Assembly: GCA_965231015.1 (NCBI GenBank)
Contig: OZ246408.1
Location: forward strand, 620,115 to 684,114
Reading direction: 5' to 3'
DNA: 64,000 nucleotides
Source of the DNA: an uncultured Gammaproteobacteria bacterium
Lineage (GTDB): Bacteria; Patescibacteriota; Patescibacteriia; UBA9934; CAZDDW01
Within the stretch, counting starts at the first letter, position 1; the number at the start of each line of letters is the position of its first letter. Below are positions 1 to 64,000 of the stretch, one piece after another. Under the pieces are notes generated by a model. The model did not search any database and had not been told where the DNA came from. It saw only the letters and a list, made by a program, of their open reading frames with translations. A program made the position numbers and the translations under genes.

Positions 1-441
1 ATGATAAATCTGACCCATCCAAACCATATCACGCTTGGCCAAGTAATCGTTCACAGTCACCACGTGTACTCCTTTTCCGGTCAAACCATTCAAGTACACT
101 GGTGCGGTTGCGGTTAACGTCTTTCCTTCACCGGTTCTCATTTCTGCGATCCCGCCGCGGTGCAAAGCAATCCCTCCCATCATCTGCACGTCATAATGCC
201 GTTGTCCAAGCTGTCGCCAAGCGGTTTCACGCACCAAAGCAAAAGCCTCAGTCAAAATTTCATCCAAGTCTTTTCCACCTTCGGCCTCTTTACGAAGCTC
301 GTTACTTCGCGCCAAAATCTCGTTATCACTCAATTCCTTGATTTTTGGTTCTAAGGAATTAATCTCGGCTACTCGTTCTTCAAGTTCTGACAGCACCTTC
401 TTGTTAGGGTCTCCAAAGAGTTTTTCTATGATTTTTGCCAT
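1..441 (-). CDS. secA: Preprotein translocase SecA, N-terminal ~147 aa (gene continues beyond left window edge)
   Basis: Reverse-complement translation from ATG at 439-441 reads [21 protein letters not shown]...[52 protein letters not shown], the conserved SecA motor N-terminus. The + ORFs 102..341 and 160..354 are antisense artefacts. Confidence 0.85.
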
Positions 442-454
442 AAATTCAATATAA

Positions 455-490
455 AAGCCCCTTTAGATTACTCTAAAAGGACTTATTATT
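455..490 (-). terminator. Putative intrinsic terminator after hpf
   Basis: On the minus strand: imperfect stem CCUUUUAGA/UCUAAAGG with GUAA loop, then GGCUUUUAUAUU. It lies between the hpf stop and the secA start. Confidence 0.3.
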
Positions 491-498
491 CAAGGTTT

Positions 499-885
499 CT
501 ACATTTCATCATCACTCCGCATAAATGGGATCGTGTTGCGAAGCTTTTTCCACGCCTTTTCACCCTTGCGTTGTTTGGCACCGAGCTTTTCCTTTTTTCT
601 GTAAATTTGCCGACGTAAATCATCTTTGGCTAGATCAATAGCCGCATACAAATCTTCATGAACCGCTTCTGCGCGCAACATATCACCCGGAATCTCACAA
701 TTAAACTCACAACGAAAGTACGGTCCTTGTTTGTGCCGCCCAGATTCATCCGCCACTTCAACATCACACTTAACCGGTTCAAAGTTTTGGGTCAGCTTGG
801 TCAGTGACATGAGCTTTTCTTTAACATACGAGCGAATTGCCTCAGTCATTTCCATGTTAGTGGCCTGGATTTTTGTGATTTGCAT
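499..885 (-). CDS. hpf: Ribosome hibernation promoting factor (short HPF/RaiA type)
   Basis: 128 aa, MQITKIQATNMEMTEAIRSYVKEKL...LYAAIDLAKDDLRRQIYRKKEK. The YAAIDL...L.RQ..K.K signature matches the HPF/YfiA family, with a basic C-terminal tail. Confidence 0.8.
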   Translation of the reverse strand: MQITKIQATNMEMTEAIRSYVKEKLMSLTKLTQNFEPVKCDVEVADESGRHKQGPYFRCEFNCEIPGDMLRAEAVHEDLYAAIDLAKDDLRRQIYRKKEKLGAKQRKGEKAWKKLRNTIPFMRSDDEM

Positions 886-917
886 ATTTCGAGCGGTTAA
901 AAGTTAAAAGTATAAAG

Positions 918-1868
918 TTACAGGTATTGAATTTCTTCTTGAAGTTGAATTCCGTATTCGTCCCGCACTCGCATTTTTATTTTGCTAATCAGTTGAATGA
1001 TCTGGTCGGCCGTAGCTGTTCCGTCGTTAACAATGAAGTTCCCATGATCAGTTGAAACCGATGCTCCACCGATAGTTTCCCCTTTTAGCCCAGCCTCATC
1101 AATCAGCCATCCGGCGCTAATCAACTTGTTCTCGAGCATAGCCTCTGGCACCTGGTCAGACCGCTTCAAGATATCAATCTCGCTTTCGTCCGAATATTCA
1201 AAGTTCTTAAACGTACAACCGGCACAACTGGCACCAAGCGGTTGACTGGCTTTACGTTTCTCCAAAAACTCGTTCATTTTACTCTTAATCTCTTCTTCGG
1301 TTCCAGGTTCAAGAACCAGAGTTACGTCGAGTACAATATCATTGGTTCCCTTTAAGATCGAGTCTCGATATCCAAACTGAAGCTCTTGGTTCGTCAACTC
1401 TTGCACCTGACCATCTCTAATAATACGAACACGTTCCACCACATCTTTCATTTCCCCACCAAAACATCCCGCGTTACCGTAGACTGCCCCTCCGATTGTA
1501 CCCGGCACAGCCACAGCCCACTCAAACTCTGTCAGGTCCGCGTCAGCTGCGGCGCGTGCAACTGCTACGGTTAATGCCCCGGCTTCGGCAAAAATTTTAT
1601 TACCCTGAATCTCATAAGCCCGGTTGGCCATCTTGATCACCAACCCATCGTAGCCCGAGTCACTGGCAAGCATATTCGTACCCCCGCCAATAACAGCAAA
1701 GTCAATTTGTTCTTGTTGGCATAGTTCGACCGCTTTTGTAATCTCTGCTGCGGTTCTAGCCTCAACAAACCATTTGGCCGGCCCACCAACCCGAAAAGTA
1801 CTGTGGGCTGACAGTGGTTCGTTCGCTTTTAAGCGATCGCCAAAGATCTTTTTTAGTTTTTCTTCCAT
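918..1868 (-). CDS. murB: UDP-N-acetylenolpyruvoylglucosamine reductase
   Basis: 316 aa with an FAD-binding N-terminus (STFRVGGPAKWFVEA, AVIGGGTNML) and the MurB C-terminal domain. It sits next to murC. Confidence 0.85.
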   Translation of the reverse strand: MEEKLKKIFGDRLKANEPLSAHSTFRVGGPAKWFVEARTAAEITKAVELCQQEQIDFAVIGGGTNMLASDSGYDGLVIKMANRAYEIQGNKIFAEAGALTVAVARAAADADLTEFEWAVAVPGTIGGAVYGNAGCFGGEMKDVVERVRIIRDGQVQELTNQELQFGYRDSILKGTNDIVLDVTLVLEPGTEEEIKSKMNEFLEKRKASQPLGASCAGCTFKNFEYSDESEIDILKRSDQVPEAMLENKLISAGWLIDEAGLKGETIGGASVSTDHGNFIVNDGTATADQIIQLISKIKMRVRDEYGIQLQEEIQYL

Positions 1869-2150
1869 AATTTCAGTTTAGCAGGGTTTTTGCCATGTTG
1901 CCAGGTTTAAAAAACACCCACACCAAAAATCCCACGTAAGGCACCATTCCGGCGAACAGATCAGCCAGATCGACACACGATCCTTCTGAAAGCAAGCCCG
2001 ACCCGAGGACTCGAACTTCTTGATTCCGAACTCGGTCACAGTACCGGACTGATTGTAACCCCCCGGATTTTATGACGTAAAGTCACACTCTTTGCAGGTC
2101 TGTCATTAACATCCTCATTTTCTGACAGCAAGTGATCACAATTGAATAAT

Positions 2151-2179
2151 TTGATCCTGTCAAGTAAACACGCTAAAAT
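2151..2179 (+). promoter_or_regulatory. Sigma70-like promoter TTGATC-17-TAAAAT upstream of the 2297 gene
   Basis: TTGATC at 2151-2156, an exact 17-nt spacer, and TAAAAT at 2174-2179. A ~110-nt leader follows, ending in a GGAGGAGG SD site. Confidence 0.35.
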
Positions 2180-2296
2180 ATCTTTAGCTCTTTTATATCT
2201 CGTACAGTTACAGCATTGCAAAGATTGTTTGATTTGACTTCAACGGGTACAGACCAAGAATTCTCTCCATTGGGGTTTTTAGGAGGAGGTATTACT

Positions 2297-2581
2297 ATGA
2301 CAAAGAAAAAGAACGGCAAGTTTGGTCGTCACAGTACAGTAAGTAAAGAAGTAAAAAAGGTTGTCCGTAAATTGGTAAAGCTTGAGGGAGTTACCAAGCT
2401 CGAGCTAAACCGATTCCACCCGGTTCGTCACTCGCGAACCAACGGCGAAGTCGTGCTCAAGGAAGAGCACAGCAAAGGAATGAAACTCTTGGTTTACCAC
2501 TCGGACGGTATCCAAGAAATTTACCTGGTGTTTGAAGAGGAATCAAAAGACGACGTAACTGAGTACGTCGCCGCAATGTAA
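2297..2581 (+). CDS. Hypothetical small basic protein (94 aa) with strong Shine-Dalgarno
   Basis: ATG at 2297 preceded by AGGAGGAGG with a 7-nt spacer; the track ORF 2216..2581 starts upstream in the same frame. The protein is MTKKKNGKFGRHSTVSKEVKK... with no family recognised. GC is slightly above background. Confidence 0.45.
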   Translation: MTKKKNGKFGRHSTVSKEVKKVVRKLVKLEGVTKLELNRFHPVRHSRTNGEVVLKEEHSKGMKLLVYHSDGIQEIYLVFEEESKDDVTEYVAAM

Positions 2582-2643
2582 CTATCTAGTATTATAAATT
2601 AAGGTTGTAGTCTTAGATATATTACGTACGGGATTGAGCGTGC

Positions 2644-2681
2644 CCCTGGGATCTACCGGATTCCAGGGGTATTATAATTTT
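2644..2681 (+). terminator. Intrinsic terminator (GC hairpin plus T/A tract)
   Basis: CCCCTGG (2644-2650) pairs with CCAGGGG (2663-2669) around a 12-nt loop, followed by TATTATAATTTT. It overlaps the murC stop codon. Confidence 0.5.
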
Positions 2682-4033
2682 CTAGCCACTTCATCAATAT
2701 CCCCTGCCCCCATAATCAAAATTACATCGTTTGGCTTAGCAAGTTTACGAGTCATCTGCTCGGCCTGATCCAGATCTCGGGCATAACGAGCTTCGACTAT
2801 ACCGCGGTCGTTAATTGCCTCAACTAGTTTCCGGCTCGAAATCTCTTCCCGCTCCTCATCACGCCCGGCCACGTCATAAACTTCTGAAACGATCAGCTTA
2901 TCTGCCTTATCAAAACTTGGCACGAACTCGTCAAACAACTCAATCGTTCGTGCATGTTGGTGCGGTTGGAAACAAAGCAGGATTGATCGGTCGGAATAAA
3001 ACTCTTTGGCCGCCTTTAGAGTGTCGGAAATTGCTGTTGGATGGTGGCCGTAATCAGAGATAATTGGCGCGCCATCAAGCTCACCGACGAGCTCAAACCG
3101 TCGCCAAATTCCACCAAAAATTTTCAAGGTCTTTACAATTGTCTCGAACTTGACGCCGATCTTCAGAGCTGCCGTGATTGCGGCCAAAGCATTTTCAACA
3201 TTAAACTCACCAGGCATCACGAACTCGACCATGCCAAGCTCCTCGTGAGCGTGCGTCAAATCAAAACTTTGTCGACCAGATTCAACTACTCGATTCGAGC
3301 CAGCCACATGAGCCTCAACCTCAAATCCGTATGACAGAATCCTGTTTCCCGTCAGCTTCATGGACTCTATATCATTGGCGTTGCGGATTAACAGACCCTC
3401 CTCTGGAGGAAGTTTATCCACCAATTGCTGGAAGGTATTTCGGATATGATCTAAATCTTTATAAAAATCTAAATGATCTTCTTCGATATTGGTCAACACA
3501 ATGATGTCCGGATTCAGGTGCAACATATTAGCTTGGTACTCACATCCCTCTACAAGCAAGAGATCACTGGAGCCAACTTGTAAATTTTTGTACTCAAACC
3601 CCGGAACTCGTGTTCCCACAAAGATAGTTGGATCTAATCCAGCCGCAATTAGAATCTTTCCAAGCATAGCGGTAGTGGTTGATTTTCCATTGGTTCCGGT
3701 TACCACGATGGTGGTGTAATTTTTGGAAAGCTCTCCCAAAAATTCAAAATAACTTAGTTGTCGTACCCCGAGTTCTTTGGCCCGGGCTCGTTCTGGGTCA
3801 TCCTCAGGCACAGCTGAAGAAAAAATAACCAAGTCTGTTTCTTTGGAAATCAACTCTGGAGCATGACCAATCTTTAATACGGCCCCAGTCGCTGCGAACT
3901 CGTCTGTCAATTCCGTGGCCTTAATATCAGTTCCTGTCACCTGATTACCTTTTAAAACCAAAAACTTACCGGTCGCAGAAAGACCAACGCCACCAGCTCC
4001 AATAATATGTATTTTTTGAATCTTATCCATCAT
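2672..4033 (-). CDS. murC: UDP-N-acetylmuramate--L-alanine ligase
   Basis: 453 aa with an N-terminal Rossmann GAGGVGLS motif, the Mur ligase P-loop GTNGKSTTTAML, and DYGHHPT in the C-terminal domain. Confidence 0.9.
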   Translation of the reverse strand: MMDKIQKIHIIGAGGVGLSATGKFLVLKGNQVTGTDIKATELTDEFAATGAVLKIGHAPELISKETDLVIFSSAVPEDDPERARAKELGVRQLSYFEFLGELSKNYTTIVVTGTNGKSTTTAMLGKILIAAGLDPTIFVGTRVPGFEYKNLQVGSSDLLLVEGCEYQANMLHLNPDIIVLTNIEEDHLDFYKDLDHIRNTFQQLVDKLPPEEGLLIRNANDIESMKLTGNRILSYGFEVEAHVAGSNRVVESGRQSFDLTHAHEELGMVEFVMPGEFNVENALAAITAALKIGVKFETIVKTLKIFGGIWRRFELVGELDGAPIISDYGHHPTAISDTLKAAKEFYSDRSILLCFQPHQHARTIELFDEFVPSFDKADKLIVSEVYDVAGRDEEREEISSRKLVEAINDRGIVEARYARDLDQAEQMTRKLAKPNDVILIMGAGDIDEVARKL

Positions 4034-4056
4034 GTGCGTATAGATTAACGAATTTT

Positions 4057-4103
4057 ATTTAAAAAGAAAAGGCCGGACCCCTGTAGAATCCGCGCCGCAC
4101 AGG
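4057..4103 (-). terminator. Possible terminator of GC-rich cassette A
   Basis: After the stop at 4108-4110 the minus strand forms CCUGU...ACAGG (plus 4079-4103), then GGUCCGGCC and UUUUCUUUUU (plus A-tract 4061-4070). Confidence 0.35.
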
Positions 4104-4107
4104 TTCA

Positions 4108-5112
4108 CTAGACCTGTTGTCGAACGTGTTGAATCGAGTGGTCGTTAATCAGGTTGTAAGTCAAACGACCGTCCGGAGCCAGACGCAAGTTCCAGATCCG
4201 ATCACCCTGATCTAACTGCTGGTATTTTTCGCCAGAACAGACCAGAATCGACTGTCCATTGACCTTCTGAACGTAATACACACAGTGATTGTGGAAGACC
4301 GCACTCGTCCACTCATCATCCGAGCCGTCGAGCGCTACCGCCGCATCTTCGCTCACAAACCATTCCTGCGTTTCGATACAGAAATTGTCGTTTTCGAAGT
4401 GTTCGATGAAACGAATGGCCGGTTGATTGTCGACCCAGTGAACACGGAACTGCTCGAAACGAGCCAGCACCATCCGCTCGACCGAGCAACCGGGCAAGTA
4501 AAAGGGTGGTTTGCCATTCTGTGGACCAGGCCTGATCACTACTGCTTCCTTGAGCGTTGGAACTGTCGTCTTCCTTGTACACGGTTGTTTGGGCACATAC
4601 ACCAGAATGATACAGGAACCATCCGGAGATGCCGCAGCCAAACGAACGTAGCCGGGAATTGAACCGAGTTCAGCAAACTGCCACCCGTCCGTTGGTGTGA
4701 GACAGATTGGCATCTCCTCGCCGGCCAGTTGCAGGTTGTAAAGAGTAGTCACCTGACGACCATGGTTTGGCTCCACAGTGTCTTCGTACTTGTTGATCAG
4801 ACGACCATCCGGATCCAAGATGAAGACGTAGCGCCGTGGTGCAGTGAATTCAGGCGGATCGTATACTCCGCTGACCATCACTCGATCACGACTGACTGAT
4901 AAAACCTCATAATCACCGTGAAAATGATCCGGCAGATCCACCCAACCACTAGTTGTGGCAGTGTGGTAAAGCCGGTTGGTTCGCCTTGTGACCTTTACCA
5001 CGGCCGCATGCTCGCCGGAAAGTGAGGCTCCTATAAGTCCGTTCTCGTGAAGGTCTCCAGGATCGGAATTACTCGGAAGATCAACAATATTCTTTAAAGA
5101 TCTTGTCGACAT
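4108..5112 (-). CDS. Hypothetical protein (~334 aa) encoded by GC-rich cassette A; no recognisable family
   Basis: The region is visibly GC-richer (~52%) than its flanks. Start is placed at the ATG (MSTRSLKNIVDL...) preceded by GGGGAAG plus 4 nt. The longer track ORF, from 5178, begins upstream of the predicted promoter. The protein has DPDGRL/APDGRL repeat motifs. Confidence 0.5.
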   Translation of the reverse strand: MSTRSLKNIVDLPSNSDPGDLHENGLIGASLSGEHAAVVKVTRRTNRLYHTATTSGWVDLPDHFHGDYEVLSVSRDRVMVSGVYDPPEFTAPRRYVFILDPDGRLINKYEDTVEPNHGRQVTTLYNLQLAGEEMPICLTPTDGWQFAELGSIPGYVRLAAASPDGSCIILVYVPKQPCTRKTTVPTLKEAVVIRPGPQNGKPPFYLPGCSVERMVLARFEQFRVHWVDNQPAIRFIEHFENDNFCIETQEWFVSEDAAVALDGSDDEWTSAVFHNHCVYYVQKVNGQSILVCSGEKYQQLDQGDRIWNLRLAPDGRLTYNLINDHSIQHVRQQV

Positions 5113-5156
5113 CGTTCTTCCCCGTGGTTCCCCCCGCGGGTTAACGTCGAAATAGC

Positions 5157-5185
5157 ACCTTAAACGAAAAATACGCATCTGTCAA
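5157..5185 (-). promoter_or_regulatory. Sigma70-like promoter TTGACA-17-TAAGGT driving cassette A
   Basis: On the minus strand, TTGACA is the reverse complement of 5180-5185, the spacer is exactly 17 nt, and TAAGGT is the reverse complement of 5157-5162. The ATG lies ~45 nt downstream. Confidence 0.35.
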
Positions 5186-5242
5186 GATAACTTAAAAGCT
5201 CGTGTTTGCTGATCCCTCGATTACTGGTAAAATAGCCCTACT

Positions 5243-6487
5243 ATGAAAACAATACGTCAATTTGATTCAAAGATAGCCGATTCCCTTGAAAGAGAGCTTA
5301 ATCGACAACGTGAAGGATTGGAGATGATTCCTTCAGAAAATTTTGTTTCCGAGGCCGTTCTTGAAGCCCTTGGGTCTGTTGCTACGAATAAGTACGCCGA
5401 GGGTCTGCCCAAAAAACGTTACTACGGAGGGTGTGAATTCATCGATGAAATTGAAAACCTGGCTCGCCAGCGAGCTAAAAAACTCTTTCAAGCAGAACGA
5501 GTAAATGTGCAACCACTTTCCGGAGCACCGGCCAACGTGGCGGCTTACTCGGCTCTTATGAATCCGGGTGACACTATTTTAGGAATGGATCTGGCTCACG
5601 GTGGGCACCTGACGCATGGCTCACCAACCACCTTCATGTCCAACATCTATCACTTTGTTCGATACACCACAACCAAGACGGGTGAAATTGATTATGACGA
5701 TATTGAGGCCAAGGCTCGTGAACATAAACCAAGGGTTATTCTGGTCGGTTATTCAGCATATTCAAGAGAAATTGATTACGAGCGAATTAAAAAACTGGCG
5801 GATGAAGTCGGTGCCTACACCATGGCTGACATGGCTCACATTGCCGGGCTAATTGCGGCTGGCGAAATGAGCAATCCGGTGCCGATTTTCGACGTGGTGA
5901 CCACAACTACTCATAAAACCTTACGAGGACCACGTGGTGGGATGATTATGTGCAAGGATGAACATTTTACTGCCATCAACAAGGCTGTATTCCCTGGACT
6001 ACAAGGCGGACCACACGAAAACAATATTGCTGCCAAGGCCATTGCGTTTAAAGAAGCTATGGAACCCGCATTCAAAGATTATGCACACCAGATCAAAGCC
6101 AATGCCAAGGTTTTAGAAACTGAGTTCAAGGCTCGAGATTATAAGTTGTGTTTTGGTGGGACTGACAACCATCTCTTGCTGATCGATGTCACACCAAAAA
6201 ACGTCACCGGACAGATCGCTGAAAGTGCACTCGATAAAGCCGGCATCACCGTTAACAAAAACATGATCCCTAATGACGAACGAGCCCCAATGGATCCTTC
6301 CGGCATCAGACTGGGAACTCCAGCGCTCACCACTCGCGGCATGAAAGAAGACGAAATGAAACAGATTGCCGGTTGGATTGATGAGGCCATTACCAATCAC
6401 GACAAAGAAACAAAACTCGCGGAGATTCGCGAGGCAGTAAAACAATTAACTAGCCAGTTCCCACTTTATCCGGAACTGAAATATTAA
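5243..6487 (+). CDS. glyA: Serine hydroxymethyltransferase
   Basis: 414 aa, MKTIRQFDSKIADSLERELNRQREGLEMIPSENF...TTTTHKTLRGPRGGMI, containing the PLP-lysine motif. This is textbook SHMT. Confidence 0.95.
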   Translation: MKTIRQFDSKIADSLERELNRQREGLEMIPSENFVSEAVLEALGSVATNKYAEGLPKKRYYGGCEFIDEIENLARQRAKKLFQAERVNVQPLSGAPANVAAYSALMNPGDTILGMDLAHGGHLTHGSPTTFMSNIYHFVRYTTTKTGEIDYDDIEAKAREHKPRVILVGYSAYSREIDYERIKKLADEVGAYTMADMAHIAGLIAAGEMSNPVPIFDVVTTTTHKTLRGPRGGMIMCKDEHFTAINKAVFPGLQGGPHENNIAAKAIAFKEAMEPAFKDYAHQIKANAKVLETEFKARDYKLCFGGTDNHLLLIDVTPKNVTGQIAESALDKAGITVNKNMIPNDERAPMDPSGIRLGTPALTTRGMKEDEMKQIAGWIDEAITNHDKETKLAEIREAVKQLTSQFPLYPELKY

Positions 6488-6491
6488 AAAT

Positions 6492-6950
6492 ATGAAAAAG
6501 CTTTTGATTATCCCCCTTGCATTTGTGTTATTGATGGGAGCCGGATGCAACCAGCCACCCGTCGAGACCACAAATGAACTTGAGTCTGAAACCATATCTG
6601 AGACTGAAACCGCAGTACCCGACTACGTTGGTACATGGTTTAGAGAACAAATCATTGTTGACGGGGTTCCTGAAGTCGGTCCGGTTGATGCTAATCTTGT
6701 ATTCGAAGAAGACGGTAAGGGGTCGTTTCATTCAGAAACTGATCTCTGTTATGTAGACGGAACTGTCGAAGTTACCGGAAATTCAGTTCACATGTTAACT
6801 GATGAGTCTGACTGTCCAGCTGAAGCGGTTGCCATGACGTCTGACATTACATATGAATATGAGGTTAGTGAGGACGGGCAAACCTACACCCACACGACGG
6901 TATTTTCAGGAGTGACTATCACAGAGGTTTACTCACGAGTGTCTGAATAA
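6492..6950 (+). CDS. Hypothetical lipoprotein (152 aa)
   Basis: Signal peptide with lipobox: MKKLLIIPLAFVLLMGAGC. The acidic mature part has no recognisable family. The start is 4 nt after the glyA stop. Confidence 0.6.
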   Translation: MKKLLIIPLAFVLLMGAGCNQPPVETTNELESETISETETAVPDYVGTWFREQIIVDGVPEVGPVDANLVFEEDGKGSFHSETDLCYVDGTVEVTGNSVHMLTDESDCPAEAVAMTSDITYEYEVSEDGQTYTHTTVFSGVTITEVYSRVSE

Positions 6951-6962
6951 AAGACAATAAAA

Positions 6963-6993
6963 ACCACCCGGTAAATTCCGGGTGGTTTTTTTA
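6963..6993. terminator. Bidirectional intrinsic terminator between convergent genes
   Basis: Perfect hairpin ACCACCCGG-TAAATT-CCGGGTGGT followed by TTTTTTT, lying between the 6950 stop (+) and the 7000 stop (-). Confidence 0.65.
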
Positions 6994-6999
6994 ATTTAC

Positions 7000-8691
7000 T
7001 TATTTCTTTTGTTGAACTGGTTTGGCTGGTTTTTCTCCATTCTTGGGTCTATCATCATAGTGTTTAACTCTTCGTAAAACCAGCCAACGCAACAGAATAA
7101 TGATCAAGGCCGCGATAATTCCCCAACAGTAGTTCACAAGAATTGCAATGACTACCGGAATTAAGAAGGCCAACACCGGAAGCATGTAATACACCACCAT
7201 TCGCTTTTCATTCAAACGTTTCTTTTCGTTATAAATCCGTCGTCGGAACCATGAAACGGTTGATAGAATGACCCCAACAATCAAAATCCATAACAACCAA
7301 GGGCAAATCCAGGAACACACGCCTGGTAAAAACATGCAGGCACAACATGTTCCACTGGTGGCCGCGGCTGATTTATCATCGTCATCAACTGGAGCAGTAA
7401 CACTGGAACAACCCCCACAGTCATCCGGACAGTTTACACAAGTCTCATCCGGCTGACACACATCATCACCACACGTATCCGCACACTCACCACAATCTGC
7501 GGAGCAACTCTCACAATTTTCCCCACATTCTAAACGACATTCTCCGTCACCACAATACTTATCGCGGCACGGGTCACATTCACCACAATCATCCGGACAA
7601 TTTTCGCACCCCTCTCCACACTGACTATCACAAACCCCGTCTCCGCAATCACTATCACACTGATCCGGATCTAAGCATTCCCCACAATCACCCGGACAAT
7701 TTTCACACCCTTCGTCACATTCAGGTACACACATTCCATCACCGCAGGTTGAATCGTCACACGGACTTGGCTCATAACACTCACCACAGTCATCAGGACA
7801 CGTGTCACAAAATTCGTCGCACTCTTCCTGACACACTCCATCACCACAATCTACTTCAGCACACGGATCCTCTTCACACTCTCCACAGTCCCATGGACAA
7901 TTGTAGCAGGTCTCGTCACACTCCGGCTGGCAAACACCGTCACCGCAGTCTACAAAATCACACTCACCATGTGGCTCATCACCCGGACACTCACCACAAT
8001 CACCCGGACAGTTTTCACAGGTCTCGTCACACTCCGGCTGGCAAACACCGTCACCGCAGTCTACAAAATCACACTCACCGTGCGGCTCACCACCAGGGTC
8101 ATTAGTGGTTTCCTGACAATTGGCTCGAACTTCGGCTTCAGTTTGGTAAACACTGATTGCTAAACCGGTTCCGGGCACACACATAGGTTCTGAAACATAA
8201 TCTATTCCATACCAGCCAGTTGACGGATCATGATAACAACACCAAACCGGCCCCCCGGTTTGATCCCCCGGACACTCACCACAATCATCCGGACAAGAAT
8301 CACACGCCTCATCACATTCCTCATCACAAACCCCGTCTCCGCAGGTTACTTCACCACATGGGTCATCACCGGGACACTCTCCACAATCTTCCGGACACCA
8401 GGTGCATTCTTCGTCACACTCGATGTCACATACACCATCACCACACACAACCCCGTCACAAGGACCGGGTTCCTCCTCCTCGTGTTGGCAACATTCAGGA
8501 AAAGCAATACAACACTCATCCTGACAAGCCGTGTCTCCCTCACAACCAATATAACAATCATCAAAATATGGTTGTGACTCTCCACACTCGGAATACCCAT
8601 TCATGGCCTCAGCCGGAGCTACACCCGGCAAAAATAAAAACAGGCCAAGAATCAGTCCTGCTAATGCAGATAACCTAAAATACTTTGGCAT
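7000..8691 (-). CDS. Cysteine-rich tandem-repeat membrane protein (563 aa)
   Basis: Signal peptide MPKYFRLSALAGLILGLFLFLPGVAPAEA. At least 13 repeats follow, of the form CGDGVCxxECDExCxxCPxDCGEC with 6 Cys in ~27-37 aa. A poly-D linker and 2-3 C-terminal TM helices with a basic tail complete the protein. Confidence 0.7.
   Translation of the reverse strand: MPKYFRLSALAGLILGLFLFLPGVAPAEAMNGYSECGESQPYFDDCYIGCEGDTACQDECCIAFPECCQHEEEEPGPCDGVVCGDGVCDIECDEECTWCPEDCGECPGDDPCGEVTCGDGVCDEECDEACDSCPDDCGECPGDQTGGPVWCCYHDPSTGWYGIDYVSEPMCVPGTGLAISVYQTEAEVRANCQETTNDPGGEPHGECDFVDCGDGVCQPECDETCENCPGDCGECPGDEPHGECDFVDCGDGVCQPECDETCYNCPWDCGECEEDPCAEVDCGDGVCQEECDEFCDTCPDDCGECYEPSPCDDSTCGDGMCVPECDEGCENCPGDCGECLDPDQCDSDCGDGVCDSQCGEGCENCPDDCGECDPCRDKYCGDGECRLECGENCESCSADCGECADTCGDDVCQPDETCVNCPDDCGGCSSVTAPVDDDDKSAAATSGTCCACMFLPGVCSWICPWLLWILIVGVILSTVSWFRRRIYNEKKRLNEKRMVVYYMLPVLAFLIPVVIAILVNYCWGIIAALIIILLRWLVLRRVKHYDDRPKNGEKPAKPVQQKK
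7909..8079 (-). repeat. Near-perfect 111-bp tandem duplication inside the Cys-rich gene
   Basis: A 60-bp core GGTCTCGTCACACTCCGGCTGGCAAACACCGTCACCGCAGTCTACAAAATCACACTCACC occurs at 7909-7968 and again at 8020-8079, a 111-bp period (37 aa). The protein shows the duplicated unit CGECPGDEPHGECDFVDCGDGVCQPECDETC. Confidence 0.7.
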
Positions 8692-8769
8692 AAGCCTTTT
8701 TATTATTTAATTTTAGAAATTATTATGTATATTTTACAGGAAAAAGTCATGTTTTTCAACTAAAACTGT

Positions 8770-8803
8770 TGATAAAAATGACTGCTGAGGAGCCCCTCAA
8801 CAG
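8770..8803 (-). terminator. Putative terminator after small GC-rich gene
   Basis: Minus strand: the hairpin GCTGTTGAGG/CCTCAGCAG has one mismatch and a 4-nt loop, then UCAUUUUUAUC. It follows the stop at 8805-8807. Confidence 0.4.
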
Positions 8804-8804
8804 C

Positions 8805-9059
8805 CTAGTAATCAGGGTCATATGACCGTAGTTCATGTTTCACCCGACGCAGGCGCGCGCTTAGAATTGCCCGTTCAGCTCGCGCTTTTTTGAGTTGTTG
8901 GTTGAGACTGATCCTGTCGATCAACCGAGGATTACGACTTCGCTCCAACTTCTGGAGATCTCGTTGTATGCCGCGAATCTCCGCGTCTTTGTTGCCGATT
9001 TTTCGTTGAAGCGAAGTCACTTCGGTTTTTACAACCTTGCGCTCCGCTTGCTTGCCCAA
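8805..9059 (-). CDS. Small basic coiled-coil protein (84 aa) in a mildly GC-rich cassette
   Basis: Very strong SD AGGAGGGAGGTG, a 5-nt spacer, then a TTG start. The protein is (M)GKQAERKVVKTEVTSLQRKIGNKDAEIRGIQRDLQKLERSRNPRLID..., with heptad-like periodicity and no family recognised. Confidence 0.45.
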   Translation of the reverse strand: MGKQAERKVVKTEVTSLQRKIGNKDAEIRGIQRDLQKLERSRNPRLIDRISLNQQLKKARAERAILSARLRRVKHELRSYDPDY

Positions 9060-9105
9060 GCATCACCTCCCTCCTATTTTACGTACTTTTACCGTACCAT
9101 AATTC

Positions 9106-9134
9106 TTGACTTTTTGGCCAATTTAAGGTATGGT
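9106..9134 (+). promoter_or_regulatory. Sigma70-like promoter TTGACT-17-TATGGT for folD (near-leaderless)
   Basis: TTGACT at 9106-9111, a 17-nt spacer, and TATGGT at 9129-9134. The folD ATG at 9145 is only ~10 nt from the -10 element and has no SD. Confidence 0.35.
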
Positions 9135-9144
9135 TTGGCTTGTT

Positions 9145-9966
9145 ATGGCAAAAATCATTGATGGAAAAAATTTGGCCTCCGAGATTCGCTCGGAAATAAA
9201 AACACGAATTGCCTCTAGTGGGATCCGTCCGGGTCTGGCCGTTCTTTTAGTTGGTTCTGATCCAGCGTCTCATTGTTATGTCGGAATCAAAGAAAAAGCC
9301 TGCGCTGAAGTCGGAATCAATTCAGAAAAATATCTATATTTTGCCAGTGAACCTGAAGAAAAACTAATTGAAAAAATAAAGGAACTGAACTCTCGAAATG
9401 ATATCAACGGAATCCTGGTTCAACTCCCATTACCTAATCAAAACAAGGACAAAGTCATTGCCGCCATTGATCCGGCTAAAGATGTTGATGGTTTTCACCC
9501 TGATAATTTATCTAAACTGGATTCAGACGAACCACACATGATTTCCCCGGTCGCCCTTGGGGTTATGAAGATGATTGAATCAACCGGTCGACCGATTACC
9601 AAGTCACGAGCTGTATTTATTGGGTCCAATCTTTTTGCCAAACCAATCGCCCACTTACTCCAAGAGCACGACGTTGAACTCGAGACAGTTGATCGAAATT
9701 CACCAAATCTTGAGCTGAAAACCCAAAAGGCAGATATTCTAATTGTCGCGGCCGGCCGGCCGAACCTTATCAAGGGCAACATGCTAAAACCGGGAGCAAT
9801 CGTAATTGATATCGGCACTACGAAAGTTGACGGCAGGATTGTCGGAGATGTTGAGTTTAGCTCTGCTGAGCCGGTTGCTGGCTGGCTGAGCCCGGTTCCT
9901 GGTGGGGTTGGACCAATGACCGTGGCTTATCTACTGGTAAACGTCCTGAAAGCGACTAAAAAATAA
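9145..9966 (+). CDS. folD: Bifunctional methylenetetrahydrofolate dehydrogenase/cyclohydrolase
   Basis: MAKIIDGKNLASEIRSEIKTRIAS...ILVQLPLP...GGVGPMTVAYLL, the canonical FolD domains. The start is placed at the ATG at 9145; the track ORF begins upstream in frame. Confidence 0.9.
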   Translation: MAKIIDGKNLASEIRSEIKTRIASSGIRPGLAVLLVGSDPASHCYVGIKEKACAEVGINSEKYLYFASEPEEKLIEKIKELNSRNDINGILVQLPLPNQNKDKVIAAIDPAKDVDGFHPDNLSKLDSDEPHMISPVALGVMKMIESTGRPITKSRAVFIGSNLFAKPIAHLLQEHDVELETVDRNSPNLELKTQKADILIVAAGRPNLIKGNMLKPGAIVIDIGTTKVDGRIVGDVEFSSAEPVAGWLSPVPGGVGPMTVAYLLVNVLKATKK

Positions 9967-9976
9967 ATAAACAAAA

Positions 9977-10018
9977 AATGACTGCCGAAAATATCGAGAG
10001 TCATTTTGTTTTTTTGTG
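9977..10018. terminator. Intrinsic terminator after folD (convergent with the permease gene)
   Basis: AATGACT/AGTCATT stem enclosing GCCGAAAATATCGAG, then TTTGTTTTTTTGTG. Confidence 0.55.
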
Positions 10019-10030
10019 ATGTTTAATATG

Positions 10031-11215
10031 TTATCCAAAAATCGAAAACCCAATTTCAGCTAAAGCCCCGGCAATAAACACAAAAGCAATAACGGCCAAA
10101 ATCCACATTGGAACCCTGAATACACTCTTGCGTTTCTTCATCTTTTTAAGCATGTTCGAATAGATGGCAATAATAACAACTGCAGTGGCTGAACCAAAAA
10201 CCGCACCTGTAAACGAAATTACGGTTATAAACTCGCGCAGTCCAAGGAAAAACAACAATCCGGGAACACCGATCGTTAGCGCCCAAGCCAACGTGTTTTT
10301 CATTTTGAAATCAAACAATAGAGTGTCTTTTACTTCAATCCCGGCCACCATAAAGACAGAGATAAGCGTGATTGATCCAAGCAACGATCCAAGCACAGCA
10401 ATGGTTGGACCAAGCGCCACCCCTAGCCCGGACAACGCATCATCTGTAATCAAATTACCGCTAGCACCCATAACCACAACCGCAAAAGCGATGTACAGCA
10501 ACAAAATCACACTCATGGTAATAATCACCGCTGGAAACATTTTTCGCTCGTGTTTTTCACCAAGAATATCGTGCATTTCCGGAGTGATACCAAGTCCGGC
10601 CATGGCAAAAAGAATCACCCCATACGGCAGTAAAACCTTATCCCAATTTACACTCATCAGGTGTGCAGTATCAACATGAGGAACCCCGGCTACAATAATG
10701 ACCCCAAACAAAAACAATAACAATAGCACAATGGCTGTTTCAGCCCGGGCAATAAACTTAAGTCCAAACCATAAAAATATGGCCTCAACTACAAAAAAGA
10801 CAGCACTATAAATAAAGGGTTCACCGCCAAAGATTGGTCCCAGCAACAACCACAAAAATTGACCGGCAATAATAACATAAGCCACCATGGCACCCCACAC
10901 CGTTCCAAACATTAAAGCAGTAGCCAACCATTTCCATTTTGTTCCAAGATACTTTTTAGCTAAACCACCCAGTCGACAATGGCCGGGAGTCTGAATCGTG
11001 ATTTCGGCATACAGCATCTGCAAAACAATCAGCAACGCTCCAATCAACAAGATCTCAACCAGCCCGATCCAAAAACCAGATTGAGCAAAAGCATACGGAA
11101 TACCAAATACTCCGGTACCAACAATAGCTCCGAACATGGCGGCCATGGCACGAATCTGTTTTTTATTTCCTTCGGTCATAACAAAGCTCATTATAACATA
11201 AAATCGCCTCAACAA
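10031..11215 (-). CDS. Amino-acid permease-like polytopic membrane transporter
   Basis: 394 aa with ~11 predicted TM helices. The GAIVGTGVFGIPYAF motif resembles the Trp/Tyr permease (HAAAP/APC) family. Substrate unknown. Confidence 0.6.
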   Translation of the reverse strand: MLRRFYVIMSFVMTEGNKKQIRAMAAMFGAIVGTGVFGIPYAFAQSGFWIGLVEILLIGALLIVLQMLYAEITIQTPGHCRLGGLAKKYLGTKWKWLATALMFGTVWGAMVAYVIIAGQFLWLLLGPIFGGEPFIYSAVFFVVEAIFLWFGLKFIARAETAIVLLLLFLFGVIIVAGVPHVDTAHLMSVNWDKVLLPYGVILFAMAGLGITPEMHDILGEKHERKMFPAVIITMSVILLLYIAFAVVVMGASGNLITDDALSGLGVALGPTIAVLGSLLGSITLISVFMVAGIEVKDTLLFDFKMKNTLAWALTIGVPGLLFFLGLREFITVISFTGAVFGSATAVVIIAIYSNMLKKMKKRKSVFRVPMWILAVIAFVFIAGALAEIGFSIFG

Positions 11216-11237
11216 GAGGCGATTTTATTCAGACCAA

Positions 11238-11801
11238 CTACATTTCAAAATCAAAACCCTCTAAATCCATTCCTTCAAACATGTCCTCGAACATTTGATC
11301 CATGTCACACACTTTTCCATCCGGCTTTAGCAAGCTGTTGTTAAATTTTTCACGATCACAATCAACCTTATACATAGCATTATCTTCGTACTGGGTGTAA
11401 TCGAATTCTTCCATGTCCTCTGATACTTCACCGTCTCCTTCTTCATAATATTCTTCAGTAGAAACAAACCAATCACATTCATCTGAACCCATCATGCTAC
11501 CAGAAGTGTAAAGTTTATCTCCGTTTTGGATAAAAACCGAGGTCATACCACCAAAATCAACCTCACCACGCATATCATCTCCCTTGATCCAATAGGTTGT
11601 TTCCATGCTTTCACTCTCATCATCTTCGGCAATAGTGACTCGACAAATAACTTCTTGACCTGAAGAAATAGCATCACTAATCTTGCCAAACTCAGCCTCA
11701 GCCGAACCAGCCGGAGCTTTTGACTGACCACAACCAGCACCGGTCAATACCAGTACCGCTATAATTGCAGTAATCGAAAAAACAAATCTCCGTTTTTGCA
11801 T
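11238..11801 (-). CDS. Hypothetical acidic lipoprotein (187 aa)
   Basis: Signal peptide with lipobox: MQKRRFVFSITAIIAVLVLTGAGCGQ. The C-terminus is highly acidic (EDMFEGMDLEGFDFEM). Confidence 0.55.
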   Translation of the reverse strand: MQKRRFVFSITAIIAVLVLTGAGCGQSKAPAGSAEAEFGKISDAISSGQEVICRVTIAEDDESESMETTYWIKGDDMRGEVDFGGMTSVFIQNGDKLYTSGSMMGSDECDWFVSTEEYYEEGDGEVSEDMEEFDYTQYEDNAMYKVDCDREKFNNSLLKPDGKVCDMDQMFEDMFEGMDLEGFDFEM

Positions 11802-11818
11802 ATTGATATTTTCAATAT

Positions 11819-12247
11819 TTATTCAAATTTTATATAACACTTATTTTCCAGATAACACCGCACTCCGCGACGCGAAGCATCAAAGTGAGGTTCTGGCAAT
11901 TCTTTCGGATCAACCCAAAGCCACTCTTCACACTTTTCCGGTTCCATTATCTTGAGTTCCTTTTTGTAGCTTCGAGCCAATAACACGACCGAGATGTAAT
12001 GCAAACCACATTCTTTGTGTGTTTCAAGGTTATTTGTTACCGCAATCACTTCCGGGTTTTCAATATCTAAATCTGTCTCCTCTTTGATTTCCCGAACCGC
12101 CCCATCTTCAAACTTTTCCCCCATTTCCAGGTGACCCCCAGGAATCGAATAATACGGCGCGTGAGCATTAATCCGCTTCCCTATCAAAATATTCCCCTCC
12201 TCATTCACAATTATCACTCCTAAGCCAACTTTGGGACACTCAGACAT
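11819..12247 (-). CDS. NUDIX hydrolase (MutT-like)
   Basis: 142 aa containing the Nudix box GGHLEMGEKFEDGAVREIKEETDL. Confidence 0.8.
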   Translation of the reverse strand: MSECPKVGLGVIIVNEEGNILIGKRINAHAPYYSIPGGHLEMGEKFEDGAVREIKEETDLDIENPEVIAVTNNLETHKECGLHYISVVLLARSYKKELKIMEPEKCEEWLWVDPKELPEPHFDASRRGVRCYLENKCYIKFE

Positions 12248-12289
12248 TTTTTTACATTAATTGTGGATATTATAGCACAAAAATCGTGG

Positions 12290-12720
12290 AGGTATAACTG
12301 ACTTAAAACAGAGGCCGTGTTAAAGATCAGTCATCGAAAAAAAACTGAAGGAGAATAGCATGAACGAACAACGGTAAAATCCTTCTGAACAACTGACCGC
12401 CAACCCATGGGCGATGCCGTTTCGTTTCGCGATCACGAGTGTATGCCACGCTGTCTGTGTGTGGGCCTGCATCAATCTCGGTTTTCGGAACCATGGTTGG
12501 TGATTCCTATTGGCCGGCGTCGCTGCATCCTTCGTGGGTCGTGCATACGTCAGCCATCGAGCAACACAACTGATCACCGAGCTCAAGGCCACACCACCCA
12601 GCCCCCCCTACGTCATCGGCACCTTCTGCTCAATCGATCTATTGCCTTCTCAGAGTAGATCTGTCTCGACCACACCCGATCCACCCCTACTCCGGGGAGT
12701 TATGTTTCTGTAGAAGAATA
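12290..12720. other. GC-rich ~430-bp element B with ambiguous coding potential (candidate structured ncRNA or decayed insertion)
   Basis: GC is markedly above the flanks. All three track ORFs (12320..12592 -, 12407..12658 +, 12510..12713 +) overlap and look non-protein-like. A long-range inverted repeat CCAACCCATGG (~12401) / CCATGGTTGG (~12491) is present. A tiny SD-led ORF, GAAGGAGAAtagcATGAACGAACAACGGTAA, sits at the 5' end. Confidence 0.3.
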
Positions 12721-12883
12721 TTTTACTTGTTAATTTAGTTAAATGAACAATTAATTCAATAACAAAAAATCCTCTGTGATTATTTTAATAATCGAATTTG
12801 GGGAGTCTTATTTTCACTGATTTGACCACAAAAATACGTGTATGTCAAGTGGAAAACCGTCATTTCTAGCCCTGTTGATAAGT

Positions 12884-12950
12884 TTGTCCTTCTAGGGTAA
12901 GATAAACGGGCTAATATGCCCGGCAGGACAACTTTGAATTTGTGTTTGTC
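12884..12950 (+). terminator. Nested hairpin with T-rich tail (terminator-like or small RNA element) upstream of dnaB
   Basis: TTGTCCT (12884-12890) pairs with AGGACAA (12925-12931), enclosing an inner hairpin CGGGC-TAATAT-GCCCG. CTTTGAATTTGTGTTTG follows. Confidence 0.3.
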
Positions 12951-13044
12951 GTGCAAAATTAGACGTCCGCCAAGAAAATTTAAAAATTTGTTGGTTTTAC
13001 GCGATCTGCTTAACTAATTCTAACGATATAAATTCAAAGCTGTA

Positions 13045-14544
13045 ATGCCGGATATGAGTCAAAACGAACGAATTCCACCGCAAAATATTGAAGCCGAGCA
13101 ATCTTTACTTGGATCACTTTTAATTGATAAAGATGCCATTATTCGAATCGGTGACACTCTTCAGGTGAACGATTTTTATAAAGATTCACATCAAAAAATT
13201 TACGAAGCCATCACTTATCTTTTTGCCAGACATGAACCAATTGATATTTTGTCTGTGGGAAACCGTTTAGAAGAACAAGGTATCTTGGATAAGGTGGGCG
13301 GCCGTTCGTACCTTGTGGAACTGTCCAACGCAGTCCCCACCTCAATGCACGCTCATCATTACGCCAACATTATTCAAAAGAAAGCCACCCTGCGCCGGCT
13401 GATTAACTCGGCTTCCGAAATTACAGCCATGGGTTTTGAAGAGGCAGATGATGTTGAGGCGACTCTGGACAAGGCTGAACAAAGTTTGTTTTCTGTTTCA
13501 CAAAAATATCTCAAACAGGCTTTTACTTCAATTAGAAATGTTTTGTCTGACGCCTTTGAACGTATCGATGAACTGCACAAGGAACGTGGCAAGCTGCGCG
13601 GCATTTCAACCGGATACAAAGAACTTGATAATCTGCTTGGTGGACTTCAACGCTCGGACTTGATTATTTTAGCGGCTCGACCATCGGTTGGTAAGACCTC
13701 TTTTGCTCTAGACATTGCGCGCAATGCCGCAACCAAGACCAAGCTACCGGTCGGACTATTCTCGCTGGAAATGAGTAAAGAACAACTGACCGATCGTTTA
13801 ATTTGTGCTGAAGCCAACGTTGATCTTTGGAAGCTCCGGACCGGACGCTTGAGTGACCGTGATGACGACTTCCCTCGTATTGGTCAGGCTCTTGGAACCT
13901 TGTCTGAAGCTCCGATATTTATCGATGACACCCCCGGTGCCAACATTATGGAAATCAGGACCAAAGCTCGCCGCTTGCAAACTGAACACGGTCTTGGTTT
14001 GATTGTGATTGATTATTTACAACTTATGGAGGGTCGGACCGGCAACTCTGATAACCGAGTTCAGGAAATGTCTGAAATTTCGCGTGCTCTAAAAGGAATC
14101 GCTCGCGAGTTGAATGTCCCGGTGTTGGCTCTCTCCCAGCTCAACCGTGCCGTTGAAATGAATAAGCCGGCTATTCCACGTTTAGCCCACCTTCGTGAGT
14201 CCGGTTCTATTGAACAAGACGCTGATGTGGTAATGTTTATCTACCGAAAAGCCGCTGACAGAAACTACAACCTGGAAGACCTGTCTCCAGAAGAAAAACG
14301 TTTGGCTGAAATCCATATTGGTAAACATCGTAATGGACCCACGGGAATGGTTAAACTGTTATTTGATGCTAAACGAGCCAGTTTCCGTTCGCTCGATCGC
14401 GTCCGTCAAGCTCCATCTGGTGCTCCGCCACCTCCTGGAAAAGATCAAGCGAACCCAGCTGAAGCGAAAAATAAATCTGATAACTCAAATGAAGTCGCAC
14501 CTCCCCCTGTAGGAGCGGTCGACTCTAAAAAAGTACCATTTTAA
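13045..14544 (+). CDS. dnaB: Replicative DNA helicase DnaB
   Basis: 499 aa with the DnaB N-terminal domain (NIEAEQSLLGSLL), a RecA-like core (Walker A AARPSVGKTSFAL, Walker B LIVIDYLQLM), and a ~60-aa Pro/Lys-rich C-terminal extension. Confidence 0.9.
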   Translation: MPDMSQNERIPPQNIEAEQSLLGSLLIDKDAIIRIGDTLQVNDFYKDSHQKIYEAITYLFARHEPIDILSVGNRLEEQGILDKVGGRSYLVELSNAVPTSMHAHHYANIIQKKATLRRLINSASEITAMGFEEADDVEATLDKAEQSLFSVSQKYLKQAFTSIRNVLSDAFERIDELHKERGKLRGISTGYKELDNLLGGLQRSDLIILAARPSVGKTSFALDIARNAATKTKLPVGLFSLEMSKEQLTDRLICAEANVDLWKLRTGRLSDRDDDFPRIGQALGTLSEAPIFIDDTPGANIMEIRTKARRLQTEHGLGLIVIDYLQLMEGRTGNSDNRVQEMSEISRALKGIARELNVPVLALSQLNRAVEMNKPAIPRLAHLRESGSIEQDADVVMFIYRKAADRNYNLEDLSPEEKRLAEIHIGKHRNGPTGMVKLLFDAKRASFRSLDRVRQAPSGAPPPPGKDQANPAEAKNKSDNSNEVAPPPVGAVDSKKVPF

Positions 14545-14547
14545 CTT

Positions 14548-14847
14548 ATGTTTCAAAAAATAAAAGCCGTTAAAGACCTGCGCAGTCAGGCCAAGGAAAT
14601 GCAAAACGCCATGTCCGAAATCACCGAGGTTGGTGAAGCGGCCTGGGGAAAAGTCAAGATTACTATCGATGGAAACCAGAACATCACCAATGTTGAAATT
14701 GATGAATCCATAATGGACAACCGGGAGAAACTACAAGAAGAGATCATGAACGCGTTTAATAATGGGTTAAAGAAAATTCAGAAAAAGATGGCCGGTAAAA
14801 TGAAAGAGATGGGTGGACTGGACGCACTCAAGAACTTCGATCTATAA
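14548..14847 (+). CDS. ybaB: Nucleoid-associated protein YbaB/EbfC
   Basis: 99 aa with a YbaB-type coiled coil. It lies immediately upstream of recR, the conserved ybaB-recR arrangement. Confidence 0.8.
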   Translation: MFQKIKAVKDLRSQAKEMQNAMSEITEVGEAAWGKVKITIDGNQNITNVEIDESIMDNREKLQEEIMNAFNNGLKKIQKKMAGKMKEMGGLDALKNFDL

Positions 14848-14850
14848 ACC

Positions 14851-15453
14851 ATGCGCAAGTTTCCTGAACCAATTGAAAACCTGGTTGCGGCGTTTGCCCG
14901 ACTGCCTGGCGTAGGGCCAAAAACGGCTCTGCGCTATGTTTTCTATTTATTGCGTTCGCCTCAGGGTGACATCGAATCATTCTCTCGAGCCTTACTTGAC
15001 CTGGCCAAAAATATAAAAGTTTGTGACACCTGTTTTACTTACACGACCGAGAATCGCTGTCACATTTGCTCGGACACTAAACGGTCAAGCTCGAGTCTTT
15101 GTGTAGTGGCAGAACCTCGAGATATTGCAACCATAGAGGCCACAAAACAGTTTGATGGGTTTTACCATGTGATCGGTGGAACACTTAACCCAATCGAGGG
15201 GGTTACTCCGGAAGTTTTGAACATTAAGCCTCTACTCGACCGCCTCGAAACCAATCCAGAGATTAAAGAAGTGATCCTGGCTTTTTCTCCTGACGTCCAA
15301 GGTGAGACCACAATTTTATATCTGACCAAACACATTAAACCTTTGGGCCGAAAAGTTACAAGACTCGCTCGCGGCCTGCCGCTCGGGGCAGACCTTGAGT
15401 TCGCAGACGAAATAACACTCGGCGACGCTATATCCGGCAGAAGAGAGACATAA
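14851..15453 (+). CDS. recR: Recombination protein RecR
   Basis: 200 aa with HhH (LPGVGPKTALRYVFYLL), a C4 zinc finger (CDTCFTYT...CHICSD), and Toprim. Confidence 0.9.
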   Translation: MRKFPEPIENLVAAFARLPGVGPKTALRYVFYLLRSPQGDIESFSRALLDLAKNIKVCDTCFTYTTENRCHICSDTKRSSSSLCVVAEPRDIATIEATKQFDGFYHVIGGTLNPIEGVTPEVLNIKPLLDRLETNPEIKEVILAFSPDVQGETTILYLTKHIKPLGRKVTRLARGLPLGADLEFADEITLGDAISGRRET

Positions 15454-15478
15454 AACGAGCTAGCAAGGCTCGTTTTCG
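15454..15478 (+). terminator. Intrinsic terminator after recR
   Basis: AACGAGC-TAGCAAG-GCTCGTT hairpin followed by TTTCG. Confidence 0.5.
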
Positions 15479-15479
15479 A

Positions 15480-15508
15480 TTGACACGACCTACTTTATTT
15501 GATAAGAA
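15480..15508 (+). promoter_or_regulatory. Consensus sigma70 promoter TTGACA-17-TAAGAA of GC-rich cassette C
   Basis: TTGACA at 15480-15485, an exact 17-nt spacer, and TAAGAA at 15503-15508. SD GAGGAGGAGG at 15510-15519 and ATG at 15525 follow. Confidence 0.5.
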
Positions 15509-15524
15509 CGAGGAGGAGGTGCCC

Positions 15525-15869
15525 ATGTCCGTCGAAGACAAGCTCCTGCCTGGACACTTGGCGATAATGCGAATGATCGAGATCACGGTTCGCAACTCGA
15601 CCAAGACGCCAAAGCCCAGCAAGCAAGATCTCGCCAAGACTCCTGCTGTGCTGAACGCTCTGTTCCAAACCCTTCTCATGTGCAACATCCCGAAGGACGA
15701 CCTGAAGATCGTGATCGGTCGAAGCCGTAACGCCATCAGCAACATGCGCCCCGAAGTCGACACCAAGAGACTGTTCAAAATTACCAAGGAACTTGAAGCG
15801 CGCTCGAGCATCCGGCACCGCACCAAGGAAATCATCCGTGGGACAATTAGCCGCATCACCGGAAGGTAA
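15525..15869 (+). CDS. Hypothetical protein (114 aa), cassette C gene 1
   Basis: ATG 5 nt after GAGGAGGAGG. The protein is MSVEDKLLPGHLAIMRMIEITVRNSTKTPKPSKQDL...; the region is GC-rich and no family was recognised. The track ORF 15480.. includes the untranslated promoter. Confidence 0.55.
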   Translation: MSVEDKLLPGHLAIMRMIEITVRNSTKTPKPSKQDLAKTPAVLNALFQTLLMCNIPKDDLKIVIGRSRNAISNMRPEVDTKRLFKITKELEARSSIRHRTKEIIRGTISRITGR

Positions 15870-15887
15870 TGAGGAAGGACTGGGTCA

Positions 15888-16178
15888 ATGAATTCGATCT
15901 ATGCTGAACTCGTAGAAACATACCTGCTGAACCAGATCAGCACCGCCAAGGGACTCATTGATTCGGACAACGCCTACTCCAATCTCGGAAGGCTGCTTGG
16001 CCGGATCGATGGAGCCGCGGCGACCTTGTTTCTCATCTGGCCCGAACTTGACCAAGAGACCCGGCGAAAAACCATCCTGGCTCTTGAGGAAGGTACCAAG
16101 ATCAAGGGAGGCCAGTTCTCACCTCTGCGCGATCTTTGCCAAGCTCACCACAACAAGCTCTCCAAGATCATCTTCTAA
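15888..16178 (+). CDS. Hypothetical protein (96 aa), cassette C gene 2
   Basis: SD GAGGAAGGA at 15871-15879 and ATG at 15888. The protein is MNSIYAELVETYLLNQISTAKGLIDSDNAYSNLGRLLGRIDGAAATLFLIWPELDQETRRK..., with no family recognised. Confidence 0.55.
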   Translation: MNSIYAELVETYLLNQISTAKGLIDSDNAYSNLGRLLGRIDGAAATLFLIWPELDQETRRKTILALEEGTKIKGGQFSPLRDLCQAHHNKLSKIIF

Positions 16179-16214
16179 CCAGAGAGAGTCATCAAGCAGC
16201 GTATACAAATTCCG

Positions 16215-16252
16215 AGCGGAACCCACCCAGGATCCCGCTCTTTTTTTATTTT
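16215..16252 (+). terminator. Intrinsic terminator of cassette C
   Basis: GAGCGG (16215-16220) pairs with CCGCTC (16235-16240), followed by TTTTTTTATTTT. The minus-strand neighbour's TAA stop falls inside the T-tract. Confidence 0.65.
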
Positions 16253-16629
16253 GCCAGATGTTCTTTTATTAATTCAATGTCTTGTTTGTCTTTTTCGCGC
16301 CCGAATCTACGTTTCCATTCGAGCACATGTTCAAGTCTTACATAAGGCCAACCATCAATCGTTTCAGCAGTTGAAATTAATTCTGCCTCATTTTCAAGCC
16401 ATGGCTGCCAGTTCCAAAAGATATCCACATCACCTACCACGATTTGCCCTTTTTCTTCATCAGTAATTCCATATTTTTTTGCGAGCTGATCCCACACCTC
16501 CTTTTTTACCAAAATATCCAAATCCCCCGGCTTTTTTAATCCACGAACAGCCATGGGTCCACTGCCAAAAATCGCAAACGAACCTTCGGGCAGATTAAGT
16601 TGTTTTAATTGATCAAGTAACTCGTTCAT
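16246..16629 (-). CDS. Small nucleotidyltransferase-domain protein (127 aa)
   Basis: GS...D.D minimal NTase signature (FAIFGSGPMAVRGLKKPGDLDILV). It overlaps the upstream cca gene by 4 nt. Confidence 0.5.
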   Translation of the reverse strand: MNELLDQLKQLNLPEGSFAIFGSGPMAVRGLKKPGDLDILVKKEVWDQLAKKYGITDEEKGQIVVGDVDIFWNWQPWLENEAELISTAETIDGWPYVRLEHVLEWKRRFGREKDKQDIELIKEHLAK

Positions 16630-17849
16630 ATCAATGTTTTAACAAATTGTTTAGCTTCTTCTAGACTTGAGACTCTACCATCAAGTTGTGCCATATAAAC
16701 TTGTTCAAGCACGCGTCCTACTTCTTCTCCCTCTTTCATTCCGAGTTCGATTAAGTCGTCTCCACCCAGAATCCGGGGTTCAGGTACGTGATCGACTTCG
16801 AGACCTCGAGCCAGATCGAGCAAGTCTGATTCTTGGCCGAGGATACTTTGAATGCGAGCCAATTCCTCGATCGTGGCCGGAAACAGACGCGCCGCCAATT
16901 TCTTGATCTTTGCCGGGTTATCAGAATTGAACCCAAGCTCACGAATCAACCGCTCGATTCGATCAGTTCGTTCCATACTTATCTCAATTCCTCGTAAGAA
17001 CTTTTTGGGTTTTTGCATGTCGCTAGTCAGAATCACAAGCATAGTATTAAGCCGATCGTTTGGTTCAAGCTCGAGCTTTGCCGCCCGATCAAGCTCATCA
17101 AGTATTTGTTTTGAATACCCAGCCTCGAGTTCAGGGTGCAGTTGTTTGATGACCCCGATCTCTTGGGCTGCTGCGAGACCAACACTCGGTTTCGGTGATA
17201 AAGTTAACATCTTAACCCACTCTTCACCAATCCGACTAGCCGGCAAGCTGGTCATGTCCGTAGTTCGAGCGACTTCGAGCGTGGCGGGGTCGATCTTAAA
17301 ATCAAAGCGTCCAGCAAACTGAGCAGCTCGCAACGGCCGCAGTGGATCTTCACCAAATGAATCAGCGTCTACCATTTTGATTAACCCTGACTCGATATCT
17401 TTTACCCCACCGTACGGATCAACCACCTCATCCGTTAAAGGATCAATTCCAATCGCGTTCATGGTGAAATCACGGCGACGAAAAGCCTCTTCATGACTCA
17501 TGCCAGGATCATACTTGGTTTCTACATCCTTATGACCGGGACCAACCTGCCTATCCCTGCGTGGCAAAGACACGTCAACTCCATCCACTTGAAACACCTC
17601 AAACTGTTTTCCCACTTCTTGAACTTCACCAAAAGTCTTCAACAATTTTTCGAGCTTGTTCTTCTCTATCCCGTAAACCTCAACATCGATATCTTTGCTA
17701 ACAAGAACCTTTGCATCTTCTGGATCCTTTGCATCCCGTACATCTTCAATCATCCGATCTCTCGCATATCCACCCACGATCAAAGCTCGACCACCTGCTT
17801 CACGAACTGCCTTGGCTATTTTTTTTACTTTTTTAAATTGTTCTTTCAT
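16626..17849 (-). CDS. cca: CCA-adding tRNA nucleotidyltransferase (class II, poly(A) polymerase family)
   Basis: 407 aa. The N-terminal IVGGYARDRMI...DIDVEV corresponds to the GGxVRD/DxD head, followed by RRDFTMNAI and a helical body. Confidence 0.8.
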   Translation of the reverse strand: MKEQFKKVKKIAKAVREAGGRALIVGGYARDRMIEDVRDAKDPEDAKVLVSKDIDVEVYGIEKNKLEKLLKTFGEVQEVGKQFEVFQVDGVDVSLPRRDRQVGPGHKDVETKYDPGMSHEEAFRRRDFTMNAIGIDPLTDEVVDPYGGVKDIESGLIKMVDADSFGEDPLRPLRAAQFAGRFDFKIDPATLEVARTTDMTSLPASRIGEEWVKMLTLSPKPSVGLAAAQEIGVIKQLHPELEAGYSKQILDELDRAAKLELEPNDRLNTMLVILTSDMQKPKKFLRGIEISMERTDRIERLIRELGFNSDNPAKIKKLAARLFPATIEELARIQSILGQESDLLDLARGLEVDHVPEPRILGGDDLIELGMKEGEEVGRVLEQVYMAQLDGRVSSLEEAKQFVKTLI

Positions 17850-17861
17850 ATGCTTGACATT

Positions 17862-17897
17862 TTACACAAAAACCAAAATCCCGTCACTTAGACGGGA
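17862..17897 (-). terminator. Intrinsic terminator after rplU
   Basis: Minus strand: UCCCGUC-UAAGU-GACGGGA followed by UUUUGGUUUUUGUG. Confidence 0.5.
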
Positions 17898-17902
17898 CCT
17901 TG

Positions 17903-18214
17903 TTATTTGATGGATTCAATCTGTACTTCAGTAAAAGGTTGTCGGTGTCCGGTTTTTTTACGATAACGTGACTTTGACTTATATTTGATAACATCAATCT
18001 TCTTAGCTTTACCTTCACCAAGAACTTTACCCTTAACCTTGACACCATTAACAGTAGGAGTTCCGACTTTGACGTCTTTACCCTTTTCATCAGCCACGAG
18101 TAAGGCATCAAATTCTACCGACTTACCCTCTTCAAGATTAAGTTTTTCAACCTTGATGGTATCGCCTTCTTTAACTTTATATTGTTTTCCACCAGTTTTA
18201 ATGACAGCAAACAT
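17903..18214 (-). CDS. rplU: 50S ribosomal protein L21
   Basis: 103 aa beginning MFAVIKTGGKQYKVKEGDTIKVEKL, the canonical bL21 start. Confidence 0.9.
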   Translation of the reverse strand: MFAVIKTGGKQYKVKEGDTIKVEKLNLEEGKSVEFDALLVADEKGKDVKVGTPTVNGVKVKGKVLGEGKAKKIDVIKYKSKSRYRKKTGHRQPFTEVQIESIK

Positions 18215-18261
18215 ATCTTGAAAATCTAATAACTTTTAACTTAGGGAACGGCGATATTGTA

Positions 18262-18735
18262 CTAATTTCCCCAATAAATGTCAAGATTATCTCCTGACTC
18301 AAGTTCATATTCCTCTGCAAAACCCGCAATTACCTCCAAAACCATATCGACCGGCTCACCTGACGAACGTCGCTCGATTTCATCATTTTTTGGAGCTGGC
18401 ACCGCAGTTTCAATACCGATTATTTTACCTTTATTCAGCCAAATTATATCAATATCAACTATCATTCCTTTCATCCAAAAAGTCTGAATTTCCGGTTCAT
18501 TATACACGAATAACATACCCTCTTTTCTACCCAAAGAACTGCGTCCAGACAACCCCTTTACCTTGTCCGGGACACTCCGAACCACCTCTGCCTGAATAAT
18601 AGTATCGTCCGGTAAAATTATGGTTGCCCGGCTTGGATCAACTGACTCCAGGGTGATTATCATCCAGGCAATTATAAGAACTGCGGTCGTGGTCACAGCC
18701 AGAAGAGTGATGATTTTTACCTGATGATTAGGCAT
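18262..18735 (-). CDS. DUF192 (COG1430) domain membrane-anchored protein
   Basis: 157 aa with an N-terminal TM helix, then MLFVY...FWMKGM...DIIWL, characteristic of DUF192. Confidence 0.65.
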   Translation of the reverse strand: MPNHQVKIITLLAVTTTAVLIIAWMIITLESVDPSRATIILPDDTIIQAEVVRSVPDKVKGLSGRSSLGRKEGMLFVYNEPEIQTFWMKGMIVDIDIIWLNKGKIIGIETAVPAPKNDEIERRSSGEPVDMVLEVIAGFAEEYELESGDNLDIYWGN

Positions 18736-19768
18736 GTTTTCGATCGAGTGTAGTTAAGCTCCAAGCAACCACCAACATTAGTACAAGCAAGGATCCTAAA
18801 GCAATAACTTTTTGTCCACTTTGCAAAAATAACGCACCTCCACCAAACATAATTGCTACGCCATAATAGACTAAACATACTTTACGTTGATTCCAGCCCA
18901 AATCGTATAAACGGTGATGTAAATGCTGTCGGTCACCCTGAAAAATTTTTTTGAAACCACCGCTTTGCCAACGACGCATGATCGACCAAGCCACATCAAG
19001 CGCTGGAATACCAATCACAAGCAAAGCAATAGCTAATTTTCCTCCTGATATAACCGCAAGTGTTCCAAGAAGATAACCAACGAATGTGGACCCCCCTTCC
19101 CCTAGAAAAATTAGGGCCGGATTGAAATTCCAAACCAAAAAACCAAGTAAGGCTCCGACTGCTACAAGAGCCAACAAAGCCACATCCGGTTGATAGTAGG
19201 CTGCAGTCAAGGCCAATAAACAAATCATGAAGGTTCCGATCGCACTAACCCCGGTAGCTAAACCATCCACCCCGTCTAGAAACTTGGTTGTGTACATAAC
19301 CCCCATCAACCACAAAAAAACCAAAACATCAGATTGCCAGCTGGTAAGTTCAATTACACCACCTAAGGGGTTGGTCAACTTGTCCACTTCAACCCCAAAA
19401 CCAATCACGAGCAAAGCGGCCACCACCGGAAACCAAAAAGCCACCTTCGGATTTAATCCATATCGGTCATCTACAAAACCACCAAACATGAGCACCAAGC
19501 CGCCCAACAAAAATCCAGAATAATGCCCTAAACCAACTTCTCCACTGGTCAAGGCGTCCCCATTTATCAAAATCAGGGCCATGGTACCGGCAATCGCCAA
19601 GAAAATGGCCAAACCACCCATGAGCGGAATTGGTGTTTGGTGTATCTTTCTTTTCCCATCCGGTCGATCAACCAGGTTGAACCTCAGAGCAATTCGAAAA
19701 ATCAACTGTGTAAAAACAAGGCTCAGGCCAAAGGCTAAGATAAACCATCCGATCCAGACAGAGGTCAT
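18728..19768 (-). CDS. Polyprenyl-phosphate N-acetylhexosamine-1-phosphate transferase (MraY/WecA/TagO family, GT4)
   Basis: 346 aa, polytopic. NLVDRPDGKRKIHQTPIPLMGG and VDDRYGL match the MraY/WecA DDxxD and Mg-site motifs. It sits outside the dcw cluster, so the type is probably WecA/TagO. Confidence 0.75.
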   Translation of the reverse strand: MTSVWIGWFILAFGLSLVFTQLIFRIALRFNLVDRPDGKRKIHQTPIPLMGGLAIFLAIAGTMALILINGDALTSGEVGLGHYSGFLLGGLVLMFGGFVDDRYGLNPKVAFWFPVVAALLVIGFGVEVDKLTNPLGGVIELTSWQSDVLVFLWLMGVMYTTKFLDGVDGLATGVSAIGTFMICLLALTAAYYQPDVALLALVAVGALLGFLVWNFNPALIFLGEGGSTFVGYLLGTLAVISGGKLAIALLVIGIPALDVAWSIMRRWQSGGFKKIFQGDRQHLHHRLYDLGWNQRKVCLVYYGVAIMFGGGALFLQSGQKVIALGSLLVLMLVVAWSLTTLDRKHA

Positions 19769-19771
19769 AGG

Positions 19772-21514
19772 TTATTCACTAAATGAAGTAGTGCGGTAAC
19801 GCGAATAATCAACACCGGTTTCTTGCCAGTCATTACTTGCCAATCCTGCTTTTTCAGACAAGGCGGTCATAAAATCCTCAAAAGTATCCATTTGTTCCCA
19901 TACGCTAGGCAAAAAAGTGGCACTATCTTCCCCCTTGGTTAGAATTACTCCATCCATATTTGGTTGAATAATGTTCAATTCAACTGCTTGAGCTTCAGAT
20001 AAAACAGAGATTTCAATCTTGATGTTTACCAACTCTTCCTCGGTCACCGCCTCAAACCGAGCATCATTAACCGCTGCATCAATAGCCTTGTCACGCACTG
20101 CCAAATAAAGCGGCTGCTCCGCCGTCAGACTACCAATACACCCTCGTAACTCATCTTGAGCCTCAAGCGTCACAAAGACGGCCAACTCCTGCTTCAACTG
20201 CTCATCTGTTGGTTCAATCGGTTCATAGATTTCACCTTCACGGGTTATATACCGCTCAATTGTAGACCGAGCCAATTGTAAAAGGTATGTCTGCTCGGCT
20301 TCAGACAAACTCACGGTGTTAAGTCCAACCTCTTCACCCGGTACACTATAAGCCACGGCCCCATAACCAACTACTCTGGTATCATCATTGGTTACATCTC
20401 CGGTGTTTGCATAATCCAACACCTTGGCTTCCCATCCTTCGCGACGTGCCATTATGTCAGCAACCAAAATCGGGTCAGTTCCACACGCGTTAACCTTAGA
20501 AGCGTCCGGTTCAAGCCCTTCAATAGCCTGTAAAGTGGTTTGATCAATCGGTTCAGCTGTTTCTGCATCCATATAATGAGACAAATCACTGCTAACAACT
20601 AACAATGTTTTTTCATCCATTATTTCTTTGAGCTCATTGGCAATCGTGATTCTGTCTTCATCTTCAATTTGACCGACCAAAATCGGAATAATGGTCGCAT
20701 CCGGCCAAATGTACTGAATAAAAGGCAGATGAATTTCAACAGGATGTTCATCTACAAACGCCACATCCTTGTAAAAAAACAATTCGTTGTCAACCAGATC
20801 AACATTTGATTCATCAATATCCGTTTCTCCGAGTGGGGTTCGCCAAGCATCATACTCGCTTAAAGCCACCCCCTCGAACTCTGTTTGGTGAGCAGAAGCC
20901 ATAATAATGACTCGATTGTAATCCTTGTTCATAACAGTCTTGTAGGCAGAGGCGTCTACGGATCCGGAGTAACGGTAAGCGGCGTGTGGAGCAATAATTG
21001 CCATCACATCCCTATTTTCGACTTTGTTGGTTGCATTCCAAAGTAGAGACTGAATTTGTTTTTCTAGAATTGATTTGCCTTCCGGATAAAATACTCCGGC
21101 CACACTTGGTGGGCGTACGTCTTTGGCTGGCATAGGCTCTTCGATTATTTCTTCTACTACCGGCTCAGTTTCTTCCTCTGAACTTTTGGTTAAAAATTCC
21201 AAGGAAGCTACTGCAACCAGCGAAAGAAAAACAAACACCACAGCAACAATCACCTTAGCCGGCGATTTCTTTTGCCCTGGTTCCTTGGTCTTTGTGGTCT
21301 TCTTACTCGACTTCTTTCTGGACTTTGACTTCTTGGTCGTTTTTTTAGTCCGAGTCTTCTTTGTGGAGGCTTTTCTGGTTTTTTTCTGCTTAGTCTTTTT
21401 TGGAGGTTCCTCCTGAACCTCTTCCTCCACGACTTCAGCTTTCTTCTTGGAACTTTTTTTAGCGGCCGATTTCCGTGGAGTCTTTTTCACAGTTTTTTTC
21501 TTAGTGGCGGCCAT
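19772..21514 (-). CDS. Fusion protein: Lys-rich histone-H1-like tail + TM + Memo-like (AmmeMemoRadiSam protein B) + AMMECR1 domain
   Basis: 580 aa. The N-terminus is KKKTVKKTPRKSAAKK repeats. The Memo region is AGVFYPEGKS...IIAPHAAYRYSGSVDASAYK. The C-terminal AMMECR1 region is FVTLEAQDELRGCIGSL...ARFEAVTEEEL. Confidence 0.65.
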   Translation of the reverse strand: MAATKKKTVKKTPRKSAAKKSSKKKAEVVEEEVQEEPPKKTKQKKTRKASTKKTRTKKTTKKSKSRKKSSKKTTKTKEPGQKKSPAKVIVAVVFVFLSLVAVASLEFLTKSSEEETEPVVEEIIEEPMPAKDVRPPSVAGVFYPEGKSILEKQIQSLLWNATNKVENRDVMAIIAPHAAYRYSGSVDASAYKTVMNKDYNRVIIMASAHQTEFEGVALSEYDAWRTPLGETDIDESNVDLVDNELFFYKDVAFVDEHPVEIHLPFIQYIWPDATIIPILVGQIEDEDRITIANELKEIMDEKTLLVVSSDLSHYMDAETAEPIDQTTLQAIEGLEPDASKVNACGTDPILVADIMARREGWEAKVLDYANTGDVTNDDTRVVGYGAVAYSVPGEEVGLNTVSLSEAEQTYLLQLARSTIERYITREGEIYEPIEPTDEQLKQELAVFVTLEAQDELRGCIGSLTAEQPLYLAVRDKAIDAAVNDARFEAVTEEELVNIKIEISVLSEAQAVELNIIQPNMDGVILTKGEDSATFLPSVWEQMDTFEDFMTALSEKAGLASNDWQETGVDYSRYRTTSFSE

Positions 21515-21547
21515 AATAAAATAAGGTTAATAACGTACACTATCTTA

Positions 21548-24163
21548 CTATAATTCAGCAGCCTTTTCAATCTCTATTTTTCCGCCTTTTTTAAGTACGA
21601 TTGTATCCCGCCGGGTAGCCTTGTCTTCTAAGAGCACACGAGCCACAGCATCGTCAACCTCATTTTGAATCACCCGACGTAGTGGGCGCGCCCCAAACTT
21701 TGGATCAAAGCCCTTTTCGGCTAATTCCTGCACCGCTGCATCTTCAGCCCGGAAATGTATTCCCTTGGCCTCCAATCGTTCCTCGACCTGACCAATCATT
21801 AAATAGGCAATCTGCACCACTTCATCCATTGCCAAAGGCTTAAAGACAATCACAGCATCAAACCGATTCAAAAATTCAGGACGGTAAATACCTTTTAGTT
21901 CTTCCTCAATTAAATGATTTTTGATCTGATCAAGCGGCGTACCTTGGCTAACTTCTGTTTGAATATATTCGGTTCCCGCATTAGAAGTAGCAATTAAAAC
22001 AACATTGGTAAAATCGATTGTTCGTCCGGCTCCGTCGGTTAATCGGCCATCATCCATGACCTGTAAAAACAGGTTCAAAATATCAGGGTGTGCCTTTTCC
22101 AGCTCGTCCAATAAAAGAAGGGTGAACGGATTTTCTCGAACCGCTTCCGTTAAAAGACCACCTTCACCTTTACCCCCAATCAATCTGGCAATACTGGACT
22201 GGTTCTGATACTCGGACATGTCAAACCGAATCATAGATTCTTCGCGACCAAAGTAGGCTTCGGCTGTGGTTTTAGCCAACTCGGTCTTACCCACTCCGGT
22301 TGGACCTAAAAACAAGAAGTTAGCTATTGGTCGGTTGTCGGATCTTAGCTCGGTTCTGGCTCGACGCAGCGCGGAAGCCACGGCATCAACCGCATCATTT
22401 TGCCCGATCATGCGTTCATGCAAAACCTCCTCAAGCTTGAGAAGCTTGGCTTTTTCTTCTTCAGCCACTTGTGACATTGGAATTTTAGTTTTTTCCGAAA
22501 TAATCCGAGCCACATCCTCGCGCGCCACCAAACTATTCGCACCCTTTTCTTTATTAACAGCTAGCGCAGTTTCCTCACATATTTCAATTGCCTTGGCCGG
22601 TAAAAACTGATCGTGCATGTACCGATCTGAAAGCTTCACCGCCTCTTCTACTGCAGCGTAAGAAAATACAACCTTGTTTTTGTACTCCATGACCCCGATC
22701 TTGGCCTCTAAAATCTGAATTGCTTCATTGATTTCCGGCTCATCAACCCGCACTTTTTGCAGAGCCTGACCAAGCGCCGTGCGTTCAATGGCTTGCGCGT
22801 ATGCCTCCGGAGTGGTGGTAGCAATCAAAAAAGTGAATCGTCGATTTAGAGCATCAATCAAAACCGAGGCCAAATCAACGGTCATTTCTCCACCGGCTGT
22901 CAACCCTGTGATTTGCTCAATATTTTCTACTACTAAAATAATGTTTTTTGACCGAGCAATTTCGTTTAAAACCATTAATAGCCGTTCCTGGACCACTTCG
23001 GGAGCGGCACCAGAAGTTAAATGTGGGATAGAGAGCCGGACCAAACGTTTATCACGCATTATTTGCGGAACTCGCTCCGATACCATGCGCTCGGCAATTC
23101 CATGCACAATCGATTGCTTTCCCACCCCCGGAGGTCCAACTAAAACCACGCTCTCATTTCCCCCTTCAATGACCCTAAAAATAGATTCCAACTCTTGTTC
23201 CCGACCAACCAACATTGGCAACCGACCATAAACCCCAGCCACGGTCAGGTCTTCTGAGACCTGGTCCAGCATTGGAGTGGCCACCGCAGTGTAGGCTCGG
23301 TTCATGGCTCCGGTTGGTTTTCTAGAAGCAGCTCGTTGATACTCCTCATAACGCTTGCGCAGCTCTTCATCAATTCGAATCCAGGCCACAGCGTTTTCAA
23401 CCTGCTCTCGTTCAATCCCCAGCCCATAAAACAATTCTTGAATAAATTCATCACGACGATAACTTTCTAGAAATAATTCTACCGGACTAACCAGTTCTCG
23501 CTCATGTTCATACGCATTTAAATATGCTGCCAGCAATGTCTCTCGGGTTTGATCAGAAAAGCCGACCTTGTTTTTTGGTAGACTGTTTAGTTTTCGATTA
23601 AGTGGCCCTTTGACCGTTTCAAAAGAAAGACCTAAGCGGACAAACAAAATTTTAATTGGATCAGCAGAAAGTGTCCCAACAAACAAATGGATCGGCTCTA
23701 CTGTTTGTCCAAACCGTTCAGCCAGCTCATATGCTTCCTCAACCGATTTCATACCACTCGCTGAATAAGCTCGAGCCACGTTGACCTTGGATTTTTTAGT
23801 TTCTTCTCCCAGATCATTTATCTCCGGCACCTCGCCCTCATAAGACTTCCTTTCCACAGTTAGCTTATGCCGAACCGCTTCAGACAACCGATAAAACAAA
23901 AACATTCCACCAAGAGCTGCCAACCAAAATGCTGCCGAGGCCAAACCTCCACGCAACCAATAATCAAGACTGGCTAATTTTTCTGGCGGACCAACAATAA
24001 CGGCGGAAAAAATAAAATAGGCAAAACAAACCAAAACTGCAGCAATCACCAAACCGTTGATGATTCCAGAAATAATATCTCGTGTTTTTTTCAACACTAA
24101 AGTGGCTCGGTCAATCCGCTCGCTCCAAATATATACCTTGTCCTTTAGTTCAAAACCGATCAT
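21548..24163 (-). CDS. ClpB/ClpC-family two-ring AAA+ chaperone with N-terminal transmembrane anchor
   Basis: 871 aa with two TM helices in the first ~90 aa. D1 has Walker A VLVGPPGVGKQS; D2 has LFLGPTGVGKTELAKT. A ClpB-like middle region and C-terminal domain are present. Confidence 0.8.
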   Translation of the reverse strand: MIGFELKDKVYIWSERIDRATLVLKKTRDIISGIINGLVIAAVLVCFAYFIFSAVIVGPPEKLASLDYWLRGGLASAAFWLAALGGMFLFYRLSEAVRHKLTVERKSYEGEVPEINDLGEETKKSKVNVARAYSASGMKSVEEAYELAERFGQTVEPIHLFVGTLSADPIKILFVRLGLSFETVKGPLNRKLNSLPKNKVGFSDQTRETLLAAYLNAYEHERELVSPVELFLESYRRDEFIQELFYGLGIEREQVENAVAWIRIDEELRKRYEEYQRAASRKPTGAMNRAYTAVATPMLDQVSEDLTVAGVYGRLPMLVGREQELESIFRVIEGGNESVVLVGPPGVGKQSIVHGIAERMVSERVPQIMRDKRLVRLSIPHLTSGAAPEVVQERLLMVLNEIARSKNIILVVENIEQITGLTAGGEMTVDLASVLIDALNRRFTFLIATTTPEAYAQAIERTALGQALQKVRVDEPEINEAIQILEAKIGVMEYKNKVVFSYAAVEEAVKLSDRYMHDQFLPAKAIEICEETALAVNKEKGANSLVAREDVARIISEKTKIPMSQVAEEEKAKLLKLEEVLHERMIGQNDAVDAVASALRRARTELRSDNRPIANFLFLGPTGVGKTELAKTTAEAYFGREESMIRFDMSEYQNQSSIARLIGGKGEGGLLTEAVRENPFTLLLLDELEKAHPDILNLFLQVMDDGRLTDGAGRTIDFTNVVLIATSNAGTEYIQTEVSQGTPLDQIKNHLIEEELKGIYRPEFLNRFDAVIVFKPLAMDEVVQIAYLMIGQVEERLEAKGIHFRAEDAAVQELAEKGFDPKFGARPLRRVIQNEVDDAVARVLLEDKATRRDTIVLKKGGKIEIEKAAEL

Positions 24164-24555
24164 AGTATTCCAAAATATGGATTGCTAAACCCAATAATAT
24201 TAACTACAATCAGCAGCACAACCAGCGGCAGTAAAACCAAATACAACATGAACAATATCACTAATAGGATTGACCAAATAACAAAAACTATTCCCTTGCC
24301 GATCAAAACCACAAAACGCATGAAAATACTGATTAAACGTCCGCTTAGCTCGGTTTCACCGTACATGGGAACAAACAGGTTTTTGAGCCAGACTCCAAGT
24401 CCCAAATTCTGCCATTGTTGACCAATCGAGCCAAAACAAAACTTCGCGGCGTTAGCCAAACCGCGGGTATACCACCAGACAGGAAAACCAATAACTCCAC
24501 CGAACAAATCGATGAAGAAGTACTTCATTCCAATGACCACAACATTCTGCGCCAT
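24160..24555 (-). CDS. Hypothetical small membrane protein (131 aa)
   Basis: 3-4 predicted TM helices. The start overlaps the upstream gene's stop by 4 nt. Confidence 0.45.
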   Translation of the reverse strand: MAQNVVVIGMKYFFIDLFGGVIGFPVWWYTRGLANAAKFCFGSIGQQWQNLGLGVWLKNLFVPMYGETELSGRLISIFMRFVVLIGKGIVFVIWSILLVILFMLYLVLLPLVVLLIVVNIIGFSNPYFGIL

Positions 24556-24579
24556 AATGTGGATATTATAGCAGAAAAA

Positions 24580-25182
24580 CTAGGCTTTGTTGATCTCTTG
24601 ATAAAATCGATCCCGATCGGTTGTAAAACGAGTTCTAAAATTAGAATCTATTTTTGGATTTGCTGCTTTTTGCCACTTTTCGATTCCAGAAAAAGCAAAT
24701 TCCGGTTCGTGGGTAATCAAATCCACAATTCGCTCTTTGTCCCAGTGCTGAATATCGTATTCGTCAATCTTCTCTTGAATAGCCAGATGAACCAGTTCAT
24801 GAATCAAGGTTTTAAACGGGTCACGTATTCTTAAACTCAAAATTATCGTGCTTGGGGGTTCATAAGAACCACCAACCCCGTATCGAGTTAAATTGATTTC
24901 GATTTTACGAGGTAAGGTGAGCTTTAGAGCCTGAAAAGCCGACTTGATTTGACTCATGTTTTGCTCAAAGTCAGAGTTCAAATTGTCAGCCGCCTCTTGA
25001 TATCTCTGTTCGCGATATTCTTCATCTACAACAAACTTAATCTCATCTCTTGAATTATACTCGGCAACCCCTTGGGGCAAAGTCGGGTCATAGCCCTGCT
25101 CTAAATACCAAGACAATTTATCAAGAGTTTTTTGAATCCTCCGCACCTCAAAATCTTTACTAAATTGAATCCTATATTCCAT
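24580..25182 (-). CDS. Hypothetical protein with HExxH motif (200 aa)
   Basis: LIHELVHLAIQ suggests a zincin-like fold. No confident family. Confidence 0.45.
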   Translation of the reverse strand: MEYRIQFSKDFEVRRIQKTLDKLSWYLEQGYDPTLPQGVAEYNSRDEIKFVVDEEYREQRYQEAADNLNSDFEQNMSQIKSAFQALKLTLPRKIEINLTRYGVGGSYEPPSTIILSLRIRDPFKTLIHELVHLAIQEKIDEYDIQHWDKERIVDLITHEPEFAFSGIEKWQKAANPKIDSNFRTRFTTDRDRFYQEINKA

Positions 25183-25196
25183 ACCTAAATAGATAT

Positions 25197-25223
25197 TTCG
25201 AAAAAGCCCTGCTTGGGCAGGGC
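25197..25223 (-). terminator. Intrinsic terminator (GCCCTGC-CCAA-GCAGGGC plus U-tract)
   Basis: Palindromic hairpin at 25206-25223 with a U-tract on the minus strand (plus A-tract 25199-25205). It lies between the 25233 stop and the 25182 start. Confidence 0.55.
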
Positions 25224-25232
25224 TTTTAATCC

Positions 25233-26363
25233 TTATTCATTCGCGACGTATAACATGAACATCTCATTGATCGTGTGCCACTCCACGACCCCTTCTTCAA
25301 TATACTCATCTATCGCTTCGAGCCAAAGATCCAACACCTCGCTTTGTACTCGAACAGCACTACCAATGCTCCACGAAAGATACATAGTATTAACTGATTC
25401 ATCATCCATGTTCGCAATAAACTCATCCATCTGTTCAATAAAAACATCTACGTCATCCGGCCTTAGCCCTCCATCCCCTGTTCCATCACCAAACTCTTCA
25501 CTCATATTATACAGACTGCCAGCTTCCATAATAACAACCAGTTCACCATTTTCGTGATCAGTTAACCAATCTTTAGCCGAACTAACTCGCCATGGCTCAT
25601 CACGCTCAGCAATCTCATGAGGATATACATCATGACACTTAAGCGGGGTTGAACAATTTTTATACTCTTCCGGCCGATCTTCTTCATCCATGGCGGTCAC
25701 ACAATACGCCACAAGTCCGGTTGTAAACTTATACCCGGCCTTAATCACAGCCTCTGCCCAATCAATATGCGAACAGATTCCAGAAACGTGAATCACATCA
25801 AAGTCAACAATCTTTTGCAGATCCGTTTTCATGGTCTTGATACGGAAAGCCATACTTTCCACATTGATATCTTCATTTGGGTTTCCGCCCACGTCAGCAT
25901 GCACCCCAACAGCATGGCCACGGTCAACCAGCTCCTGCAAAATGTTTACATCCCATTTTCCAGACGCCTCAATGGTCTCGGGACTGGCCTCAAAAGTTCC
26001 TACAGCACCATACTCCTCAAGTTTATCAGCTAAGGTTCTTATTGCTTCAACATGACCCATGTATGATTCTTCATTATCAACTTCTTCAAACCAACCTTCT
26101 AAATGAATCATCATTCCAAGGTTCAAAGCATCAAGACCCTCACCGGTCAAATTATTTGTAGCTTCTTTACAATCCTCCGGACAGATGCCAGTCATTTTTT
26201 CTATTCGATCACAATCACCATCACCACACTTTAATCCGAAAGCTGAATCAACTCCTTCGGTTGTTTCGTCTTGATATGACGAATACCAATAAAAGGCGCC
26301 CAGGATTAAAACAATCCCTAAAAGAGCCAATAAGATGTAGAGTAAAAATTGTTTTTTATTCAT
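25233..26363 (-). CDS. Hypothetical membrane-anchored/secreted protein (376 aa)
   Basis: N-terminal signal-anchor MNKKQFLLYILLALLGIVLILGAFYWY. A Cys cluster CGDGDCDRIEKMTGICPEDC is present. No family recognised. Confidence 0.5.
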   Translation of the reverse strand: MNKKQFLLYILLALLGIVLILGAFYWYSSYQDETTEGVDSAFGLKCGDGDCDRIEKMTGICPEDCKEATNNLTGEGLDALNLGMMIHLEGWFEEVDNEESYMGHVEAIRTLADKLEEYGAVGTFEASPETIEASGKWDVNILQELVDRGHAVGVHADVGGNPNEDINVESMAFRIKTMKTDLQKIVDFDVIHVSGICSHIDWAEAVIKAGYKFTTGLVAYCVTAMDEEDRPEEYKNCSTPLKCHDVYPHEIAERDEPWRVSSAKDWLTDHENGELVVIMEAGSLYNMSEEFGDGTGDGGLRPDDVDVFIEQMDEFIANMDDESVNTMYLSWSIGSAVRVQSEVLDLWLEAIDEYIEEGVVEWHTINEMFMLYVANE

Positions 26364-26365
26364 AG

Positions 26366-27670
26366 CTACTTAGTTAATTCAACAATGATTTGATTGGAAT
26401 AAGTTCCACAAGATCCACCCAAGTACTCGCAAACACGTACATAGTAGGTTCCGTTGCCATCAAAAGCAGTCAGGCTAGCCGATGTTGTGGTGGGTGAACT
26501 AAAGTACTGATATTTGTCACCGCTTCGGGTTGGATAAGTTGGGCCAGGATTCTTAGACCAAACAACCTTGAATCCTTTTTCAGAATAACCGTCCACACTC
26601 CAGGAAACAGAGCTTCCAGATCCGCTAAGTGAGATCGAGATTCCATCGCTGGCCAAAACCTCATCATCAGATGTCTCTTGCTTAACTTCAACCTCCTTTT
26701 CTTCACCCAATCCACCGGTTTCTTCATCCTTGGTTGGCGCGGTCACCTGAACGTTGTCTGAGTAGGTTCCACAAACCCCACCTTCATAGTCACAAATTCG
26801 GAAGTAATAAGTCTTACCATCACGAAGATCCCAGATAGCGGTTCTTGATTCCGGATCATCTTCATAAAAATAATCGTCTCCGGGATAAACCGGGTCTGAT
26901 TCTTCACTTTTCACAATCTTAAAACCATATTCGGTTTCTATCCCTTCAACTTCCCAGCTAAACTTAATTCCCGTCTCGATCACCTCGGCTTCGAGCGTAA
27001 TTGACCCGTCTTCCTGTTCCACAATCGGTTCACCGTCTTTTTCGAAATTCCACTTTATAAATTCCACTTCTTTTTCTTCTTCTTCAATTTCTTTCACTTC
27101 GGCTTCACCAAGCAAGTACTTTTTGCCTTCTTCAACCACAACTGAATCCTTTCCTTCTTCAGTTACTTTCACCGAACTCTTATAAACATAAACTCCTTTT
27201 GAAGTATCCGTGCTTGAGGTCATAAAAGCGGTTCCAATGGCCTCGTAGCTTACCCCTTCACCCGCCACCTCAAAAATCCGTTCTCCGGATGTCACTCGAG
27301 CATAAAGCTCACCAGCCAAATTTTCAACTTGCAGATGATTTGGATCCAGGCTTGTTAACCTGATATGTGACTGCTCATTCATGCGCACAGCCGAACCATC
27401 ATCAAACTGAATAATTGCCCTAGCTTCTCCCATGGTTTCTACTTCGTACCCCTCATACAGATCTGTACTCACGTCAGCCCGTTTCCACTCTCCCTCCGGT
27501 GCTTTGACTTCAACAATCCCCTCAATATAAGAAAAGGCGGCTCCATTTTCGACAATCGTTTCCTCATCAGTGGTTTCATTGGAAGTCAAATAAATGTAAG
27601 CCAGTCCAATTACCGCCAGAACCACAACCAAGCTCAAGAAAGTCTTAATTGGCGAACTTGATTTAGCCAT
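26366..27670 (-). CDS. Membrane-anchored protein with FecR-like domain and two repeated C-terminal beta-domains
   Basis: 434 aa with an N-terminal TM helix. The segment AAFSYIEGIVEVK...AIIQFDDGSAVRMNEQSHIRL is FecR-like. Two similar ~90-aa units end TYYFRICDYEGGVCGTYSDNVQVT and TYYVRVCEYLGGSCGTYSNQIIVEL. Confidence 0.5.
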   Translation of the reverse strand: MAKSSSPIKTFLSLVVVLAVIGLAYIYLTSNETTDEETIVENGAAFSYIEGIVEVKAPEGEWKRADVSTDLYEGYEVETMGEARAIIQFDDGSAVRMNEQSHIRLTSLDPNHLQVENLAGELYARVTSGERIFEVAGEGVSYEAIGTAFMTSSTDTSKGVYVYKSSVKVTEEGKDSVVVEEGKKYLLGEAEVKEIEEEEKEVEFIKWNFEKDGEPIVEQEDGSITLEAEVIETGIKFSWEVEGIETEYGFKIVKSEESDPVYPGDDYFYEDDPESRTAIWDLRDGKTYYFRICDYEGGVCGTYSDNVQVTAPTKDEETGGLGEEKEVEVKQETSDDEVLASDGISISLSGSGSSVSWSVDGYSEKGFKVVWSKNPGPTYPTRSGDKYQYFSSPTTTSASLTAFDGNGTYYVRVCEYLGGSCGTYSNQIIVELTK

Positions 27671-27704
27671 ATATTTATTGTTTAGTATTTACTTTATTAT
27701 TAAA

Positions 27705-28049
27705 TCATACCAAGCTGTTCCGTACCAGCCAGGAAATAATTGTGATAGCGACCATGGCCAGCAAAGACAAGCTAATGAGATACCTGGCCGGTTGTGTCAG
27801 GTGCATAGGCTTGTCTATTTTGGTGAAGTACGAATACATCAAAATCACATAAATAAGCCCGGAAAAGGCAAAAATTGCGTATTCCGGATAATTTTGAAAC
27901 CGACCGGACTTAATCTCAAGCCAGGCCATCCAATCGAAAGCCGCGACTATTAATACCAAATACCACCAAAAACGTTTCTTGAAACTGGCTGGAAAATTAA
28001 AATCCGGCTTCTTCACCGGCTCTTCTTGTTTTCCCCCCTCATTACTCAT
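27705..28049 (-). CDS. Hypothetical small membrane protein (114 aa)
   Basis: Three hydrophobic helices. It overlaps the upstream gene by 8 nt. Confidence 0.45.
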   Translation of the reverse strand: MSNEGGKQEEPVKKPDFNFPASFKKRFWWYLVLIVAAFDWMAWLEIKSGRFQNYPEYAIFAFSGLIYVILMYSYFTKIDKPMHLTQPARYLISLSLLAMVAITIISWLVRNSLV

Positions 28050-28461
28050 ACTCTTTAAACACTTCTTGTAATTGCATCATCAACTCGGGTAGTTCTCGAT
28101 ACTTTATCAATTTGTTGTACTTGTTCCCTGCCACCATGGCAGAGAGAACTTTTTCTGCCACCACTCTATATAAACAAACAATTGGCTTTCCCATTTCCTC
28201 AGCCTTGCCAATTTCATAACCAACTCCAAGTGACGGAGTTGAAACTTCTGCAATCACAATGTCGGTCTCTTTCATCCATTCCATGTCACGCTCGTAAATT
28301 GTCTCGACTGACAAATCTTGCTCACCAGCTTCATTAATCATGGCGTCCGCCACCTGTTCGGTTAAGACTTGTCCGTGTTGTTTCAAAAAATTCATCAGCT
28401 CAATGTACAAATTAATGTCATCTCTTCCACCTCGAATAGACGCTGCAAAATATATTTTCAT
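28042..28461 (-). CDS. Nucleoside 2-deoxyribosyltransferase/DNPH1 (Rcl)-like protein
   Basis: 139 aa. The N-terminal MKIYFAASIRGGRDD matches the Rcl/DNPH1 YFxGSIRGGR motif. Confidence 0.55.
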   Translation of the reverse strand: MKIYFAASIRGGRDDINLYIELMNFLKQHGQVLTEQVADAMINEAGEQDLSVETIYERDMEWMKETDIVIAEVSTPSLGVGYEIGKAEEMGKPIVCLYRVVAEKVLSAMVAGNKYNKLIKYRELPELMMQLQEVFKEYE

Positions 28462-28462
28462 A

Positions 28463-30090
<1,628 letters not shown>

Positions 30091-30109
30091 GCGCTCCGAA
30101 TATACGAGC

Positions 30110-30463
30110 CTAACGGTTTAACGCAACGGTTGGGGTACCAGCACTCACATACTCTGGCCCACTTGACGGAACCATACCGAGCATTTGTACTCGCTCATCA
30201 ATTTCAGCCATAGACCGACTTTCTGCCACTTGTGATTCAAGTCGCTCAGTTTCCAAACGCAAATCACTAATTGCGGTTTCTAAATCCCTGATCTCATACC
30301 CCTTGGTGACAGACCGGTTCACCTGAATGATGTAGAGCATTCCCACAATGAGAATCAGAGCAAGGACGATAATATTAATTAACGCTACGTGTTCTTCAAT
30401 AGCCTGTACAAACGACTTGGTTTGTTTAAGACCAGAAAACATTGTCTTACCGAATTTAGACAT
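30110..30463 (-). CDS. FtsL-like cell-division protein (single TM + coiled coil)
   Basis: 117 aa with TM helix LINIIVLALILIVGMLYII followed by a coiled coil. Its position directly after rsmH matches dcw-cluster order. Confidence 0.5.
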   Translation of the reverse strand: MSKFGKTMFSGLKQTKSFVQAIEEHVALINIIVLALILIVGMLYIIQVNRSVTKGYEIRDLETAISDLRLETERLESQVAESRSMAEIDERVQMLGMVPSSGPEYVSAGTPTVALNR

Positions 30464-30493
30464 AACCGGGGATCGCTTAAAATCCGAGTGAAA

Positions 30494-31375
30494 TTAGATG
30501 CGAGTAGCTGCGCGCAACTTGGCGCTGCGAGCCCGAGGGTTCGCCTCCATTTCCTCCTTAGTAGGTTTTATTACCTTCTTGTTTATTATTTCTAAATCCT
30601 TCCCGTGGTGATCTTTCATGAAATTCTTCACGATTCGATCTTCCAAGGAATGGAACGAGATGACCACAAGTTTCCCGCCCGGACGGATGGTGCCAAGCGC
30701 TTGCGGCAGTACAACCTCGAGCTCCTCTAATTCGTGGTTGACCGCTATGCGCAACGCCTGAAATACACGTGTTGCCGGATTGAGCCTATCGTGCTTTCCC
30801 CGCCTGGGGACAACGCCGGATATGATTTCGGCAAGAGCGGTTGTGGTTACAATCGGATCTTGCTGGCGCTTCTGCACAATTGCCGCGGCGATTTTGTGGG
30901 CATTTCGTTCCTCTCCTAGTTTTCTAAAGATCTCACTTAGTTTATCTTCCGACCAATTATTCACAATGTCAGAAGCTGACTCTTCTTGATCCGGGTTATA
31001 CCTCATGTCTAATGGGCCTTCAGTTTGAAACGAAAACCCTCGATCCGGATCATCTATATGAGGTGAAGAGAAACCCAGGTCCAGAACAACTCCGTCAACC
31101 TCACTAAATCCATTGTCATATATTACCTGCTTAATGTTTTTGTATGAGTCATGAGCCAATACGACTCGGTCCCCAAATTTGGCCAGATTCTTTTTGGCAA
31201 CCGCCAGATTACGAGAATCCTTATCTATGCCAAGCAGTCGACCATTTGGAGCTGAGCGCTCCAGGATAGCCGAGGCATGTCCTCCCAAACCAACTGTCCC
31301 GTCAATAAAATCTTGACCCGGCGCAGGATCAAGGAACCGAAGGGTTTCATTAAGTAGAGCCGGTATATGTGTCAT
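30494..31375 (-). CDS. rsmH: 16S rRNA (cytosine1402-N4)-methyltransferase RsmH (MraW)
   Basis: 293 aa: MTHIPALLNETLRFLDPAPGQDFIDGTVGLGGHASAIL...DLGFSS. Canonical RsmH. Confidence 0.9.
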   Translation of the reverse strand: MTHIPALLNETLRFLDPAPGQDFIDGTVGLGGHASAILERSAPNGRLLGIDKDSRNLAVAKKNLAKFGDRVVLAHDSYKNIKQVIYDNGFSEVDGVVLDLGFSSPHIDDPDRGFSFQTEGPLDMRYNPDQEESASDIVNNWSEDKLSEIFRKLGEERNAHKIAAAIVQKRQQDPIVTTTALAEIISGVVPRRGKHDRLNPATRVFQALRIAVNHELEELEVVLPQALGTIRPGGKLVVISFHSLEDRIVKNFMKDHHGKDLEIINKKVIKPTKEEMEANPRARSAKLRAATRI

Positions 31376-31803
31376 ACTCCAAGATCCCCCATTTGTTCGG
31401 CTAATTTTCCTGCGTCTTTTTCAGCGGAATCCTTAAACGAATTCCACTTTTCCTCATCCCAGATTTCAAGGCGATTAAAAAGTCCCGCTATTACTACATT
31501 CTTCCTCACGCTCGCATATTCACGTAAATACTCCGGAATTACCACGCGCCCTTGTTTGTCTAAGGATACTTCCATGGCTCCGGCTAGCATCAGCCGAGCA
31601 AACGCCCGAGAGCTAGCTTTTCCAAGTGGCAATTCAGTCAACTTGTGAGCCAACTTTTGCCACTCTGCCTTTGTGAATACGAAGAGCGAAGAGTCGAGGC
31701 CTCGCGTCACTACCGCCCCCTTTGCAAGGTCACCTCGACACTTCACAGGGATCGCCAGTCTATTTTTGTCGTCAATGGTGTGTTTATATTCACCAATGAA
31801 CAT
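31372..31803 (-). CDS. mraZ: Transcriptional regulator MraZ
   Basis: Start chosen at MFIGEYKHTIDDKNRLAIPVKCR, the canonical MraZ N-terminus with double DxxxR motifs. The track ORF extends 23 aa further upstream. Confidence 0.85.
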   Translation of the reverse strand: MFIGEYKHTIDDKNRLAIPVKCRGDLAKGAVVTRGLDSSLFVFTKAEWQKLAHKLTELPLGKASSRAFARLMLAGAMEVSLDKQGRVVIPEYLREYASVRKNVVIAGLFNRLEIWDEEKWNSFKDSAEKDAGKLAEQMGDLGV

Positions 31804-32019
31804 AGGGACGGTATTAGAGACTACTGAAATTCCTCCAACTGCTGCGTCATGGGGACCCGATAACTTCGTCAACGTACGTTTTAGTACGTTTCCTTGTTAC
31901 CACCCCATTCCTTGCATTTGGAGTTTTTCAGCAGTCTCCAAGATTAATGTTTATCCAGGGAAAGAGTTCATACAAAAAAGTGGGCAACAACCCGCGCAAA
32001 CGAAGGCTGAAATTCCCCA

Positions 32020-32210
32020 CTTCATTCCACTTCTGTACCCTTCATAACCATTTTATCCCACTTTTGAACACGGGTCAACCACTTTATCCTTTATACTTTT
32101 TTACTTTATTTTAGCTATTTTTTCTTGATTTATCCACTTTCTGGGGATAACCCACCTTCCCCACTTTCCAGAATTAACCTTGCAGGTTGCTTAAAATTAT
32201 CCACAACAAA
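32020..32210 (-). promoter_or_regulatory. Array of direct AAGTGG(G/A) repeats (putative MraZ boxes) in mraZ upstream region
   Basis: On the minus strand at least 7 AAGTGG(G/A) motifs occur in two clusters, several ~10 nt apart (AAGTGGAATGAAGTGGGG; AAGTGGGGAAGGTGGG). MraZ is known to bind GTGGG-type direct repeats upstream of its own gene. Confidence 0.45.
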
Positions 32211-32228
32211 AAGAAGCAGTCCGGTAGA

Positions 32229-32453
32229 CTACTTCGACTTTGACTCTTCGACAAGTCTCAAGAGCTCCTCTCGGATGATCCTGTCCTTGTCGTCAAGGTT
32301 TTCAGAGATACGATACGCAATGTTGGGATTCAACAATGGATCTTCATCGAACGCGAGAACAAACTCACATCCGAGATTCGGTCGAATCATTAGATATACC
32401 CCGCATCTTCGCAGGTATACCCGTCGCTGGTCCAATGTCCGCAGTTCGGACAC
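32229..32453 (-). CDS. Small ORF(s) of GC-rich cassette E, abutting uvrC stop; frame uncertain
   Basis: Track ORF of 74 aa with a GTG start directly after the uvrC TAA; an internal ATG would give a 53-aa MIRPNLGCEFVLAFDEDPLL... product. In the +1 frame an SD-led 24-aa peptide, MEGKCPNCGHWTSDGYTCEDAGYI, starts inside the last uvrC codons. Confidence 0.35.
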   Translation of the reverse strand: MSELRTLDQRRVYLRRCGVYLMIRPNLGCEFVLAFDEDPLLNPNIAYRISENLDDKDRIIREELLRLVEESKSK

Positions 32454-33818
32454 TTACCTTCCATTCTCTCCTCTCCTTTTTCTGGGTCTCTCTACCCCAG
32501 ATCTTTTTGACCTTACCACCTTATGATACCTCGCCGCAAATCGGTGGGCTTCATCACGGACTTTCTGAAACAGTTCTTTTTCGTTTTCTGCAACACGTTT
32601 TAGCTCGAGATTCGATTTATCGTAAACAAGTCGGTCTTGTTTACGGTCGAGCCCCTTAGCAATTCCTATCACAGGGATATCGAGTCCGAGCTCGTCGAGA
32701 ATCGAAACAACCCGATTCACTTGTCCCTTACCCCCATCAATCAACATGGTGTCCGGCAGCGGCCAGGCGTTTGGTTGTTTTTCTGCTCGAGCCAGCCGAC
32801 GACGGACCATTTCTTCAAGACTCGCGACATCGTTCGCGCCCTTTACAGTTTTAATCTTAAACTTTCGGTATTCACTCTTAGCCGGCTTCCCTCCTTCAAA
32901 CACCACCATTGATCCCACTGAACTGGTACCTGAAATATTTGAAATATCATACCCCTCAACCCGACCCATGGCGTTGATGTACGGCTCGTCGCGCGTCGCA
33001 TGTCGCGCGACGAAAATATCCGTATCGTCGCGCGTGATCAACGATACGTCTTGAATATGCTCCAGAGAAAAAATCTGACGTTTGAGTTCTTGTGCGCCTT
33101 CGTATCGGAGCTCGTTTGAAGCCTTTTTCATTTCCCGAACTAACTTTTTCTTTATCTGTTCTTTCTTGCCCTCAAAAAACAAAATCAAATTGCGAATAAT
33201 TTTTCGGTATTCGGTTTTCGAGATCTCACCCGTACAAACTCCGGGGCAACGCTTGATGTGATAATTAAAACAAGCTTTGGCTCGACCCGAAACATCCGGA
33301 TGGTCGCATGTTGACCACGGAATAACCTTACGCACGAGTTCAAGCGCGGTTCGCAATGACTGACCGCTGGTATACGGACCAAATACTCGTAAAAACTTCT
33401 GCTGGGCTTTCTTGGATAATTTTTCACTGAATGGTTTTACTCCCATCCTTTCAAGCTCAAGCCCGCGCATAAAAATCGGTTTCGGATAATCCTCGTTCGT
33501 GATAACCAAGTACAGGAAACTTTTATCGTCCCGAATCATGATGTTGTATGGCGGAAGATATTTTTTAATTTGATTCGCCTCGAGAACTAAAGCTTCAATC
33601 ACAGTCGGAGTTTCAATGTAATCAATTCGAGCAATCTCGGAAACGAGTTTAGCGATCCGGTCATCATGAGCCTTTGTGAAATACGAACCGACTCGTTTTT
33701 TAAGCGACGTAGCTTTCCCAATGTAGAGCACGTCACTTTGGTCATTGTAATAAAAATATACCCCGGGATTGTCGGGTAAAGCATCGTTTTTGATTTTAAT
33801 TCTGTCTGGAATAGCCAT
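32454..33818 (-). CDS. uvrC: Excinuclease ABC subunit C (short form)
   Basis: 454 aa with an N-terminal GIY-YIG domain (PGVYFYYNDQSDVLYIGKATSLKKRVGSYF), a Cys-rich motif and an RNase H-like endonuclease domain. No long C-terminal HhH region was seen. Confidence 0.85.
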   Translation of the reverse strand: MAIPDRIKIKNDALPDNPGVYFYYNDQSDVLYIGKATSLKKRVGSYFTKAHDDRIAKLVSEIARIDYIETPTVIEALVLEANQIKKYLPPYNIMIRDDKSFLYLVITNEDYPKPIFMRGLELERMGVKPFSEKLSKKAQQKFLRVFGPYTSGQSLRTALELVRKVIPWSTCDHPDVSGRAKACFNYHIKRCPGVCTGEISKTEYRKIIRNLILFFEGKKEQIKKKLVREMKKASNELRYEGAQELKRQIFSLEHIQDVSLITRDDTDIFVARHATRDEPYINAMGRVEGYDISNISGTSSVGSMVVFEGGKPAKSEYRKFKIKTVKGANDVASLEEMVRRRLARAEKQPNAWPLPDTMLIDGGKGQVNRVVSILDELGLDIPVIGIAKGLDRKQDRLVYDKSNLELKRVAENEKELFQKVRDEAHRFAARYHKVVRSKRSGVERPRKRRGENGR

Positions 33819-33857
33819 AATTTAAATTAGCTGTTATACTCGCGGCATGGAGAACGT

Positions 33858-34184
33858 ATGAGCCAAGACTATTGGAACGACATCGATGAGTATGGCCCAG
33901 AACAACTCGCACCTTCAGCCGCCACCAATCCCCTGCCTGGAATGACCTATATCTACTTTCGTGATGCCCCCAACTGGACACAGCCGGTTATGCCATTCAA
34001 CTACATAGACAATGGTCTTACCTCACAAGGCAATCTGTGTATCGCACCTGGTTGTGAGGCAGAATCTCGGGTCTATCCAGCGGCGCGTTTCATGCGTACT
34101 CACGAATTCAATCTGGTCTGCACGAGCTGTGGACAAAGATATTTCGATCGAACTTTGTTCACACGCTTCCCTCTCCTTCTTTGA
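33858..34184 (+). CDS. Hypothetical Cys-containing protein (108 aa), GC-rich cassette F
   Basis: SD GGAG at 33849-33852, a 5-nt spacer, and ATG at 33858. The protein is MSQDYWNDIDEYGPEQLAPSAATNPLPGMTYIYF...CIAPGC...CTSCGQRYF, with a possible zinc-ribbon CxxxGC...CxxC. Confidence 0.5.
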   Translation: MSQDYWNDIDEYGPEQLAPSAATNPLPGMTYIYFRDAPNWTQPVMPFNYIDNGLTSQGNLCIAPGCEAESRVYPAARFMRTHEFNLVCTSCGQRYFDRTLFTRFPLLL

Positions 34185-34212
34185 GCCCTCTCGGGCTCTT
34201 GTTTTTTTATTT
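34183..34212 (+). terminator. Intrinsic terminator of cassette F (overlaps uvrA 3' end)
   Basis: GAGCCC-TCTC-GGGCTC hairpin followed by TTGTTTTTTTATTT. The stop codon TGA is embedded in the stem. Confidence 0.7.
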
Positions 34213-36723
34213 GAAATATCGACGCAAATATTTCCCCGTATGTGACTTTGGGTTGCGCACAATCTCTTCTGGTGTTCCCGCGCCCACCACTTCTCCACCC
34301 CGATCGCCTCCGTCAGGGCCAAGATCGATAATCCAGTCGGCAGTTTTAATAATATCAAGATTGTGCTCAATAATGACGACCGTGTTTCCCTTGTCTACCA
34401 AAGCGTGTAATACCTCGAGCAACTGCTTTACGTCTTCAAAGTGAAGCCCCACGGTTGGCTCGTCGAGTAAATACAGGGTTTTACCGGTTGATCGTTTTGA
34501 GAGCTCGGACGCGAGTTTGACCCGTTGTGCCTCACCGCCGGACAAAGTTGGGGCTGGCTGGCCAAGCTTGAGGTACCCGAGTCCGACTTGGTTTAAGGTC
34601 TTGAGTCGATCCGCGATTGGTGGAATATCCTTAAAGAACTCGGCCCCGTCTTCAATGGTCATTTCTAATACATCATATATATTCTTGCCTTTATACTCGA
34701 CTTCGAGAGTCTCCCGATCAAACCGACGACCCTTACAAACCTCGCACTGCACATACACCGTGGGCAAAAAATGCATCTCAATCGCAATTGATCCGTGACC
34801 CTCACAGTTCTCGCACCGGCCTCCCGGCGTGTTGAAACTAAACCGACCAGGCTTGTATCCCCGATAACGGGCCTCTTCAGTTGAAGCAAACAGTTCCCTG
34901 ATCGGCCCCCAAGTCCCAGTGTAAGTTGCTGGGTTTGATCGTGGAGTTCGACCAATTGGTGCTTGGTTGATCATGATAGCTTTGTCAATGTACTCGGTTC
35001 CATGAATTGACTTGTGCTTGCCGGATTTTGGCTTGCTTCCGTAGAGTCGACGTGACAACTCGCGGTACATTATGTCATGGGTCAGAGTACTCTTCCCTGA
35101 ACCTGATACCCCGGTAATACAGATAAAGCGACGCAATGGAATCTCCACGTTGATATTCTTTAAATTGTTCTCTTGAGCCCCCTTGATCTTGATCGAATCT
35201 CGACCCGGAGCCCGTCGCACTTTCGGCATCGGGATCTTCTTGTCTCCTCGTAAATACGCTGCAGTCAAACTTTTCTTATCCTCAAACACTTCCGGTACAG
35301 TCCCGGCCGCAGTCACTTCTCCACCATGAACACCAGCCCCAGGCCCAATCTCAACCATATAATCAGCCGCTCGAATTGTATCCTCGTCATGCTCAACCAC
35401 AATAACCGAGTTTCCCAGATCTCTAAGACCAACCAATGTCTCCAGCAGCCGATCGTTGTCGCGCTGATGTAACCCAATCGTAGGCTCGTCGAGCACGTAT
35501 GTTGCACCCACAAGCCGTGAACCGATCTGACTGGCCAATCGAATTCGTTGTGCCTCACCACCAGACAGGGTTCCAGCCTTTCTATTCAAGGTCAGGTAGT
35601 GCAACCCAACGTCTAACATAAATTGAAGACGGCCCTGAATTTCTTTCATGACTGAGCCGGAAATCTCTTTTTGACGAGCTGATAATTTAAAAGTGTTGAA
35701 GTAATCTACCGCTCCCTCAATGGTCATATCAGTCACATCCACAATCGACTTATTCCCCGGCAACCATACATGCAAGGACTCAAGCTTAAGTCGGGCACCT
35801 TTACAAACCTTGCACTCTTCTTCAGAAAACAGTTCCTTTGTTCCCAGTCCGGTACAGGCTTCACAGGCACCATACGGAGAATTAAAGCTGAATAAACGTG
35901 GTTCTATTTCTGGAAAACTAAAACCACACTCCGGACAACTGAACTTGCTAGAAAGCATTCGTTCTGTTTTATCTGGGTAAATCACATTCACTACATCCTT
36001 TCCGTATTCAAGAGCGGTCTCAAGAGCCTCGGCTAATCGCTGTCGGTTATCTTTCTCGTTTATATCTTGAACTGGAACGGTATCAACGACAACCTCAATA
36101 GTGTGTTGCTTATACCGACCAAGTTTGATCTGCTCGGAAAGTAAATATTCTTTGCCGTCGATTCTAACCTTAGCAAAACCAGCACTATACAAATCATAAA
36201 GCAATTGGTAGTACTCTCCTTTTCGGCCACGAACCACTGGCGCAAGAATCATGACGGAGCCTGGCCGTTTACCTTTGGCTCTATTTTCTTTAGTTCCATC
36301 AATCACCACATTCACCATTTCTTCAACCGTCAACTTCTGAATCGGTTTCTTGCAGGTCACACAATGAGGTGTCCCGATGCGCGCAAACAAGACCCGTAAG
36401 TAATCATAAATCTCGGTGATCGTCGCCACAGTAGAACGCGGATTGGCCGAGTGGGCTTTTTGATCAATCGAAATGGCTGGGCTCAAACCTTCGATCTCAT
36501 CCACATCCGGTTTCTGCATCTGTCCCAAAAACTGTCGAGCGTAAGCTGAAAGCGACTCAACATAACGTCGTTGCCCTTCAGCAAAAATGGTATCAAAAGC
36601 CAGACTCGATTTTCCCGAGCCGGATAAACCAGTGACACACACTAACTGATTTCGCGGTAACTCAACGTTAATATTTTTTAAGTTATGCTCCCGTGCTCCT
36701 TTAATTTTTATCTCTTGTTCCAT
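34207..36723 (-). CDS. uvrA: Excinuclease ABC subunit A
   Basis: 838 aa with two ABC ATPase modules ([15 protein letters not shown]; [15 protein letters not shown]) and zinc-finger Cys motifs. Confidence 0.95.
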
Positions 36724-36783
36724 AATTGTTTTTCTGATAATCTAAAAAAGTTCTTTTCACACCCACACCACACTGGAGGATCG

Positions 36784-37365
36784 ATGTCATACCAGCTTCG
36801 CGAACAGATCCCCGGCCACGCTGTTGACAAGCATCTCCATTTTCTGTGGCCTAACCCGGTTGAAGATGACTCTCAGGGTGAGATATGGAGAATCTGGTCT
36901 GCAGTCTCGGAAAAGTCTCGGCCGCCGATTAAGCTCGATGACGGCGTCATGGTAGACATCGAGGACAGTGAGTTCGGTTCGGCCTGGCAAATCCTCGGTG
37001 GAGGCGGCATGGCTGCCACCCAGGTTGATGACTACTTCATCAATCCCTCACTCGACCTCGAGACCGAACGAACCAGACTCGAGAAGCTGGTCGAACAGCT
37101 TCGTGCCCAACGCTGGCGCCAGATGGACATCATGGACAGGGCCATGCATGACCCCGAGTACCGCGAGCGTCGTGCCTTCTTGGAGCGCCGAGAAGAGGTC
37201 GGTCAAGCCTTGACCAAGGCAAATGAAATCACGTCTCTGATTCGAACCGTGGCTATCTACTCACCCTCACAGCGCTCTGGCCTAATCCTGAAGCGGGCCC
37301 AGGTTTTTATCAAGAGCAACCACGACATCAAGTTCCCACCCATGCCAGAACAGCCTGAAAGCTAG
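36784..37365 (+). CDS. Hypothetical protein (193 aa), GC-rich cassette G gene 1 (paralogue of gene 2)
   Basis: SD GGAGGA at 36775-36780 and ATG at 36784. MSYQLREQIPGHAVDKHLHFLWPN...; the C-terminal half (ERTRLEKLVEQLRAQRW...DPEYRERRAF...IKSNHDIKF) parallels gene 2. Confidence 0.5.
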   Translation: MSYQLREQIPGHAVDKHLHFLWPNPVEDDSQGEIWRIWSAVSEKSRPPIKLDDGVMVDIEDSEFGSAWQILGGGGMAATQVDDYFINPSLDLETERTRLEKLVEQLRAQRWRQMDIMDRAMHDPEYRERRAFLERREEVGQALTKANEITSLIRTVAIYSPSQRSGLILKRAQVFIKSNHDIKFPPMPEQPES

Positions 37366-37371
37366 CCGGCA

Positions 37372-37959
37372 GTGAGTACAGATAGGCACGGGCTTCGAAC
37401 TGAAATCGACGGTGATCGAGTCGATGAACAATTAACAAGGTGGAACACAGACTGCTGGTTGTATTCTTGGAAAAAACCTAAACCCGATTGGGGTTTCTTG
37501 GAAGCCACATATAAACAGATCAAGCACGGTTGGGAAAAATACAGGGCTGGCAAGACTCAATATCGAGTCCACAGGACACAACTGAGTAATCCCGTCTTCC
37601 GCCTTCCAGAGGCCATCCGAAACAAGGTTTCGCCTCGAACTCTAGAATATGTAATCCGCCCTGCGCTTGATAACGCAACCGAACGTGCTGACCTGGAAGA
37701 CATGGTTCAGAAACTTCACGCAGAACGTTCCCACGGGATCGATCTTTTGCGGGAAGCCATTGAACACCCAGAATTCCGAGAAGATGAAGCTTACCGTCAT
37801 GCCCATACTCTGATCCAATTCTTAGTCAACCAAATCCATCATACCTCCACCATACTTGAGTACTTAACTCTTTGGACCCCGTCGGAATCTTCCCTTACCT
37901 TGTTGGAACAAGCAAGGCTATGGATCGAGGCTGGTTGTGATATCAAATTTGACAACTAA
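37372..37959 (+). CDS. Hypothetical protein (195 aa), cassette G gene 2 (tandem paralogue)
   Basis: GTG start 6 nt after the gene 1 stop. The segment ERADLEDMVQKLHAERSHGIDLLREAIEHPEFREDEAYRHA...IEAGCDIKF is colinear with gene 1. The stop TAA abuts the uvrB stop with no spacer. Confidence 0.5.
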   Translation: MSTDRHGLRTEIDGDRVDEQLTRWNTDCWLYSWKKPKPDWGFLEATYKQIKHGWEKYRAGKTQYRVHRTQLSNPVFRLPEAIRNKVSPRTLEYVIRPALDNATERADLEDMVQKLHAERSHGIDLLREAIEHPEFREDEAYRHAHTLIQFLVNQIHHTSTILEYLTLWTPSESSLTLLEQARLWIEAGCDIKFDN

Positions 37960-39978
37960 CTATTTCTTCTTCGGTGTGGGAGACTTCCGAAGTTCCTCTT
38001 TAAGGAGCTTGACCTCGTCGCGCAACAGGGCCGCCAGTTCGAACTGGAGTTCTCGCGCGGCGATTTTCATTTCTATTTCTTTTTGTTTTATCACTTGTTC
38101 CAAATCTTTCGGATCCGTAATCATTTCGATCTTCAATACGTCACGAATATCTCGGTCTTCCTCAATCCCAATCATCTCTCGAATATCTTTAATGTCTTTT
38201 TTAACCGTCTTTGGTGTAATCCCATATTTCTTGTTGAAAGCCAGTTGTTTCCTTCGCCGGCGATTAGTTTCTTTGATGGCCCGATTTAAGGAACCGGTCA
38301 TTTCGTCCGCATACAAAATGACTTTTCCACTCACATTACGAGCCGCCCGACCAATCGTTTGAATAAGCGAGGTTTCAGAACGCAAGAAGCCTTCTTTGTC
38401 TGCATCTAAGATTGCCACCAATGTCACCTCTGGCAAATCTAACCCTTCACGTAACAGGTTCACTCCAACCAAAACATCAAACTTTCCCTCTCTGAATTCA
38501 GACAACTTTCTAATTCGATCAAGCGTTTCGACTCCGGAATGCAAATACTCTGTTTTTATGCTTTGTGCAGCCAAAAATTCAGATAAGTCTTCGGCCATTT
38601 TCTTAGTCAAAGTGGTGACCAAAACCCGTTCTTTTCTCTTAACCCGTTTGGCAATTTCTCTCATTAAATCATCAACCTGACCTTCGTTATCTTCGCTGGG
38701 TGTAATCGGTCGAACAATAATTTCTGGATCCACAAGCCCAGTTGGTCGAATCACTTGCTCTACAACTTGAGTCGAATTCTCAAGTTCATAATCCCCAGGG
38801 GTAGCTGAAGTAAATACTACTTGTTGAATCCGTTTCTCAAACTCGTGAAACTTCAGAGGACGGTTGTCCCTGGCCGACGGAAGACGGAACCCGTGTTTGA
38901 TCAGATTGTCCTTACGAGCCCTGTCTCCGTTATACATGCCCCCGATCTGTGGCACAGTCACGTGCGACTCATCAATCACCAATAAAAAGTCATCGCCAAA
39001 ATAATCAATCAGGGTAAACGGAGGTTCACCCGGCACCCGGCCATCAAAATGGCGCGAATAGTTTTCGATTCCGTTGCAGTAACCAATATTACGAATCATT
39101 TCAAGGTCGTATCGAGTGCGACGCTTCAGTCGTTCATATTCGAGCACACTTCCCTGTTTCTCAAGTTCAGTTAAACGTTCTTTTAATTCAGCTTCAATTG
39201 CATCTGTGGCTCGCTTGATCTCAGCCTTGTTGGCCACAAAGTGTGAGGCTGGAAATAAAGTTACAGTGTCAACCGACTCAAGATCACGTCTGGTTACTGG
39301 ATCAAGAACCATAATCTCGGCCGGCCGATCATCTTCAAACCGAATTCGATACAATAACTCTTCATGCATCGGCATTATCTCCATTACGTCTCCACGAGCG
39401 CGAAAGTGACCGCGAGTTAAATCAGCCGTGGTTCGTTCAAACTGCATCTCAATCAACCGACGGATAATCTCATTTCGAGCTAAACCATCTTCACCTAATT
39501 TAATTTCGAGAACAATTCGCTCATACATGTCCGGAGAACCTAAACCGTAAATACAAGAAACCGAAGCCACAATTATTACATCTTTCCGAGTTCGCAAGGC
39601 CTGGGTGGCTTTGTGACGTAGACGGTCAATCTCATCATTAATATCTGCCTCCTTTTCAATATACGTATCCGTACGTGGCATGTAGGCTTCTGGTTGATAA
39701 TAATCGTAATAAGAGACAAAATACTCGACTACATTAGCTGGGAAAAATTCGCGAAACTCGTTACACAACTGCGCGGCCAAAGTCTTATTGTGAGCAATGA
39801 CCAAGGTTGGTTTGTTGACCTCTTTGATAACGTTAGCCATGGTAAAGGTCTTTCCTGATCCAGTAACCCCAAGCAAAGTCTGAAACTTCTCGTTTGACTT
39901 CAACCCTTTAACCAGTCCCTTGATTGCCTCCGGTTGATCTCCGGCTGGTTTAAATTTTGACTTTAATTTGAAACTCAT
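37960..39978 (-). CDS. uvrB: Excinuclease ABC subunit B
   Basis: 672 aa: ...LLGVTGSGKTFTMANVI... helicase motifs, a beta-hairpin region, and a C-terminal UvrB/UvrC interaction coiled coil. Confidence 0.95.
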   Translation of the reverse strand: MSFKLKSKFKPAGDQPEAIKGLVKGLKSNEKFQTLLGVTGSGKTFTMANVIKEVNKPTLVIAHNKTLAAQLCNEFREFFPANVVEYFVSYYDYYQPEAYMPRTDTYIEKEADINDEIDRLRHKATQALRTRKDVIIVASVSCIYGLGSPDMYERIVLEIKLGEDGLARNEIIRRLIEMQFERTTADLTRGHFRARGDVMEIMPMHEELLYRIRFEDDRPAEIMVLDPVTRRDLESVDTVTLFPASHFVANKAEIKRATDAIEAELKERLTELEKQGSVLEYERLKRRTRYDLEMIRNIGYCNGIENYSRHFDGRVPGEPPFTLIDYFGDDFLLVIDESHVTVPQIGGMYNGDRARKDNLIKHGFRLPSARDNRPLKFHEFEKRIQQVVFTSATPGDYELENSTQVVEQVIRPTGLVDPEIIVRPITPSEDNEGQVDDLMREIAKRVKRKERVLVTTLTKKMAEDLSEFLAAQSIKTEYLHSGVETLDRIRKLSEFREGKFDVLVGVNLLREGLDLPEVTLVAILDADKEGFLRSETSLIQTIGRAARNVSGKVILYADEMTGSLNRAIKETNRRRRKQLAFNKKYGITPKTVKKDIKDIREMIGIEEDRDIRDVLKIEMITDPKDLEQVIKQKEIEMKIAARELQFELAALLRDEVKLLKEELRKSPTPKKK

Positions 39979-40102
39979 AATTTCTTATAAATACAAGACC
40001 CCCTAAAAGCTGCCTTCCAGGGGTATGTATAACAGATTGTAGGGCCACCGAAGTGACAACAGGATTCTATCAGAACCCTGTTTTTATGTCAATAGAGCCA
40101 AT

Positions 40103-40621
40103 TTAATCAATCGATCTAACCTTTTCAGTGCCGTTAATTTGCACCAGATATCGAGCGACTTCTTCCGGCACCAATTCTTTCCAGGTTTCATCTGATTCTT
40201 TGATTCGCTTACGTACTTCAGTAGCACTTATTCCAGGAACCTCCACAATATCTTTTACCTGAATTCCTTTATCTTCGAAACACTTTTTTGTCCACTCATC
40301 CCCGGTCCAAACCAAATCAATGTCACCACATTCCTCAATCACCTTTTCAGTCCAGGCTTTGTCATCCTCCATGTCGTCGACCTCTCGCATTTCAACATCA
40401 AATTTTGGAATTATATCTTCATCCTGTAGGGCATGTTGGATCATGTCTTTACGCTCTTCTGGAGTGAAAGGATTCTTTTCTGTGCCTGACTCCTGACAGC
40501 TACCCAAGACAATAATAACCTTGTCACAGGTCTTGGCCATTCCCTTCACCACCATTAAATGACCTTTATGAAACGGCTGAAACCGTCCGACAAAAACACA
40601 ACTAGACATAAAAATTTTCAA
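40103..40621 (-). CDS. Nicotinamide-nucleotide adenylyltransferase-like cytidylyltransferase (archaeal NadM type)
   Basis: (H/T)xGH motif in VFVGRFQPFHKGHLMVVKGM, with overall similarity to archaeal NMNAT. The true start is probably the internal MSSCVF..., 12 nt downstream. Confidence 0.7.
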   Translation of the reverse strand: MKIFMSSCVFVGRFQPFHKGHLMVVKGMAKTCDKVIIVLGSCQESGTEKNPFTPEERKDMIQHALQDEDIIPKFDVEMREVDDMEDDKAWTEKVIEECGDIDLVWTGDEWTKKCFEDKGIQVKDIVEVPGISATEVRKRIKESDETWKELVPEEVARYLVQINGTEKVRSID

Positions 40622-40623
40622 CT

Positions 40624-41550
40624 TTACAATTTATCAATTTTCAATTTTATGATTTCATCCCAGTGAAGTGGTTTGGCAAAATCTTGTTTGAGCCCTGATA
40701 CCTCCTCCCCAACCACCTCAATTTCTGGTAAACCGATTATACCATATCCAGCCTCACTGGCCAGTTTTAAATATTCAATCTGCCCTGCCCGAATATCCAT
40801 CAATTCGCATGCTACCGAATCAACTGCCAAAGCATCAGTTCCGACCAGCGCTACATGCATTGGCACAGCTTCACCGCGAGTAGGACCATCGCCTTCCATA
40901 GCTACAAAACCATCGATGATCGAGAGATCGGGTTTACACTGCCCGTACAGATGAGCAATGGATTTCATGTGTGCGATTAAGCCTTCGTCGTGTAATTGCG
41001 GCCAGCGTGGCCAATACTTACCGTTCGGACCAATCTTACTTGGTGCTACCCATATTCCAACAGACCAATTTTTTACTCCTAGGCTCACTCCAACGTCCCG
41101 ATGAGTTTTCATATTCGTGAGCGAAATCTTGAAACCTGCCTCAACCGCAGTTTTACTCAAACCCTTTTCGATTTTAACCCGATTCCCTGCTCGATCGATC
41201 CGTTTAGCTTCAAGTACTTCATCATCATTTAAATCTAACAGCTGAACATTCTGATATTCCTGTAGCAAATTTTCATACCCAAAATTCCGAAAAGCCGGTT
41301 TAGTGCCGTGGTACGACGCATCCCCAATTACAACCGGTGCACCAGTGTGAGCTCGAATAAAGTCAAGAACGGCTCGCACACCATCAATATGACTAGAAGC
41401 TAACTCTTTTTGGTGATGGACCAGGTTTGGCTTAATGATGACAGAACTCACTGCCTTAAGTCGTTCCACCACCTCATCCTCAAGCAACCGTAGAGCCTCG
41501 GCCACGTTTTCCCGCCTGTAATCCCCTTTGGTTAACGCTACTTTTGTCAT
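40624..41550 (-). CDS. DUF362 domain protein
   Basis: 308 aa: MTKVALTKGDYRRENVAEALRLLEDEVVERLKAVSSVIIKPNLV... resembles the DUF362 N-terminal signature. Function unknown. Confidence 0.6.
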   Translation of the reverse strand: MTKVALTKGDYRRENVAEALRLLEDEVVERLKAVSSVIIKPNLVHHQKELASSHIDGVRAVLDFIRAHTGAPVVIGDASYHGTKPAFRNFGYENLLQEYQNVQLLDLNDDEVLEAKRIDRAGNRVKIEKGLSKTAVEAGFKISLTNMKTHRDVGVSLGVKNWSVGIWVAPSKIGPNGKYWPRWPQLHDEGLIAHMKSIAHLYGQCKPDLSIIDGFVAMEGDGPTRGEAVPMHVALVGTDALAVDSVACELMDIRAGQIEYLKLASEAGYGIIGLPEIEVVGEEVSGLKQDFAKPLHWDEIIKLKIDKL

Positions 41551-41578
41551 AAATTAAGAGACGGGGCGTAACCCCGTC
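41551..41578 (-). terminator. Intrinsic terminator at end of the surface-protein operon
   Basis: Minus strand: GACGGGG-UUACG-CCCCGUC followed by UCUUAAUUU, immediately before the DUF362 start. Confidence 0.6.
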
Positions 41579-41588
41579 CTCCCTTTTT

Positions 41589-42095
41589 TTATTGTTCATC
41601 GGCTTGAATTGCCTGGACCACGCTTGAATCTGGCCGTAAATTTTCTATAAACAGAATGTGATCTCGGTTGATTTCCATGGTCCCTTCCGGGCCATGCATT
41701 TCCGTTCCCAAACGAACCAAACTGGTTTGACTACCCTGTCCTGACGCGGCTTGTTCTCCGGACGCTTCTTGAACCTGCAAGTAATACACTTCGGACATAT
41801 TAATAAATTGATCCTTGCGATTTTCCTCAAGCCGGCCAAAATAAACCTGACCATTAGTCAGAAAAACAGCTTTGTAATCACTGCTCATGCCCTTAGTATC
41901 CGTGTTGGCTGGCGCCTGGCTTTCCAGATCTAAAACCGTATCAATCACAGAATCACTAGAACGAGTAAACCAATAAACAAGGCCTGCCAGAACAGCTACT
42001 GCTAAAACTATAGCCACAACAATAACCAGCTTCGATCCCTTTTCTTGCTCTCCGGGTCGATTATATTGTGGTCGATTTTCTTTTTTAAAAAACAT
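41589..42095 (-). CDS. Membrane-anchored hypothetical protein (168 aa)
   Basis: TM helix LVIVVAIVLAVAVLAGLVYWF and a soluble domain with no recognised family. The start is 3 nt after the giant gene's stop. Confidence 0.5.
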   Translation of the reverse strand: MFFKKENRPQYNRPGEQEKGSKLVIVVAIVLAVAVLAGLVYWFTRSSDSVIDTVLDLESQAPANTDTKGMSSDYKAVFLTNGQVYFGRLEENRKDQFINMSEVYYLQVQEASGEQAASGQGSQTSLVRLGTEMHGPEGTMEINRDHILFIENLRPDSSVVQAIQADEQ

Positions 42096-42097
42096 AA

Positions 42098-45000
42098 TTA
42101 TTCTTCAATTAATGTATCAGACTCCTCAACCGGAGCTTCTTCAGGCTGGGCTGGCTCCTCTTCCACCACAGTTTCTTCCTGATCGGGATCAACATGTTGA
42201 GTCCCTACATCCTCTTCGACCTCTTCTTCGGTCATAGGCTCGTCATCTTCTACTTCTTCAACTACCTCCTCCTCTTCTTCTTCTCCTTCGGCTATCTCCT
42301 CATCAATTACTGGTTCTTCTTCAACCACCTCTTCCTCTTCTTCTACTGGTTCCTCTTCCTCCGGCTCTTCATCTATCTGTTCGTCCGGATCAACCATGCC
42401 TTCAACCGGATCATTTATATGACACTGGCCGTCCCAATAATAGTTTGTCAGCTGTTTGCACTCGTCCAGGGTATCACAGGCGTTCAAATTATCAACCCCA
42501 CACTCACCTTGATCAATAACCAGCTCAATTTCTTCAGTGGTTCCGTCTGAAATGAACAGCTTGGCATTATTTGAACCAAAAGCGTGCCAACTGAATTCAA
42601 CGCTCTCGCCATACATCTTATCTATCTCAATGTTAAATCCGGTTAAAGTTACATCTTTGATAATGTAGTCAATGTCCTCATGTAAATAGTTCATGAGAGT
42701 AGCAGTAACAATTGGTTGATATTGATACTCTTCCTCAAATTCAACCTGAACATTGGTCTCGTATTTCAGGATGCGAGCCAGACCAACCGTATCACCGTTA
42801 AAGGTAGTGTGTTTCTTTACCACCAAATTATCAACCTCGCCACTCATAACGAGAGTCGAACCACTTCCCTGTTCAACAGACTCAGTTTCTTGAATATCAT
42901 TCATACTATTTTGTATTGTCTCAATCACTCCCTGTTGATCCTGAATTGATTTCATCACAAGCGGAATAAAACTCTTATAATCCACCATCTTATACCCGTC
43001 CGAACGAGTGGTTACGGCAATTGGATAAATATCTTCAACCTGTTGAGCAATTACCCCGTGGTAGAATGTTTCATCATCGTCTGTAAAAGCTGATCTGTAT
43101 CGGAAATCCACAATCTCAACGGCCATTAAATCTTCAATGGAAAGTTCAGTAGCGGTGATATCCCGCTTCAAGCGCTCGTCTGACGGAGCTGTGGTATCAA
43201 TTGTATTTTGTCCAATGTAAAGAGTAGCTGAGCCTGTACCGTGGGTTTCGTCATCAATTAAATTATCCCCACTATCAACACCGATTGTCACACCAGAAGC
43301 TACCACTAATCCGCCGTTAGTTGGATCAGTGTCGCCAATACCAACGATTCCAGAACTAGATAAACGCATTACTTCTGAACCACTGGTTGAGAAGCCTAAA
43401 GTATCGGCCGAAATTCGGTACATTCCAGTGTTAGAGTCGTCGTTGAACCGGTATGATGGAGAACCAGCTGTTCCGTTTGCGTTAGCAAACGAACTGGCTC
43501 TAACTTGTCCAACAACCTGGAATTTAGTTGAAGGTGAGTCCGTACCAATTCCAACCCTCTCATTAGTAGTATCAATGTTCAAAATTGAAGTACCACCATC
43601 TGCATCTAAGAATTGGAAGCCGTTGGTTGAGTCAGTGCTATTTTGGAAAGTTAATAGATCATTAGTGGTATCGAAGGTTACTGCAGTTTCATCACCATCA
43701 GCCCCAATGTGTAAGGTGGCTGGGCCAAGATATAAATCCTGCCAACGAACTGTGCTTGAACCAAGGTCAAAGGTGTCATCTGCTGATGGAAGAAGGTCGT
43801 CACTTAATATAAAGGTTGTGGTATCGTGTCTTAAATATTCTGTTGTGGCATTGTTGTAATACAAGTACTCATCCAGGGTGATGTTACCATCAGCCTCAAT
43901 ATCATCGGCAACTAAAAGGTCGCTAGTCCCATCGATGTTGCTAGCCACACCACCTCCAACATCAAGCAGAGCCGCTGGACTGTCATCCCCAATTCCCACA
44001 TCTTCTAAAAAGTAGCTTTCCCCGGCTGAAACATAGAGGGCAAATCCACTACTTTGTGTATTTAGTTCCAATAAGTTTGCCGTGGCCGAAGAATTGGTGT
44101 CGCGGAAGCTGGCAAAAGCAGAAGCGGTCGCCGCTGTGCCTCGACGAGCATCAAATACGGAACCGGTACCATTATTGGTCAGGCTTATCATGTTAATGTT
44201 TGAATCTTGGTCAGCACTTAAAACACCCCCTGCGCCATTTTGATCAATCTCAATTGCGTTTCCGGTACCGTCATTTTGAATTTTCAAGACATCCTGATCT
44301 GAACCATCGTCTTCAGTAAATGATACTAGTGGTCCGTCAGCATCAACAGCCGCACGGCGTGAATACACATTCAAACCAATTCCCGGTGCATCGTTTCGAA
44401 CAAACAAAGCCCCGGATGAACTGGTGGCAAACCCAACATCACCAATTTGATCTATCAATAGCGCATTACCTGTACCATCATTGGTCAGATACATTACGTT
44501 TTGATCTGATGCACCATCCTCATAGAGCTCAAACAAGGCATCATCCGTGGTAGCTGCGTCTTCATTTCTGTATAAATAAAGTGCCCCGGCTCCGCCACCG
44601 GCCGTAACTCTTAAACTGGCGGCGTTATTGGTGCTAGCATCACCGATATGAGTAATCGACACAGCATAATTACTGGTGTCAGTTCCACGTACAGCCAACA
44701 TCTCAGAAGGACTATTGGTACCAATTCCCAAATATTTGTTTGTGTCGTCCCAGAAAAGGTTGGCATTATCTTCATCCAAATCCCCGGAAGCATCAGCAAA
44801 CATAACTGAACCGGTAGTAAAGCTAGAATCAAGAGAGCCGGACAAAGTTCCGTAAATTGTGCCATCGACTTCAAGGTCGTCGGCTACCAATAAGTCATCT
44901 GTTCCGTCGATGAAGTTAACAACTCCGCCACCGACATCTAACATGGCCGAAGGTGATGGATCTCCAATCCCAATATACCCCGTATTATCTGTGATCCTTA

Positions 45001-48000
45001 ACCTTTCCGTAGGTACCCCGACCCCATTATCTGTTGCAAAGCTGTGACGGGTGGTGGCATAGAAAGAGAAGTAACCATCTCCAAAGTCAGCGACACCATT
45101 ACTATCAGCTAAAATTTTAGTATTGTGAGCAGCATTTCCGATTTCAATATAATTTCCAACATTATCATACTGAATCGAACTAACGCTTGATCCTCCATCA
45201 TTAAAGTAGATCCAATCTGTTACTCGGATATCACCAGAGACATCAAGTTCAACCCCTGGTGTATTCGTCCCAATACCTAACCGATTATTGCCATCATCCC
45301 AGAATAAGTTGGTGTTATCTTGACTTAATAACCCGGAAGAACCGATAAACGGCATGGAGCCGGTAGTCATATCGGCAATGGATAACGTCTCACCGGTGTT
45401 TAATAACAGATCATCGCCCGGGTTGGTTGGTGATAAATCAGTTCCGGTCTTGGACCAATACGATGACCCTGCACCCAATGAGGCGGTATAAGTTCCAAGA
45501 GCGTTCAAAGCATGAACAATAGAGGTCGAGGTCTCACCGCCGGCACCAATTGTTGAACCAATAGATCCATCATCGGCAAAAATTTCCCCGGCATCATTTA
45601 ATAAATCGTCTCCAAGAGCAGAACCGGTCTGAGTAAAGTAAAGGCTTGGCTCTTGATTATCCCGGAAATGGATCAATCCTCCGCCACCAGATGAATCAGC
45701 GTTCAAAGTGATTAAAGCTCCGCCATTATTTACAGAATCAACTTCAAAATCAACTTCTGAATTACCATTTCCTGCCGTGGCGTGCACATAAAAACGAGCA
45801 TCACCGTTAGTTGACGGATTGTTGCTGATATTAAATTGAGCTATGGAGTCACCATTGGTATTCGTGTTTTGCAGATACACTTGGAAATCAGTGTCTCCGT
45901 TAGTGGAGTTAGAGGTTACCCCGCGATAAATACCTTGCACCTCATTTCCATCACCATTATCCTGAACTAAAAATTGAGCATACCGATTACCCGACATTAA
46001 CATGTCGTCTCCTGTGTGCATAGCCACTACTTGTGTATCAATTCCAATATCATCCGGGTCAATAAAGTTGAACAAACCAACCAGTCCGGTATTCCCTCCC
46101 AAACTTCCTTCGTTGGAATATGGATCAATGATTAAACCACCGGTTAAGGTTGTAAAGTCCACCCCGTCCCCTAGAACCGAATATCCTCCACCGGAATAAC
46201 TATTGTTCATGTAGGCGAGTCCGGATCCAAAATCAATGGCCGGCGGATTGTTGGTGACATCGTTTTGATTAATGGTCAAGGCGGCGTTATTGCTTGTATC
46301 CGGAACTGTAATTTCTACTGCCCCACTGTCCGCAGTGATTGATCGGCCGGCTCCGGCGCCGCCAGTGTCATATGACGCATCCAGAGTTCCGCCGCCGGCA
46401 CCGCCAAAATTCACCACGTAATTTCCCAAACTGTTCAGAGCATGCACAATAGACGTTGAGGTTTCACCACCTCCTCCTATGACTGAACCAAGCGTACCGG
46501 TTGAGCTAAAAATTTCCCCAGCACTATTCAACAAATCGTCTCCCAATGCCGAGTTATACTGCGTAAAATTCAGAGACTCGTTGTCATCCTCAAACTCAAT
46601 CCATGACCTTTGGTTTGGATCCAAGTCAGTGGTGGCCGATATAGTAATGTAGGCGTTTCCAACATATCCCACCCCTTCTTTGTCAGCCTCAATCCAGGTT
46701 TGAGCATCTCCACCGTCGTCGCTATTACGTGAACGTACATGGCTTACAGCATCACTAGAGCCACCGCCATCTGCAATTTCAGAATAAAATTGTGCCTCCA
46801 CATCGTTATCTGAACCAGCATTTTCTAAAGCGGCAATGGTGGCACTTCTGGTTGGCGTACCCGTAAAGAAGTTTTGATTAGAAGCATAAATGGCTGAACC
46901 TTGGGTTTCTCGACCGCTTGTGACCGCGCCGGTAAAATTATAGATTCCGGCTATCCCCATGTCACCGGCTGCAAAATAAGATTCATTGCCATAGGGATCA
47001 TAAATCAAACCACCGGTTGTGGTTCCCAAATCTGGTCCATCACTCATCATGAAAAAATTTGTGGTCAAATCAGCCTCAAGCACCTGCGGTCCGGTTCCGG
47101 AAAACTCGATCGAAGCTCCGCTGTCGGTGTTATTGGTGAGCTGTAAAACTGAAGATTCAACCGTGGTATCATTTTGAACGATTTCCAATCCAACATTACC
47201 AGAACCATCCGGTACAATGATTTGTACTTCATCAGAATCTGCCGTAATAATTCTTCCAGCCCCAGACCCACCGAAGTCATAAGCCATATCCAAAGTTCCA
47301 CCGGCTCCGGCACCAATGCCGGCGGCATATGTTCCGACCGCATTAATAGCGTGAATTAGCGAAAGTGAAGACTCGCTGAAACTTGATCCGATCGTACCGC
47401 TCGAAGAATAAATCTCACCAGGAGCGTTTAGTAAGTCTCCGCCCAGGGCAACACTATCTTGCGTCAAATACAAATTATTTTCTCTTTCATCAACAAAATA
47501 TACATCACCGTCCGGCGACAACAACTGAATTGTTGAAGTACCTCCGGCTGAAGCACTTAAAGTGATAGTTGAATCGTCGGCTATACTGTTATTTGCCTGA
47601 AGTAAAATAGTGGATTCACCGGACGTTCCGGTTGTTTTGCTTGCTCCGACTAAAAATTCTGCATCTCCGGTGTTCGTGGCACTAACCACGTTAAAAGTCA
47701 TGTCGCTGTCACCGGTTGCGGCTGATGTGGTGCGAGCATCAAAATCAATGGACACATCACCGGTTACATCGGTCTCGTTTAAAATAATTCTTGAGTAACG
47801 CGTGATAGTACCGCCGAAATCGTCATCACTATTATTCAAAACGATTTGTTGAGTAGGTACCCCGGCTGTAGCGGCACCAATAAAATTCATAATTCCGGAA
47901 AATCCCTCTGAACCACCAAGCGATGGGTCATTGCCGTACGGATCAATGAATAATCCTGAAGTTAGATCACTAAACTGGGCTCCGTTACCGACAATGCTCC

Positions 48001-51000
48001 AACCACTGGAAAGGTCGTTGGTAATAGCCGCGTAACCGGATCCGAAATCAATTCCACCCGGATAATTGGTCGTATCGTTTTGAGTGATTGATAAAGCGGC
48101 GGTGTTTGAGTTGTCAGGGACTGTAATTTGAACAGCCCCGCTGTCGGCTGTAATTAGTCGACCAGCTCCGGCACCGCCGAAATCATAGGCTTGATCAAGC
48201 GTTCCACCGGCTCCGGCTCCCAGACCGGCTGCATAAGTACCAACCGCGTTTAAAGCATGGACGAGTGAATCAGAGGTTTCACCAGAAACCGATCCGATCG
48301 TTCCGGTGGCTTCAAAAATTTCACCAGCGGCGTTTAATAAATCATCACCAAAGAAAGCACTGTCTTGGGTAAAAGCAAGGTCATCCCGCGTATCCGTAAA
48401 GCTGATAAAACCATCTCCGGTACCATTCAAAACCCGAGCCTGAATTGCTGTGTAAGCATTTCCGTTAGCGGCAACGTTATCAATATATGAACCAAGACTG
48501 GTGTAGGCATGGTGACCTAAATCTTCGTTTATAGATTTAATCTCTACAACTGCATCGTTATCTCCGGTTTCAGCTACCTCAGCGACTAATTGAGCCCGAA
48601 CGTCTTGTCCTCCTTCAGCATCAGTTTCCCAAAGGTATAAATACACAGAACGAGTTGGACTGTCGTTTGGAAAATCATTCATGGCTTGCATGAAAGACAA
48701 GGAACGATCTTGACTCGCCTCATCTGCTCCAATGTAATTTCCGAAACCGACGGCACCCTGATTCAAACCAGTATAAACTGGGTTGTTACCATATGGATCT
48801 ATCATGAATCCAGCATTTATATCTGCAACCGTAACATCGTCAGCTATAGCGATCCAATTACTGGTCAGGTCAGTTAAAAGCGAGTGTCCTCCAACACCGG
48901 TAAACTCAATCGCCGCCCCATCGCCGGCATTACTGATCGTTAAAGCTGACGGGTCATTTGTAGCATCATTTTGAGTAATGGTAAGCACGGAATGATTGGA
49001 ATTGTTCGGGGTAATGAATTGGATCGTTCCCGAGTCAGCCGTAATGGTTCTACCGTTACCGGCACCACCAAAGTCGTAAGCCTGATCCAGTGTACCACCG
49101 CCGCCGGCACCAATTCCGGCCGCATAAGACCCAACCGCATTCAGGGCATGTACTAAAGAATCGGATGTTTCACCAACACCTATTGAAGACCCAATGGTTC
49201 CAGTACTACTGAAGACCTCTCCCGGAGCATTTAACAAGTCATCACCCAAGCTAGAGCCGTATTGAGTGAAGGTCAGCTGGTCATTTTCGTCACGGAATGA
49301 AATCCATGAATCCATGGTGCCAGTATCATCAACCGCGGCTTCTAACTCAATATATGCATCTCCACTATTTCCGGCTCCACGTTTGTGAGCCTCAATGTGT
49401 ACGACCGAATCTCCACCATTATCTTCATGACTTGATTCTAAAACAGCTTCGGCGTCATCTGTGCCACCACCCGGTTCAATCTGAGCCAATGATCTGACTT
49501 CGACATTTCCATCTTCATCTGTTTCAAAAGCACCCACAACAGCCCAACGAGTTGGCGAACCGGTCAGATGGTTTGCGTTACCGGAATAATTAACTGATCC
49601 GGCTAAATTATTTCCGGCTGTTGCCGCTCCAACATAGTTATAATAACCGACCACCCCGTAACCAACCGCTGAAAAGGCCGGACTTACTCCGTAAGGATCA
49701 GCCAATAAACCGCCTGTTGACGTGGTGCCCATGTCGTTGGAGTCTCCCATAACATAATAATTGGAGGTAATATCTTCAAAAGTGGTTGAATAAACACTGG
49801 ATCCGGAAAAATGCAGACCAGATGCTCCGGAAGCATTGTTGGTAATCTGAACAGCCGGGTCAGTAGCCGCGGTATTGTTGTGCGTGGCTAAAAGACTGCT
49901 TCCTTGACTGTAGTTCCTAATCTTTAGTGCCGCGTCAGTAAAATCTTTTCCGTGTGTCACCTCTAAGGCACGCTCAGCCATAGGATTTCCAAAAGTCACA
50001 CTGCCTTCTAAAACATCCGCACTGACCGATTCAGCCGGAAATCCAGGATTACCTCCAATCACGGTTTGAACCGTTGCCACTGTTCCACTAGGATCAAGAG
50101 AAACGAGCTGGTACATACCATCATGAGCCGCTGAGCCAGACACCAAAAATGTTGTGGAAGCTGATTCTGTAATATTTAAACTGCGAAGATTAGTTGAAAA
50201 AGTGATTGTGTTTCCTGATAAAGTTACTGCCTCTGTCAATAATTCATAAGAACTGGTCAAACCAAGAGTTCTTTCATTTCCCATAATTGTCACACCGAAA
50301 GCAAATTCACCAACTGCTGGTTCAGAATTCACAACCAAGGTTGCAGGAAAATCAGTAAAGGTCGTCGTTCCAAGTCCAGAATTCAATTTTAGTAAAGAGT
50401 CACTAAAAGTAGCTGTTTCTGCTTGTCCGGCATCACTAATGTACACCGGCCCGCTGTCAGCTATAATGCTTCGCCCGACACCGGCACCTCCGGTATCATA
50501 TGACTGATCAAGCGTGCCGCCACCGCCACCTAACGAATCTACATATTCCTTATCAACCAAAGATCGGTTTGTGTAGTTTGATGAATAATCAGCTGCATAA
50601 ACAGCTCCTTCAAAACCAACTACATCACTGGTAATCGATATGTTTTCCGGAGAAACATCAAGACTGGTACTTGTAAGATTATTATCATCACTTCTTTCAA
50701 AAGACAGGTCATTTGTTCGCATCCAAGTATTCATGATTTCACCCGTAGCAGAATTCTCAGCCGTGTAGAAAACTCCTCCTGAATCCTGATTCAGTTCGCT
50801 AAAATAAATACCCGTGTTCATTGATTGAATCCATTCATCCTCCCCAATCTCTACCATCATTCCCGTATTCTCAATAATAAAATAATTTCCGTTCAAATCA
50901 AACGTACGATCTTCAGAAAGAGAACCGTCGGAATTGAAGATATTAATACTTGCATTATCTACATATTCCTTATCAACCAAAGATCGGTTTGTGTAGTCAG

Positions 51001-52798
51001 CACTATAATCCGCGGCATAAGTCAATCCTTCGAAATTTGCGGCATCACTCGTGATGTAAATCAAATCATCTCGATAATATAAGTCGTGCTGGTTAGCCCC
51101 CTCTAAAGTCAGTCCGGCAAAATCTGTTCCACTAACACCAAACCGTACTTCTCTATTATCCCCAGAATCTATTATTTTAAAATTATCTCCGTTAAATTCC
51201 GTGTAGGGTTCACCAACAAATTCACGAACCACGAATGAAAATCCTTGATGGTTAAGATATGTATTTTGATCCAAATCACCACCAAGATCGATTTCACCGG
51301 ATGTTAAAGTAAGGCCATTTCCAGCTGATGTAATTGCCCCATCAACCGTGCCATAAATTGTTCCGTCAACCTCCAAGTCACCGGCCACCAAAACGTCGTC
51401 AACTCCATCAATATAATCGGCCACTCCACCACCAACATCTAACAATGAAGACGTGGTAGAAGTTGAAATTCCAACCTGATCTTCAGAGCCATCTGTGAAC
51501 AATAAATACTCATCCAAACCACTTTCAATTCTAAAGTCAGTTTGAGTTGAACCTTCATTAATAGTAATTTCTTCATCAGCATACTGAACATCAATCATGT
51601 GACGACCACCGGTCCTAAGTTGCCACCGGTCCGGTGTGAAGTACATGAAAGTGTGTGAATCTTCATTGTGACGGATATAGCCTTCCACCCCAACTTCCCC
51701 ATCTACGTCCAAGGTGTAATCCGGGGCATTATTACCAATTCCTAATCTATCATTGGTATCATCCCAGAAAAAATTAGCGTTGTCTTCAATTAGATCTCCT
51801 GAAGCATTAGCAAAAGTTACTGAACCCTGTGTGTATGAGCCAAGATTTCCCAAAGCAAAACTTTCCCAACCGATGTTAGTACTAGCTCCTGAGGTCTTGA
51901 GATACATGGTTCCGTTGGTGGTGTCGACGGTCAGGTCTCCAATGTCAGCTGTAATAGATCCTTCTGGAGTGGTATCAGCTCGGAAAATTTGCAGATCACC
52001 GGCTGAGTTCTCAATGGTGACAATAGCTGTGTCATTAGCCGAGTTTGAATCCACGTGCAAGGCAGTGGCTGGTGTATCATTACCAATTCCTAGCAAACCT
52101 TCAGAATCCAAACTGAAAATTTCCACGTCATTGTGGTTCAAAACGGAAAGTTGATAATTGTCGGCATCAGTCACCGTGTTAAGAACCTTGAGTTCACGCT
52201 CATCCGCCGCCGCCCCGGTCCAACCTGAACCTTGAAGTACCAACATTGGTGAGTTGTACCCTTGAGTGACCGCAGTAGCAGTACCAAGAGCTTCACCTAC
52301 GAGCTCGTCTGAACCAGAGTCAGCAAACGGCCCCACCCTTCCGGCGTTCATGGAAAACGGATGAGCCGCTAGCAGTACTCGAGGCGAGGCTTCGTTGTCC
52401 GCTTCAATTTTTACCCCCAGGTACAAAGTTTCTTGAAAATCTAAATAGTCAGGGAAGCTTACACAGTTTCCCAGCTGAACATCAAAGTAACCTTGAGTGT
52501 CTGGAGTGACTTCAGCACAAGCTCCTACACCCTGGTCATAGGTTTCACTCCAGAGCAATGGTCCGGTTTCACTAGCCACGTCAGTTGGAGCTCCGTTGGT
52601 TGCATGGTTGTAGATTGAAAACTGAATGGTGGTTGAAGCTACTACTGGGTTTCCCAAAATGTCTCGGAGGCGAGACTGGTAATTGACCACGTCCGGGGCG
52701 GCCTGAGCCTGAGACCCAGAAAGACCAAAATTAACGCATGTCAACAACAATGCGACTAAAACACCGGTTCTTTTTAGCCAAATTCTCCCGTCAAGCAT
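42098..52798 (-). CDS. Giant secreted repeat protein (3566 aa) with tail-fibre-like repeats and a C-terminal intramolecular chaperone (Peptidase S74) domain
   Basis: Signal peptide MLDGRIWLKRTGVLVALLLTCVNFGLSGSQAQA. It has at least 6 ~230-aa repeats (LLNAPGEIFSSTGTIGS...HALNAVGTYAAGIGAGAGGTLDQAYDFGGAGAGR) and LGIGTNTP...LDV beta-helix-like motifs. An S74 domain (SDERLKRDITATELSIEDL...YHGVIAQQVEDIYPIAV...VDYKSFIPL) lies near 42850-43190, followed by a ~330-aa tail ending in a poly-Glu stretch. Confidence 0.8.
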   Translation of the reverse strand: MLDGRIWLKRTGVLVALLLTCVNFGLSGSQAQAAPDVVNYQSRLRDILGNPVVASTTIQFSIYNHATNGAPTDVASETGPLLWSETYDQGVGACAEVTPDTQGYFDVQLGNCVSFPDYLDFQETLYLGVKIEADNEASPRVLLAAHPFSMNAGRVGPFADSGSDELVGEALGTATAVTQGYNSPMLVLQGSGWTGAAADERELKVLNTVTDADNYQLSVLNHNDVEIFSLDSEGLLGIGNDTPATALHVDSNSANDTAIVTIENSAGDLQIFRADTTPEGSITADIGDLTVDTTNGTMYLKTSGASTNIGWESFALGNLGSYTQGSVTFANASGDLIEDNANFFWDDTNDRLGIGNNAPDYTLDVDGEVGVEGYIRHNEDSHTFMYFTPDRWQLRTGGRHMIDVQYADEEITINEGSTQTDFRIESGLDEYLLFTDGSEDQVGISTSTTSSLLDVGGGVADYIDGVDDVLVAGDLEVDGTIYGTVDGAITSAGNGLTLTSGEIDLGGDLDQNTYLNHQGFSFVVREFVGEPYTEFNGDNFKIIDSGDNREVRFGVSGTDFAGLTLEGANQHDLYYRDDLIYITSDAANFEGLTYAADYSADYTNRSLVDKEYVDNASINIFNSDGSLSEDRTFDLNGNYFIIENTGMMVEIGEDEWIQSMNTGIYFSELNQDSGGVFYTAENSATGEIMNTWMRTNDLSFERSDDNNLTSTSLDVSPENISITSDVVGFEGAVYAADYSSNYTNRSLVDKEYVDSLGGGGGTLDQSYDTGGAGVGRSIIADSGPVYISDAGQAETATFSDSLLKLNSGLGTTTFTDFPATLVVNSEPAVGEFAFGVTIMGNERTLGLTSSYELLTEAVTLSGNTITFSTNLRSLNITESASTTFLVSGSAAHDGMYQLVSLDPSGTVATVQTVIGGNPGFPAESVSADVLEGSVTFGNPMAERALEVTHGKDFTDAALKIRNYSQGSSLLATHNNTAATDPAVQITNNASGASGLHFSGSSVYSTTFEDITSNYYVMGDSNDMGTTSTGGLLADPYGVSPAFSAVGYGVVGYYNYVGAATAGNNLAGSVNYSGNANHLTGSPTRWAVVGAFETDEDGNVEVRSLAQIEPGGGTDDAEAVLESSHEDNGGDSVVHIEAHKRGAGNSGDAYIELEAAVDDTGTMDSWISFRDENDQLTFTQYGSSLGDDLLNAPGEVFSSTGTIGSSIGVGETSDSLVHALNAVGSYAAGIGAGGGGTLDQAYDFGGAGNGRTITADSGTIQFITPNNSNHSVLTITQNDATNDPSALTISNAGDGAAIEFTGVGGHSLLTDLTSNWIAIADDVTVADINAGFMIDPYGNNPVYTGLNQGAVGFGNYIGADEASQDRSLSFMQAMNDFPNDSPTRSVYLYLWETDAEGGQDVRAQLVAEVAETGDNDAVVEIKSINEDLGHHAYTSLGSYIDNVAANGNAYTAIQARVLNGTGDGFISFTDTRDDLAFTQDSAFFGDDLLNAAGEIFEATGTIGSVSGETSDSLVHALNAVGTYAAGLGAGAGGTLDQAYDFGGAGAGRLITADSGAVQITVPDNSNTAALSITQNDTTNYPGGIDFGSGYAAITNDLSSGWSIVGNGAQFSDLTSGLFIDPYGNDPSLGGSEGFSGIMNFIGAATAGVPTQQIVLNNSDDDFGGTITRYSRIILNETDVTGDVSIDFDARTTSAATGDSDMTFNVVSATNTGDAEFLVGASKTTGTSGESTILLQANNSIADDSTITLSASAGGTSTIQLLSPDGDVYFVDERENNLYLTQDSVALGGDLLNAPGEIYSSSGTIGSSFSESSLSLIHAINAVGTYAAGIGAGAGGTLDMAYDFGGSGAGRIITADSDEVQIIVPDGSGNVGLEIVQNDTTVESSVLQLTNNTDSGASIEFSGTGPQVLEADLTTNFFMMSDGPDLGTTTGGLIYDPYGNESYFAAGDMGIAGIYNFTGAVTSGRETQGSAIYASNQNFFTGTPTRSATIAALENAGSDNDVEAQFYSEIADGGGSSDAVSHVRSRNSDDGGDAQTWIEADKEGVGYVGNAYITISATTDLDPNQRSWIEFEDDNESLNFTQYNSALGDDLLNSAGEIFSSTGTLGSVIGGGGETSTSIVHALNSLGNYVVNFGGAGGGTLDASYDTGGAGAGRSITADSGAVEITVPDTSNNAALTINQNDVTNNPPAIDFGSGLAYMNNSYSGGGYSVLGDGVDFTTLTGGLIIDPYSNEGSLGGNTGLVGLFNFIDPDDIGIDTQVVAMHTGDDMLMSGNRYAQFLVQDNGDGNEVQGIYRGVTSNSTNGDTDFQVYLQNTNTNGDSIAQFNISNNPSTNGDARFYVHATAGNGNSEVDFEVDSVNNGGALITLNADSSGGGGLIHFRDNQEPSLYFTQTGSALGDDLLNDAGEIFADDGSIGSTIGAGGETSTSIVHALNALGTYTASLGAGSSYWSKTGTDLSPTNPGDDLLLNTGETLSIADMTTGSMPFIGSSGLLSQDNTNLFWDDGNNRLGIGTNTPGVELDVSGDIRVTDWIYFNDGGSSVSSIQYDNVGNYIEIGNAAHNTKILADSNGVADFGDGYFSFYATTRHSFATDNGVGVPTERLRITDNTGYIGIGDPSPSAMLDVGGGVVNFIDGTDDLLVADDLEVDGTIYGTLSGSLDSSFTTGSVMFADASGDLDEDNANLFWDDTNKYLGIGTNSPSEMLAVRGTDTSNYAVSITHIGDASTNNAASLRVTAGGGAGALYLYRNEDAATTDDALFELYEDGASDQNVMYLTNDGTGNALLIDQIGDVGFATSSSGALFVRNDAPGIGLNVYSRRAAVDADGPLVSFTEDDGSDQDVLKIQNDGTGNAIEIDQNGAGGVLSADQDSNINMISLTNNGTGSVFDARRGTAATASAFASFRDTNSSATANLLELNTQSSGFALYVSAGESYFLEDVGIGDDSPAALLDVGGGVASNIDGTSDLLVADDIEADGNITLDEYLYYNNATTEYLRHDTTTFILSDDLLPSADDTFDLGSSTVRWQDLYLGPATLHIGADGDETAVTFDTTNDLLTFQNSTDSTNGFQFLDADGGTSILNIDTTNERVGIGTDSPSTKFQVVGQVRASSFANANGTAGSPSYRFNDDSNTGMYRISADTLGFSTSGSEVMRLSSSGIVGIGDTDPTNGGLVVASGVTIGVDSGDNLIDDETHGTGSATLYIGQNTIDTTAPSDERLKRDITATELSIEDLMAVEIVDFRYRSAFTDDDETFYHGVIAQQVEDIYPIAVTTRSDGYKMVDYKSFIPLVMKSIQDQQGVIETIQNSMNDIQETESVEQGSGSTLVMSGEVDNLVVKKHTTFNGDTVGLARILKYETNVQVEFEEEYQYQPIVTATLMNYLHEDIDYIIKDVTLTGFNIEIDKMYGESVEFSWHAFGSNNAKLFISDGTTEEIELVIDQGECGVDNLNACDTLDECKQLTNYYWDGQCHINDPVEGMVDPDEQIDEEPEEEEPVEEEEEVVEEEPVIDEEIAEGEEEEEEVVEEVEDDEPMTEEEVEEDVGTQHVDPDQEETVVEEEPAQPEEAPVEESDTLIEE

Positions 52799-52840
52799 GG
52801 GGTCTTTTTATTTCTTATATTTTAGCAAATTATAAAGTTA

Positions 52841-52864
52841 ATATCCACAGGAAACTGTGGATAT
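52841..52864. repeat. Perfect 10-bp-arm inverted repeat ATATCCACAG-GAAA-CTGTGGATAT upstream of the giant gene
   Basis: It lies between the 52896 stop and the 52798 start. The arms resemble a TTATCCACA-like box, suggesting an operator or an attenuator hairpin. Confidence 0.35.
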
Positions 52865-52895
52865 TTTGGGTACTTTTTTTTACTCTTAAATGCGC

Positions 52896-53897
52896 TTAAT
52901 TAACTAAACGCCACCCCTCATCAGTATAAACCACATAAAACACTTGACTCATTCCATCATCCGTCACAATAATTTCCACCACATTGTCAAACTCAATTGG
53001 GTATAACTCATTTTGCCAAGTACTCAAGACTTTAACGCTAGAAATTCCTAATTCTTGATCCACCAAATCATCTAACCCAAAAATACTTTCTTTGCTTTCA
53101 TGATCTTTGACATGTTGTGTCTCATCAACCTCGGCTTTTAGATCATCATATACATACTGATAATTGTCTTTATACAATCCTCGGGCTTCATTATTAACCA
53201 CGTTAATCAGAAGGTTGTACATCTCATAATTAAAATATATTGTCTGGTTGGCTTCGTCCTGAATTTCATACCGCAAGGATCGGATCAGTTTTGGATGTGT
53301 AAGCTTGATTCCGTTGGTTTTATCAATCGATGGAAAAGTATAGCCACCGCTATTTGACGTGTGAACCGAAACTTTGCCCACGGTCAAATCCACTCCTTCC
53401 ACACCGGACTCGGTTAACGGATCAATCACTGTGCCGCTCACGGTTGTTATGACCGGCTCAGTAGTATCAAACCAGTCCTCAAAAACCGCACTGTCTTTAT
53501 TGATGTAAACCCCAACCACTAAAGCAATCGCTACCGCGATTACAGAGAGCAAGATGGCTCCTTTGGTATAGCGCATGTTCTTTTTATCTGTTTCAGATTT
53601 ATCAGCTTTTTTAGCTAAACGAATTGAGTTCCAACCCAAGACACAAATCAAGGCAAAAAGCACTAAAATAAGCGCATTAAAGAAGGGCGGAACAACACTT
53701 TGCACCTGTTCAATAACCCCAGGCTCATCCTGCAACACAAAAAAGGCCACGTCTTGTTCCCTACCATCTGACGTTTGCAACACGGCAGTGTGTACCCCTG
53801 GTTCTAAATTATTCAAAATTTCCGTACTCCAATTACCATACTCGTCAGTTTTGATATCGAGCTCAAGCGGCTCGTTCAAGGTTCCTTCTGTGGCCAT
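52896..53897 (-). CDS. Bitopic membrane protein with Cna-B/CarboxypepD_reg-like extracellular domain (333 aa)
   Basis: Two TM helices, VPPFFNALILVLFALICVLGW and AILLSVIAVAIALVVGVYI, then TVSGTVIDPLTESGVEGVDLTVGKVSVHTSNSGGYTFPSI. The ATG is 1 nt after the upstream gene's TAA. Confidence 0.5.
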   Translation of the reverse strand: MATEGTLNEPLELDIKTDEYGNWSTEILNNLEPGVHTAVLQTSDGREQDVAFFVLQDEPGVIEQVQSVVPPFFNALILVLFALICVLGWNSIRLAKKADKSETDKKNMRYTKGAILLSVIAVAIALVVGVYINKDSAVFEDWFDTTEPVITTVSGTVIDPLTESGVEGVDLTVGKVSVHTSNSGGYTFPSIDKTNGIKLTHPKLIRSLRYEIQDEANQTIYFNYEMYNLLINVVNNEARGLYKDNYQYVYDDLKAEVDETQHVKDHESKESIFGLDDLVDQELGISSVKVLSTWQNELYPIEFDNVVEIIVTDDGMSQVFYVVYTDEGWRLVN

Positions 53898-53898
53898 A

Positions 53899-56502
53899 TT
53901 AATAAATGATAAGTCTTAGCGACTGTAGTGGATCAGCCTTGCCAAAAAACTGAATCGACTCTTCAGTTCTGCGAATTTCAATAAACTGTAGGCTGGATTC
54001 CGCTTCCACGTACTGGGTGACCGGTGCCACACTTTCGTAAACGGTTTCCGTGACCGTTTCGGTAACTGTCTCGGTTATCGGCACTTCCCGCATCACCTCC
54101 TCGGTTTCAGTGATAACTTCTGGAGTACACACTAATCCCTCACCAGCTCCATAAACTGGAACCATTAACACTTCTGGGCCAATAGCCACTCGGCCACGAG
54201 CGGTAGTTATTGGTCGGAAATGGTAAACCGTACCCATGGCTAATCCGTCAATGACCACGGCATGATAAGTGCTGTCGTCATTGGTTTCTGGGGTTGAAAG
54301 CGGATAACCGTAATTTGGTTCAGCACCAAGCGACGTGTGCGACACGTCATCGTACAGCACCCGACCGGTACCAGCCATATTACTCAACCAGCTGACCAAT
54401 ACGGAATCACTGTCAATTTGAGTAGCTTCCACGGTGGTGATATTAATTGATGGCACCTGGGTCTCAATTCCACCTCCCCCACCTTCACAAACCGCACGCG
54501 TACCCTCGGCTTCATACTCACAACTCGAGTCACAACCGTCTCCATCATTTGTATTCCCATCATCACAATCTTCATTTAGCTCAACAAGATAGTTTCCACA
54601 AATCTCTTCAGAAAGACAGTTTGAACTACAACCGTCCCCACTTACCGTGTTTCCATCATCACATACCTCGTTTCCTTCGATTACTCCATTACCACACAAC
54701 TGTCCTACACCACCACCGACTGTCAATGAATAAACGTCCCGTTCCATTAAATTACCACCGGCATCAGCGGCATATATTATGACTGGAACCGCTTCTCCGG
54801 CAGTAAAATCAATTTCCGGGTCAATTGAAAATTGATAAATGTTTGGTGCGGAAACATTGGTGACCACTGTGGTATCACCAACATAATTACCTCCGTTAAA
54901 ATCAAGACTGCTCGCATATGTGATTCGGGTTCCGCTTACGGTCACTTGTCCGGCTCCCCCACCGTTTGTGTAATAGGTTCCGTTGACATAAATCACCACC
55001 TCATCAAGATCAACCCCAACCCCATCATCATTCAGATTAAACTCGACCGTACCATCAGCCACAATTCCGGCGTCATCAGCCGGGTTTCGCGTGTCCACGT
55101 ACGGAGCATCTGAGTCAGTGGTGGTAAAAGTATAGTTGTCAGCCACCATTACGTTGCCGGCTACATCTTCACAATTGTAAACACTCACGGAAACGGTTTC
55201 GTTTTGGGCAAAATCACTGGCCGGGTTAATAGTGATCTGGTAGCCATAGTCAACCGCGGTCACGGTCAAATCACCATGACCCTCCTGGTACGTGGTCAAA
55301 GCAAAACTTGGGCTGGAAACATCAATATCACAAGTATTTGAAACCACCCCGGTTCCAGAAATGTTTCCCGGATAATTTTTCAAATCTTGAACCGTGATAA
55401 CAAGATTGGTATCAACCGCGTTGCCTGAACTTCCCCGAACAGGTGACTCAGATGTCACTTCCGGGGGAACATCATCTTCTTCAGTGGTAAAGGTCCAGGT
55501 TTTAGTATCCATGGTGTTTGGACCATTGGCGTCACCCAGCTGATCTTGGCTAGAACTAGCTAAATCTTGGTATCCGCTAACTTCTACCGTATACGAGGTA
55601 TCGTATTCCCAATTACGATTATCTCCGGCAATACCGCTTGGCGAAGCCGGATCAACTGTTACATCACATTCATTGGTGCCAAAAATTCCGGAACAAGCAT
55701 AACTGGCGTCCCCGGTATGATCTGCCGCGCCTCCCCCGTCATCAAAAGTAATACTGCCCGGTGGAACAGACATATCCACACCGGTACCGGCTCCGGAGTC
55801 ATCCCCTTCACCATTCAAACTATCCCACAACTCAAAGTAATAATCCTCATCAATGTCTACATCAACCGAACCTGTAGACGGGCTCTCATCCTGTGCATAC
55901 GGTTTGATCGTGTCTGCCCAAACGTGAAAATCAAAATCTTCTTCCGAATCCATGTATTCCAGGCCATCACGAGCTATATTAGTGTCGGTCGGTACTCCGT
56001 TCGTGTAATCAATATCAAGAGCAGTCGCATTGTAACCGTAAGCCGCGGCAGTTGGCTCTAACATGGTCCAGGTAACTCGACCGTATTGGCGAGTACCACT
56101 ATAATATGTTCCTGGATTATTGTACGCACTAAATTCCAAATGACCAGCCACGTTATCAATCGATTCACCAACCCAGTTTTGGTAAGCCGTCAGAGTAGTC
56201 AAACCCGAAGCACTAACTTTGTCCGGATCGTAGTCAAGTAAAAAATCAGCTCCGTTGGAGGGGTTGGCCGCATCAATAGCAACGTCGATCCGGGTATTGA
56301 AAGACTGTCCAACGTAATAATAATTGAGATCAGCATCAAGTCCGGTTCCTCCATCTCCGGTGTTATCCGAGCCTGTCTGAGTCAAAGTGTACATCTGAAA
56401 CCAGTTGGTACCGCTTGGGTCAGCTGCGGAAACCGGGGCAGCAAAAAGAAAAACAAAAATCAAGAAATAAAGAAATAAAGAAATCTTAAAATGTTCTCGC
56501 AT
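53899..56502 (-). CDS. Secreted 867-aa protein with Myxococcus-type cysteine-rich repeats (CxxxxxxxxCDDGNxxxGDGC)
   Basis: Signal peptide MREHFKISLFLYFLIFVFLFAAPVSAA. Two repeats, CGNGVIEGNEVCDDGNTVSGDGCSSNC and CGNYLVELNEDCDDGNTNDGDGCDSSC, match the TIGR02232-like motif. A long Gly/Thr/Asp-rich beta region and a C-terminal TETVTETVTE stretch follow. Confidence 0.65.
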   Translation of the reverse strand: MREHFKISLFLYFLIFVFLFAAPVSAADPSGTNWFQMYTLTQTGSDNTGDGGTGLDADLNYYYVGQSFNTRIDVAIDAANPSNGADFLLDYDPDKVSASGLTTLTAYQNWVGESIDNVAGHLEFSAYNNPGTYYSGTRQYGRVTWTMLEPTAAAYGYNATALDIDYTNGVPTDTNIARDGLEYMDSEEDFDFHVWADTIKPYAQDESPSTGSVDVDIDEDYYFELWDSLNGEGDDSGAGTGVDMSVPPGSITFDDGGGAADHTGDASYACSGIFGTNECDVTVDPASPSGIAGDNRNWEYDTSYTVEVSGYQDLASSSQDQLGDANGPNTMDTKTWTFTTEEDDVPPEVTSESPVRGSSGNAVDTNLVITVQDLKNYPGNISGTGVVSNTCDIDVSSPSFALTTYQEGHGDLTVTAVDYGYQITINPASDFAQNETVSVSVYNCEDVAGNVMVADNYTFTTTDSDAPYVDTRNPADDAGIVADGTVEFNLNDDGVGVDLDEVVIYVNGTYYTNGGGAGQVTVSGTRITYASSLDFNGGNYVGDTTVVTNVSAPNIYQFSIDPEIDFTAGEAVPVIIYAADAGGNLMERDVYSLTVGGGVGQLCGNGVIEGNEVCDDGNTVSGDGCSSNCLSEEICGNYLVELNEDCDDGNTNDGDGCDSSCEYEAEGTRAVCEGGGGGIETQVPSINITTVEATQIDSDSVLVSWLSNMAGTGRVLYDDVSHTSLGAEPNYGYPLSTPETNDDSTYHAVVIDGLAMGTVYHFRPITTARGRVAIGPEVLMVPVYGAGEGLVCTPEVITETEEVMREVPITETVTETVTETVYESVAPVTQYVEAESSLQFIEIRRTEESIQFFGKADPLQSLRLIIY

Positions 56503-56503
56503 A

Positions 56504-57301
56504 TTAATTGTCCCCTTCCAAATTAAAATTCTTTAAAACTGTAGTCAAGTCTAACGCGTTTACTTTGGTGTCTTGGTTTAAATTAGACCTATACCCGTTC
56601 CCGGTAGCATCACTTTCAGCAAAATCAGTTAAGCACTGCGTAATATCAAGGGCGTTTATTTTATCATCTCCTAAAGTTGCCGGAGCGTCTCCGGCCAAAT
56701 TAATATCCCCAGCAATAAGTTCGATTGCACCTTTGGGAGCAGAATTATCAGTTTGAGAAAAATTTAGTGTTGTGGTTCCGTCTATCAACGGTACATCATC
56801 TAAGACTAAAGTTAAATGTTGATCCGTTTTTATCCCAATATCATACGTCCCGGCAGCCACTGCCAATTCAATCGGAATCGAATACGTACCATCAACTTCA
56901 GATGTAGCCAAGACCGATTGTGTGTACAAAATCACATCATCGGAATTATCCGAAGTTCTGACCGTAAGAATAAAAGTCACATCATCGTTAGTTTCGGCAA
57001 CACCATAACGTAATTCCGGTACCGCCCATTGCACGACGGCAAAAACTGTTCCCACAGCATCATCCCACCAGGTTCCATGGTCATAGATGTAATTGGCACT
57101 GGTCGAGGTTCCAACCCCCGGGTGACCGACCTCAGCCTTGAACTGATAGTTAGTTGAACTACCGTCAAACTCAACCGGACCACCACGCTCCTGATTCATA
57201 TCGTAGTTTGCACTATCCCCGGCCAAAGCTAAAGCCGGTAGCATCATAAGTGCCCCAGTTATCAAAAGAATTCTCCGATTGATTATGGCTCGGATCTTCA
57301 T
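56504..57301 (-). CDS. Secreted protein with dockerin-like Ca-binding repeats (265 aa)
   Basis: Signal peptide MKIRAIINRRILLITGALMMLPALALA. The C-terminus has two ~22-aa segments, GDDKINALDITQCL and NLNQDTKVNALDLTTVL, resembling the type-I dockerin DxNxDxxVNxxD loops. Confidence 0.5.
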   Translation of the reverse strand: MKIRAIINRRILLITGALMMLPALALAGDSANYDMNQERGGPVEFDGSSTNYQFKAEVGHPGVGTSTSANYIYDHGTWWDDAVGTVFAVVQWAVPELRYGVAETNDDVTFILTVRTSDNSDDVILYTQSVLATSEVDGTYSIPIELAVAAGTYDIGIKTDQHLTLVLDDVPLIDGTTTLNFSQTDNSAPKGAIELIAGDINLAGDAPATLGDDKINALDITQCLTDFAESDATGNGYRSNLNQDTKVNALDLTTVLKNFNLEGDN

Positions 57302-57375
57302 GTTTTTATCTGCCCCTTTATTTTACCCTAAAAATACAAAATGTGCTTTGAGTTATGTGGACAGATGAATAAGTC

Positions 57376-57404
57376 TTGATTTTACTCTGATTTTAGAGTA
57401 GTAT
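57376..57404 (+). promoter_or_regulatory. Possible promoter TTGATT-17-TAGTAT for tRNA-Gln
   Basis: TTGATT at 57376-57381, a 17-nt spacer, and TAGTAT at 57399-57404. The tRNA 5' end lies 19 nt downstream. Confidence 0.3.
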
Positions 57405-57422
57405 TGTTGTACCCGAAGACAA

Positions 57423-57496
57423 TCCGAGGTCGTCTAAGGGCAGGACACCAGGTTTTGGTCCTGGGAATCGGGGTTCGAATCCCTGCCTCGGAACCA
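57423..57496 (+). tRNA. tRNA-Gln (anticodon UUG), CCA encoded
   Basis: Manual fold: acceptor TCCGAGG/CCTCGGA; D-arm GTCT-AAGGGCA-GGAC; anticodon arm CCAGG-TTTTGGT-CCTGG with TTG at positions 34-36; T-arm CGGGG-TTCGAAT-CCCTG; discriminator A plus CCA at 57494-57496. Confidence 0.8.
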
Positions 57497-57498
57497 GT

Positions 57499-57526
57499 AA
57501 AACCTCTCACTTTGTGAGGGGTTTTA
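57499..57526 (+). terminator. Intrinsic terminator after tRNA-Gln
   Basis: AAAACCTCTCAC-TTT-GTGAGGGGTTTT: an 8-bp stem with one G-U pair, then a T-tract. Confidence 0.7.
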
Positions 57527-57579
57527 CTAATATTGACAGGAAAAACTCTGACCAGGTCCTCCCTTTCAAGGAAAACATA

Positions 57580-59148
57580 CTATTTAATCGGCAAGCTAAA
57601 CCAGAAGGTCGAACCTTTCCCTTCTTCACTCTCAAACCCGATTTTTCCCTTATGAGCTTTGATAAACGATTGGGTAATAAACAAACCTAAACCAACCCCA
57701 TCCTGGTTCATGACCTGGGCGTTAGAAGCCCGAAAAAAGCGTTTGAAAATATTTTTCTGTTCAGACTTGGGAATTCCAATTCCCTGGTCTTTTACCTTGA
57801 CCACCACCTGTTTTTTCTCAACCCCCAACTCTACCCACACAGTCCCCCCATCCGCTGTGTAACGAATGGCATTGTCTAGCAATATTTCTATGGTGCACCG
57901 GATCTTCTCGGAATCAAAATCCATTAAATCCAATTCCTTACCAGGGCCTTTATATTTAATAACGATATTATTATTTTGGGCTTTAGGCCGAAATAACTCT
58001 ACAATTGATTTAACCAAACTCTCCATATCCGTTCCCACGGTTTCAAGAGTCAAATGCCCTCGCTCAATATCAAGCGCTGTATTCATGTTGCCAATCAACC
58101 GTAGAACATCTTCTTCACTATCTAAGGCACGGCGTATGAATGCTTCATGTTCCGGATTTAAAGCCCCGAATTGTCCGGAAAGCAAGGACTCCAGGTTCCA
58201 CCTGATTTCATTAAGAGGAGTTCTGGTGACATGGGTTAAGGCTGTGATAAAACGGGACTTTAAGACATCAAATTCTTTTTCTTTTTCTTCAGCCTGTTTT
58301 CGTTCCGTTATGTCCACCAGCGACGCCACCGACTGTTTAGTTCCCTCAATCATGGCCAAGTTGGCCAAAACATCATGAACCTTCCCATCCCGGTCAATAA
58401 ACTTAAACTCATAAACACTTGGGACAGAGCTCGGGTCAATCCGCCGCATCATGTGATACTTCAACATCATTGGCAAATACCGTTTCATGACAAAATTCGT
58501 CCATTTCTTTTTTCCCTCAATCTCGTTTTTTGAATACCCGGACACTTCACAAAACTTCTTATTGACATAAGAAATAGTTTGATTCTCTTCCACAATACAC
58601 GTAGCCGCACCAGTATTTTCCAATAACGTTTTATAACGTTGTTCACTTTGCTCCAGCTGATTTGTCTTTTGTTTACGAAGCGAAATATCCAGTGCTGTGA
58701 AAACCACCCCCCTGCTTCTATCTCCGGAATAGATATAAGCCGAGCTTAAAGAAACATCAATTATTTCTCCATTTTTCTTTTGCATCTGTGTTTCCACACG
58801 TCCCACTCCCTGCTCTTCGATTTCTTGATACTTAACCTTACCAACCCGATCATAAGCCGCCTTACTGGGATAAAGAATCCTGGCGTTTTTTCCTATGAGC
58901 TCCTTTTCTTCATACCCCAACATTTCACAAAAACGATCATTGACTTCCATAAGATTTCGTTTTTCATCAATTATCCCCATACCCACCGGCGAAGCTTTAA
59001 CAATACCCTGATATAACGCCTGTTGTTTGCTAAGTTCCTTTTTGGTTTGTTCCAACTGAAAATAGGCTGAACGAAGAAGCTCAACTTCAAACTGAAGGTT
59101 CTGACACTGCTTTAAAACGTCTTCTTTTGTCTTATTTTTATCAGCCAT
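57580..59148 (-). CDS. Cytoplasmic PAS-domain sensor histidine kinase
   Basis: 522 aa with no TM segment. It has a coiled-coil, two PAS domains, a HisKA H-box LTHVTRTPLNEI, and HATPase_c (GLGLFITQSFIKAHKGKIGFESEEGKGSTFWFSLP). Confidence 0.85.
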   Translation of the reverse strand: MADKNKTKEDVLKQCQNLQFEVELLRSAYFQLEQTKKELSKQQALYQGIVKASPVGMGIIDEKRNLMEVNDRFCEMLGYEEKELIGKNARILYPSKAAYDRVGKVKYQEIEEQGVGRVETQMQKKNGEIIDVSLSSAYIYSGDRSRGVVFTALDISLRKQKTNQLEQSEQRYKTLLENTGAATCIVEENQTISYVNKKFCEVSGYSKNEIEGKKKWTNFVMKRYLPMMLKYHMMRRIDPSSVPSVYEFKFIDRDGKVHDVLANLAMIEGTKQSVASLVDITERKQAEEKEKEFDVLKSRFITALTHVTRTPLNEIRWNLESLLSGQFGALNPEHEAFIRRALDSEEDVLRLIGNMNTALDIERGHLTLETVGTDMESLVKSIVELFRPKAQNNNIVIKYKGPGKELDLMDFDSEKIRCTIEILLDNAIRYTADGGTVWVELGVEKKQVVVKVKDQGIGIPKSEQKNIFKRFFRASNAQVMNQDGVGLGLFITQSFIKAHKGKIGFESEEGKGSTFWFSLPIK

Positions 59149-59150
59149 GT

Positions 59151-59516
59151 TTATTTGATAATTTTCTTGATTCTCTTTACTAAATCCTCTCGATCAAAAG
59201 GCTTAACAATATAATCAGAAACCCCCTGCTTTTTCATGACTTTTATTTTTTCCTCGTCTGCCTCTAAGACGGTTAGAAAAGCGATTCGTGCCGTGGAATT
59301 TCTTTCTTGAATCCTGGAAAGAAGTTCCCAGCCTGACATTTCCGGCATCATAATATCCAACAAAAACAGGTTGTAGGTATTATTTTTCATCTTCTTTAAA
59401 GCCTCGCTTCCACTGGTCGCTGAATCCACGACATAACCCTCTTGATCTAAAATTAAACGCACAACGTCCAATGTGTCCTGGTCATCATCAACGTGTAGAA
59501 TGGTTTTTCCTGGCAT
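59151..59516 (-). CDS. Stand-alone response-regulator receiver (CheY-like)
   Basis: 121 aa: ILHVDDDQDTLD...LFLLDIMMPEMSGWELL...YIVKPF. The phospho-acceptor Asp and conserved Lys are present, with no output domain. Confidence 0.85.
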   Translation of the reverse strand: MPGKTILHVDDDQDTLDVVRLILDQEGYVVDSATSGSEALKKMKNNTYNLFLLDIMMPEMSGWELLSRIQERNSTARIAFLTVLEADEEKIKVMKKQGVSDYIVKPFDREDLVKRIKKIIK

Positions 59517-59520
59517 ATTT

Positions 59521-62454
59521 TTAGTTAGGGAAATTAATCATTACATCCGTACCTTTGCCGCGACCTGAGCTTGTTAGACGAACGTCACCACCGTAGATTT
59601 GTACCAGACCTTTTACAATAGCCAAGCCCAGTCCGGTTCCTTCATATTTTCTGGCCGCACCAACACTGGCCTGATAAAAAGGTTCAAAGATTTTTTCTTG
59701 CTCTTTTTTAGTTAAACCGATTCCCTTATCTTTAACTGTAATTTCAGTTCCCTGCTTTGTTTTTTTGGCTGAAATAACAACTGCCCCGCCTGATTTATTA
59801 AACTTAATCGCGTTTTCGATTACCTCATCCAGTATTCTTTTTAAGAGTCCCGGATCTGCCTTAACCATTAACCCAGCCTTTACTCTGTTTTGAATAAATA
59901 TCTTTTTATCTTTGATCTGCTTTTCTTTTTCACCCAACACTTCTTGAACAGTTTTCAACAGAGCATGTTTGGTTTTTTTGATTTTAACCTGGCCACTCTG
60001 AATCTTGGTCATCATCAAAAAGTCACTAATCAAATTCCTTAAACGCTCCTCACCTCTTGCCACCATTAACAAAGCTTCTCGTTGTTGGTCTGACAAATCA
60101 CCAAACTCACCCTCTAGCAGTAGATCGGTTTGTAAACGAATCGGCACGAGTGGTGTATTTAATTCGTGGGCGGCCACTTGAATAAACTCATTCCGTACTC
60201 CCCTTGCCTCAACTAATTGTTCCGCCAATCTTTCCACGTGACTACGGTTATAATCCACCCCACGGTACCCAACCGGCTCCCCGGTCTCATCAACAATAGG
60301 TCTTCCATCAGTCACCAAATTAACCTCATGTCCGTCTTTGTGCAGATTGGTATTAGCAAAATCATTTATCGCTTCTTGCTTTTTAAAGGCGGCAAAAGCC
60401 AGCTCTTTTAGCTTCTTTCGTTCACCCGGTACAAAGAGATCATAAAAATGCTTTTTTCCAACTATCTCTTCCGGTTTATACCCTAAAATATCTTCTACGG
60501 CCGGACTTGAATACGTATACAACCCCTTCACATCAACCTCCCAGATCCATTCATGAGCGGTTTCAGCCACGTGCTCAAAACGGGCTTCAGCTTTTTTAGC
60601 ACGCCTAAAGGCGGCACTTTTCTCCGTGACATCAACCAGGGAGGCCACTGATTGTATGGTGCCTGGAATAAGTGAAATATCCAAACGGGCGGTTTTTTTG
60701 TCACCTTTTCGATTAACAAAATCAAACTCGTAAGAACTTGGTGGAGCAAGCCTTGTTCCGCTCTTACGTCGCGCTTCATGATACTTCTTCATCATCTGTA
60801 AAAACCTCTGATCAACAAACTTGGTCCAGCTCATTTTTCCCTCCACCTCTTCTTTAGAATAGCCGGTTAGTTCAGCGAACTTTTGGTTTGCTAAGGAAAT
60901 AATTGTATTAGGCTCAACAATACACATGGCCGTGGCCGCGTTGTCAATAATCGATCGATAATACTCTTCTTTCTTTTCAATCTCCTCTGTACGTTCCTCA
61001 ACTGTTTGTTCAAGTTCTTCTAAGATCTGCTCTCGCTCCTTGCCTAAATTAACTCGCTCGGTTACGTTCGAGGCCATCAACATCAAACTGCGCTCATATT
61101 TTCCGTTTTGTTCAGTCACCACCGGCACCCCACGGTAGTGGTGCCACTGAATATCTGTGCCATCGAGCGGCTCAAACTGTAACTCAACCTCAATACTATT
61201 TCCTTCTAATCCCTGTTTGATAAATTTATCAAGTCCGGACTCTTTATAAGCACGGATCTGAAAAACATTTTTGTTCATTAGTGCTAAACGGCTTTCCACA
61301 CCAACCAGCTCTGACATTTTAGAATTAAGTGACGTGATAATCCCGTTTTTATCGAGTGTCATGATCCCAAGAGGAGCGTTTTCAAATAACAATGAAAGGT
61401 TTCCTCTGGTTGAACGCAGTGTTTGCACCAGATCATTAAAAACTTTCGCTAAAACACCAAACTCATCCACGGCTTTGACTTTTAGTTCTGTGTCCAGGTC
61501 CCCGCTTTCCAATTCCTTCATGGCCTGACTGAATTTACGCATGGTTCTAATCTTGACCGAAACAACAAAACTGGCTAGAAATACCATTATAATGGCGGTG
61601 ATTAAAACAATGCCGACGGTGCTATTCTTGATGAAATTTGAGCCGAAATAAAATTCTTGTTTTTCCTGGACCCCTACAATATACCAATTAGGTAAACCGG
61701 TGTGGCCGTTCATGTGTTCCACCGGCAAAGCTATGGTGACATAACTATCGTTTCCTTCATACGCTTCAGCCGGACTTAAAATTTCATCAGTTCCAGCCCC
61801 GGTAACTACGCGCCCAAAAACATCTTTTAAAAATACAAATCCGGTTTCTCCTACGGAAATTTTTTCTGAGAAACGCCAAATATCTTCTACGTCCACCTGA
61901 AAAACCAGAACCTCAATAACCGCATCGGAATCGTTTTTAATCGGCACCAGATAATTCACCACTTCTTTTTGTGGCCTTGGGATGACCTGTACCGGAGAAA
62001 AAACCGGTGATCCATCAAGAGCGGTCTTAAAACTCTCTGATTCGGACCAGGTGGTTCGAAAATTGTACCGTGAGGCGGCCAGCACCGTACCGTTTGTATC
62101 GAGTAAAATAATATCGTCATAAACATCAAAAAGCTCGTTATACTCTTTTAGAAGACTTTCTCTTTCAGCGGTTGATAGGGTCATTTTTTGCAGATTTGCA
62201 TCACTCACTAATACGATTGAGTTGTGAACAACCTCTTCAATCACCAGAGCCACAATCTGCCCGGCTTGCGTGGCAGCTTGATTTAACGCTTCAAAACTCT
62301 GTTTTTCTTGATATTTGCTGATGCGTGGAATAACAAAACCAAAAAACGAAACGGATAAAATACTCAACAATAACAACCCCCCTAATCCCGCCTGATAGGC
62401 TAAGGGGAACTTTGGCTTTAATTTATTTTTATTTCTTTCCTCCTTTTGGGTCAT
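59521..62454 (-). CDS. Transmembrane multi-PAS sensor histidine kinase (977 aa) with large extracytoplasmic sensor domain
   Basis: TM1 LAYQAGLGGLLLLSILSVSFFGFVI, a ~250-aa periplasmic (Cache-like) region, TM2 VGIVLITAIIMVFLASFVVSV, HAMP, three PAS domains, H-box AAHELNTPLVPI, and HATPase_c GTGLGLAIVKGLVQIYGG. Confidence 0.85.
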   Translation of the reverse strand: MTQKEERNKNKLKPKFPLAYQAGLGGLLLLSILSVSFFGFVIPRISKYQEKQSFEALNQAATQAGQIVALVIEEVVHNSIVLVSDANLQKMTLSTAERESLLKEYNELFDVYDDIILLDTNGTVLAASRYNFRTTWSESESFKTALDGSPVFSPVQVIPRPQKEVVNYLVPIKNDSDAVIEVLVFQVDVEDIWRFSEKISVGETGFVFLKDVFGRVVTGAGTDEILSPAEAYEGNDSYVTIALPVEHMNGHTGLPNWYIVGVQEKQEFYFGSNFIKNSTVGIVLITAIIMVFLASFVVSVKIRTMRKFSQAMKELESGDLDTELKVKAVDEFGVLAKVFNDLVQTLRSTRGNLSLLFENAPLGIMTLDKNGIITSLNSKMSELVGVESRLALMNKNVFQIRAYKESGLDKFIKQGLEGNSIEVELQFEPLDGTDIQWHHYRGVPVVTEQNGKYERSLMLMASNVTERVNLGKEREQILEELEQTVEERTEEIEKKEEYYRSIIDNAATAMCIVEPNTIISLANQKFAELTGYSKEEVEGKMSWTKFVDQRFLQMMKKYHEARRKSGTRLAPPSSYEFDFVNRKGDKKTARLDISLIPGTIQSVASLVDVTEKSAAFRRAKKAEARFEHVAETAHEWIWEVDVKGLYTYSSPAVEDILGYKPEEIVGKKHFYDLFVPGERKKLKELAFAAFKKQEAINDFANTNLHKDGHEVNLVTDGRPIVDETGEPVGYRGVDYNRSHVERLAEQLVEARGVRNEFIQVAAHELNTPLVPIRLQTDLLLEGEFGDLSDQQREALLMVARGEERLRNLISDFLMMTKIQSGQVKIKKTKHALLKTVQEVLGEKEKQIKDKKIFIQNRVKAGLMVKADPGLLKRILDEVIENAIKFNKSGGAVVISAKKTKQGTEITVKDKGIGLTKKEQEKIFEPFYQASVGAARKYEGTGLGLAIVKGLVQIYGGDVRLTSSGRGKGTDVMINFPN

Positions 62455-62457
62455 AAT

Positions 62458-63520
62458 TTAGACCTGACTTTGGTCTAAGAATAAAAGTAATCGTGACCAA
62501 GTCTGAACGTATAAACTATCCGCTACAATCGCGTCTCCCCAACTGACCAACTTTTCCCACTGGCTCTCGCTCGGATATATAAAAGGGTTGTTTAACCGAT
62601 CTTCGTCCACTAAACACGCGTCATAAATAGCCTGGTTTGGGTTGGCGTAATAGGTATAATTAGTGACCGCGGCGTGCACATCAGGGCGCAAGACATAATT
62701 GATAAACGCTTCTGCGGTTTGTTGGCGAAGCGTGCCGGCCGACACGGCCATGACGTCGTAAAAAGCCATGGCTCCACTGTCCGTAATCAAGACTTTCAAG
62801 TTTGGATTTGCTTCTTTGGCCACTACCGCCTCGCTATTATAAAGATGACCGATCCAAATTTCTTCTTCAATTAATTGATCCCGGATATCAATTGGATCCT
62901 CTACAGTTGCGCCGTTGGTAATTATTTTCTCCAGAAAATCTTCTACTTCACTAAAAGCTTCCGGATCACTTTCACTGACTTCATAACCATTATTAGAGAG
63001 CTACCCTGTTTTGAAAACATTGGTCTGATAAATCCTGCCAACCATCCAGACCAGAAACATATTTGGTGTTGTAGACAAGCGGAGTAAAACCATGGTCATA
63101 AAACATGGAATATCGACTACCTGAGTCATAATCTGGATTATGAAGACACTCCATGAGATGGTTGAAATTTGGAACGTTATCATGGTTAACCCTGTTTACT
63201 AAACGATAATCAATCAGTTCAGATAGTAATCTTCCCGAAGGGAAAATAACGTCATATGCTCCCGGGTCGTTTTGTAGCACAGTAATGATTTGATCTTCGT
63301 CTTCAAAAGTCTCAACAATTAAATCAACCGAATACTCTTCTTCAAAGACCTGAATGACCTCTTCCTGAATAAATTCTTCCCAGGTGTAAATTTTCAGTTC
63401 AGAATCAAGACCAATGATTTGGTGCTGGGTTTGATAAGACTTAACTAACATCCAAGTTAAAAGAGCCAGAGAAATTACAAATACGGAAATTAAAAACCTA
63501 AAAAAGACACGCTTGTTCAT
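62458..63520 (-). pseudogene. PotD/PotF-like polyamine-type periplasmic binding protein, interrupted by a +1 frameshift near 62995
   Basis: Track ORFs 62993..63520 (signal peptide, LKIYTWEEF..., YDVIFPSG..., TPLVYNT) and 62458..62823 (FINYVLRPDVHAAV) are the N and C halves of a single SBP. The C-terminal frame is open all the way from 62997. Joining the halves needs a +1 shift at CTC-TAA-T. Confidence 0.6.
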
Positions 63521-63625
63521 AGAATCACGTTATTTGTTTAAATTATATCATGTTTACGATTTCAAAACTAAAAAATTTGACCAAGCTTTAAATAAAGTTA
63601 TAAGATTGTTTTCTGGAGGTGAGAG

Positions 63626-64000
63626 ATGGTGCCCCCGAGAAGGCAAGAGTGGGATCGCTACATGGTCTGTTACGATGTGGTTGTGGCTCGACTGTGGCCA
63701 TACCGACAGCTGATCAATCTGGTGCTTGATGCCCTCGCTGTGAAGCCGGGTCAGCGAATCCTGGATGCCGGTTGTGGTACCGGGGTGTTGCTCAAGACCG
63801 TGGCCGACCTCGATTTCAAGGTTGACCTCATCGGCATTGATGCCCAGACCTCGGCTACAGAGCGAGCAGAAGACAAGCTCGGTGATGCCGCGCACATCGT
63901 ACGGGAAAATCTGAATCAACCCAACTGGATCAACGGCATTCTCGAGTCCGTTGACACCATGGTATCCGTCAACGCACTTTACATCCTGGAGGATCCGTAC
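63626..64000 (+). CDS. Class I SAM-dependent methyltransferase, N-terminal part (GC-rich cassette, runs off the window end)
   Basis: SD TGGAGGTGAGAG directly before the ATG at 63626. MVPPRRQEWDRYMVCYDVVVARLWPYRQLINLVLDALAVKPGQRILDAGCGTGVLLKTVADLDFKVDLIGIDAQTS... contains motif I LDAGCGTG. The region is visibly GC-rich. It is missed by the ORF track because there is no stop inside the window. Confidence 0.65.
   Translation, partial: MVPPRRQEWDRYMVCYDVVVARLWPYRQLINLVLDALAVKPGQRILDAGCGTGVLLKTVADLDFKVDLIGIDAQTSATERAEDKLGDAAHIVRENLNQPNWINGILESVDTMVSVNALYILEDPY

Follow-up and report, generated by a model that had tools for sequence, protein, structure and literature searches.

In a 64-kb stretch of DNA from a Patescibacteria (CPR) bacterium, hereafter called the window, we found about ten small self-contained genes amid the housekeeping genes. 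We consider it likely, short of confident, that these are horizontally exchanged, lineage-restricted accessory genes, that is islets, each of which forms an autonomous Shine-Dalgarno (SD)-dependent unit in an otherwise SD-independent CPR genome. The dichotomy in composition and SD usage, the positional orthology, the selective constraint and the conserved expression signals of the islets are all directly observed. They extend known genome-islet biology and reveal no new kind of mobile element. The units, together with one decayed copy and one non-coding island, are listed here by their coordinates in the window.

1940..2165, minus strand: decayed cassette remnant; still has TTGACA, a degenerate SD and a frameshifted 5' coding part of ~200 nt
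2234..2672, plus strand: unit C1; promoter-like site 2234-2261, SD AGGAGGAGG 2281-2289, CDS 2297-2581 (94 aa), terminator hairpin 2640-2672
4074..5185, minus strand: unit C2; -35 TTGACA 5185-5180, -10 TAAGGT 5162-5157, CDS 5112-4108, terminator 4092-4074
8780..9075, minus strand: unit B; SD AGGAGGGAGG 9075-9066, TTG start 9059, CDS 9059-8805 (84 aa), terminator 8805-8780
12380..12700, no strand assigned: island D; non-coding stretch of ~57% GC in the NUDIX/dnaB divergent spacer
15480..16252, plus strand: two-gene unit; -35 TTGACA 15480-15485, -10 TAAGAA 15503-15508, SD GAGGAGGAGG 15510-15519, CDS 15525-15869 (114 aa)
15888-16178, plus strand: second CDS of the two-gene unit (96 aa); SD GAGGAAGGA; hairpin and T-run ~16214-16252
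32213..32478, minus strand: small unit right after uvrC; SD GGAGAGGAGAGA 32478-32466, terminator 32235-32213, GC3 0.57
33848..34207, plus strand: unit of a 108-aa Cys-containing protein; weak SD TGGAGA, CDS 33858-34184, terminator 34183-34198 with T-run
36750..37959, plus strand: tandem paralogue cassette; SD GGAGG 36775-36779, par1 CDS 36784-37365 (193 aa), par2 CDS 37372-37959 (195 aa)
63577..64000, plus strand: first part of another island, which the window end truncates; -35 TTGACC 63577-63582, -10 TAAGAT 63601-63606, SD GGAGG 63615-63619, CDS from 63626

The initial annotation had described strong GGAGG-type SD sites in the cassettes that the core genes lack, and this was borne out: such a site precedes 9 of 10 cassette ORFs, while a comparable one was found at 1 of 46 core genes. 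The median duplex energy to the anti-SD is -9.1 kcal/mol at cassette starts and -0.6 kcal/mol at core starts, and a single core start in 46 reaches -8 kcal/mol or lower (cassette vs core p=8.9e-6). Values for individual units are -13.5 kcal/mol (C1), -15.7 kcal/mol (B), -15.7 and -8.5 kcal/mol (the two genes at 15480..16252), -6.4 kcal/mol (108-aa unit) and -13.6 kcal/mol (CDS from 63626); C2 has a G-rich SD-like leader at 5125-5117, and par2, whose stop codon abuts that of uvrB, has no SD of its own. Around core starts the sequence is rich in A/T and poor in G, and 78% of these starts have T at position -1. The SD-less starts of murC, murB, glyA, folD and hpf were also seen in ~23 relatives ranging from 29% to 66% GC. 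Neither the window nor any fetched locus contains a 16S gene. The species-level conservation of the SD cores described below suggests that an anti-SD is present and used in the host.

The same genes stand apart in composition. The ten cassette ORFs have GC3 values of 0.54 (C1), 0.55 (C2), 0.52 (B), 0.73 and 0.66 (two-gene unit), 0.57, 0.50 (108-aa gene), 0.66 and 0.46 (par1 and par2) and 0.66 (CDS from 63626), compared with a mean of 0.42 (sd 0.05) for the 46 core genes (Mann-Whitney p=2.7e-6). The pooled tetranucleotide distance of the cassettes to the core is 0.321 (z=7.3), which none of 1000 size-matched draws of core segments reached (0.159±0.022, maximum 0.260). In codon and tetranucleotide statistics the cassettes are therefore outside the core distribution and compositionally atypical, as had been proposed. 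This gene-level signal is stronger than that of segment GC. Ten GC-rich segments of roughly 50-57% had been claimed in the window, which as a whole has 44.8% GC; measured against windows of equal length, seven are raised and six fit that range. The increase is clear for 4057-5185 (51.5%, 99.5th percentile), 15480-16252 (52.5%, 98.9th), 36740-37959 (51.3%, 99.6th) and 63600-64000 (54.9%, 99.5th), and moderate for 12290-12720 (51.3%, 95.6th), 8770-9075 (51.0%, 92.5th) and 33830-34212 (49.6%, 88.7th). The segments 2151-2681 (41.6%), 29640-30090 (42.1%) and 32229-32480 (47.6%) fail this test. GC bumps also occur within core genes, for example at 7600-8400 inside a Cys-repeat gene.

Compositional switches that are this sharp, within a few hundred bases, could come from chimeric contigs of two organisms. 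Such an assembly or binning artefact can be practically dismissed: the same junctions were recovered in independent assemblies (SRR7048221, SRR7048224, SRR7048225) and on a contig of more than 1 Mb (1,002,985 bp), the junctions of a sibling species are identical in aligned contigs from three further runs, and core genes flank the units on both sides within single ORF-dense contigs. The cassette proteins are moreover listed from both NCBI and Logan; seven ORFs that we checked are called there with the same starts, and an eighth has a 100%-identical match. The split in SD usage and GC3 extends past the window, with two further SD-led ORFs in the locus L084 (GC3 0.57 and 0.65) and a GNAT gene in L090.

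As the initial annotation had stated, the products are unrelated orphans; more precisely, they are lineage-restricted proteins with essentially no homologues beyond close relatives. The C1 protein gave a weak DUF2103 match slightly under the Pfam cut-off. C2 (GC 51.5%) encodes an all-beta repeat protein of 334 aa with three homologues among 5.8 billion proteins, a poor AF2 model (pLDDT 54) and weak matches to beta-propellers only. NCBI and Logan call both ORFs of the two-gene unit (GC 52.5%), each as a singleton cluster, and neither gave Pfam, PHROG, PADLOC or viral matches. Two coding arrangements are conceivable for the unit after uvrC: the called ORF of 74 aa, which starts with GTG (32453-32229), or a CxxC mini-ORF of 24 aa that starts at ATG 32464 and precedes a second ORF of 53 aa. 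Par1 and par2 share 30% identity across 102 aa (E=4e-18). The CDS from 63626 (GC 54.9%) is a class I SAM methyltransferase according to Pfam methyltransferase families; the full protein has 238 aa, and downstream of its gene comes an SD-led LuxI-type/GNAT gene of 221 aa that has a terminator of its own (L090; GC3 0.61, PF00765 at 29.6 bits). A similar methyltransferase-GNAT pair with 27% amino acid identity is found on Sulfitobacter plasmids, which points to a foreign affinity for this recognisable family. The segment 29640-30090 contains no credible gene (GC3 0.41, without SD) and consists of the ftsL terminator and spacer.

Islands B and D had been suggested to be RNAs, which is not what we found. 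For B an RNA is ruled out, since the island carries an SD-led 84-aa ORF with GC3 periodicity, a coiled-coil-like product and the exact same ORF call in NCBI and Logan. For D the suggestion finds no support: no match in the whole window reaches the gathering score of its Rfam family, in island D nothing comes near any such score and an E-value scan of 12200-13100 returned far-sub-threshold matches outside the island, and its fold z-scores on the two strands (+0.53 and +0.50) indicate no stability above shuffled sequence. The island shows codon-position periodicity in no frame, has stops in every frame and found no tblastx counterpart in the fetched loci; a cassette that has decayed completely is one possibility.

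The claim that the units are self-contained held up, as they bring their own promoter-like sites, SD and terminator. Promoter-like sites lie upstream of the genes at 5112 (TTGACA-17-TAAGGT), 15525 (TTGACA-17-TAAGAA), 63626 (TTGACC-18-TAAGAT) and 2297 (TTGACT-16-AAGAAT); across the window such sites show no excess over the shuffled expectation. Hairpin/T-tract terminators follow six units. Terminator-like hairpins were scanned in three stretches that leave out 40001-44000 and exceed the shuffled number in two of them (34 vs 20.7±5.1 and 34 vs 18.0±4.1), the third being within noise (23 vs 17.9±4.6). The consensus-like promoters and hairpin/T-tract terminators at the units are also conserved in the sibling species.

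The comparison with this sibling covers two of its genomic regions, with B, the 15480 unit and the methyltransferase unit lying outside them. Five units have positional orthologues there across saturated synonymous divergence, and the dN/dS of the shared units (0.08-0.26) indicates purifying selection. Their SD cores, promoters and terminators are conserved despite the saturated dS. C1 is found in the same position (85% identical, dN/dS 0.11), with its GGAGGT kept amid diverged flanks and compensatory changes in the terminator stem. C2 again lies between glyA and murC (79-80% identical, dN/dS 0.08) with promoter, leader and terminator kept, and the 108-aa gene between uvrC and uvrA (80% identical, dN/dS 0.13) with leader and terminator kept. 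On this comparative evidence most units are old residents and not recent jumps.

More distant relatives show the junctions themselves. The order perm-folD-glyA-murC-murB-hpf-secA is kept in ~30 metagenomic relatives, in many of which murC/murB or glyA/murC are spaced by just 10-50 bp, and uvrB-uvrA-uvrC are tightly packed in the locus L006. Since core genes directly abut in these deeper relatives, the units are insertions at core-gene junctions, in line with the proposed insertion into core-gene spacers. The initial annotation had also named findings that would speak against its reading, namely homologues in the same syntenic positions across related genomes and SD usage common genome-wide. 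The former we found in the sibling species and not in deeper relatives, and SD usage is not common genome-wide. Different, unrelated genes fill the same junctions in different lineages. In L099 the same pattern appears with unrelated genes: the core has GC3 0.25-0.37 without SD, five gap ORFs have GC3 0.43-0.61, four of these five have a clear GGAGG/GGAAGG/GAGGAG site, the fifth has a weak GAAAGGG, and hairpin/T-run terminators follow two gap units. Genes in the uvr gaps of other CPR classes mostly have native GC3 and no SD, so that the SD/GC3 pattern is no generic property of gap genes.

We also directly see divergence that is discordant with the neighbouring genes, and one case each of recent exchange, decay and presence/absence. 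The sibling proteins of par1 and par2 are 96% and 93% identical with dS of 0.127 and 0.119, while the flanking uvrA and uvrB have dS of 2.07 and 1.54. The cassette lies in a sharply bounded block of 92-100% nucleotide identity (~36755-38100), the sole long block of this kind in ~21 kb of alignable sequence, and the block extends into uvrB coding sequence, as homologous recombination would predict. Judged by these alignments, the par1/par2 cassette has been exchanged recently between lineages. A third lineage has a single par copy in the same slot that is 54% identical, and par1 in the other lineage is 96% identical; beside these alleles of 96% and 54%, the flanking UvrA and UvrB are 94% and 85% identical. 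For C2 the identity is 80% to one lineage and 48% to the third, with MurC at 81.5-84.5% in all three pairs. Copies of a 165-aa family are 44% identical, one with GC3 0.84 beside murC with 0.36. Altogether, the divergence of three cassette families does not match that of the adjoining core genes in these pairwise comparisons. The remnant at 1940..2165 belongs to the 165-aa family: its intact sibling counterpart (L082 5855-6352, GC 57.6%, GC3 0.73) has TTGACA-17-TATCCT, a GAGGAGG SD and a terminator, the sibling protein matches the window at 2063-1953 by tblastn (E=2.5e-8), and the DNA alignment shows that ~400 nt of the 3' part are deleted. Finally, the 74-aa unit (32213..32478) is absent from the sibling, which has ~130 nt of unrelated sequence in its place next to an mraZ leader that is ~95% identical.

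One cassette with recent recombinational exchange raises the question of GC-biased gene conversion at recombination hot spots, by which frequent inter-lineage recombination alone would lift GC3 and the SD would be an independent trait of leadered monocistronic genes. That the GC excess sits mostly at third positions, with GC1 and GC2 raised slightly, and that G3 and C3 both rise, would fit. Par2, however, lies inside the exchanged block and has near-native GC3 (0.46), C2 and the 108-aa gene combine core-like dS (1.0-1.6) with raised GC3, and mraZ, the other low-dS region, has native GC3 (0.47). Gene conversion neither makes SD sites nor accounts for orphan proteins, and we regard it as quite improbable.

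Somewhat less improbable, though still unlikely in our view, is that the units are indigenous genes whose SD sites, strong promoters, terminators and C-ending codons are upheld by selection for a distinct expression regime. This regime could be one of high or conditional expression, or the SD could be needed because GC-richer 5' regions are more structured. From core to cassette the codon shift is strongest for NNC over NNT (Phe TTC 0.23 to 0.71, Ile ATC 0.25 to 0.70, Tyr TAC 0.35 to 0.65), and a preference of NNC over NNT is a signature of translational selection in many bacteria. The SD and promoters kept between species and the recurrence with unrelated genes in L099 point in the same direction. 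So does the histidine kinase of native composition that adjoins the methyltransferase-GNAT pair in the gene order of the Sulfitobacter plasmid, a hint that differing composition need not mean differing origin. GC3 is also high in both siblings despite saturated dS, which calls for a very GC-rich source or for maintenance of GC3 by selection or biased gene conversion. Against native genes of this kind speaks rplU, the sole native gene here that is clearly highly expressed: its GC3 (0.28) is the lowest and it lacks an SD. The genes hpf, secA and clpB are likewise SD-less with native composition, and the G-ending codons are also up in a strand-matched comparison. Selection for expression moreover does not explain why dS is ten-fold lower in par1/par2, why alleles of 48-54% identity adjoin core genes of 82-94%, or why a copy with GC3 0.84 lies beside murC at 0.36.

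A further alternative is that the units are discrete self-mobile elements (integron-type cassettes, miniature transposons or phage morons) with site-specific insertion into spacers. They are compact, self-contained and located at gene boundaries, and the unrelated genes at the same junctions in different lineages would suit such elements. We nevertheless hold this to be very unlikely. No integrase, transposase or phage gene was found in the window or its flanks, the repeat search of the window gave no family shared by the units and no inverted or direct repeats bracketing them, and the cassette proteins have no PHROG, PADLOC, phage, viral-contig or defence-system homology. For the three units that could be compared, no cassette family turned up outside its own slot, and the exchanged block enters the uvrB coding sequence in a manner resembling homologous recombination. 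Transposable elements or MITEs, expected to show terminal inverted repeats, target-site duplications and multiple copies, were rejected on the same repeat search, which gave no multi-copy family involving the units either. Apart from the distant match of the methyltransferase and its GNAT partner to proteobacterial plasmids, no plasmid homology was seen. A donor lineage was not found, and the orphan status of the proteins fits fast-evolving lineage-specific genes as well as horizontal transfer. Of the initial idea of foreign or mobile units colonising spacers, the atypical, self-contained, orphan character and the turnover at junctions thus stand, and mobility of the units in themselves finds no support.

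Horizontally exchanged islets remain the reading that we prefer, and they resemble described genomic islets and ORFans as short lineage-restricted genes with atypical codon and k-mer usage, located between syntenic core genes and differing in presence among close relatives. ORFans are usually AT-richer than their host, whereas the units here are GC-richer; they also carry an SD signal that the host's own genes do not use, and several are long-established, kept by selection and conserved in their expression signals. Their predicted architecture would match that of phage morons, with an own promoter, ORF and terminator, deviant GC and a position between two conserved genes for which they are dispensable, but they lie in a bacterial chromosome next to glyA, murC, murB, uvrABC, recR, dnaB and similar genes, without phage genes or PHROG matches. 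Like integron cassettes they are small single-ORF units, mostly orphans, from a variable gene pool; unlike these they are dispersed over 64 kb and not arrayed, each has its own promoter-like sites, and there is no integrase and no attC-like shared repeat, the 3' hairpins being unrelated in sequence and followed by T-tracts. Bacteroidota have a sequestered anti-SD and an SD retained at rpsU. Part of the Parcubacteria have lost the anti-SD (PMC9297842). The arrangement here is similar to the SD-independent regime of Bacteroidota in that the core initiates without SD from A/U-rich contexts and a small minority is SD-led, except that this minority consists of accessory orphans of deviant composition and not of a ribosomal autoregulatory gene.

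According to our model, each islet would be an autonomous unit of one or two genes with a predicted sigma-70-type promoter, a leader of ~25-45 nt, a GGAGG-type SD site 4-8 nt upstream of the start codon, an ORF enriched in G/C-ending and above all C-ending codons and, in most cases, an intrinsic terminator. The islets would occupy junctions between conserved core operons, whose genes would do without SD, translation beginning at A/T-rich or possibly leaderless starts. They would stem from an SD-using, GC-richer gene pool, enter the clade horizontally and persist as functional genes through purifying selection. Deletion and allele replacement or exchange between related lineages would turn them over, probably by homologous recombination in the flanking core genes. 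We thereby infer the foreign origin of the islets, their actual transcription, their SD-dependent translation and the recombination route. Most likely, the units combine deviant composition with a classical ribosome-binding site because they belong to a horizontally exchanged accessory pool.

The genomes of CPR/Patescibacteria are small and highly syntenic, and descriptions usually call them mobile-element-poor. How they gain lineage-specific functions and how their unusual ribosomes choose start sites is poorly understood. The window sets ~46 SD-less housekeeping genes against about a dozen SD-led orphans with conserved SD and different codon usage, and the junctions that the orphans occupy are gene-turnover hot spots across the clade. 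If this contrast is genome-wide, SD and GC3 together would be a simple sequence marker for the flexible gene pool and would narrow down the candidates for niche or host-interaction genes, among them the pair of LuxI-type synthase and methyltransferase. It would also offer a natural system to ask whether SD-dependent and SD-independent initiation coexist on one ribosome. One may speculate, tentatively, about a family-level CPR clade with two-tier expression, in which an SD-less core with leaderless or short A/U-rich leaders would stand beside an SD-dependent, GC-rich orphan pool, each orphan being its own promoter-SD-ORF-terminator unit that is swapped between species at fixed core junctions by homologous recombination. 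Should this hold true, the SD would be a selectable handle by which the accessory pool is translated or regulated apart from the core, and the pool could include genes for host interaction.

The window has a GC content of 44.8% and carries tightly packed housekeeping genes, mostly on the minus strand. We find secA, hpf, murB, murC, glyA, folD and an amino-acid permease gene, dnaB, ybaB, recR, a CCA/poly(A) polymerase gene, rplU, a GT4 transferase gene and a clpB-like gene, as well as tgt, ftsL, rsmH, mraZ, uvrC, uvrA and uvrB. One gene encodes a giant protein of 3566 aa, and several others encode histidine kinases and response regulators. The sole RNA gene detected is a tRNA-Gln gene; Rfam returned it alone, both at the gathering threshold over the whole window and at an E-value threshold over 12200-13100 and 29560-32500. 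Among the matches listed from species-representative genomes, UvrB reaches at most 63% identity; the best of them come from Magasanikbacteria, Uhrbacteria and Parcubacteria MAGs, which places the organism in the Patescibacteria (CPR). Several independent Logan assemblies contain the identical sequence, as does a 1,002,985-bp contig. Given this agreement, the idea that the units described below are an assembly artefact is poorly supported and has a negligible probability. The kinase cluster (59521-62454, 57580-59148 and 59151-59516, all minus strand) encodes dCache/HAMP/PAS histidine kinases and response regulators. Its 977-aa ORF encodes a sensor kinase and not UvrA; the UvrA orthologue lies at 34207-36723.

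Between these core genes sit small, mostly SD-led ORFs, which we call cassettes or units:

2297-2581, C1, 94-aa protein
5112-4108, C2, 334-aa protein
8780-9075, island B, SD-led gene for an 84-aa protein
15480-16252, two-gene unit, 114-aa and 96-aa proteins
32213-32478, 74-aa unit after uvrC
33858-34184, 108-aa gene
36784-37365 and 37372-37959, par1 and par2, tandem paralogues between uvrA and uvrB
from 63577, methyltransferase unit, cut by the window end

As an observation, the initial annotation is largely correct. It had described ten segments as GC-rich, and this holds for seven. Four of them (4057-5185, 15480-16252, 36740-37959 and 63600-end) rank at the 98.9th percentile or higher among windows of equal length and three are moderately raised, but 2151-2681 (41.6%), 29640-30090 (42.1%) and 32229-32480 (47.6%) are not. 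Gene-level GC3 (third-position GC) separates the cassettes far more cleanly than segment GC: with starts set downstream of the SD sites, ten cassette ORFs show values of 0.46-0.73 versus 0.42±0.05 for 46 core genes (p=2.7e-6). The GC excess sits mainly at third positions, where C and G are both raised in a strand-matched comparison, and NNC codons are strongly favoured over NNT. Replication-strand bias was rejected as the sole cause, since strand-matched GC3 is up on both strands. Additionally, the pooled tetranucleotide distance to the core exceeds all 1000 size-matched core draws (z=7.3). Biased gene conversion could contribute to the raised GC3; as the explanation of the pattern we regard it as quite improbable. 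An indigenous gene class, held distinct by selection on expression, is the main rival to horizontal acquisition and would fit both the NNC bias and the persistently high GC3. However, rplU and other housekeeping genes keep the native composition, and discordant divergences between lineages (see below) are left unexplained, which makes this reading unlikely.

All seven cassette ORFs that were checked are called as proteins with exactly the same starts in NCBI and Logan, and the 334-aa C2 protein has a 100%-identical database match. No credible gene was found at 29640-30090. Islands B and D had been proposed as RNAs. This is contradicted for B by its protein gene, while D (12380-12700) shows no codon periodicity, no Rfam match and no excess structure (fold z ~+0.5 on both strands). 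A further GC bump at 7600-8400 is no cassette, because it stems from the Cys-rich repeats of a native gene. This gene (7000-8691, minus strand) encodes a 563-aa protein without Pfam match that contains at least 7-8 tandem repeats of ~33 aa (99-102 nt period).

Cassettes and core also differ at their start sites. Predicted pairing with the anti-SD is stronger at cassette starts (median duplex energy -9.1 kcal/mol) than at core starts (-0.6). Of the 46 core starts a single one is at -8 kcal/mol or lower, and all intergenic pairings of GGAGG with a start in the window fall to cassette ORFs. The proposed SD contrast is borne out. Core starts are 98% ATG, with a G-poor upstream region and T at -1 in 78%. 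Their context, A-rich at -3 to -5 with T at -1, is conserved from the window (for example 5243, 4033, 13045) to relatives (L098-L121), and -10-like boxes stand ~8-12 nt before the ATG of operon-first genes (glyA, murC and dnaB in the window; murC, glyA and the permease gene in relatives). These features suggest that mRNAs in this CPR clade are leaderless or have very short leaders. Core genes lack an SD in all ~23 relatives checked, and because these span 29% to 66% GC, SD-independent initiation is a clade trait and no by-product of low GC. The anti-SD motif has been reported absent from roughly half of Parcubacteria (PMC9297842), and none of the fetched loci contains a 16S 3' end. Given the conservation of SDs, leaders and terminators in a sibling species, the simplest reading is that the cassette SDs function, in which case the ribosome would keep its anti-SD.

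For the proposed promoters and terminators the picture is mixed. Textbook -35/-10 pairs lie upstream of several units and a hairpin with T-tract ends six, but promoter-like sites are window-wide no more frequent than the shuffled expectation. Terminator-like hairpins exceed expectation ~1.6-1.9-fold in two of three scanned stretches (40001-44000 left out); the third, with 23 versus 17.9±4.6 expected, is within noise. The spacer that separates the convergent genes 6492-6950 and 7000-8691 contains a perfect 13-bp palindrome (6959-6990), which is GC-rich and flanked by T-runs on either side. By its architecture it is a predicted bidirectional intrinsic terminator of native genes, and strong terminators would thus not be confined to cassettes.

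That the cassettes are inserted in core-gene spacers is corroborated by the relatives. A MurC metagenome scan gave 35 loci, and the order perm-folD-glyA-murC-murB-hpf-secA is kept in relatives with MurC 43-53% identical. Many of these have just ~10-50 bp at murC|murB or glyA|murC, whereas others contain 0.4-5 kb of unrelated sequence there. Similarly, uvrB-uvrA-uvrC is tight in one relative (L006) and variably filled in others. Tight junctions are probably the ancestral state, and because the same junctions are filled elsewhere, the cassettes sit in hot spots of gene turnover.

In a sibling species (Logan runs SRR28370465-67), core proteins share 73-98% identity with those of the window, and most genes have reached or nearly reached synonymous saturation (dS 0.36 to >2). 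The sibling carries orthologues of five units in exactly matching slots, namely C1 (85% identical), C2 (79-80%), the 108-aa gene (80%), par1 (96%) and par2 (93%). Their dN/dS of 0.08-0.26 is comparable to or slightly higher than that of the core (0.02-0.13). Amid diverged spacers, conservation covers the C1 SD core, the C2 promoter and leader in full and the leader of the 108-aa gene; the terminators are conserved as well, one stem with compensatory changes. This combination argues that the shared units are maintained genes, for which we infer expression from the conserved signals.

Two further observations concern native regions. The giant ORF (42098-52798, minus strand) has internal ~900-nt repeats and an acidic low-complexity region near the C-terminus, and its product is fast-evolving, with a C-terminal part ~50% identical to the sibling's. 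The ~300-nt non-coding leader upstream of mraZ (31880-32180) is ~95% identical to the sibling versus ~80% around it and carries repeated AAAGTGG(G/A) boxes, which probably form a MraZ operator array for the dcw cluster.

Not all units share the history of their neighbours. For par1 and par2, dS is 0.127 and 0.119, versus 2.07 and 1.54 for the adjacent uvrA and uvrB. The block of 92-100% identity starts sharply ~30 nt upstream of par1, fades ~140 bp into the uvrB 3' end and is the only long one at such identity in ~21 kb of comparable sequence. This pattern marks a recent exchange of par1 and par2. The par2 stop directly abuts the convergent uvrB stop (37957-37962), and since neither spacer nor terminator intervenes, cassette transcripts would run antisense into uvrB. 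Among three lineages at roughly equal MurC distance (81.5-84.5% identity), C2 identity is 80% for one pair but 48% for the remaining two. For par1, one lineage reaches 96% identity; a second has a single copy at 54%, flanked by UvrA and UvrB fragments of 94% and 85% identity. Between C1 and murB the sibling carries an extra unit for a 165-aa protein, complete with TTGACA-17-TATCCT, GAGGAGG and terminator (GC3 0.73). Its window counterpart is a frameshifted, 3'-deleted remnant at 1940-2165, and a third lineage has a copy of the family that is 44% identical, with GC3 0.84 next to a murC of GC3 0.36. The 74-aa unit is missing in the sibling.

The earlier picture of mobile elements colonising intergenic space is overstated. 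A repeat search found no repeats that bracket the units, are common to them or mark their boundaries, and the window and its flanks contain no integrase, transposase or phage gene; self-mobile elements are thus poorly supported and very improbable. When all cassette proteins were searched against Pfam, PHROGs and PADLOC, no PHROG or PADLOC family matched, and the methyltransferase was the only one recognised apart from a DUF2103 match below threshold. A PDB sequence search matched the methyltransferase alone. In tblastn against phage records, C2 and a concatenate of eleven cassette proteins gave a single weak methyltransferase match, and against plasmids the methyltransferase and its GNAT partner alone matched, distantly. 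Four IMG/VR viral-contig scans (C2 and par1 profiles, C1 and the 114-aa protein) found no relatives. The orphan proteins are very narrowly distributed: among 5.8 billion proteins there are 3 relatives of C2, to which a profile search adds one remote full-length match, and par1 has 2. AlphaFold models are of low confidence (C2 pLDDT 54, all-beta and propeller-like; par1 pLDDT 41, helical) and Foldseek gave for C2 weak beta-propeller matches alone (TM ~0.2), so we claim no function. The idea of foreign, self-contained units is partly supported. It agrees with their SD, promoter and terminator organisation, atypical composition and discordant divergence, but relatives in phage and plasmid searches exist for the methyltransferase and GNAT alone.

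With naive ORF calling, an automated survey of SD and GC3 in relatives proved too noisy (p=0.13 even on the window), and hand-checked loci were used. In L084, which extends the window, native NUDIX and LOG-family genes enclose two small SD-led ORFs (11895-12197, plus strand; 12386-12730, minus strand; GC3 0.57 and 0.65), ~4-5 kb outside the window start, so the phenomenon extends past the window. At the other extension (L090, 8327-9895), a 238-aa methyltransferase gene is followed by an SD-led 221-aa LuxI-type/GNAT gene (GC3 0.61). Its product is autoinducer-synthase-like (PF00765, 29.6 bits, above cut-off), and a histidine kinase and response regulator of native composition lie downstream. 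A Sulfitobacter plasmid has the same methyltransferase-GNAT-histidine kinase order, which makes the locus a candidate acyl-signal module, here in a CPR bacterium. In the distant relative L099 (MurC 49% identical; core GC3 0.25-0.37, without SD), five unrelated orphan ORFs with GC3 0.43-0.61 surround glyA in the stretch 5697-9715. Four have clear SDs (GGAGG/GGAAGG/GAGGAG) and one a weak one (GAAAGGG), and terminators were seen after two units. In L095 and L097, too, the glyA|murC gap contains orphan ORFs that are unrelated, higher in GC3 and provided with SD-like sites. As a negative control, most uvr-gap genes in other CPR classes (L002, L004, L009, L036) have native GC3 and no SD.

In summary, we lean toward a lineage-restricted, flexible gene pool of autonomous SD-dependent units at the junctions of an SD-independent core, horizontally acquired and still exchanged or replaced. 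Each pool gene would be packaged as its own SD-dependent transcription unit and lodged at a core-gene junction. After horizontal acquisition, related lineages would continue to exchange or replace units, probably through recombination within the flanking core genes, and units would be lost by deletion. Compositional islets and ORFans are a known kind. Unusual, and testable, is that accessory genes use SD where the core of the genome and of the clade does not.

What the first reader, a model, noticed from the sequence alone, without database searches (positions are those of the whole stretch)
12290..12720. GC-rich element B (and similar element D at 29640-30090): likely non-coding, possible structured RNAs
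Both are ~430-450 bp and strongly GC-enriched. They contain several long-range complementary segments (B: CCAACCCATGG/CCATGGTTGG ~90 nt apart; D: CCTCGC-TATCGAG-GCGAGG and GGCG-GGGTCT-CGCC). Their only ORFs overlap on both strands and encode low-complexity Arg/Cys-rich peptides without usable start contexts. A GC-rich island in an AT-rich genome is the classic footprint of a structured RNA. I could not match either to RNase P, SRP or tmRNA consensus motifs. D does share GCUGGCAGGG with E. coli 4.5S RNA, but nothing else.
Basis: partly seen in the sequence, partly recalled or inferred. Interest (0 to 1): 0.5.

Follow-up and report, generated by a model that had tools for sequence, protein, structure and literature searches.

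The report
Strain-specific orphan DNA between conserved promoters
The GC-rich patch "B" is a roughly 435-base non-coding insert found only in this one bacterial strain, with no sign of folding into an RNA or encoding a protein, and "D" is not one element but a promoter region, a small folded insert and an ordinary transcription terminator.

Summary
The window comes from a Patescibacteria (CPR) genome close to Uhrbacteria, with 44.8% GC. B's core (12380-12700) really is GC-rich: 57%, in the top 0.3% of windows. D as a whole is not (42%); only 29885-30035 is.

B has no Rfam match even at E<=10 and no folding excess on either strand (z +0.3 and +0.4; no local window below -2.3). It shows no codon periodicity, and its ORFs are no longer than in shuffles. 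No homologue turned up in 5.8 billion proteins (six frames), in 1.4 Mb of related loci, or in plasmid and phage records.

Relatives locate B precisely. Positions 12281-12715 sit between two conserved divergent promoters (NUDIX operon and dnaB). The segment is absent from relatives with 92%, 84% and 80% DnaB identity, and relatives down to 76% show no match to it. Their spacers are 100-511 nt, against 797 nt here. Three independent assemblies reproduce it exactly.

My best reading is an inert, strain-specific relic of inserted DNA, not a structured RNA.

D splits into three parts:
- the AT-rich tgt promoter/operator region;
- a 205-nt insert bounded by inverted repeats that folds well (z -3.7 and -4.7);
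- the ftsL-operon terminator, which keeps its stem in a relative through two compensatory changes.

A third insert, MITE-like, sits on the dnaB start codon.

The parts
12281..12715 (.). Element B proper: a window-specific non-coding insert of about 435 nt (51.5% GC; core 12380-12700 is 57%).
   Evidence: Alignment A1, blastn and tblastx show homology to relatives stopping at about 12280 on the left. It resumes at about 12716 (MAFFT) or 12761 (tblastx) on the right. No match was found anywhere else. There is no fold excess and no coding signal.
12262..12283 (-). Conserved promoter motif of the NUDIX-hyp187 operon. On the minus strand it reads TGCTATAAT, an extended -10 box (12277-12269).
   Evidence: A 22-nt copy lies at 24558-24579, upstream of another minus-strand gene. 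It is 93% conserved in L161 and also conserved in L164, directly upstream of the homologous genes. The promoter function is inferred.
12716..12918 (+). Conserved dnaB upstream region with -35 TTGATA (12875-12880) and -10 TAAGAT (12898-12903). In relatives the dnaB ATG follows about 12 nt after the -10 box.
   Evidence: 84% identity over 132 nt to L161, and the hexamers are conserved in L161, L164 and L165. Promoter scan.
12919..13051 (.). MITE-like 133-nt insert with 22-nt terminal inverted repeats (12920-12941 / 13030-13051). It is flanked by ATATG on both sides (12914-12918 and 13052-13056) and sits on the dnaB start codon.
   Evidence: Inverted repeat. Absent from L161, L164 and L165, which read GGGCT(A/T)(A/T)TATG. 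It folds as one long hairpin, z -3.73. The DnaB product starting at 13054 is on record, the one starting at 13045 is not.
29615..29796 (-). AT-rich left part of 'D': the tgt promoter/operator region. It holds -10 TACAAT (29629-24), several promoter-like sites, and the palindrome TCACGATCGTGA (29748-29759).
   Evidence: 6 promoter-like sites against 0.9 expected. TACAAT next to the ATG is conserved in L174, and the palindrome is shared with L173 as TTTCACGATCGTGAAA. GC is 26-42%.
29797..30003 (.). GC-rich core of 'D': a 205-nt window-specific insert closed by the inverted repeat 29801-29816 / 29986-30001. It is predicted to form a multi-stem fold on either strand.
   Evidence: z -3.69 on the minus strand and -4.66 on the plus strand, with 0 of 200 shuffles as stable. 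Inverted repeat. Absent from L174, where the terminator is followed about 45 nt later by tgt. No Rfam match.
30006..30034 (-). Intrinsic terminator of the mraZ-rsmH-ftsL operon: 11-bp stem, 7-nt loop, then GTCTTTT.
   Evidence: Terminator scan. It is conserved in L174 with identical flanks and two compensatory stem changes (C-G to G-C, U-A to C-G).

Best explanation
Element B (12281-12715) is a strain-specific piece of non-coding DNA. It was inserted into the short spacer between two conserved, divergent promoters, that of the NUDIX-hyp187 operon and that of dnaB.

Shown: it is GC-rich and reproducible, it is missing from every relative examined, and it carries no detectable RNA-structure, RNA-family, coding or repeat signal.

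Inferred: it is an inert relic of captured foreign or mobile DNA. It is tolerated because it leaves both promoters intact, and it lies in a spacer that repeatedly takes up inserts. The closest relative has its own unrelated 275-nt insert there, and the window has a second, MITE-like insert 200 nt further on.

Element D is a composite. It consists of the AT-rich promoter/operator region of tgt, a 205-nt insert bounded by inverted repeats and predicted to fold strongly, and the conserved intrinsic terminator of the ftsL operon.
For: Composition. Reproducibility: 100% identity to three independent assemblies.

Absence from relatives: alignment A1 and blastn/tblastx against contigs with 92%, 84%, 80%, 77% and 76% DnaB identity. 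The spacer upstream of dnaB is 797 nt here, against 511, 337, 133, 108 and 100 nt in relatives. L164 has the two promoters about 10 nt apart.

No homologue: six-frame query against 5.8 billion proteins, nothing at E<=10; 179 related loci totalling 1.44 Mb; plasmids and phages; Pfam and PHROGs.

No RNA signal for B: Rfam; z +0.33 and +0.42; sliding z never below -2.3; no promoter or terminator inside B.

No coding signal; no gene called.

Other inserts nearby: the L161 insert flanked by a 24-nt direct repeat; the MITE-like insert.

D parts.
Against: All the evidence for 'inert' is negative. A single-sequence fold z-score near 0 does not exclude an RNA with little structure, such as a C-rich antisense sRNA. 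No transcript data were available.

The source of B is unknown. I could not search the rest of the 1.0-Mb genome, nor bulk metagenome DNA at nucleotide level, for other copies. B has no terminal repeats or target-site duplication, so the insertion mechanism is not shown.

A good Shine-Dalgarno plus ATG at 12347-12362 opens only a 5-codon ORF and is unexplained.
Confidence: 0.55

Rival explanations
1. The GC-rich core of D (29797-30003) is a strain-specific structured non-coding RNA. One candidate is a plus-strand sRNA of about 290 nt, starting at the promoter-like site 29710-29737 and ending at the 30006-30034 hairpin used as a bidirectional terminator.
For: Fold z is -4.66 on the plus strand and -3.69 on the minus strand, with 0 of 200 shuffles as stable. 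For 29800-30110 z is -5.9 and -5.1. A plus-strand promoter-like site lies upstream, and a strong hairpin followed by T-rich sequence lies downstream.
Against: The signal is equal on both strands, as expected from DNA-level inverted repeats of an insert. Scores of z <= -3.5 occur in 10 of 406 windows of this genome, some of them inside genes. There is no Rfam match. It is absent from the relative L174, and there is no homologue for covariation. The hairpin's conservation is already explained by its role as the ftsL-operon terminator. The plus-strand T-tract did not pass the terminator scan.
Confidence: 0.2
2. Element B is a novel strain-specific small RNA with little secondary structure. An example would be a C-rich antisense regulator using the CCACACC...CCCCUAC stretches at 12589-12616 and 12669-12696.
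For: B is a GC-rich island in an intergenic region. The plus-strand 3' half is C-rich, with GC skew down to -0.47. A weak CCCC/GGGG hairpin followed by a U-rich tail sits at 12687-12712 (read).
Against: There is no promoter-like or terminator-like site inside B, no fold excess, and no Rfam match. It is absent from a relative with 92% DnaB identity, so it is not conserved even within the genus.
Confidence: 0.12
3. B and/or D are decayed fragments of protein-coding genes. In particular, the 98-codon minus-strand ORF of D (30007-29714) would be a relic of an IPT/TIG-repeat surface protein gene.
For: An exhaustive phmmer search of the D ORF gave 15 hits, all to IPT/TIG-repeat proteins, the best at E 1.6e-23 over 11 stretches. 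The alignment includes SLSPxSA, L(S/T)V and VxRW in register. The best of about 1,900 shuffled queries reached only 35 bits against the same proteins. In relatives the ftsL-tgt interval holds small ORFs.
Against: The best single stretch scores 16.3 bits (E about 900 database-wide). Against a profile of the repeat unit the ORF scores 10.8 bits (p 2.6e-5), and the best of 20,000 shuffles scores 9.8. The large E-value is therefore one weak match counted 11 times, and it does not survive correction for the number of repeat families. Pfam TIG is not hit even at E<=10. The family's most conserved G, F and G positions are not matched. There is no codon periodicity in B or D. For B, no frame hits anything.
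Confidence: 0.1
4. B or D encodes a small orphan protein from one of the 44-98-codon ORFs.
For: Open frames of 83 and 90 codons in B and 98 codons in D exist.
Against: ORF lengths equal those of shuffles (P 0.38-0.55 for B, 0.12 for D). There is no periodicity. The native coding score is at or below zero where real neighbours score +3 to +11. The gene callers behind the Logan gene tables called nothing there.
Confidence: 0.03

Closest known systems
Lineage-specific intergenic insertions (orphan DNA in a hypervariable spacer)
   Same: B is a discrete indel with conserved flanks. It is absent from close relatives, compositionally atypical, and without coding or RNA signal. The same spacer carries different inserts in different strains.
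   Different: No donor sequence, terminal repeats or target duplication were found for B, so neither its origin nor its insertion mechanism is shown.
MITEs (miniature inverted-repeat transposable elements)
   Same: The 133-nt insert at 12919-13051 has 22-nt terminal inverted repeats and a 5-bp flanking duplication (ATATG), and folds as a hairpin. The D core has 16-nt imperfect terminal inverted repeats.
   Different: No second copy of either was seen in the 64-kb window or in 1.44 Mb of related loci. No cognate transposase was identified. B itself has no terminal inverted repeats.
Structured bacterial RNAs of 200-450 nt (RNase P RNA, tmRNA, SRP RNA, 6S RNA, group I/II introns, large ncRNAs in Rfam)
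   Same: Similar size, an intergenic position, and GC content above the genome mean.
   Different: No covariance-model match at E<=10. ARAGORN finds no tmRNA. B has no folding excess.
Rho-independent (intrinsic) terminators
   Same: 30034-30006 on the minus strand has an 11-bp GC-rich stem, a 7-nt loop and a T-tract. It lies 76 nt after the ftsL stop codon and is conserved with compensatory changes.
   Different: None; this part of 'D' is ordinary.

Membership tests
Known structured RNA families (Rfam 15: RNase P, SRP, tmRNA, 6S, introns, riboswitches and others) | Covariance-model score at or above the family's gathering threshold | tested here: not met
   The whole window yields only tRNA-Gln at 57423. 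B and D scanned at E<=10 give only chance-level hits far below gathering scores: DicF 13.8 against 48 bits, P9 14.4 against 43, rnk leader 21.4 against 55.
Structured RNA in general | Folding energy clearly below that of dinucleotide shuffles | tested here: not met
   B: z +0.33 and +0.42, and the sliding minimum is -2.28. The D core does meet this criterion, with z -3.7 and -4.7, but such values occur in about 2.5% of windows here.
Structured RNA in general | Base pairs kept by compensatory changes in homologues | not testable with these tools
   No homologue of B or of the D core was found. Only the terminator hairpin could be compared, and it shows 2 compensatory pairs.
tmRNA | tRNA-like domain plus tag reading frame | tested here: not met
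   ARAGORN finds no tmRNA in the window.
Protein-coding gene | Three-base periodicity, native codon statistics, and an ORF longer than chance | tested here: not met
   Periodicity p values are 0.31 (B core) and 0.68 (D), against about 1e-6 to 0.1 for equal-sized gene pieces. ORF lengths lie within the shuffle distribution. Coding log-odds are at or below 0.
MITE | Terminal inverted repeats plus target-site duplication | tested here: not met
   For B, the only flanking inverted repeat (12249-12264 / 12747-12762, 81%) has its left arm inside the conserved promoter motif, and there is no duplication. The feature is met for the neighbouring 12919-13051 insert.
MITE | Multiple copies in the genome | tested here: inconclusive
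   There are no other copies of B, the D core or the 133-nt insert in the 64-kb window or in the related loci. The rest of the 1.0-Mb genome could not be searched.
IPT/TIG-repeat protein (as a pseudogene relic, D ORF) | Significant match to the repeat-unit profile | tested here: inconclusive
   The summed phmmer E-value is 1.6e-23. However, the best stretch scores 16 bits, the repeat-unit profile gives 10.8 bits with p 2.6e-5, and Pfam TIG is not hit.

The most novel reading that the evidence does not exclude
The 205-nt GC-rich core of D, and less probably B, is a new strain-specific non-coding RNA carried on a small insert. Together with the MITE-like insert on the dnaB start codon, this would show that small non-autonomous elements are actively remodelling promoters and leaders of core genes (dnaB, tgt) in a reduced 1-Mb CPR genome.
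Probability: 0.15. Interest if true: 0.45.

Novelty: new member of a known kind. Interest (0 to 1): 0.15.

Why it matters
Mostly it matters as a caution. In a genome of 45% GC, a GC-rich intergenic island is not a reliable footprint of a structured RNA. Here the strongest island is an orphan insert with no RNA or coding signal.

A minor positive point concerns genome dynamics. The spacer upstream of dnaB and the ftsL-tgt spacer in this small CPR genome are insertion hot spots that differ between close relatives, and one insert has rebuilt the dnaB leader. If any of these inserts were expressed, they would be examples of very young regulatory RNAs.

The work also shows how a summed E-value against repeat proteins (1.6e-23) can arise from a single 10-bit resemblance.

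Tried and rejected
- Known RNA family. Rfam at gathering thresholds and at E<=10, on wide and narrow slices, plus ARAGORN, found nothing.
- Thermodynamic structure in B. Whole-element and sliding z-scores show none.
- Conservation next to dnaB or NUDIX. 80 genome loci and 80 metagenome loci were compared by blastn, nhmmer and tblastx, with no match.
- Closer relatives. DnaB and Tgt protein searches, followed by contig look-ups, gave relatives at 92-76% identity. All lack B and the D core.
- Pseudogene or hidden gene. The six-frame translation of B against 5.8 billion proteins gave nothing at E<=10. Pfam and PHROGs on all ORFs gave nothing. Periodicity, ORF-length and coding-score tests were negative.
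- Plasmid or phage origin. blastn in distant mode gave no match for B and only two 21-28-nt chance matches for D.
- B and D as copies of one element. They share no similarity.
- SRP RNA for D. Only the 10-mer matches, and no SRP model hits.
- TIG-repeat relic for the D ORF. It looked strong, but the score comes from a single weak match counted once per repeat.
- Assembly artefact. Rejected, because three independent assemblies are identical.
- Replication origin. The cumulative GC skew falls monotonically across the window with no turning point.
- Failed steps. A literature search for the run accessions found nothing.

Full report
**Context**

The window has 44.8% GC. It carries housekeeping genes of a Patescibacteria (CPR) bacterium. 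DnaB is most similar to Uhrbacteria and Magasanikbacteria proteins.

- B lies in the 797-nt spacer between a minus-strand NUDIX gene (11819-12247) and dnaB on the plus strand.
- D lies in the 495-nt spacer between ftsL (30110-30463, minus; last gene of mraZ-rsmH-ftsL) and tgt (28463-29614, minus).

**Checking the observation**

B is GC-rich. The stretch 12290-12720 has 51.3% GC and the core 12380-12700 has 57.0%. Only 0.3% of equal-length windows reach the core value.

D is not GC-rich. The stretch 29640-30090 has 42.1% GC, below the mean. Only about 150 nt (29885-30035) reach 57.6%, and the left 180 nt are 26-42% GC.

B and D share no similarity with each other. Three independent Logan assemblies from different sequencing runs match the window at 100% over 8050-18191 and 18463-39614, so neither region is an assembly artefact.

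**Is B a structured RNA?**

- Rfam at gathering thresholds finds only tRNA-Gln at 57423 in the whole window.
- Permissive scans at E<=10 of 12200-13100 and of 12275-12720 give only chance-level hits far below gathering scores.
- ARAGORN finds no tmRNA.
- The 341-nt core folds no better than dinucleotide shuffles: z +0.33 on the plus strand and +0.42 on the minus strand.
- No 120-nt sliding window in B falls below z -2.3.
- The promoter and terminator scan places nothing inside B.
- The CCAACCCATGG/CCATGGTTGG pair is not used in the minimum-energy fold.

**Is B coding or a pseudogene?**

- A frame-specific Markov score trained on the window's long ORFs stays at or below zero across B. The neighbouring NUDIX and dnaB genes score +3 to +11.
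- There is no three-base periodicity (chi2 7.1, p 0.31). Equal-sized pieces of real genes give p from about 1e-6 to 0.1.
- The longest open frame (89-95 codons) equals the shuffle mean.
- A concatenated six-frame translation of 12300-12730 found nothing at E<=10 among 5.8 billion proteins.
- Pfam and PHROGs found nothing for the individual ORFs.
- The gene tables that come with the identical Logan contig list no gene between NUDIX and dnaB.

**What relatives show**

Neither B nor D matched anything in 160 loci around DnaB or NUDIX homologues, nor in plasmid or phage collections.

Closer relatives were reached through DnaB. Contigs with 92% (L161-163), 84% (L164), 80% (L165-166), 77% (L176-178) and 76% (L179) DnaB identity were compared. 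The alignment, blastn and tblastx give a clear picture:

- 12250-12280 is conserved. On the minus strand it reads TGCTATAAT, an extended -10 promoter. It sits directly upstream of the homologous hyp187 or NUDIX gene in L161 and L164, and it recurs at 24558-24579 in the window.
- 12716/12787-12918 is also conserved (84% to L161). It holds the dnaB -35 TTGATA and -10 TAAGAT. In all relatives the dnaB ATG follows about 12 nt later.
- Between these two conserved blocks, 12281-12715 has no counterpart.

At the same site, L164 has the two promoters about 10 nt apart, in a 100-nt spacer. L161 has an unrelated AT-rich 275-nt segment flanked by a 24-nt direct repeat (ATTTGTTAATTCAATTGAATTAGA).

Spacer lengths upstream of dnaB are 797 nt (window), 511, 337, 133, 108 and 100 nt. 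B is therefore a discrete insertion of recent, strain-level age, in a spacer that has taken up different inserts in different lineages.

**A second insert in the same spacer**

The stretch 12919-13051 is absent from L161, L164 and L165. It has 22-nt terminal inverted repeats, is flanked by ATATG on both sides, and folds into one long hairpin (z -3.7).

It landed exactly on the dnaB start codon. The old ATG (12916) now opens a 33-codon ORF. The working dnaB ATG is at 13054, because the product starting there is on record and the one starting at 13045 is not. This is MITE-like, although no second copy was seen.

**Anatomy of D**

1. 29615-29796 is AT-rich and holds 6 promoter-like sites against 0.9 expected. 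It includes TACAAT next to the tgt ATG, conserved in L174, and the palindrome TCACGATCGTGA, shared with L173. This is the tgt promoter/operator region (function inferred).
2. 30006-30034 is an 11-bp hairpin followed by GTCTTTT on the minus strand, 76 nt after the ftsL stop codon. L174 keeps the flanks and the outer stem and changes two inner pairs on both sides (C-G to G-C, U-A to C-G). It is the operon's intrinsic terminator.
3. Between them, 29797-30003 is GC-rich and closed by the inverted repeat 29801-16 / 29986-30001. It folds far better than shuffles on both strands: z -3.69 and -4.66, with 0 of 200 shuffles as stable. It is missing in L174, where the terminator is followed about 45 nt later by tgt. 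Rfam has no match.

For calibration, across the whole window 10 of 406 windows of 210 nt reach z <= -3.5, some of them inside genes. The D core is therefore in the top 2-3%, not unique. Equal stability on both strands is what inverted repeats at the DNA level produce.

**The TIG lead**

The 98-codon minus-strand ORF of D, searched exhaustively against 1.84 billion representatives, returned 15 proteins. All are IPT/TIG-repeat proteins, the best at E 1.6e-23 over 11 stretches.

Three checks weaken this result:

- The best single stretch scores 16.3 bits, which is E about 900 database-wide.
- A profile of the repeat unit, built without reference to the query, scores the ORF at 10.8 bits (p 2.6e-5). 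The best of 20,000 shuffles scores 9.8.
- Pfam TIG is not hit at E<=10.

About 1,900 shuffled queries reached at most 35 bits against the same proteins. The tail steepens with repeat number, so p is about 1e-5 per repeat family, which does not survive multiple testing. I treat it as unproven.

**Conclusion**

B is best explained as an inert, strain-specific relic of inserted DNA lying between two intact divergent promoters. The structured-RNA reading is not supported for B.

D is a composite of a promoter region, a folded insert bounded by inverted repeats, and an ordinary terminator. Only the 205-nt insert remains a weak RNA candidate.

All statements of 'no function' rest on negative evidence. 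Transcript data would decide.

Noticed in passing
window 12919-13051: A MITE-like 133-nt insert with 22-nt terminal inverted repeats and a flanking ATATG duplication sits exactly on the dnaB start codon and is absent from three relatives. It folds as a long hairpin (z -3.7). The old ATG (12916) is left opening a 33-codon ORF, and the working ATG is at 13054.
   Followed up: partly
window 12262-12283 and 24558-24579: A shared 22-nt motif, TTGTGGATATTATAGCACAAAA, lies upstream of two minus-strand genes and is conserved in relatives L161 and L164. On the minus strand it is an extended -10 promoter (TGCTATAAT). It also contains a DnaA-box-like TGTGGATAT.
   Followed up: partly
window 30006-30034 and L174 2805-2830: The intrinsic terminator after ftsL is conserved with two compensatory stem changes. 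In this lineage the mraZ-rsmH-ftsL cluster ends here and is followed by tgt rather than by ftsI.
   Followed up: yes
window 29748-29759; L173 about 3398-3422: The palindrome TCACGATCGTGA (TTTCACGATCGTGAAA in L173) lies upstream of tgt in two genomes. Further TTTCAC half-sites occur at 29664-29800. It looks like an operator for an unknown regulator.
   Followed up: no
L161 3724-4068: The closest relative (92% DnaB identity) has its own unrelated 275-nt AT-rich insert at the B site. It is flanked by a 24-nt direct repeat containing the palindrome TAATTCAATTGAATTA, which suggests a recurrent insertion or recombination site.
   Followed up: partly
window 15454-16245; L164 7569-8471: Downstream of recR the window has two GC-rich peaks (15521-15820 and 15941-16240, 55% GC) that partly overlap small called genes without Pfam hits. 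Relative L164 carries a reverse-transcriptase (RVT_1) gene downstream of recR.
   Followed up: no
window 36921-37220 and 63611-63910: These are the other two strongest GC peaks of the window (60% and 57%). Both fall inside ORFs; the first is a called gene with no Pfam hit on record.
   Followed up: no
window 31816-32025, 8506-9030, 27721-27930: These windows have the most negative fold z-scores in the calibration scan (-4.5 to -5.9). The first is upstream of mraZ, where TTATCC-type repeats occur.
   Followed up: no
window 12347-12377: A strong Shine-Dalgarno (GAAGGAG) plus ATG at 12360 opens only a 5-codon ORF (MNEQR*) inside B. Read through two stops, the same frame stays open to 12713.
   Followed up: partly
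window 42098-52798: A giant 3566-codon minus-strand ORF.
   Followed up: no

What the first reader, a model, noticed from the sequence alone, without database searches (positions are those of the whole stretch)
15454..16252. Cassette C: complete E. coli-like expression unit (TTGACA-17-TAAGAA, GAGGAGGAGG, two ORFs, terminator) between recR and an NTase gene
Within 800 bp there is the recR terminator, then a consensus -35 with exact 17-nt spacing, a 10-nt SD, a 114-aa ORF, a second SD (GAGGAAGGA), a 96-aa ORF, and a strong GAGCGG/CCGCTC plus T8 terminator. Neither protein resembles a known family. Signals this idealised are atypical for the surrounding genome, where promoters and SD sites are weak or absent. 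The unit is either a recently acquired two-gene module (toxin/antitoxin-like size and organisation) or synthetic-looking.
Basis: seen in the sequence. Interest (0 to 1): 0.6.

Follow-up and report, generated by a model that had tools for sequence, protein, structure and literature searches.

The report
Native orphan small-protein operon, Uhrbacteria
The flagged 800 bp is a real, self-contained two-gene operon for two small helical proteins of unknown function; it is an inherited, lineage-specific part of a Candidate Phyla Radiation (Uhrbacteria-like) chromosome, not a recent, toxin-antitoxin or synthetic insert.

Summary
These are the recR hairpin, TTGACA-17-TAAGAA, GAGGAGGAGG, a 114-aa ORF, GAGGAAGGA, a 96-aa ORF, and GAGCGG/CCGCTC followed by T7. 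Both ORFs are genuine genes. A related metagenomic genome (L001) carries them at the same place with 81% and 65% amino-acid identity and dN/dS of 0.09 and 0.19.

ORF1 belongs to a very small family: five clusters among 5.8 billion proteins, all Uhrbacteria/Patescibacteria. Wherever the flanks are visible, it lies between recR and the NTase-like/CCA-enzyme/rplU block. Its promoter and leader are conserved in all five genomes while the spacers vary: TTGAC, N14-15, TGnTA[A/T]GAA, N5-6, AGGAGG, N5-6, ATG. The expression signals are therefore native and under selection.

Other genes in the window use the same promoter style. Strong Shine-Dalgarno sites, however, really are rare, and the codon usage is strongly deviant (GC3 0.73/0.66 against about 0.42).

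The slot is hypervariable between genomes. It also holds other small proteins that share an N-terminal [I/L]P[G/A]H motif.

No Pfam, PDB, PADLOC, PHROG, phage or plasmid similarity exists, and the fold is a generic helical bundle. The toxin-antitoxin, recent-acquisition and synthetic readings are not supported. Function remains unknown.

The parts
15452..15476 (+). Hairpin ending the dnaB-ybaB-recR operon (AAAACGAGC / GCTCGTTTT), overlapping the recR stop codon. It insulates the unit from upstream transcription.
   Evidence: Equivalent hairpins directly precede the promoter in L001 and L023.
15480..15508 (+). Sigma-70-type promoter: -35 TTGACA (15480-85), 17-nt spacer, extended -10 TGaTAAGAA (TG 15500-01, TAAGAA 15503-08).
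   Evidence: TTGAC, TG and TA.GAA are invariant in five homologous loci while the spacer varies (alignment A6). One match per locus, 0.05 expected by chance in the window. Function as a promoter is inferred, not measured.
15510..15519 (+). Shine-Dalgarno GAGGAGGAGG. The conserved core AGGAGG lies at 15514-15519. The predicted transcript start (about 7 nt after the -10) falls at about 15514-15516, on the SD itself.
   Evidence: AGGAGG lies at a fixed 5-6 nt from the -10 and 5-6 nt from ATG in all five loci. The transcript start is an inference.
15525..15869 (+). ORF1: 114 aa, pI 10.8, predicted five-helix bundle. Member of a five-cluster Uhrbacteria-specific family with an N-terminal LPGH motif.
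   Evidence: 81% identity and dN/dS 0.09 versus L001. Remote homologues P0004, P0005 and P0007. AlphaFold2 pLDDT 75. No family or fold match.
15871..15879 (+). Second Shine-Dalgarno-like site GAGGAAGGA, 8 nt before the ORF2 start.
   Evidence: L001 has a weaker purine-rich equivalent, AGAAAGGAAAAA.
15888..16178 (+). ORF2: 96 aa, predicted all-helical at low confidence. Found only in this genome and in L001.
   Evidence: 65% identity and dN/dS 0.19 versus L001. Only a self hit in the protein database. In L001 the public gene caller chose the antisense ORF instead. pLDDT 54.
16214..16252 (+). Intrinsic-terminator-like hairpin GAGCGG...CCGCTC followed by T7-A-T4, at the convergence point with the 127-aa NTase-like gene (stop codon 16246-16248 on the minus strand). 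Probably acts in both directions.
   Evidence: (called on the minus strand). A homologous hairpin is present in L001, and in L006 where the slot holds different genes.

Best explanation
The region is a native, vertically inherited, self-contained bicistronic operon of an Uhrbacteria-like Patescibacteria chromosome.

How it is expressed. Transcription of dnaB-ybaB-recR stops at the hairpin at 15452-15476. A conserved sigma-70-type promoter (TTGACA, 17 nt, TGaTAAGAA) then starts a short mRNA. Its 5' end is predicted to coincide with the Shine-Dalgarno AGGAGG, about 11 nt before the AUG. ORF1 and then ORF2 are translated from strong SD sites in a genome that otherwise hardly uses them. A hairpin plus T-run shared with the convergent NTase-like/CCA-enzyme operon ends the transcript.

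What it encodes. ORF1 is a small, basic, five-helix protein of a fast-evolving, lineage-restricted family that anchors a hypervariable slot between recR and the CCA-enzyme block. In sister genomes the same slot holds one to three further small proteins that share an N-terminal [I/L]P[G/A]H helix-start motif, together with defence-type cargo (a retron-type reverse transcriptase, a DUF559 nuclease, a primase-type zinc ribbon). ORF2 is a younger, sublineage-specific partner gene.

Which steps are shown and which are inferred. Shown: that these are real genes, the synteny, and the conservation of the signals. Inferred from sequence only: promoter use, transcript start, termination and expression level.

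Most likely molecular role (inferred, low confidence). ORF1, possibly paired with ORF2, is an abundantly made helical-bundle binding protein, acting as a nucleic-acid or protein adaptor or regulator. It would belong to a rapidly diversifying, conflict-type (defence, immunity or host-interaction) gene set. It is unlikely to be an enzyme or a classical toxin-antitoxin pair.
For: Coding status:
- dN/dS is 0.09 for ORF1 and 0.19 for ORF2.
- Both ORFs keep identical lengths in L001.
- Codon position 2 is the least variable.
- The antisense ORFs are not conserved in extent between the two genomes.

Inheritance:
- The order dnaB-ybaB-recR-[ORF1 family]-...-NTase-like-CCA-rplU-DUF192 holds in the window, L001, L020 and L026.
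- ORF1-family identity falls to 29-45% while the flanking proteins stay at 42-82%.

Signals:
- TTGAC, TG, TA.GAA and AGGAGG are invariant and in register in five loci.
- The composite pattern occurs once per locus.
- Promoters of the same style precede dnaB, rplU, uvrB and the gene at 5178.
- Terminator hairpins lie at both ends.

Family:
- Only five clusters were found among 5.8 billion and 1.8 billion proteins.
- The motif P[GA][HY] at residues 7-13 occurs in 8 of 58 SD-led ATG ORFs against 4 of 1975 others, Fisher p = 1e-10. The eight include four ORF1 orthologues, so the counts are not independent.
- The PAH-type paralogues are linked to each other: L026_110 with L026_120 at 7e-9, and with L023_39 and p111 at 1e-3 to 9e-3.

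Slot variability.

Fold: five helices at pLDDT 75. pI is 10.1-11.0 in four of the five orthologues.
Against: - No experimental or transcriptomic data exist. The promoter, transcript start and high expression are inferred.
- The -10 hexamer is a poor match to TATAAT and lacks the -7 T.
- Pairwise profile comparisons between the ORF1 family and the other PGH/PAH proteins are not significant on their own (E = 0.04-0.9).
- The strongly deviant codon usage is not explained by vertical descent. It is opposite to that of the ribosomal protein L21 gene (GC3 0.28), so it does not fit the simple 'highly expressed gene' model.
- One orthologue (L022) is not basic (pI 7.0).
Confidence: 0.6

Rival explanations
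1. Type II toxin-antitoxin module: one small protein is a toxin, and the other is a DNA-binding antitoxin that also represses the strong promoter.
For: Two small adjacent co-oriented genes of 114 and 96 aa, 18 nt apart, with their own promoter and terminator. The slot in sister genomes carries defence-type genes. ORF1 is basic and helical.
Against: No hit to any toxin or antitoxin family in Pfam, NCBIfam or PADLOC at E <= 1. ORF1 homologues occur without ORF2 in L020, L022/L026 and L023 with the same conserved promoter. There is a single copy at a fixed syntenic site, with no mobility, no phage or plasmid copies and no palindromic operator at the promoter.
Confidence: 0.12
2. Recently acquired foreign cassette from a GC-richer donor, phage or mobile element that uses strong SD sites, inserted downstream of recR.
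For: GC 54% against about 44%, GC3 0.73/0.66 against about 0.42, and very different codon choice. Strong SD in an SD-poor genome. The slot content differs between genomes: L006 holds unrelated GC-rich genes, and L001 has an extra gene.
Against: Present at the same site in genomes diverged to dS of about 1 or beyond and to 80% RecR identity. The promoter is of the host's own style and is conserved. No homologue exists outside Uhrbacteria/Patescibacteria in 5.8 billion proteins, nor in viral, phage or plasmid collections. There are no flanking direct repeats, integrase or tRNA. GAA, CAA and GGA remain the preferred codons, which does not fit a simple GC shift. An ancient foreign origin of the whole family is not excluded.
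Confidence: 0.1
3. ORF1 is an accessory component (regulator or antitoxin-like partner) of a retron or other reverse-transcriptase defence system. In this genome it is left behind without the reverse transcriptase.
For: In L023 the ORF1 homologue is followed by about 500 nt of structured non-coding sequence and a retron-type RT (best PADLOC model RT_VI, 3.9e-18). Type VI retrons pair the RT with a 91-110-aa helical HTH protein and a 75-79-aa small toxin (PMC7736814; bioRxiv 10.1101/2025.10.22.683967 and 10.64898/2026.04.27.721009). Those sizes resemble ORF1 and ORF2.
Against: Only one of five genomes has the RT. There a terminator hairpin and about 570 nt separate the two genes, whereas the type VI order is ncRNA-SP-HTH-RT with the HTH gene abutting the RT. 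Neither ORF1 nor ORF2 matches any PADLOC retron accessory or Cro/C1 HTH model. There is no RT in the window. The RT fragment is partial and scores nearly as well with other retron types.
Confidence: 0.08
4. Not a real gene pair: chance ORFs in a GC-rich spacer, genes on the opposite strand, or an assembly or synthetic artefact.
For: Longer antisense ORFs exist (143 aa at 15428-15859 on the minus strand). A public gene caller chose the antisense ORF over ORF2 in L001.
Against: Purifying selection acts in the plus-strand frames, and ORF lengths are conserved. The antisense ORFs are broken or of different extent in the other genome. The SD and promoter are conserved on the plus strand. Independent assemblies are identical.
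Confidence: 0.02

Closest known systems
Lineage-specific 'orphan' small-protein operons of Candidate Phyla Radiation genomes (novel families defined by conserved synteny, as catalogued in PMC10849945)
   Same: Small proteins without a Pfam domain, restricted to one uncultivated lineage. They are recognised as real by purifying selection and by conserved genomic context next to housekeeping genes.
   Different: Here the expression signals themselves are conserved and unusually strong for the genome. Codon usage is sharply deviant. The gene also sits in a hypervariable slot with tandem distant paralogues.
Type II toxin-antitoxin operons
   Same: Two small co-transcribed genes with their own promoter and terminator. 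They lie next to defence-type genes in sister genomes.
   Different: No homology to any toxin or antitoxin superfamily. The first gene is conserved alone in other genomes. The unit has a fixed chromosomal position, is single-copy, and shows no sign of mobility.
Type VI retron accessory pair (Cro/C1 HTH protein plus small SP toxin)
   Same: Similar sizes, both helical. One family member lies beside a retron-type RT with a long structured upstream RNA.
   Different: No sequence or model match. Wrong gene order and spacing in L023. There is no RT or ncRNA in this window.
Tandem families of small helical proteins with a fixed N-terminal motif (mycobacterial PE/PPE and Esx/WXG100 pairs). This is an analogy recalled from general knowledge, not tested.
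   Same: Helical proteins of about 100-120 aa with a short conserved motif at residues 8-11. They are encoded singly or in adjacent pairs, duplicated in tandem and fast-evolving, with composition distinct from the bulk genes.
   Different: No PE, PPE or WXG100 Pfam hit at E <= 10. No type VII secretion genes were seen. The motif differs ([I/L]P[G/A]H). The resemblance is organisational only.

Membership tests
Bacterial sigma-70 promoter / SD-led operon with intrinsic terminator | -35 TTGACA-like and -10 TATAAT-like hexamers 16-18 nt apart | tested here: met
   TTGACA, 17 nt, TAAGAA with an upstream TG. The -10 matches at only 3 of 6 positions, but it is invariant in five loci and resembles other TAAG-type -10s in the window.
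Bacterial sigma-70 promoter / SD-led operon with intrinsic terminator | Transcript actually starting downstream of the -10 | not testable with these tools
   No RNA data. The start is predicted at about 15514-15516.
Bacterial sigma-70 promoter / SD-led operon with intrinsic terminator | GC-rich hairpin followed by a T-run after the last gene | tested here: met
   GAGCGG/CCGCTC followed by T7. The 15-nt loop is longer than typical. The hairpin is conserved in L001 and L006.
Type II toxin-antitoxin system | Toxin and/or antitoxin belonging to a recognised superfamily (RelE/ParE, MazF, PIN, HipA, Doc, HEPN; RHH, HTH, AbrB, Phd) | tested here: not met
   No Pfam, NCBIfam or PADLOC hit at E <= 1. 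No PDB sequence hit. Fold matches are generic only.
Type II toxin-antitoxin system | The two genes co-occur as an obligate pair | tested here: not met
   ORF1 homologues lack ORF2 in L020, L022/L026 and L023.
Type II toxin-antitoxin system | Toxicity of one partner neutralised by the other | not testable with these tools
   Requires expression experiments.
Type VI retron (RT, ncRNA, Cro/C1 HTH, SP) | Clade-3 retron RT and structured ncRNA in the same operon | tested here: not met
   No RT in the window and no Rfam RNA at 15300-16400. Only L023 has an adjacent RT.
Type VI retron (RT, ncRNA, Cro/C1 HTH, SP) | [quoted passage not shown] | tested here: not met
   No HTH model hit. In L023 the gene is about 570 nt and a terminator away from the RT. 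The canonical order is SP-HTH-RT.
HEPN-MNT pair (considered because the convergent neighbour is a minimal NTase-like protein) | All-helical HEPN partner with an invariant Rx4-6H motif, co-transcribed with the NTase | tested here: not met
   An RxxxxH is present in the window protein, but the His is not conserved in L001 or P0004. The genes are convergent, and the NTase-like gene is coupled to the CCA enzyme gene. There is only a weak Csm6 hit for one homologue.
Mobile gene cassette or genomic island | Flanking repeats or att sites, an integrase or a tRNA target, and copies elsewhere | tested here: not met
   No flanking repeats. No paralogue in the window. No viral, phage or plasmid copies. 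The only tRNA is at 57423.
ORF1 family (new; [I/L]PGH small helical proteins of Uhrbacteria) | Length of 114-117 aa, N-terminal LPGH/LPGY, central IP, and R-x-R-N-x-[IL]-S, located downstream of recR | tested here: met
   Alignment A5, HMM scores of 170-186 bits for all members, and synteny.

The most novel reading that the evidence does not exclude
ORF1 (with ORF2 and the other [I/L]P[G/A]H small proteins) represents an undescribed, rapidly diversifying family of paired or tandem small helical proteins. The family occupies conserved chromosomal hot spots in Patescibacteria, such as recR/CCA and uvrA/uvrB. Its genes are expressed from minimal-leader mRNAs that begin with their Shine-Dalgarno sequence, and they keep a private GC3-rich codon dialect. 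On this reading the family would be a new conflict system (defence, immunity or host-interaction effectors), organised like PE/PPE or Esx pairs but unrelated to them.
Probability: 0.15. Interest if true: 0.6.

Novelty: new member of a known kind. Interest (0 to 1): 0.3.

Why it matters
In itself this is an ordinary bacterial operon encoding two hypothetical proteins, which is common in Candidate Phyla Radiation genomes. Three things make it somewhat useful.

1. It gives a phylogenetically footprinted promoter and leader for an uncultivated Patescibacteria lineage: -35 TTGAC, extended -10 TGnTAAGAA, and an SD at the predicted 5' end. That is of value for annotation and for building expression tools.

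2. It shows that automated gene callers pick the wrong strand in such GC3-rich small genes. As a result the family is under-represented in protein databases.

3. It marks a hypervariable slot with a fast-evolving small-protein family next to retron- and nuclease-type cargo. That slot may be a place to look for new defence or symbiosis factors.

The persistent codon-usage anomaly in vertically inherited genes is an unexplained observation worth testing on whole genomes.

Tried and rejected
- **Family scans.** Pfam, PHROGs, PADLOC and NCBIfam scans of ORF1, ORF2 and the 127-aa neighbour found nothing for the two ORFs.
- **Solved structures.** PDB sequence-profile searches gave only noise.
- **Collection scans with ORF1.** Genome, viral and metagenome scans found no new relatives. 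One alignment was too diverse to be used as a query.
- **Promoter/leader pattern in viral contigs.** One chance hit, inside a phage terminase gene.
- **Phage and plasmid tblastn.** No match.
- **In-window paralogue search by tblastn.** None found.
- **Repeat search.** No att-like repeats or operator palindromes.
- **Rfam on the unit.** Nothing.
- **Idea that ORF1 is a DGR Avd-like or retron type VI HTH protein.** This came from the RT next to the L023 homologue. It was rejected: there is no TR/VR repeat, the gene order is wrong, and there is no model hit.
- **Idea that ORF1 is the HEPN partner of the neighbouring NTase-like gene.** Rejected: the motif is not conserved and the genes are convergent.
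- **Idea that the conserved 3' hairpin is a repeated element.** Rejected: it occurs once in the window.
- **Profile-profile comparisons.** Tests linking ORF1 to p111, to the L023 upstream ORF and to ORF2, and ORF2 to the uvrA/uvrB-insert proteins, were individually non-significant.
- **Literature searches** for Uhrbacteria complete genomes and for SD usage in Patescibacteria gave nothing specific.
Full report

Yes. Reading 14800-17000 shows the following.

- recR ends at 15451-15453. A 9-10-bp hairpin (15452-15476) overlaps the stop codon.
- TTGACA lies at 15480-15485, a 17-nt spacer follows, and TAAGAA lies at 15503-15508, preceded by TG at 15500-15501.
- GAGGAGGAGG lies at 15510-15519.
- ORF1 is 114 aa (15525-15869).
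- GAGGAAGGA lies at 15871-15879.
- ORF2 is 96 aa (15888-16178).
- The terminator stem GAGCGG (16214-16219) / CCGCTC (16235-16240) is followed by T7-A-T4. This run overlaps the stop codon of the convergent 127-aa gene.

Minor corrections:
- The T-run is T7, not T8.
- The -10 matches TATAAT at only 3 of 6 positions and lacks the final T.
- The terminator loop is 15 nt.

For these last two reasons the generic scanner called neither signal on the plus strand. The unit is 53-54.5% GC; flanking 200-nt windows range from 37.5% to 53.5% and are mostly 40-49%. Identical sequence was assembled independently from two sequencing runs and in an NCBI genome whose contig is 1,002,985 bp.

**2. Whose genome is this?**

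The neighbours are dnaB, ybaB and recR upstream. Downstream, on the opposite strand, lie a 127-aa NTase-like protein, a CCA-adding enzyme, rplU and a DUF192 gene. The closest RecR proteins in species-representative genomes are from MAGs labelled Candidatus Uhrbacteria, Parcubacteria or Patescibacteria, at 56-76% identity. The window is therefore from a small Candidate Phyla Radiation chromosome.

**3. Are the ORFs genes?**

ORF1 has one close homologue (P0002, 81%). ORF2 has only itself in 5.8 billion proteins.

The contig carrying P0002 (L001) is syntenic and also encodes ORF2, at 65% identity. The public gene caller had chosen an antisense ORF there, which is why ORF2 had no database partner.

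Nei-Gojobori estimates between the window and L001:

| Gene | dN | dS | dN/dS |
|---|---|---|---|
| ORF1 | 0.099 | 1.07 | 0.09 |
| ORF2 | 0.235 | 1.23 | 0.19 |

Third codon positions vary most and second positions least. Values for flanking genes, where dS was not saturated, were 0.015-0.07 (dnaB, recR, L21, DUF192). The long antisense ORFs differ in extent between the two genomes. Both ORFs are therefore real protein-coding genes on the plus strand.

**4. The ORF1 family and its locus**

An exhaustive HMMER search of 1.84 billion representatives with the two-sequence profile found three remote relatives of 116-150 aa, plus one repetitive false positive. A word-index search with the five-sequence profile added nothing.

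Their contigs show the same neighbourhood:
- L020: recR, ORF1 homologue, NTase-like gene, CCA enzyme, rplU.
- L022 and its longer copy L026: recR, then a 3.3-kb slot that includes the homologue, then NTase-like gene, CCA enzyme, rplU.
- L023 is a 2-kb fragment.

ORF1-family identity between these genomes is 29-45%, while the flanking proteins are 42-82% identical. This is a fast-evolving gene, but it is positionally stable.

**5. Conserved expression signals**

I aligned the 80 nt upstream of the five genes. TTGAC, the TG, TA[A/T]GAA and AGGAGG are invariant and in register, while the spacers and everything further upstream differ. The consensus is TTGAC, N14-15, TG, N, TA[A/T]GAA, N5-6, AGGAGG, N5-6, ATG.

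The composite pattern occurs once in the window (0.05 expected) and once in each related locus, always at this gene. A scan of viral contigs gave one chance hit, inside a terminase gene.

This phylogenetic footprint is the main evidence that the promoter and SD are functional and native. Promoters of the same style precede dnaB (TTGATA-17-TAAGAT), the gene at 5178 (TTGACA-17-TAAGGT), rplU (TTGACA-17-TACAAT) and uvrB (TTGACA-17-TAGAAT). The claim that promoters are weak or absent elsewhere is therefore wrong.

By inference, a start about 7 nt after the -10 falls on the first base of AGGAGG in all five loci. The mRNA would begin with its SD, 11-12 nt before the AUG.

**6. What really is unusual**

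*Strong SD sites are rare.* Among the likely genes of the window, almost none has a match of 5 nt or more to the SD consensus. The only true gene starts preceded by GGAGG, AGGAG or GAGGA are ORF1, ORF2, the ORF at 36784, a DUF2103 gene at 2297 and a small ORF at 9059.

*Codon usage is very different from the bulk genes*:

| Measure | ORF1+ORF2 | Bulk genes |
|---|---|---|
| GC3 | 0.73 (ORF1), 0.66 (ORF2) | about 0.40-0.47 |
| ATC (share of Ile codons) | 82% | 23% |
| AAG (share of Lys codons) | 88% | 42% |
| CTC+CTG (share of Leu codons) | 69% | 22% |

GAA, CAA and GGA nevertheless remain the preferred codons. The bias is kept in L001 (GC3 0.68 and 0.66) and in L022 (0.72), and is weaker in L020 and L023 (0.54-0.55). 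The ribosomal protein gene rplU has GC3 of 0.28.

This pattern is not what recent transfer predicts, given the synteny and dS of about 1. It is also not the usual codon bias of highly expressed genes. I leave it unexplained.

**7. The slot and its other occupants**

The interval between recR and the convergent block varies between genomes.

| Genome | Content of the slot |
|---|---|
| L018, L019 | recR lies directly next to rplU |
| L006 | Two unrelated GC-rich genes (59 aa and 217 aa, the latter with an MshEN domain), each with hairpin, TTGACA promoter and strong SD. The slot ends at a hairpin homologous to the window's terminator |
| L001 | An extra 111-aa gene with its own promoter |
| L026 | Seven small genes, including a primase-type zinc-ribbon protein and a DUF559 nuclease |
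| L023 | About 500 nt of structured sequence and a retron-type RT |

Several of these small proteins share with ORF1 an N-terminal M-x5-7-[I/L]-P-[G/A]-H helix start:
- p111 in L001
- the 110-aa and 120-aa proteins in L026
- the ORF upstream of the homologue in L023
- in this window, the 193-aa ORF at 36784 in a GC-rich insert between uvrA and uvrB

The motif is found in 8 of 58 SD-led ATG ORFs against 4 of 1975 others (Fisher p = 1e-10). Four of the eight are ORF1 orthologues, so the counts are not independent. The codons differ at third positions, so the conservation is at the protein level.

The PAH-type proteins are detectably related to each other (7e-9 to 9e-3 in a 17-sequence search). 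Their link to the ORF1 family rests on the motif and a shared central Pro only. A link between ORF2 and the uvrA/uvrB-insert proteins is only suggestive (E = 0.035).

**8. Function**

There is no Pfam, PHROG, PADLOC or NCBIfam hit, no PDB sequence hit, and no phage or plasmid match.

I therefore commit, with low confidence, to a non-enzymatic binding or adaptor role in a rapidly evolving, conflict-type gene set.

**9. Rivals**

- *Toxin-antitoxin.* The organisation fits. However, there is no family match, ORF1 occurs without ORF2 in three genomes, and the locus is fixed.
- *Recent horizontal acquisition.* Composition fits. Synteny, divergence, the native promoter and the absence of any outside homologue do not.
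- *Retron accessory.* This reading was prompted by L023 and by the type VI retron literature: an HTH protein of 91-110 aa plus a small SP toxin of 75-79 aa (PMC7736814; bioRxiv 10.1101/2025.10.22.683967 and 10.64898/2026.04.27.721009). Against it, the gene order and spacing differ, no model matches, and there is no RT in this window.
- *HEPN partner of the neighbouring NTase-like gene.* The Rx4-6H motif is not conserved and the genes are convergent.
- *Artefact or synthetic.* Excluded by the natural diverged homologues.

**10. Verdict**

The unit is an ordinary, though neatly built, native operon for two lineage-specific small proteins. It is a new member of a known kind, and I score its interest at 0.3.

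Three aspects deserve follow-up:
- the conserved minimal-leader promoter/SD design
- the persistent private codon usage
- the possible wider [I/L]P[G/A]H small-protein family in variable slots

Noticed in passing
window 36784-37365 and 37372-37959 (+): A GC-rich insert (up to 60% GC) between uvrA and uvrB. It carries two paralogous ORFs of 193 and 195 aa (phmmer 8e-17) with no Pfam match. The first has SD GGAGGA and the same N-terminal IPGH motif as ORF1.
   Followed up: partly
window ~12320-12700 (-): A 57% GC stretch downstream of a TTGACA at 12848 (minus strand), in the variable slot upstream of dnaB. No frame is open and there is no Rfam match. It may be an unknown RNA or a decayed gene.
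   Followed up: partly
window ~1900-2140 (-): Structured GC-rich non-coding stretch downstream of a TTGACA at 2163 (minus strand), containing a T-loop-like GTTCGAGTCC. ARAGORN and Rfam were negative.
   Followed up: partly
window 2297-2581 (+) and 8805-9059 (-): The few other genes with strong SD sites. One is a 94-aa DUF2103 protein (TAGGAGGAGG). The other is an 84-aa coiled-coil-like ORF (AGGAGGGAGGTGAT, TTG start).
   Followed up: no
window 16246-16629 (-): The 127-aa neighbour has a minimal nucleotidyltransferase signature (GSG...DLD) but no Pfam hit; it matches only PHROG 12854 (4e-11). Its start overlaps the stop of the CCA-adding enzyme gene, and it is 74-80% conserved. It co-occurs with the ORF1 family in all four genomes where both flanks are visible, and both it and the ORF1 family are absent from L006.
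   Followed up: partly
L023 880-1977: About 500 nt of highly structured non-coding sequence followed by a partial retron-type reverse transcriptase (best PADLOC model RT_VI, 3.9e-18). It lies immediately after the ORF1 homologue's terminator.
   Followed up: partly
L026 3640-6900: In this sister genome the recR-to-NTase slot is 3.3 kb. It holds seven small genes: three PGH/PAH-motif proteins, an overlapping 88/110-aa pair, a 61-aa membrane peptide, a primase-type zinc-ribbon protein and a DUF559 nuclease.
   Followed up: partly
L020, L022 and L023, upstream of the ORF1 homologues: The 23-nt leader and start CAGGAGGCACAACATGGTCAGAG is identical in three genomes whose proteins are only 32-45% identical. 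That is more conservation than an SD alone would need.
   Followed up: no
L001 7470-7874 (-): The public gene caller annotated a 134-aa antisense ORF in place of the real ORF2. GC3-rich small genes in these genomes create long spurious antisense ORFs.
   Followed up: yes
window 42098-52798 (-): A single 3566-aa ORF. Giant proteins of this kind are typical of CPR genomes. It was not examined.
   Followed up: no
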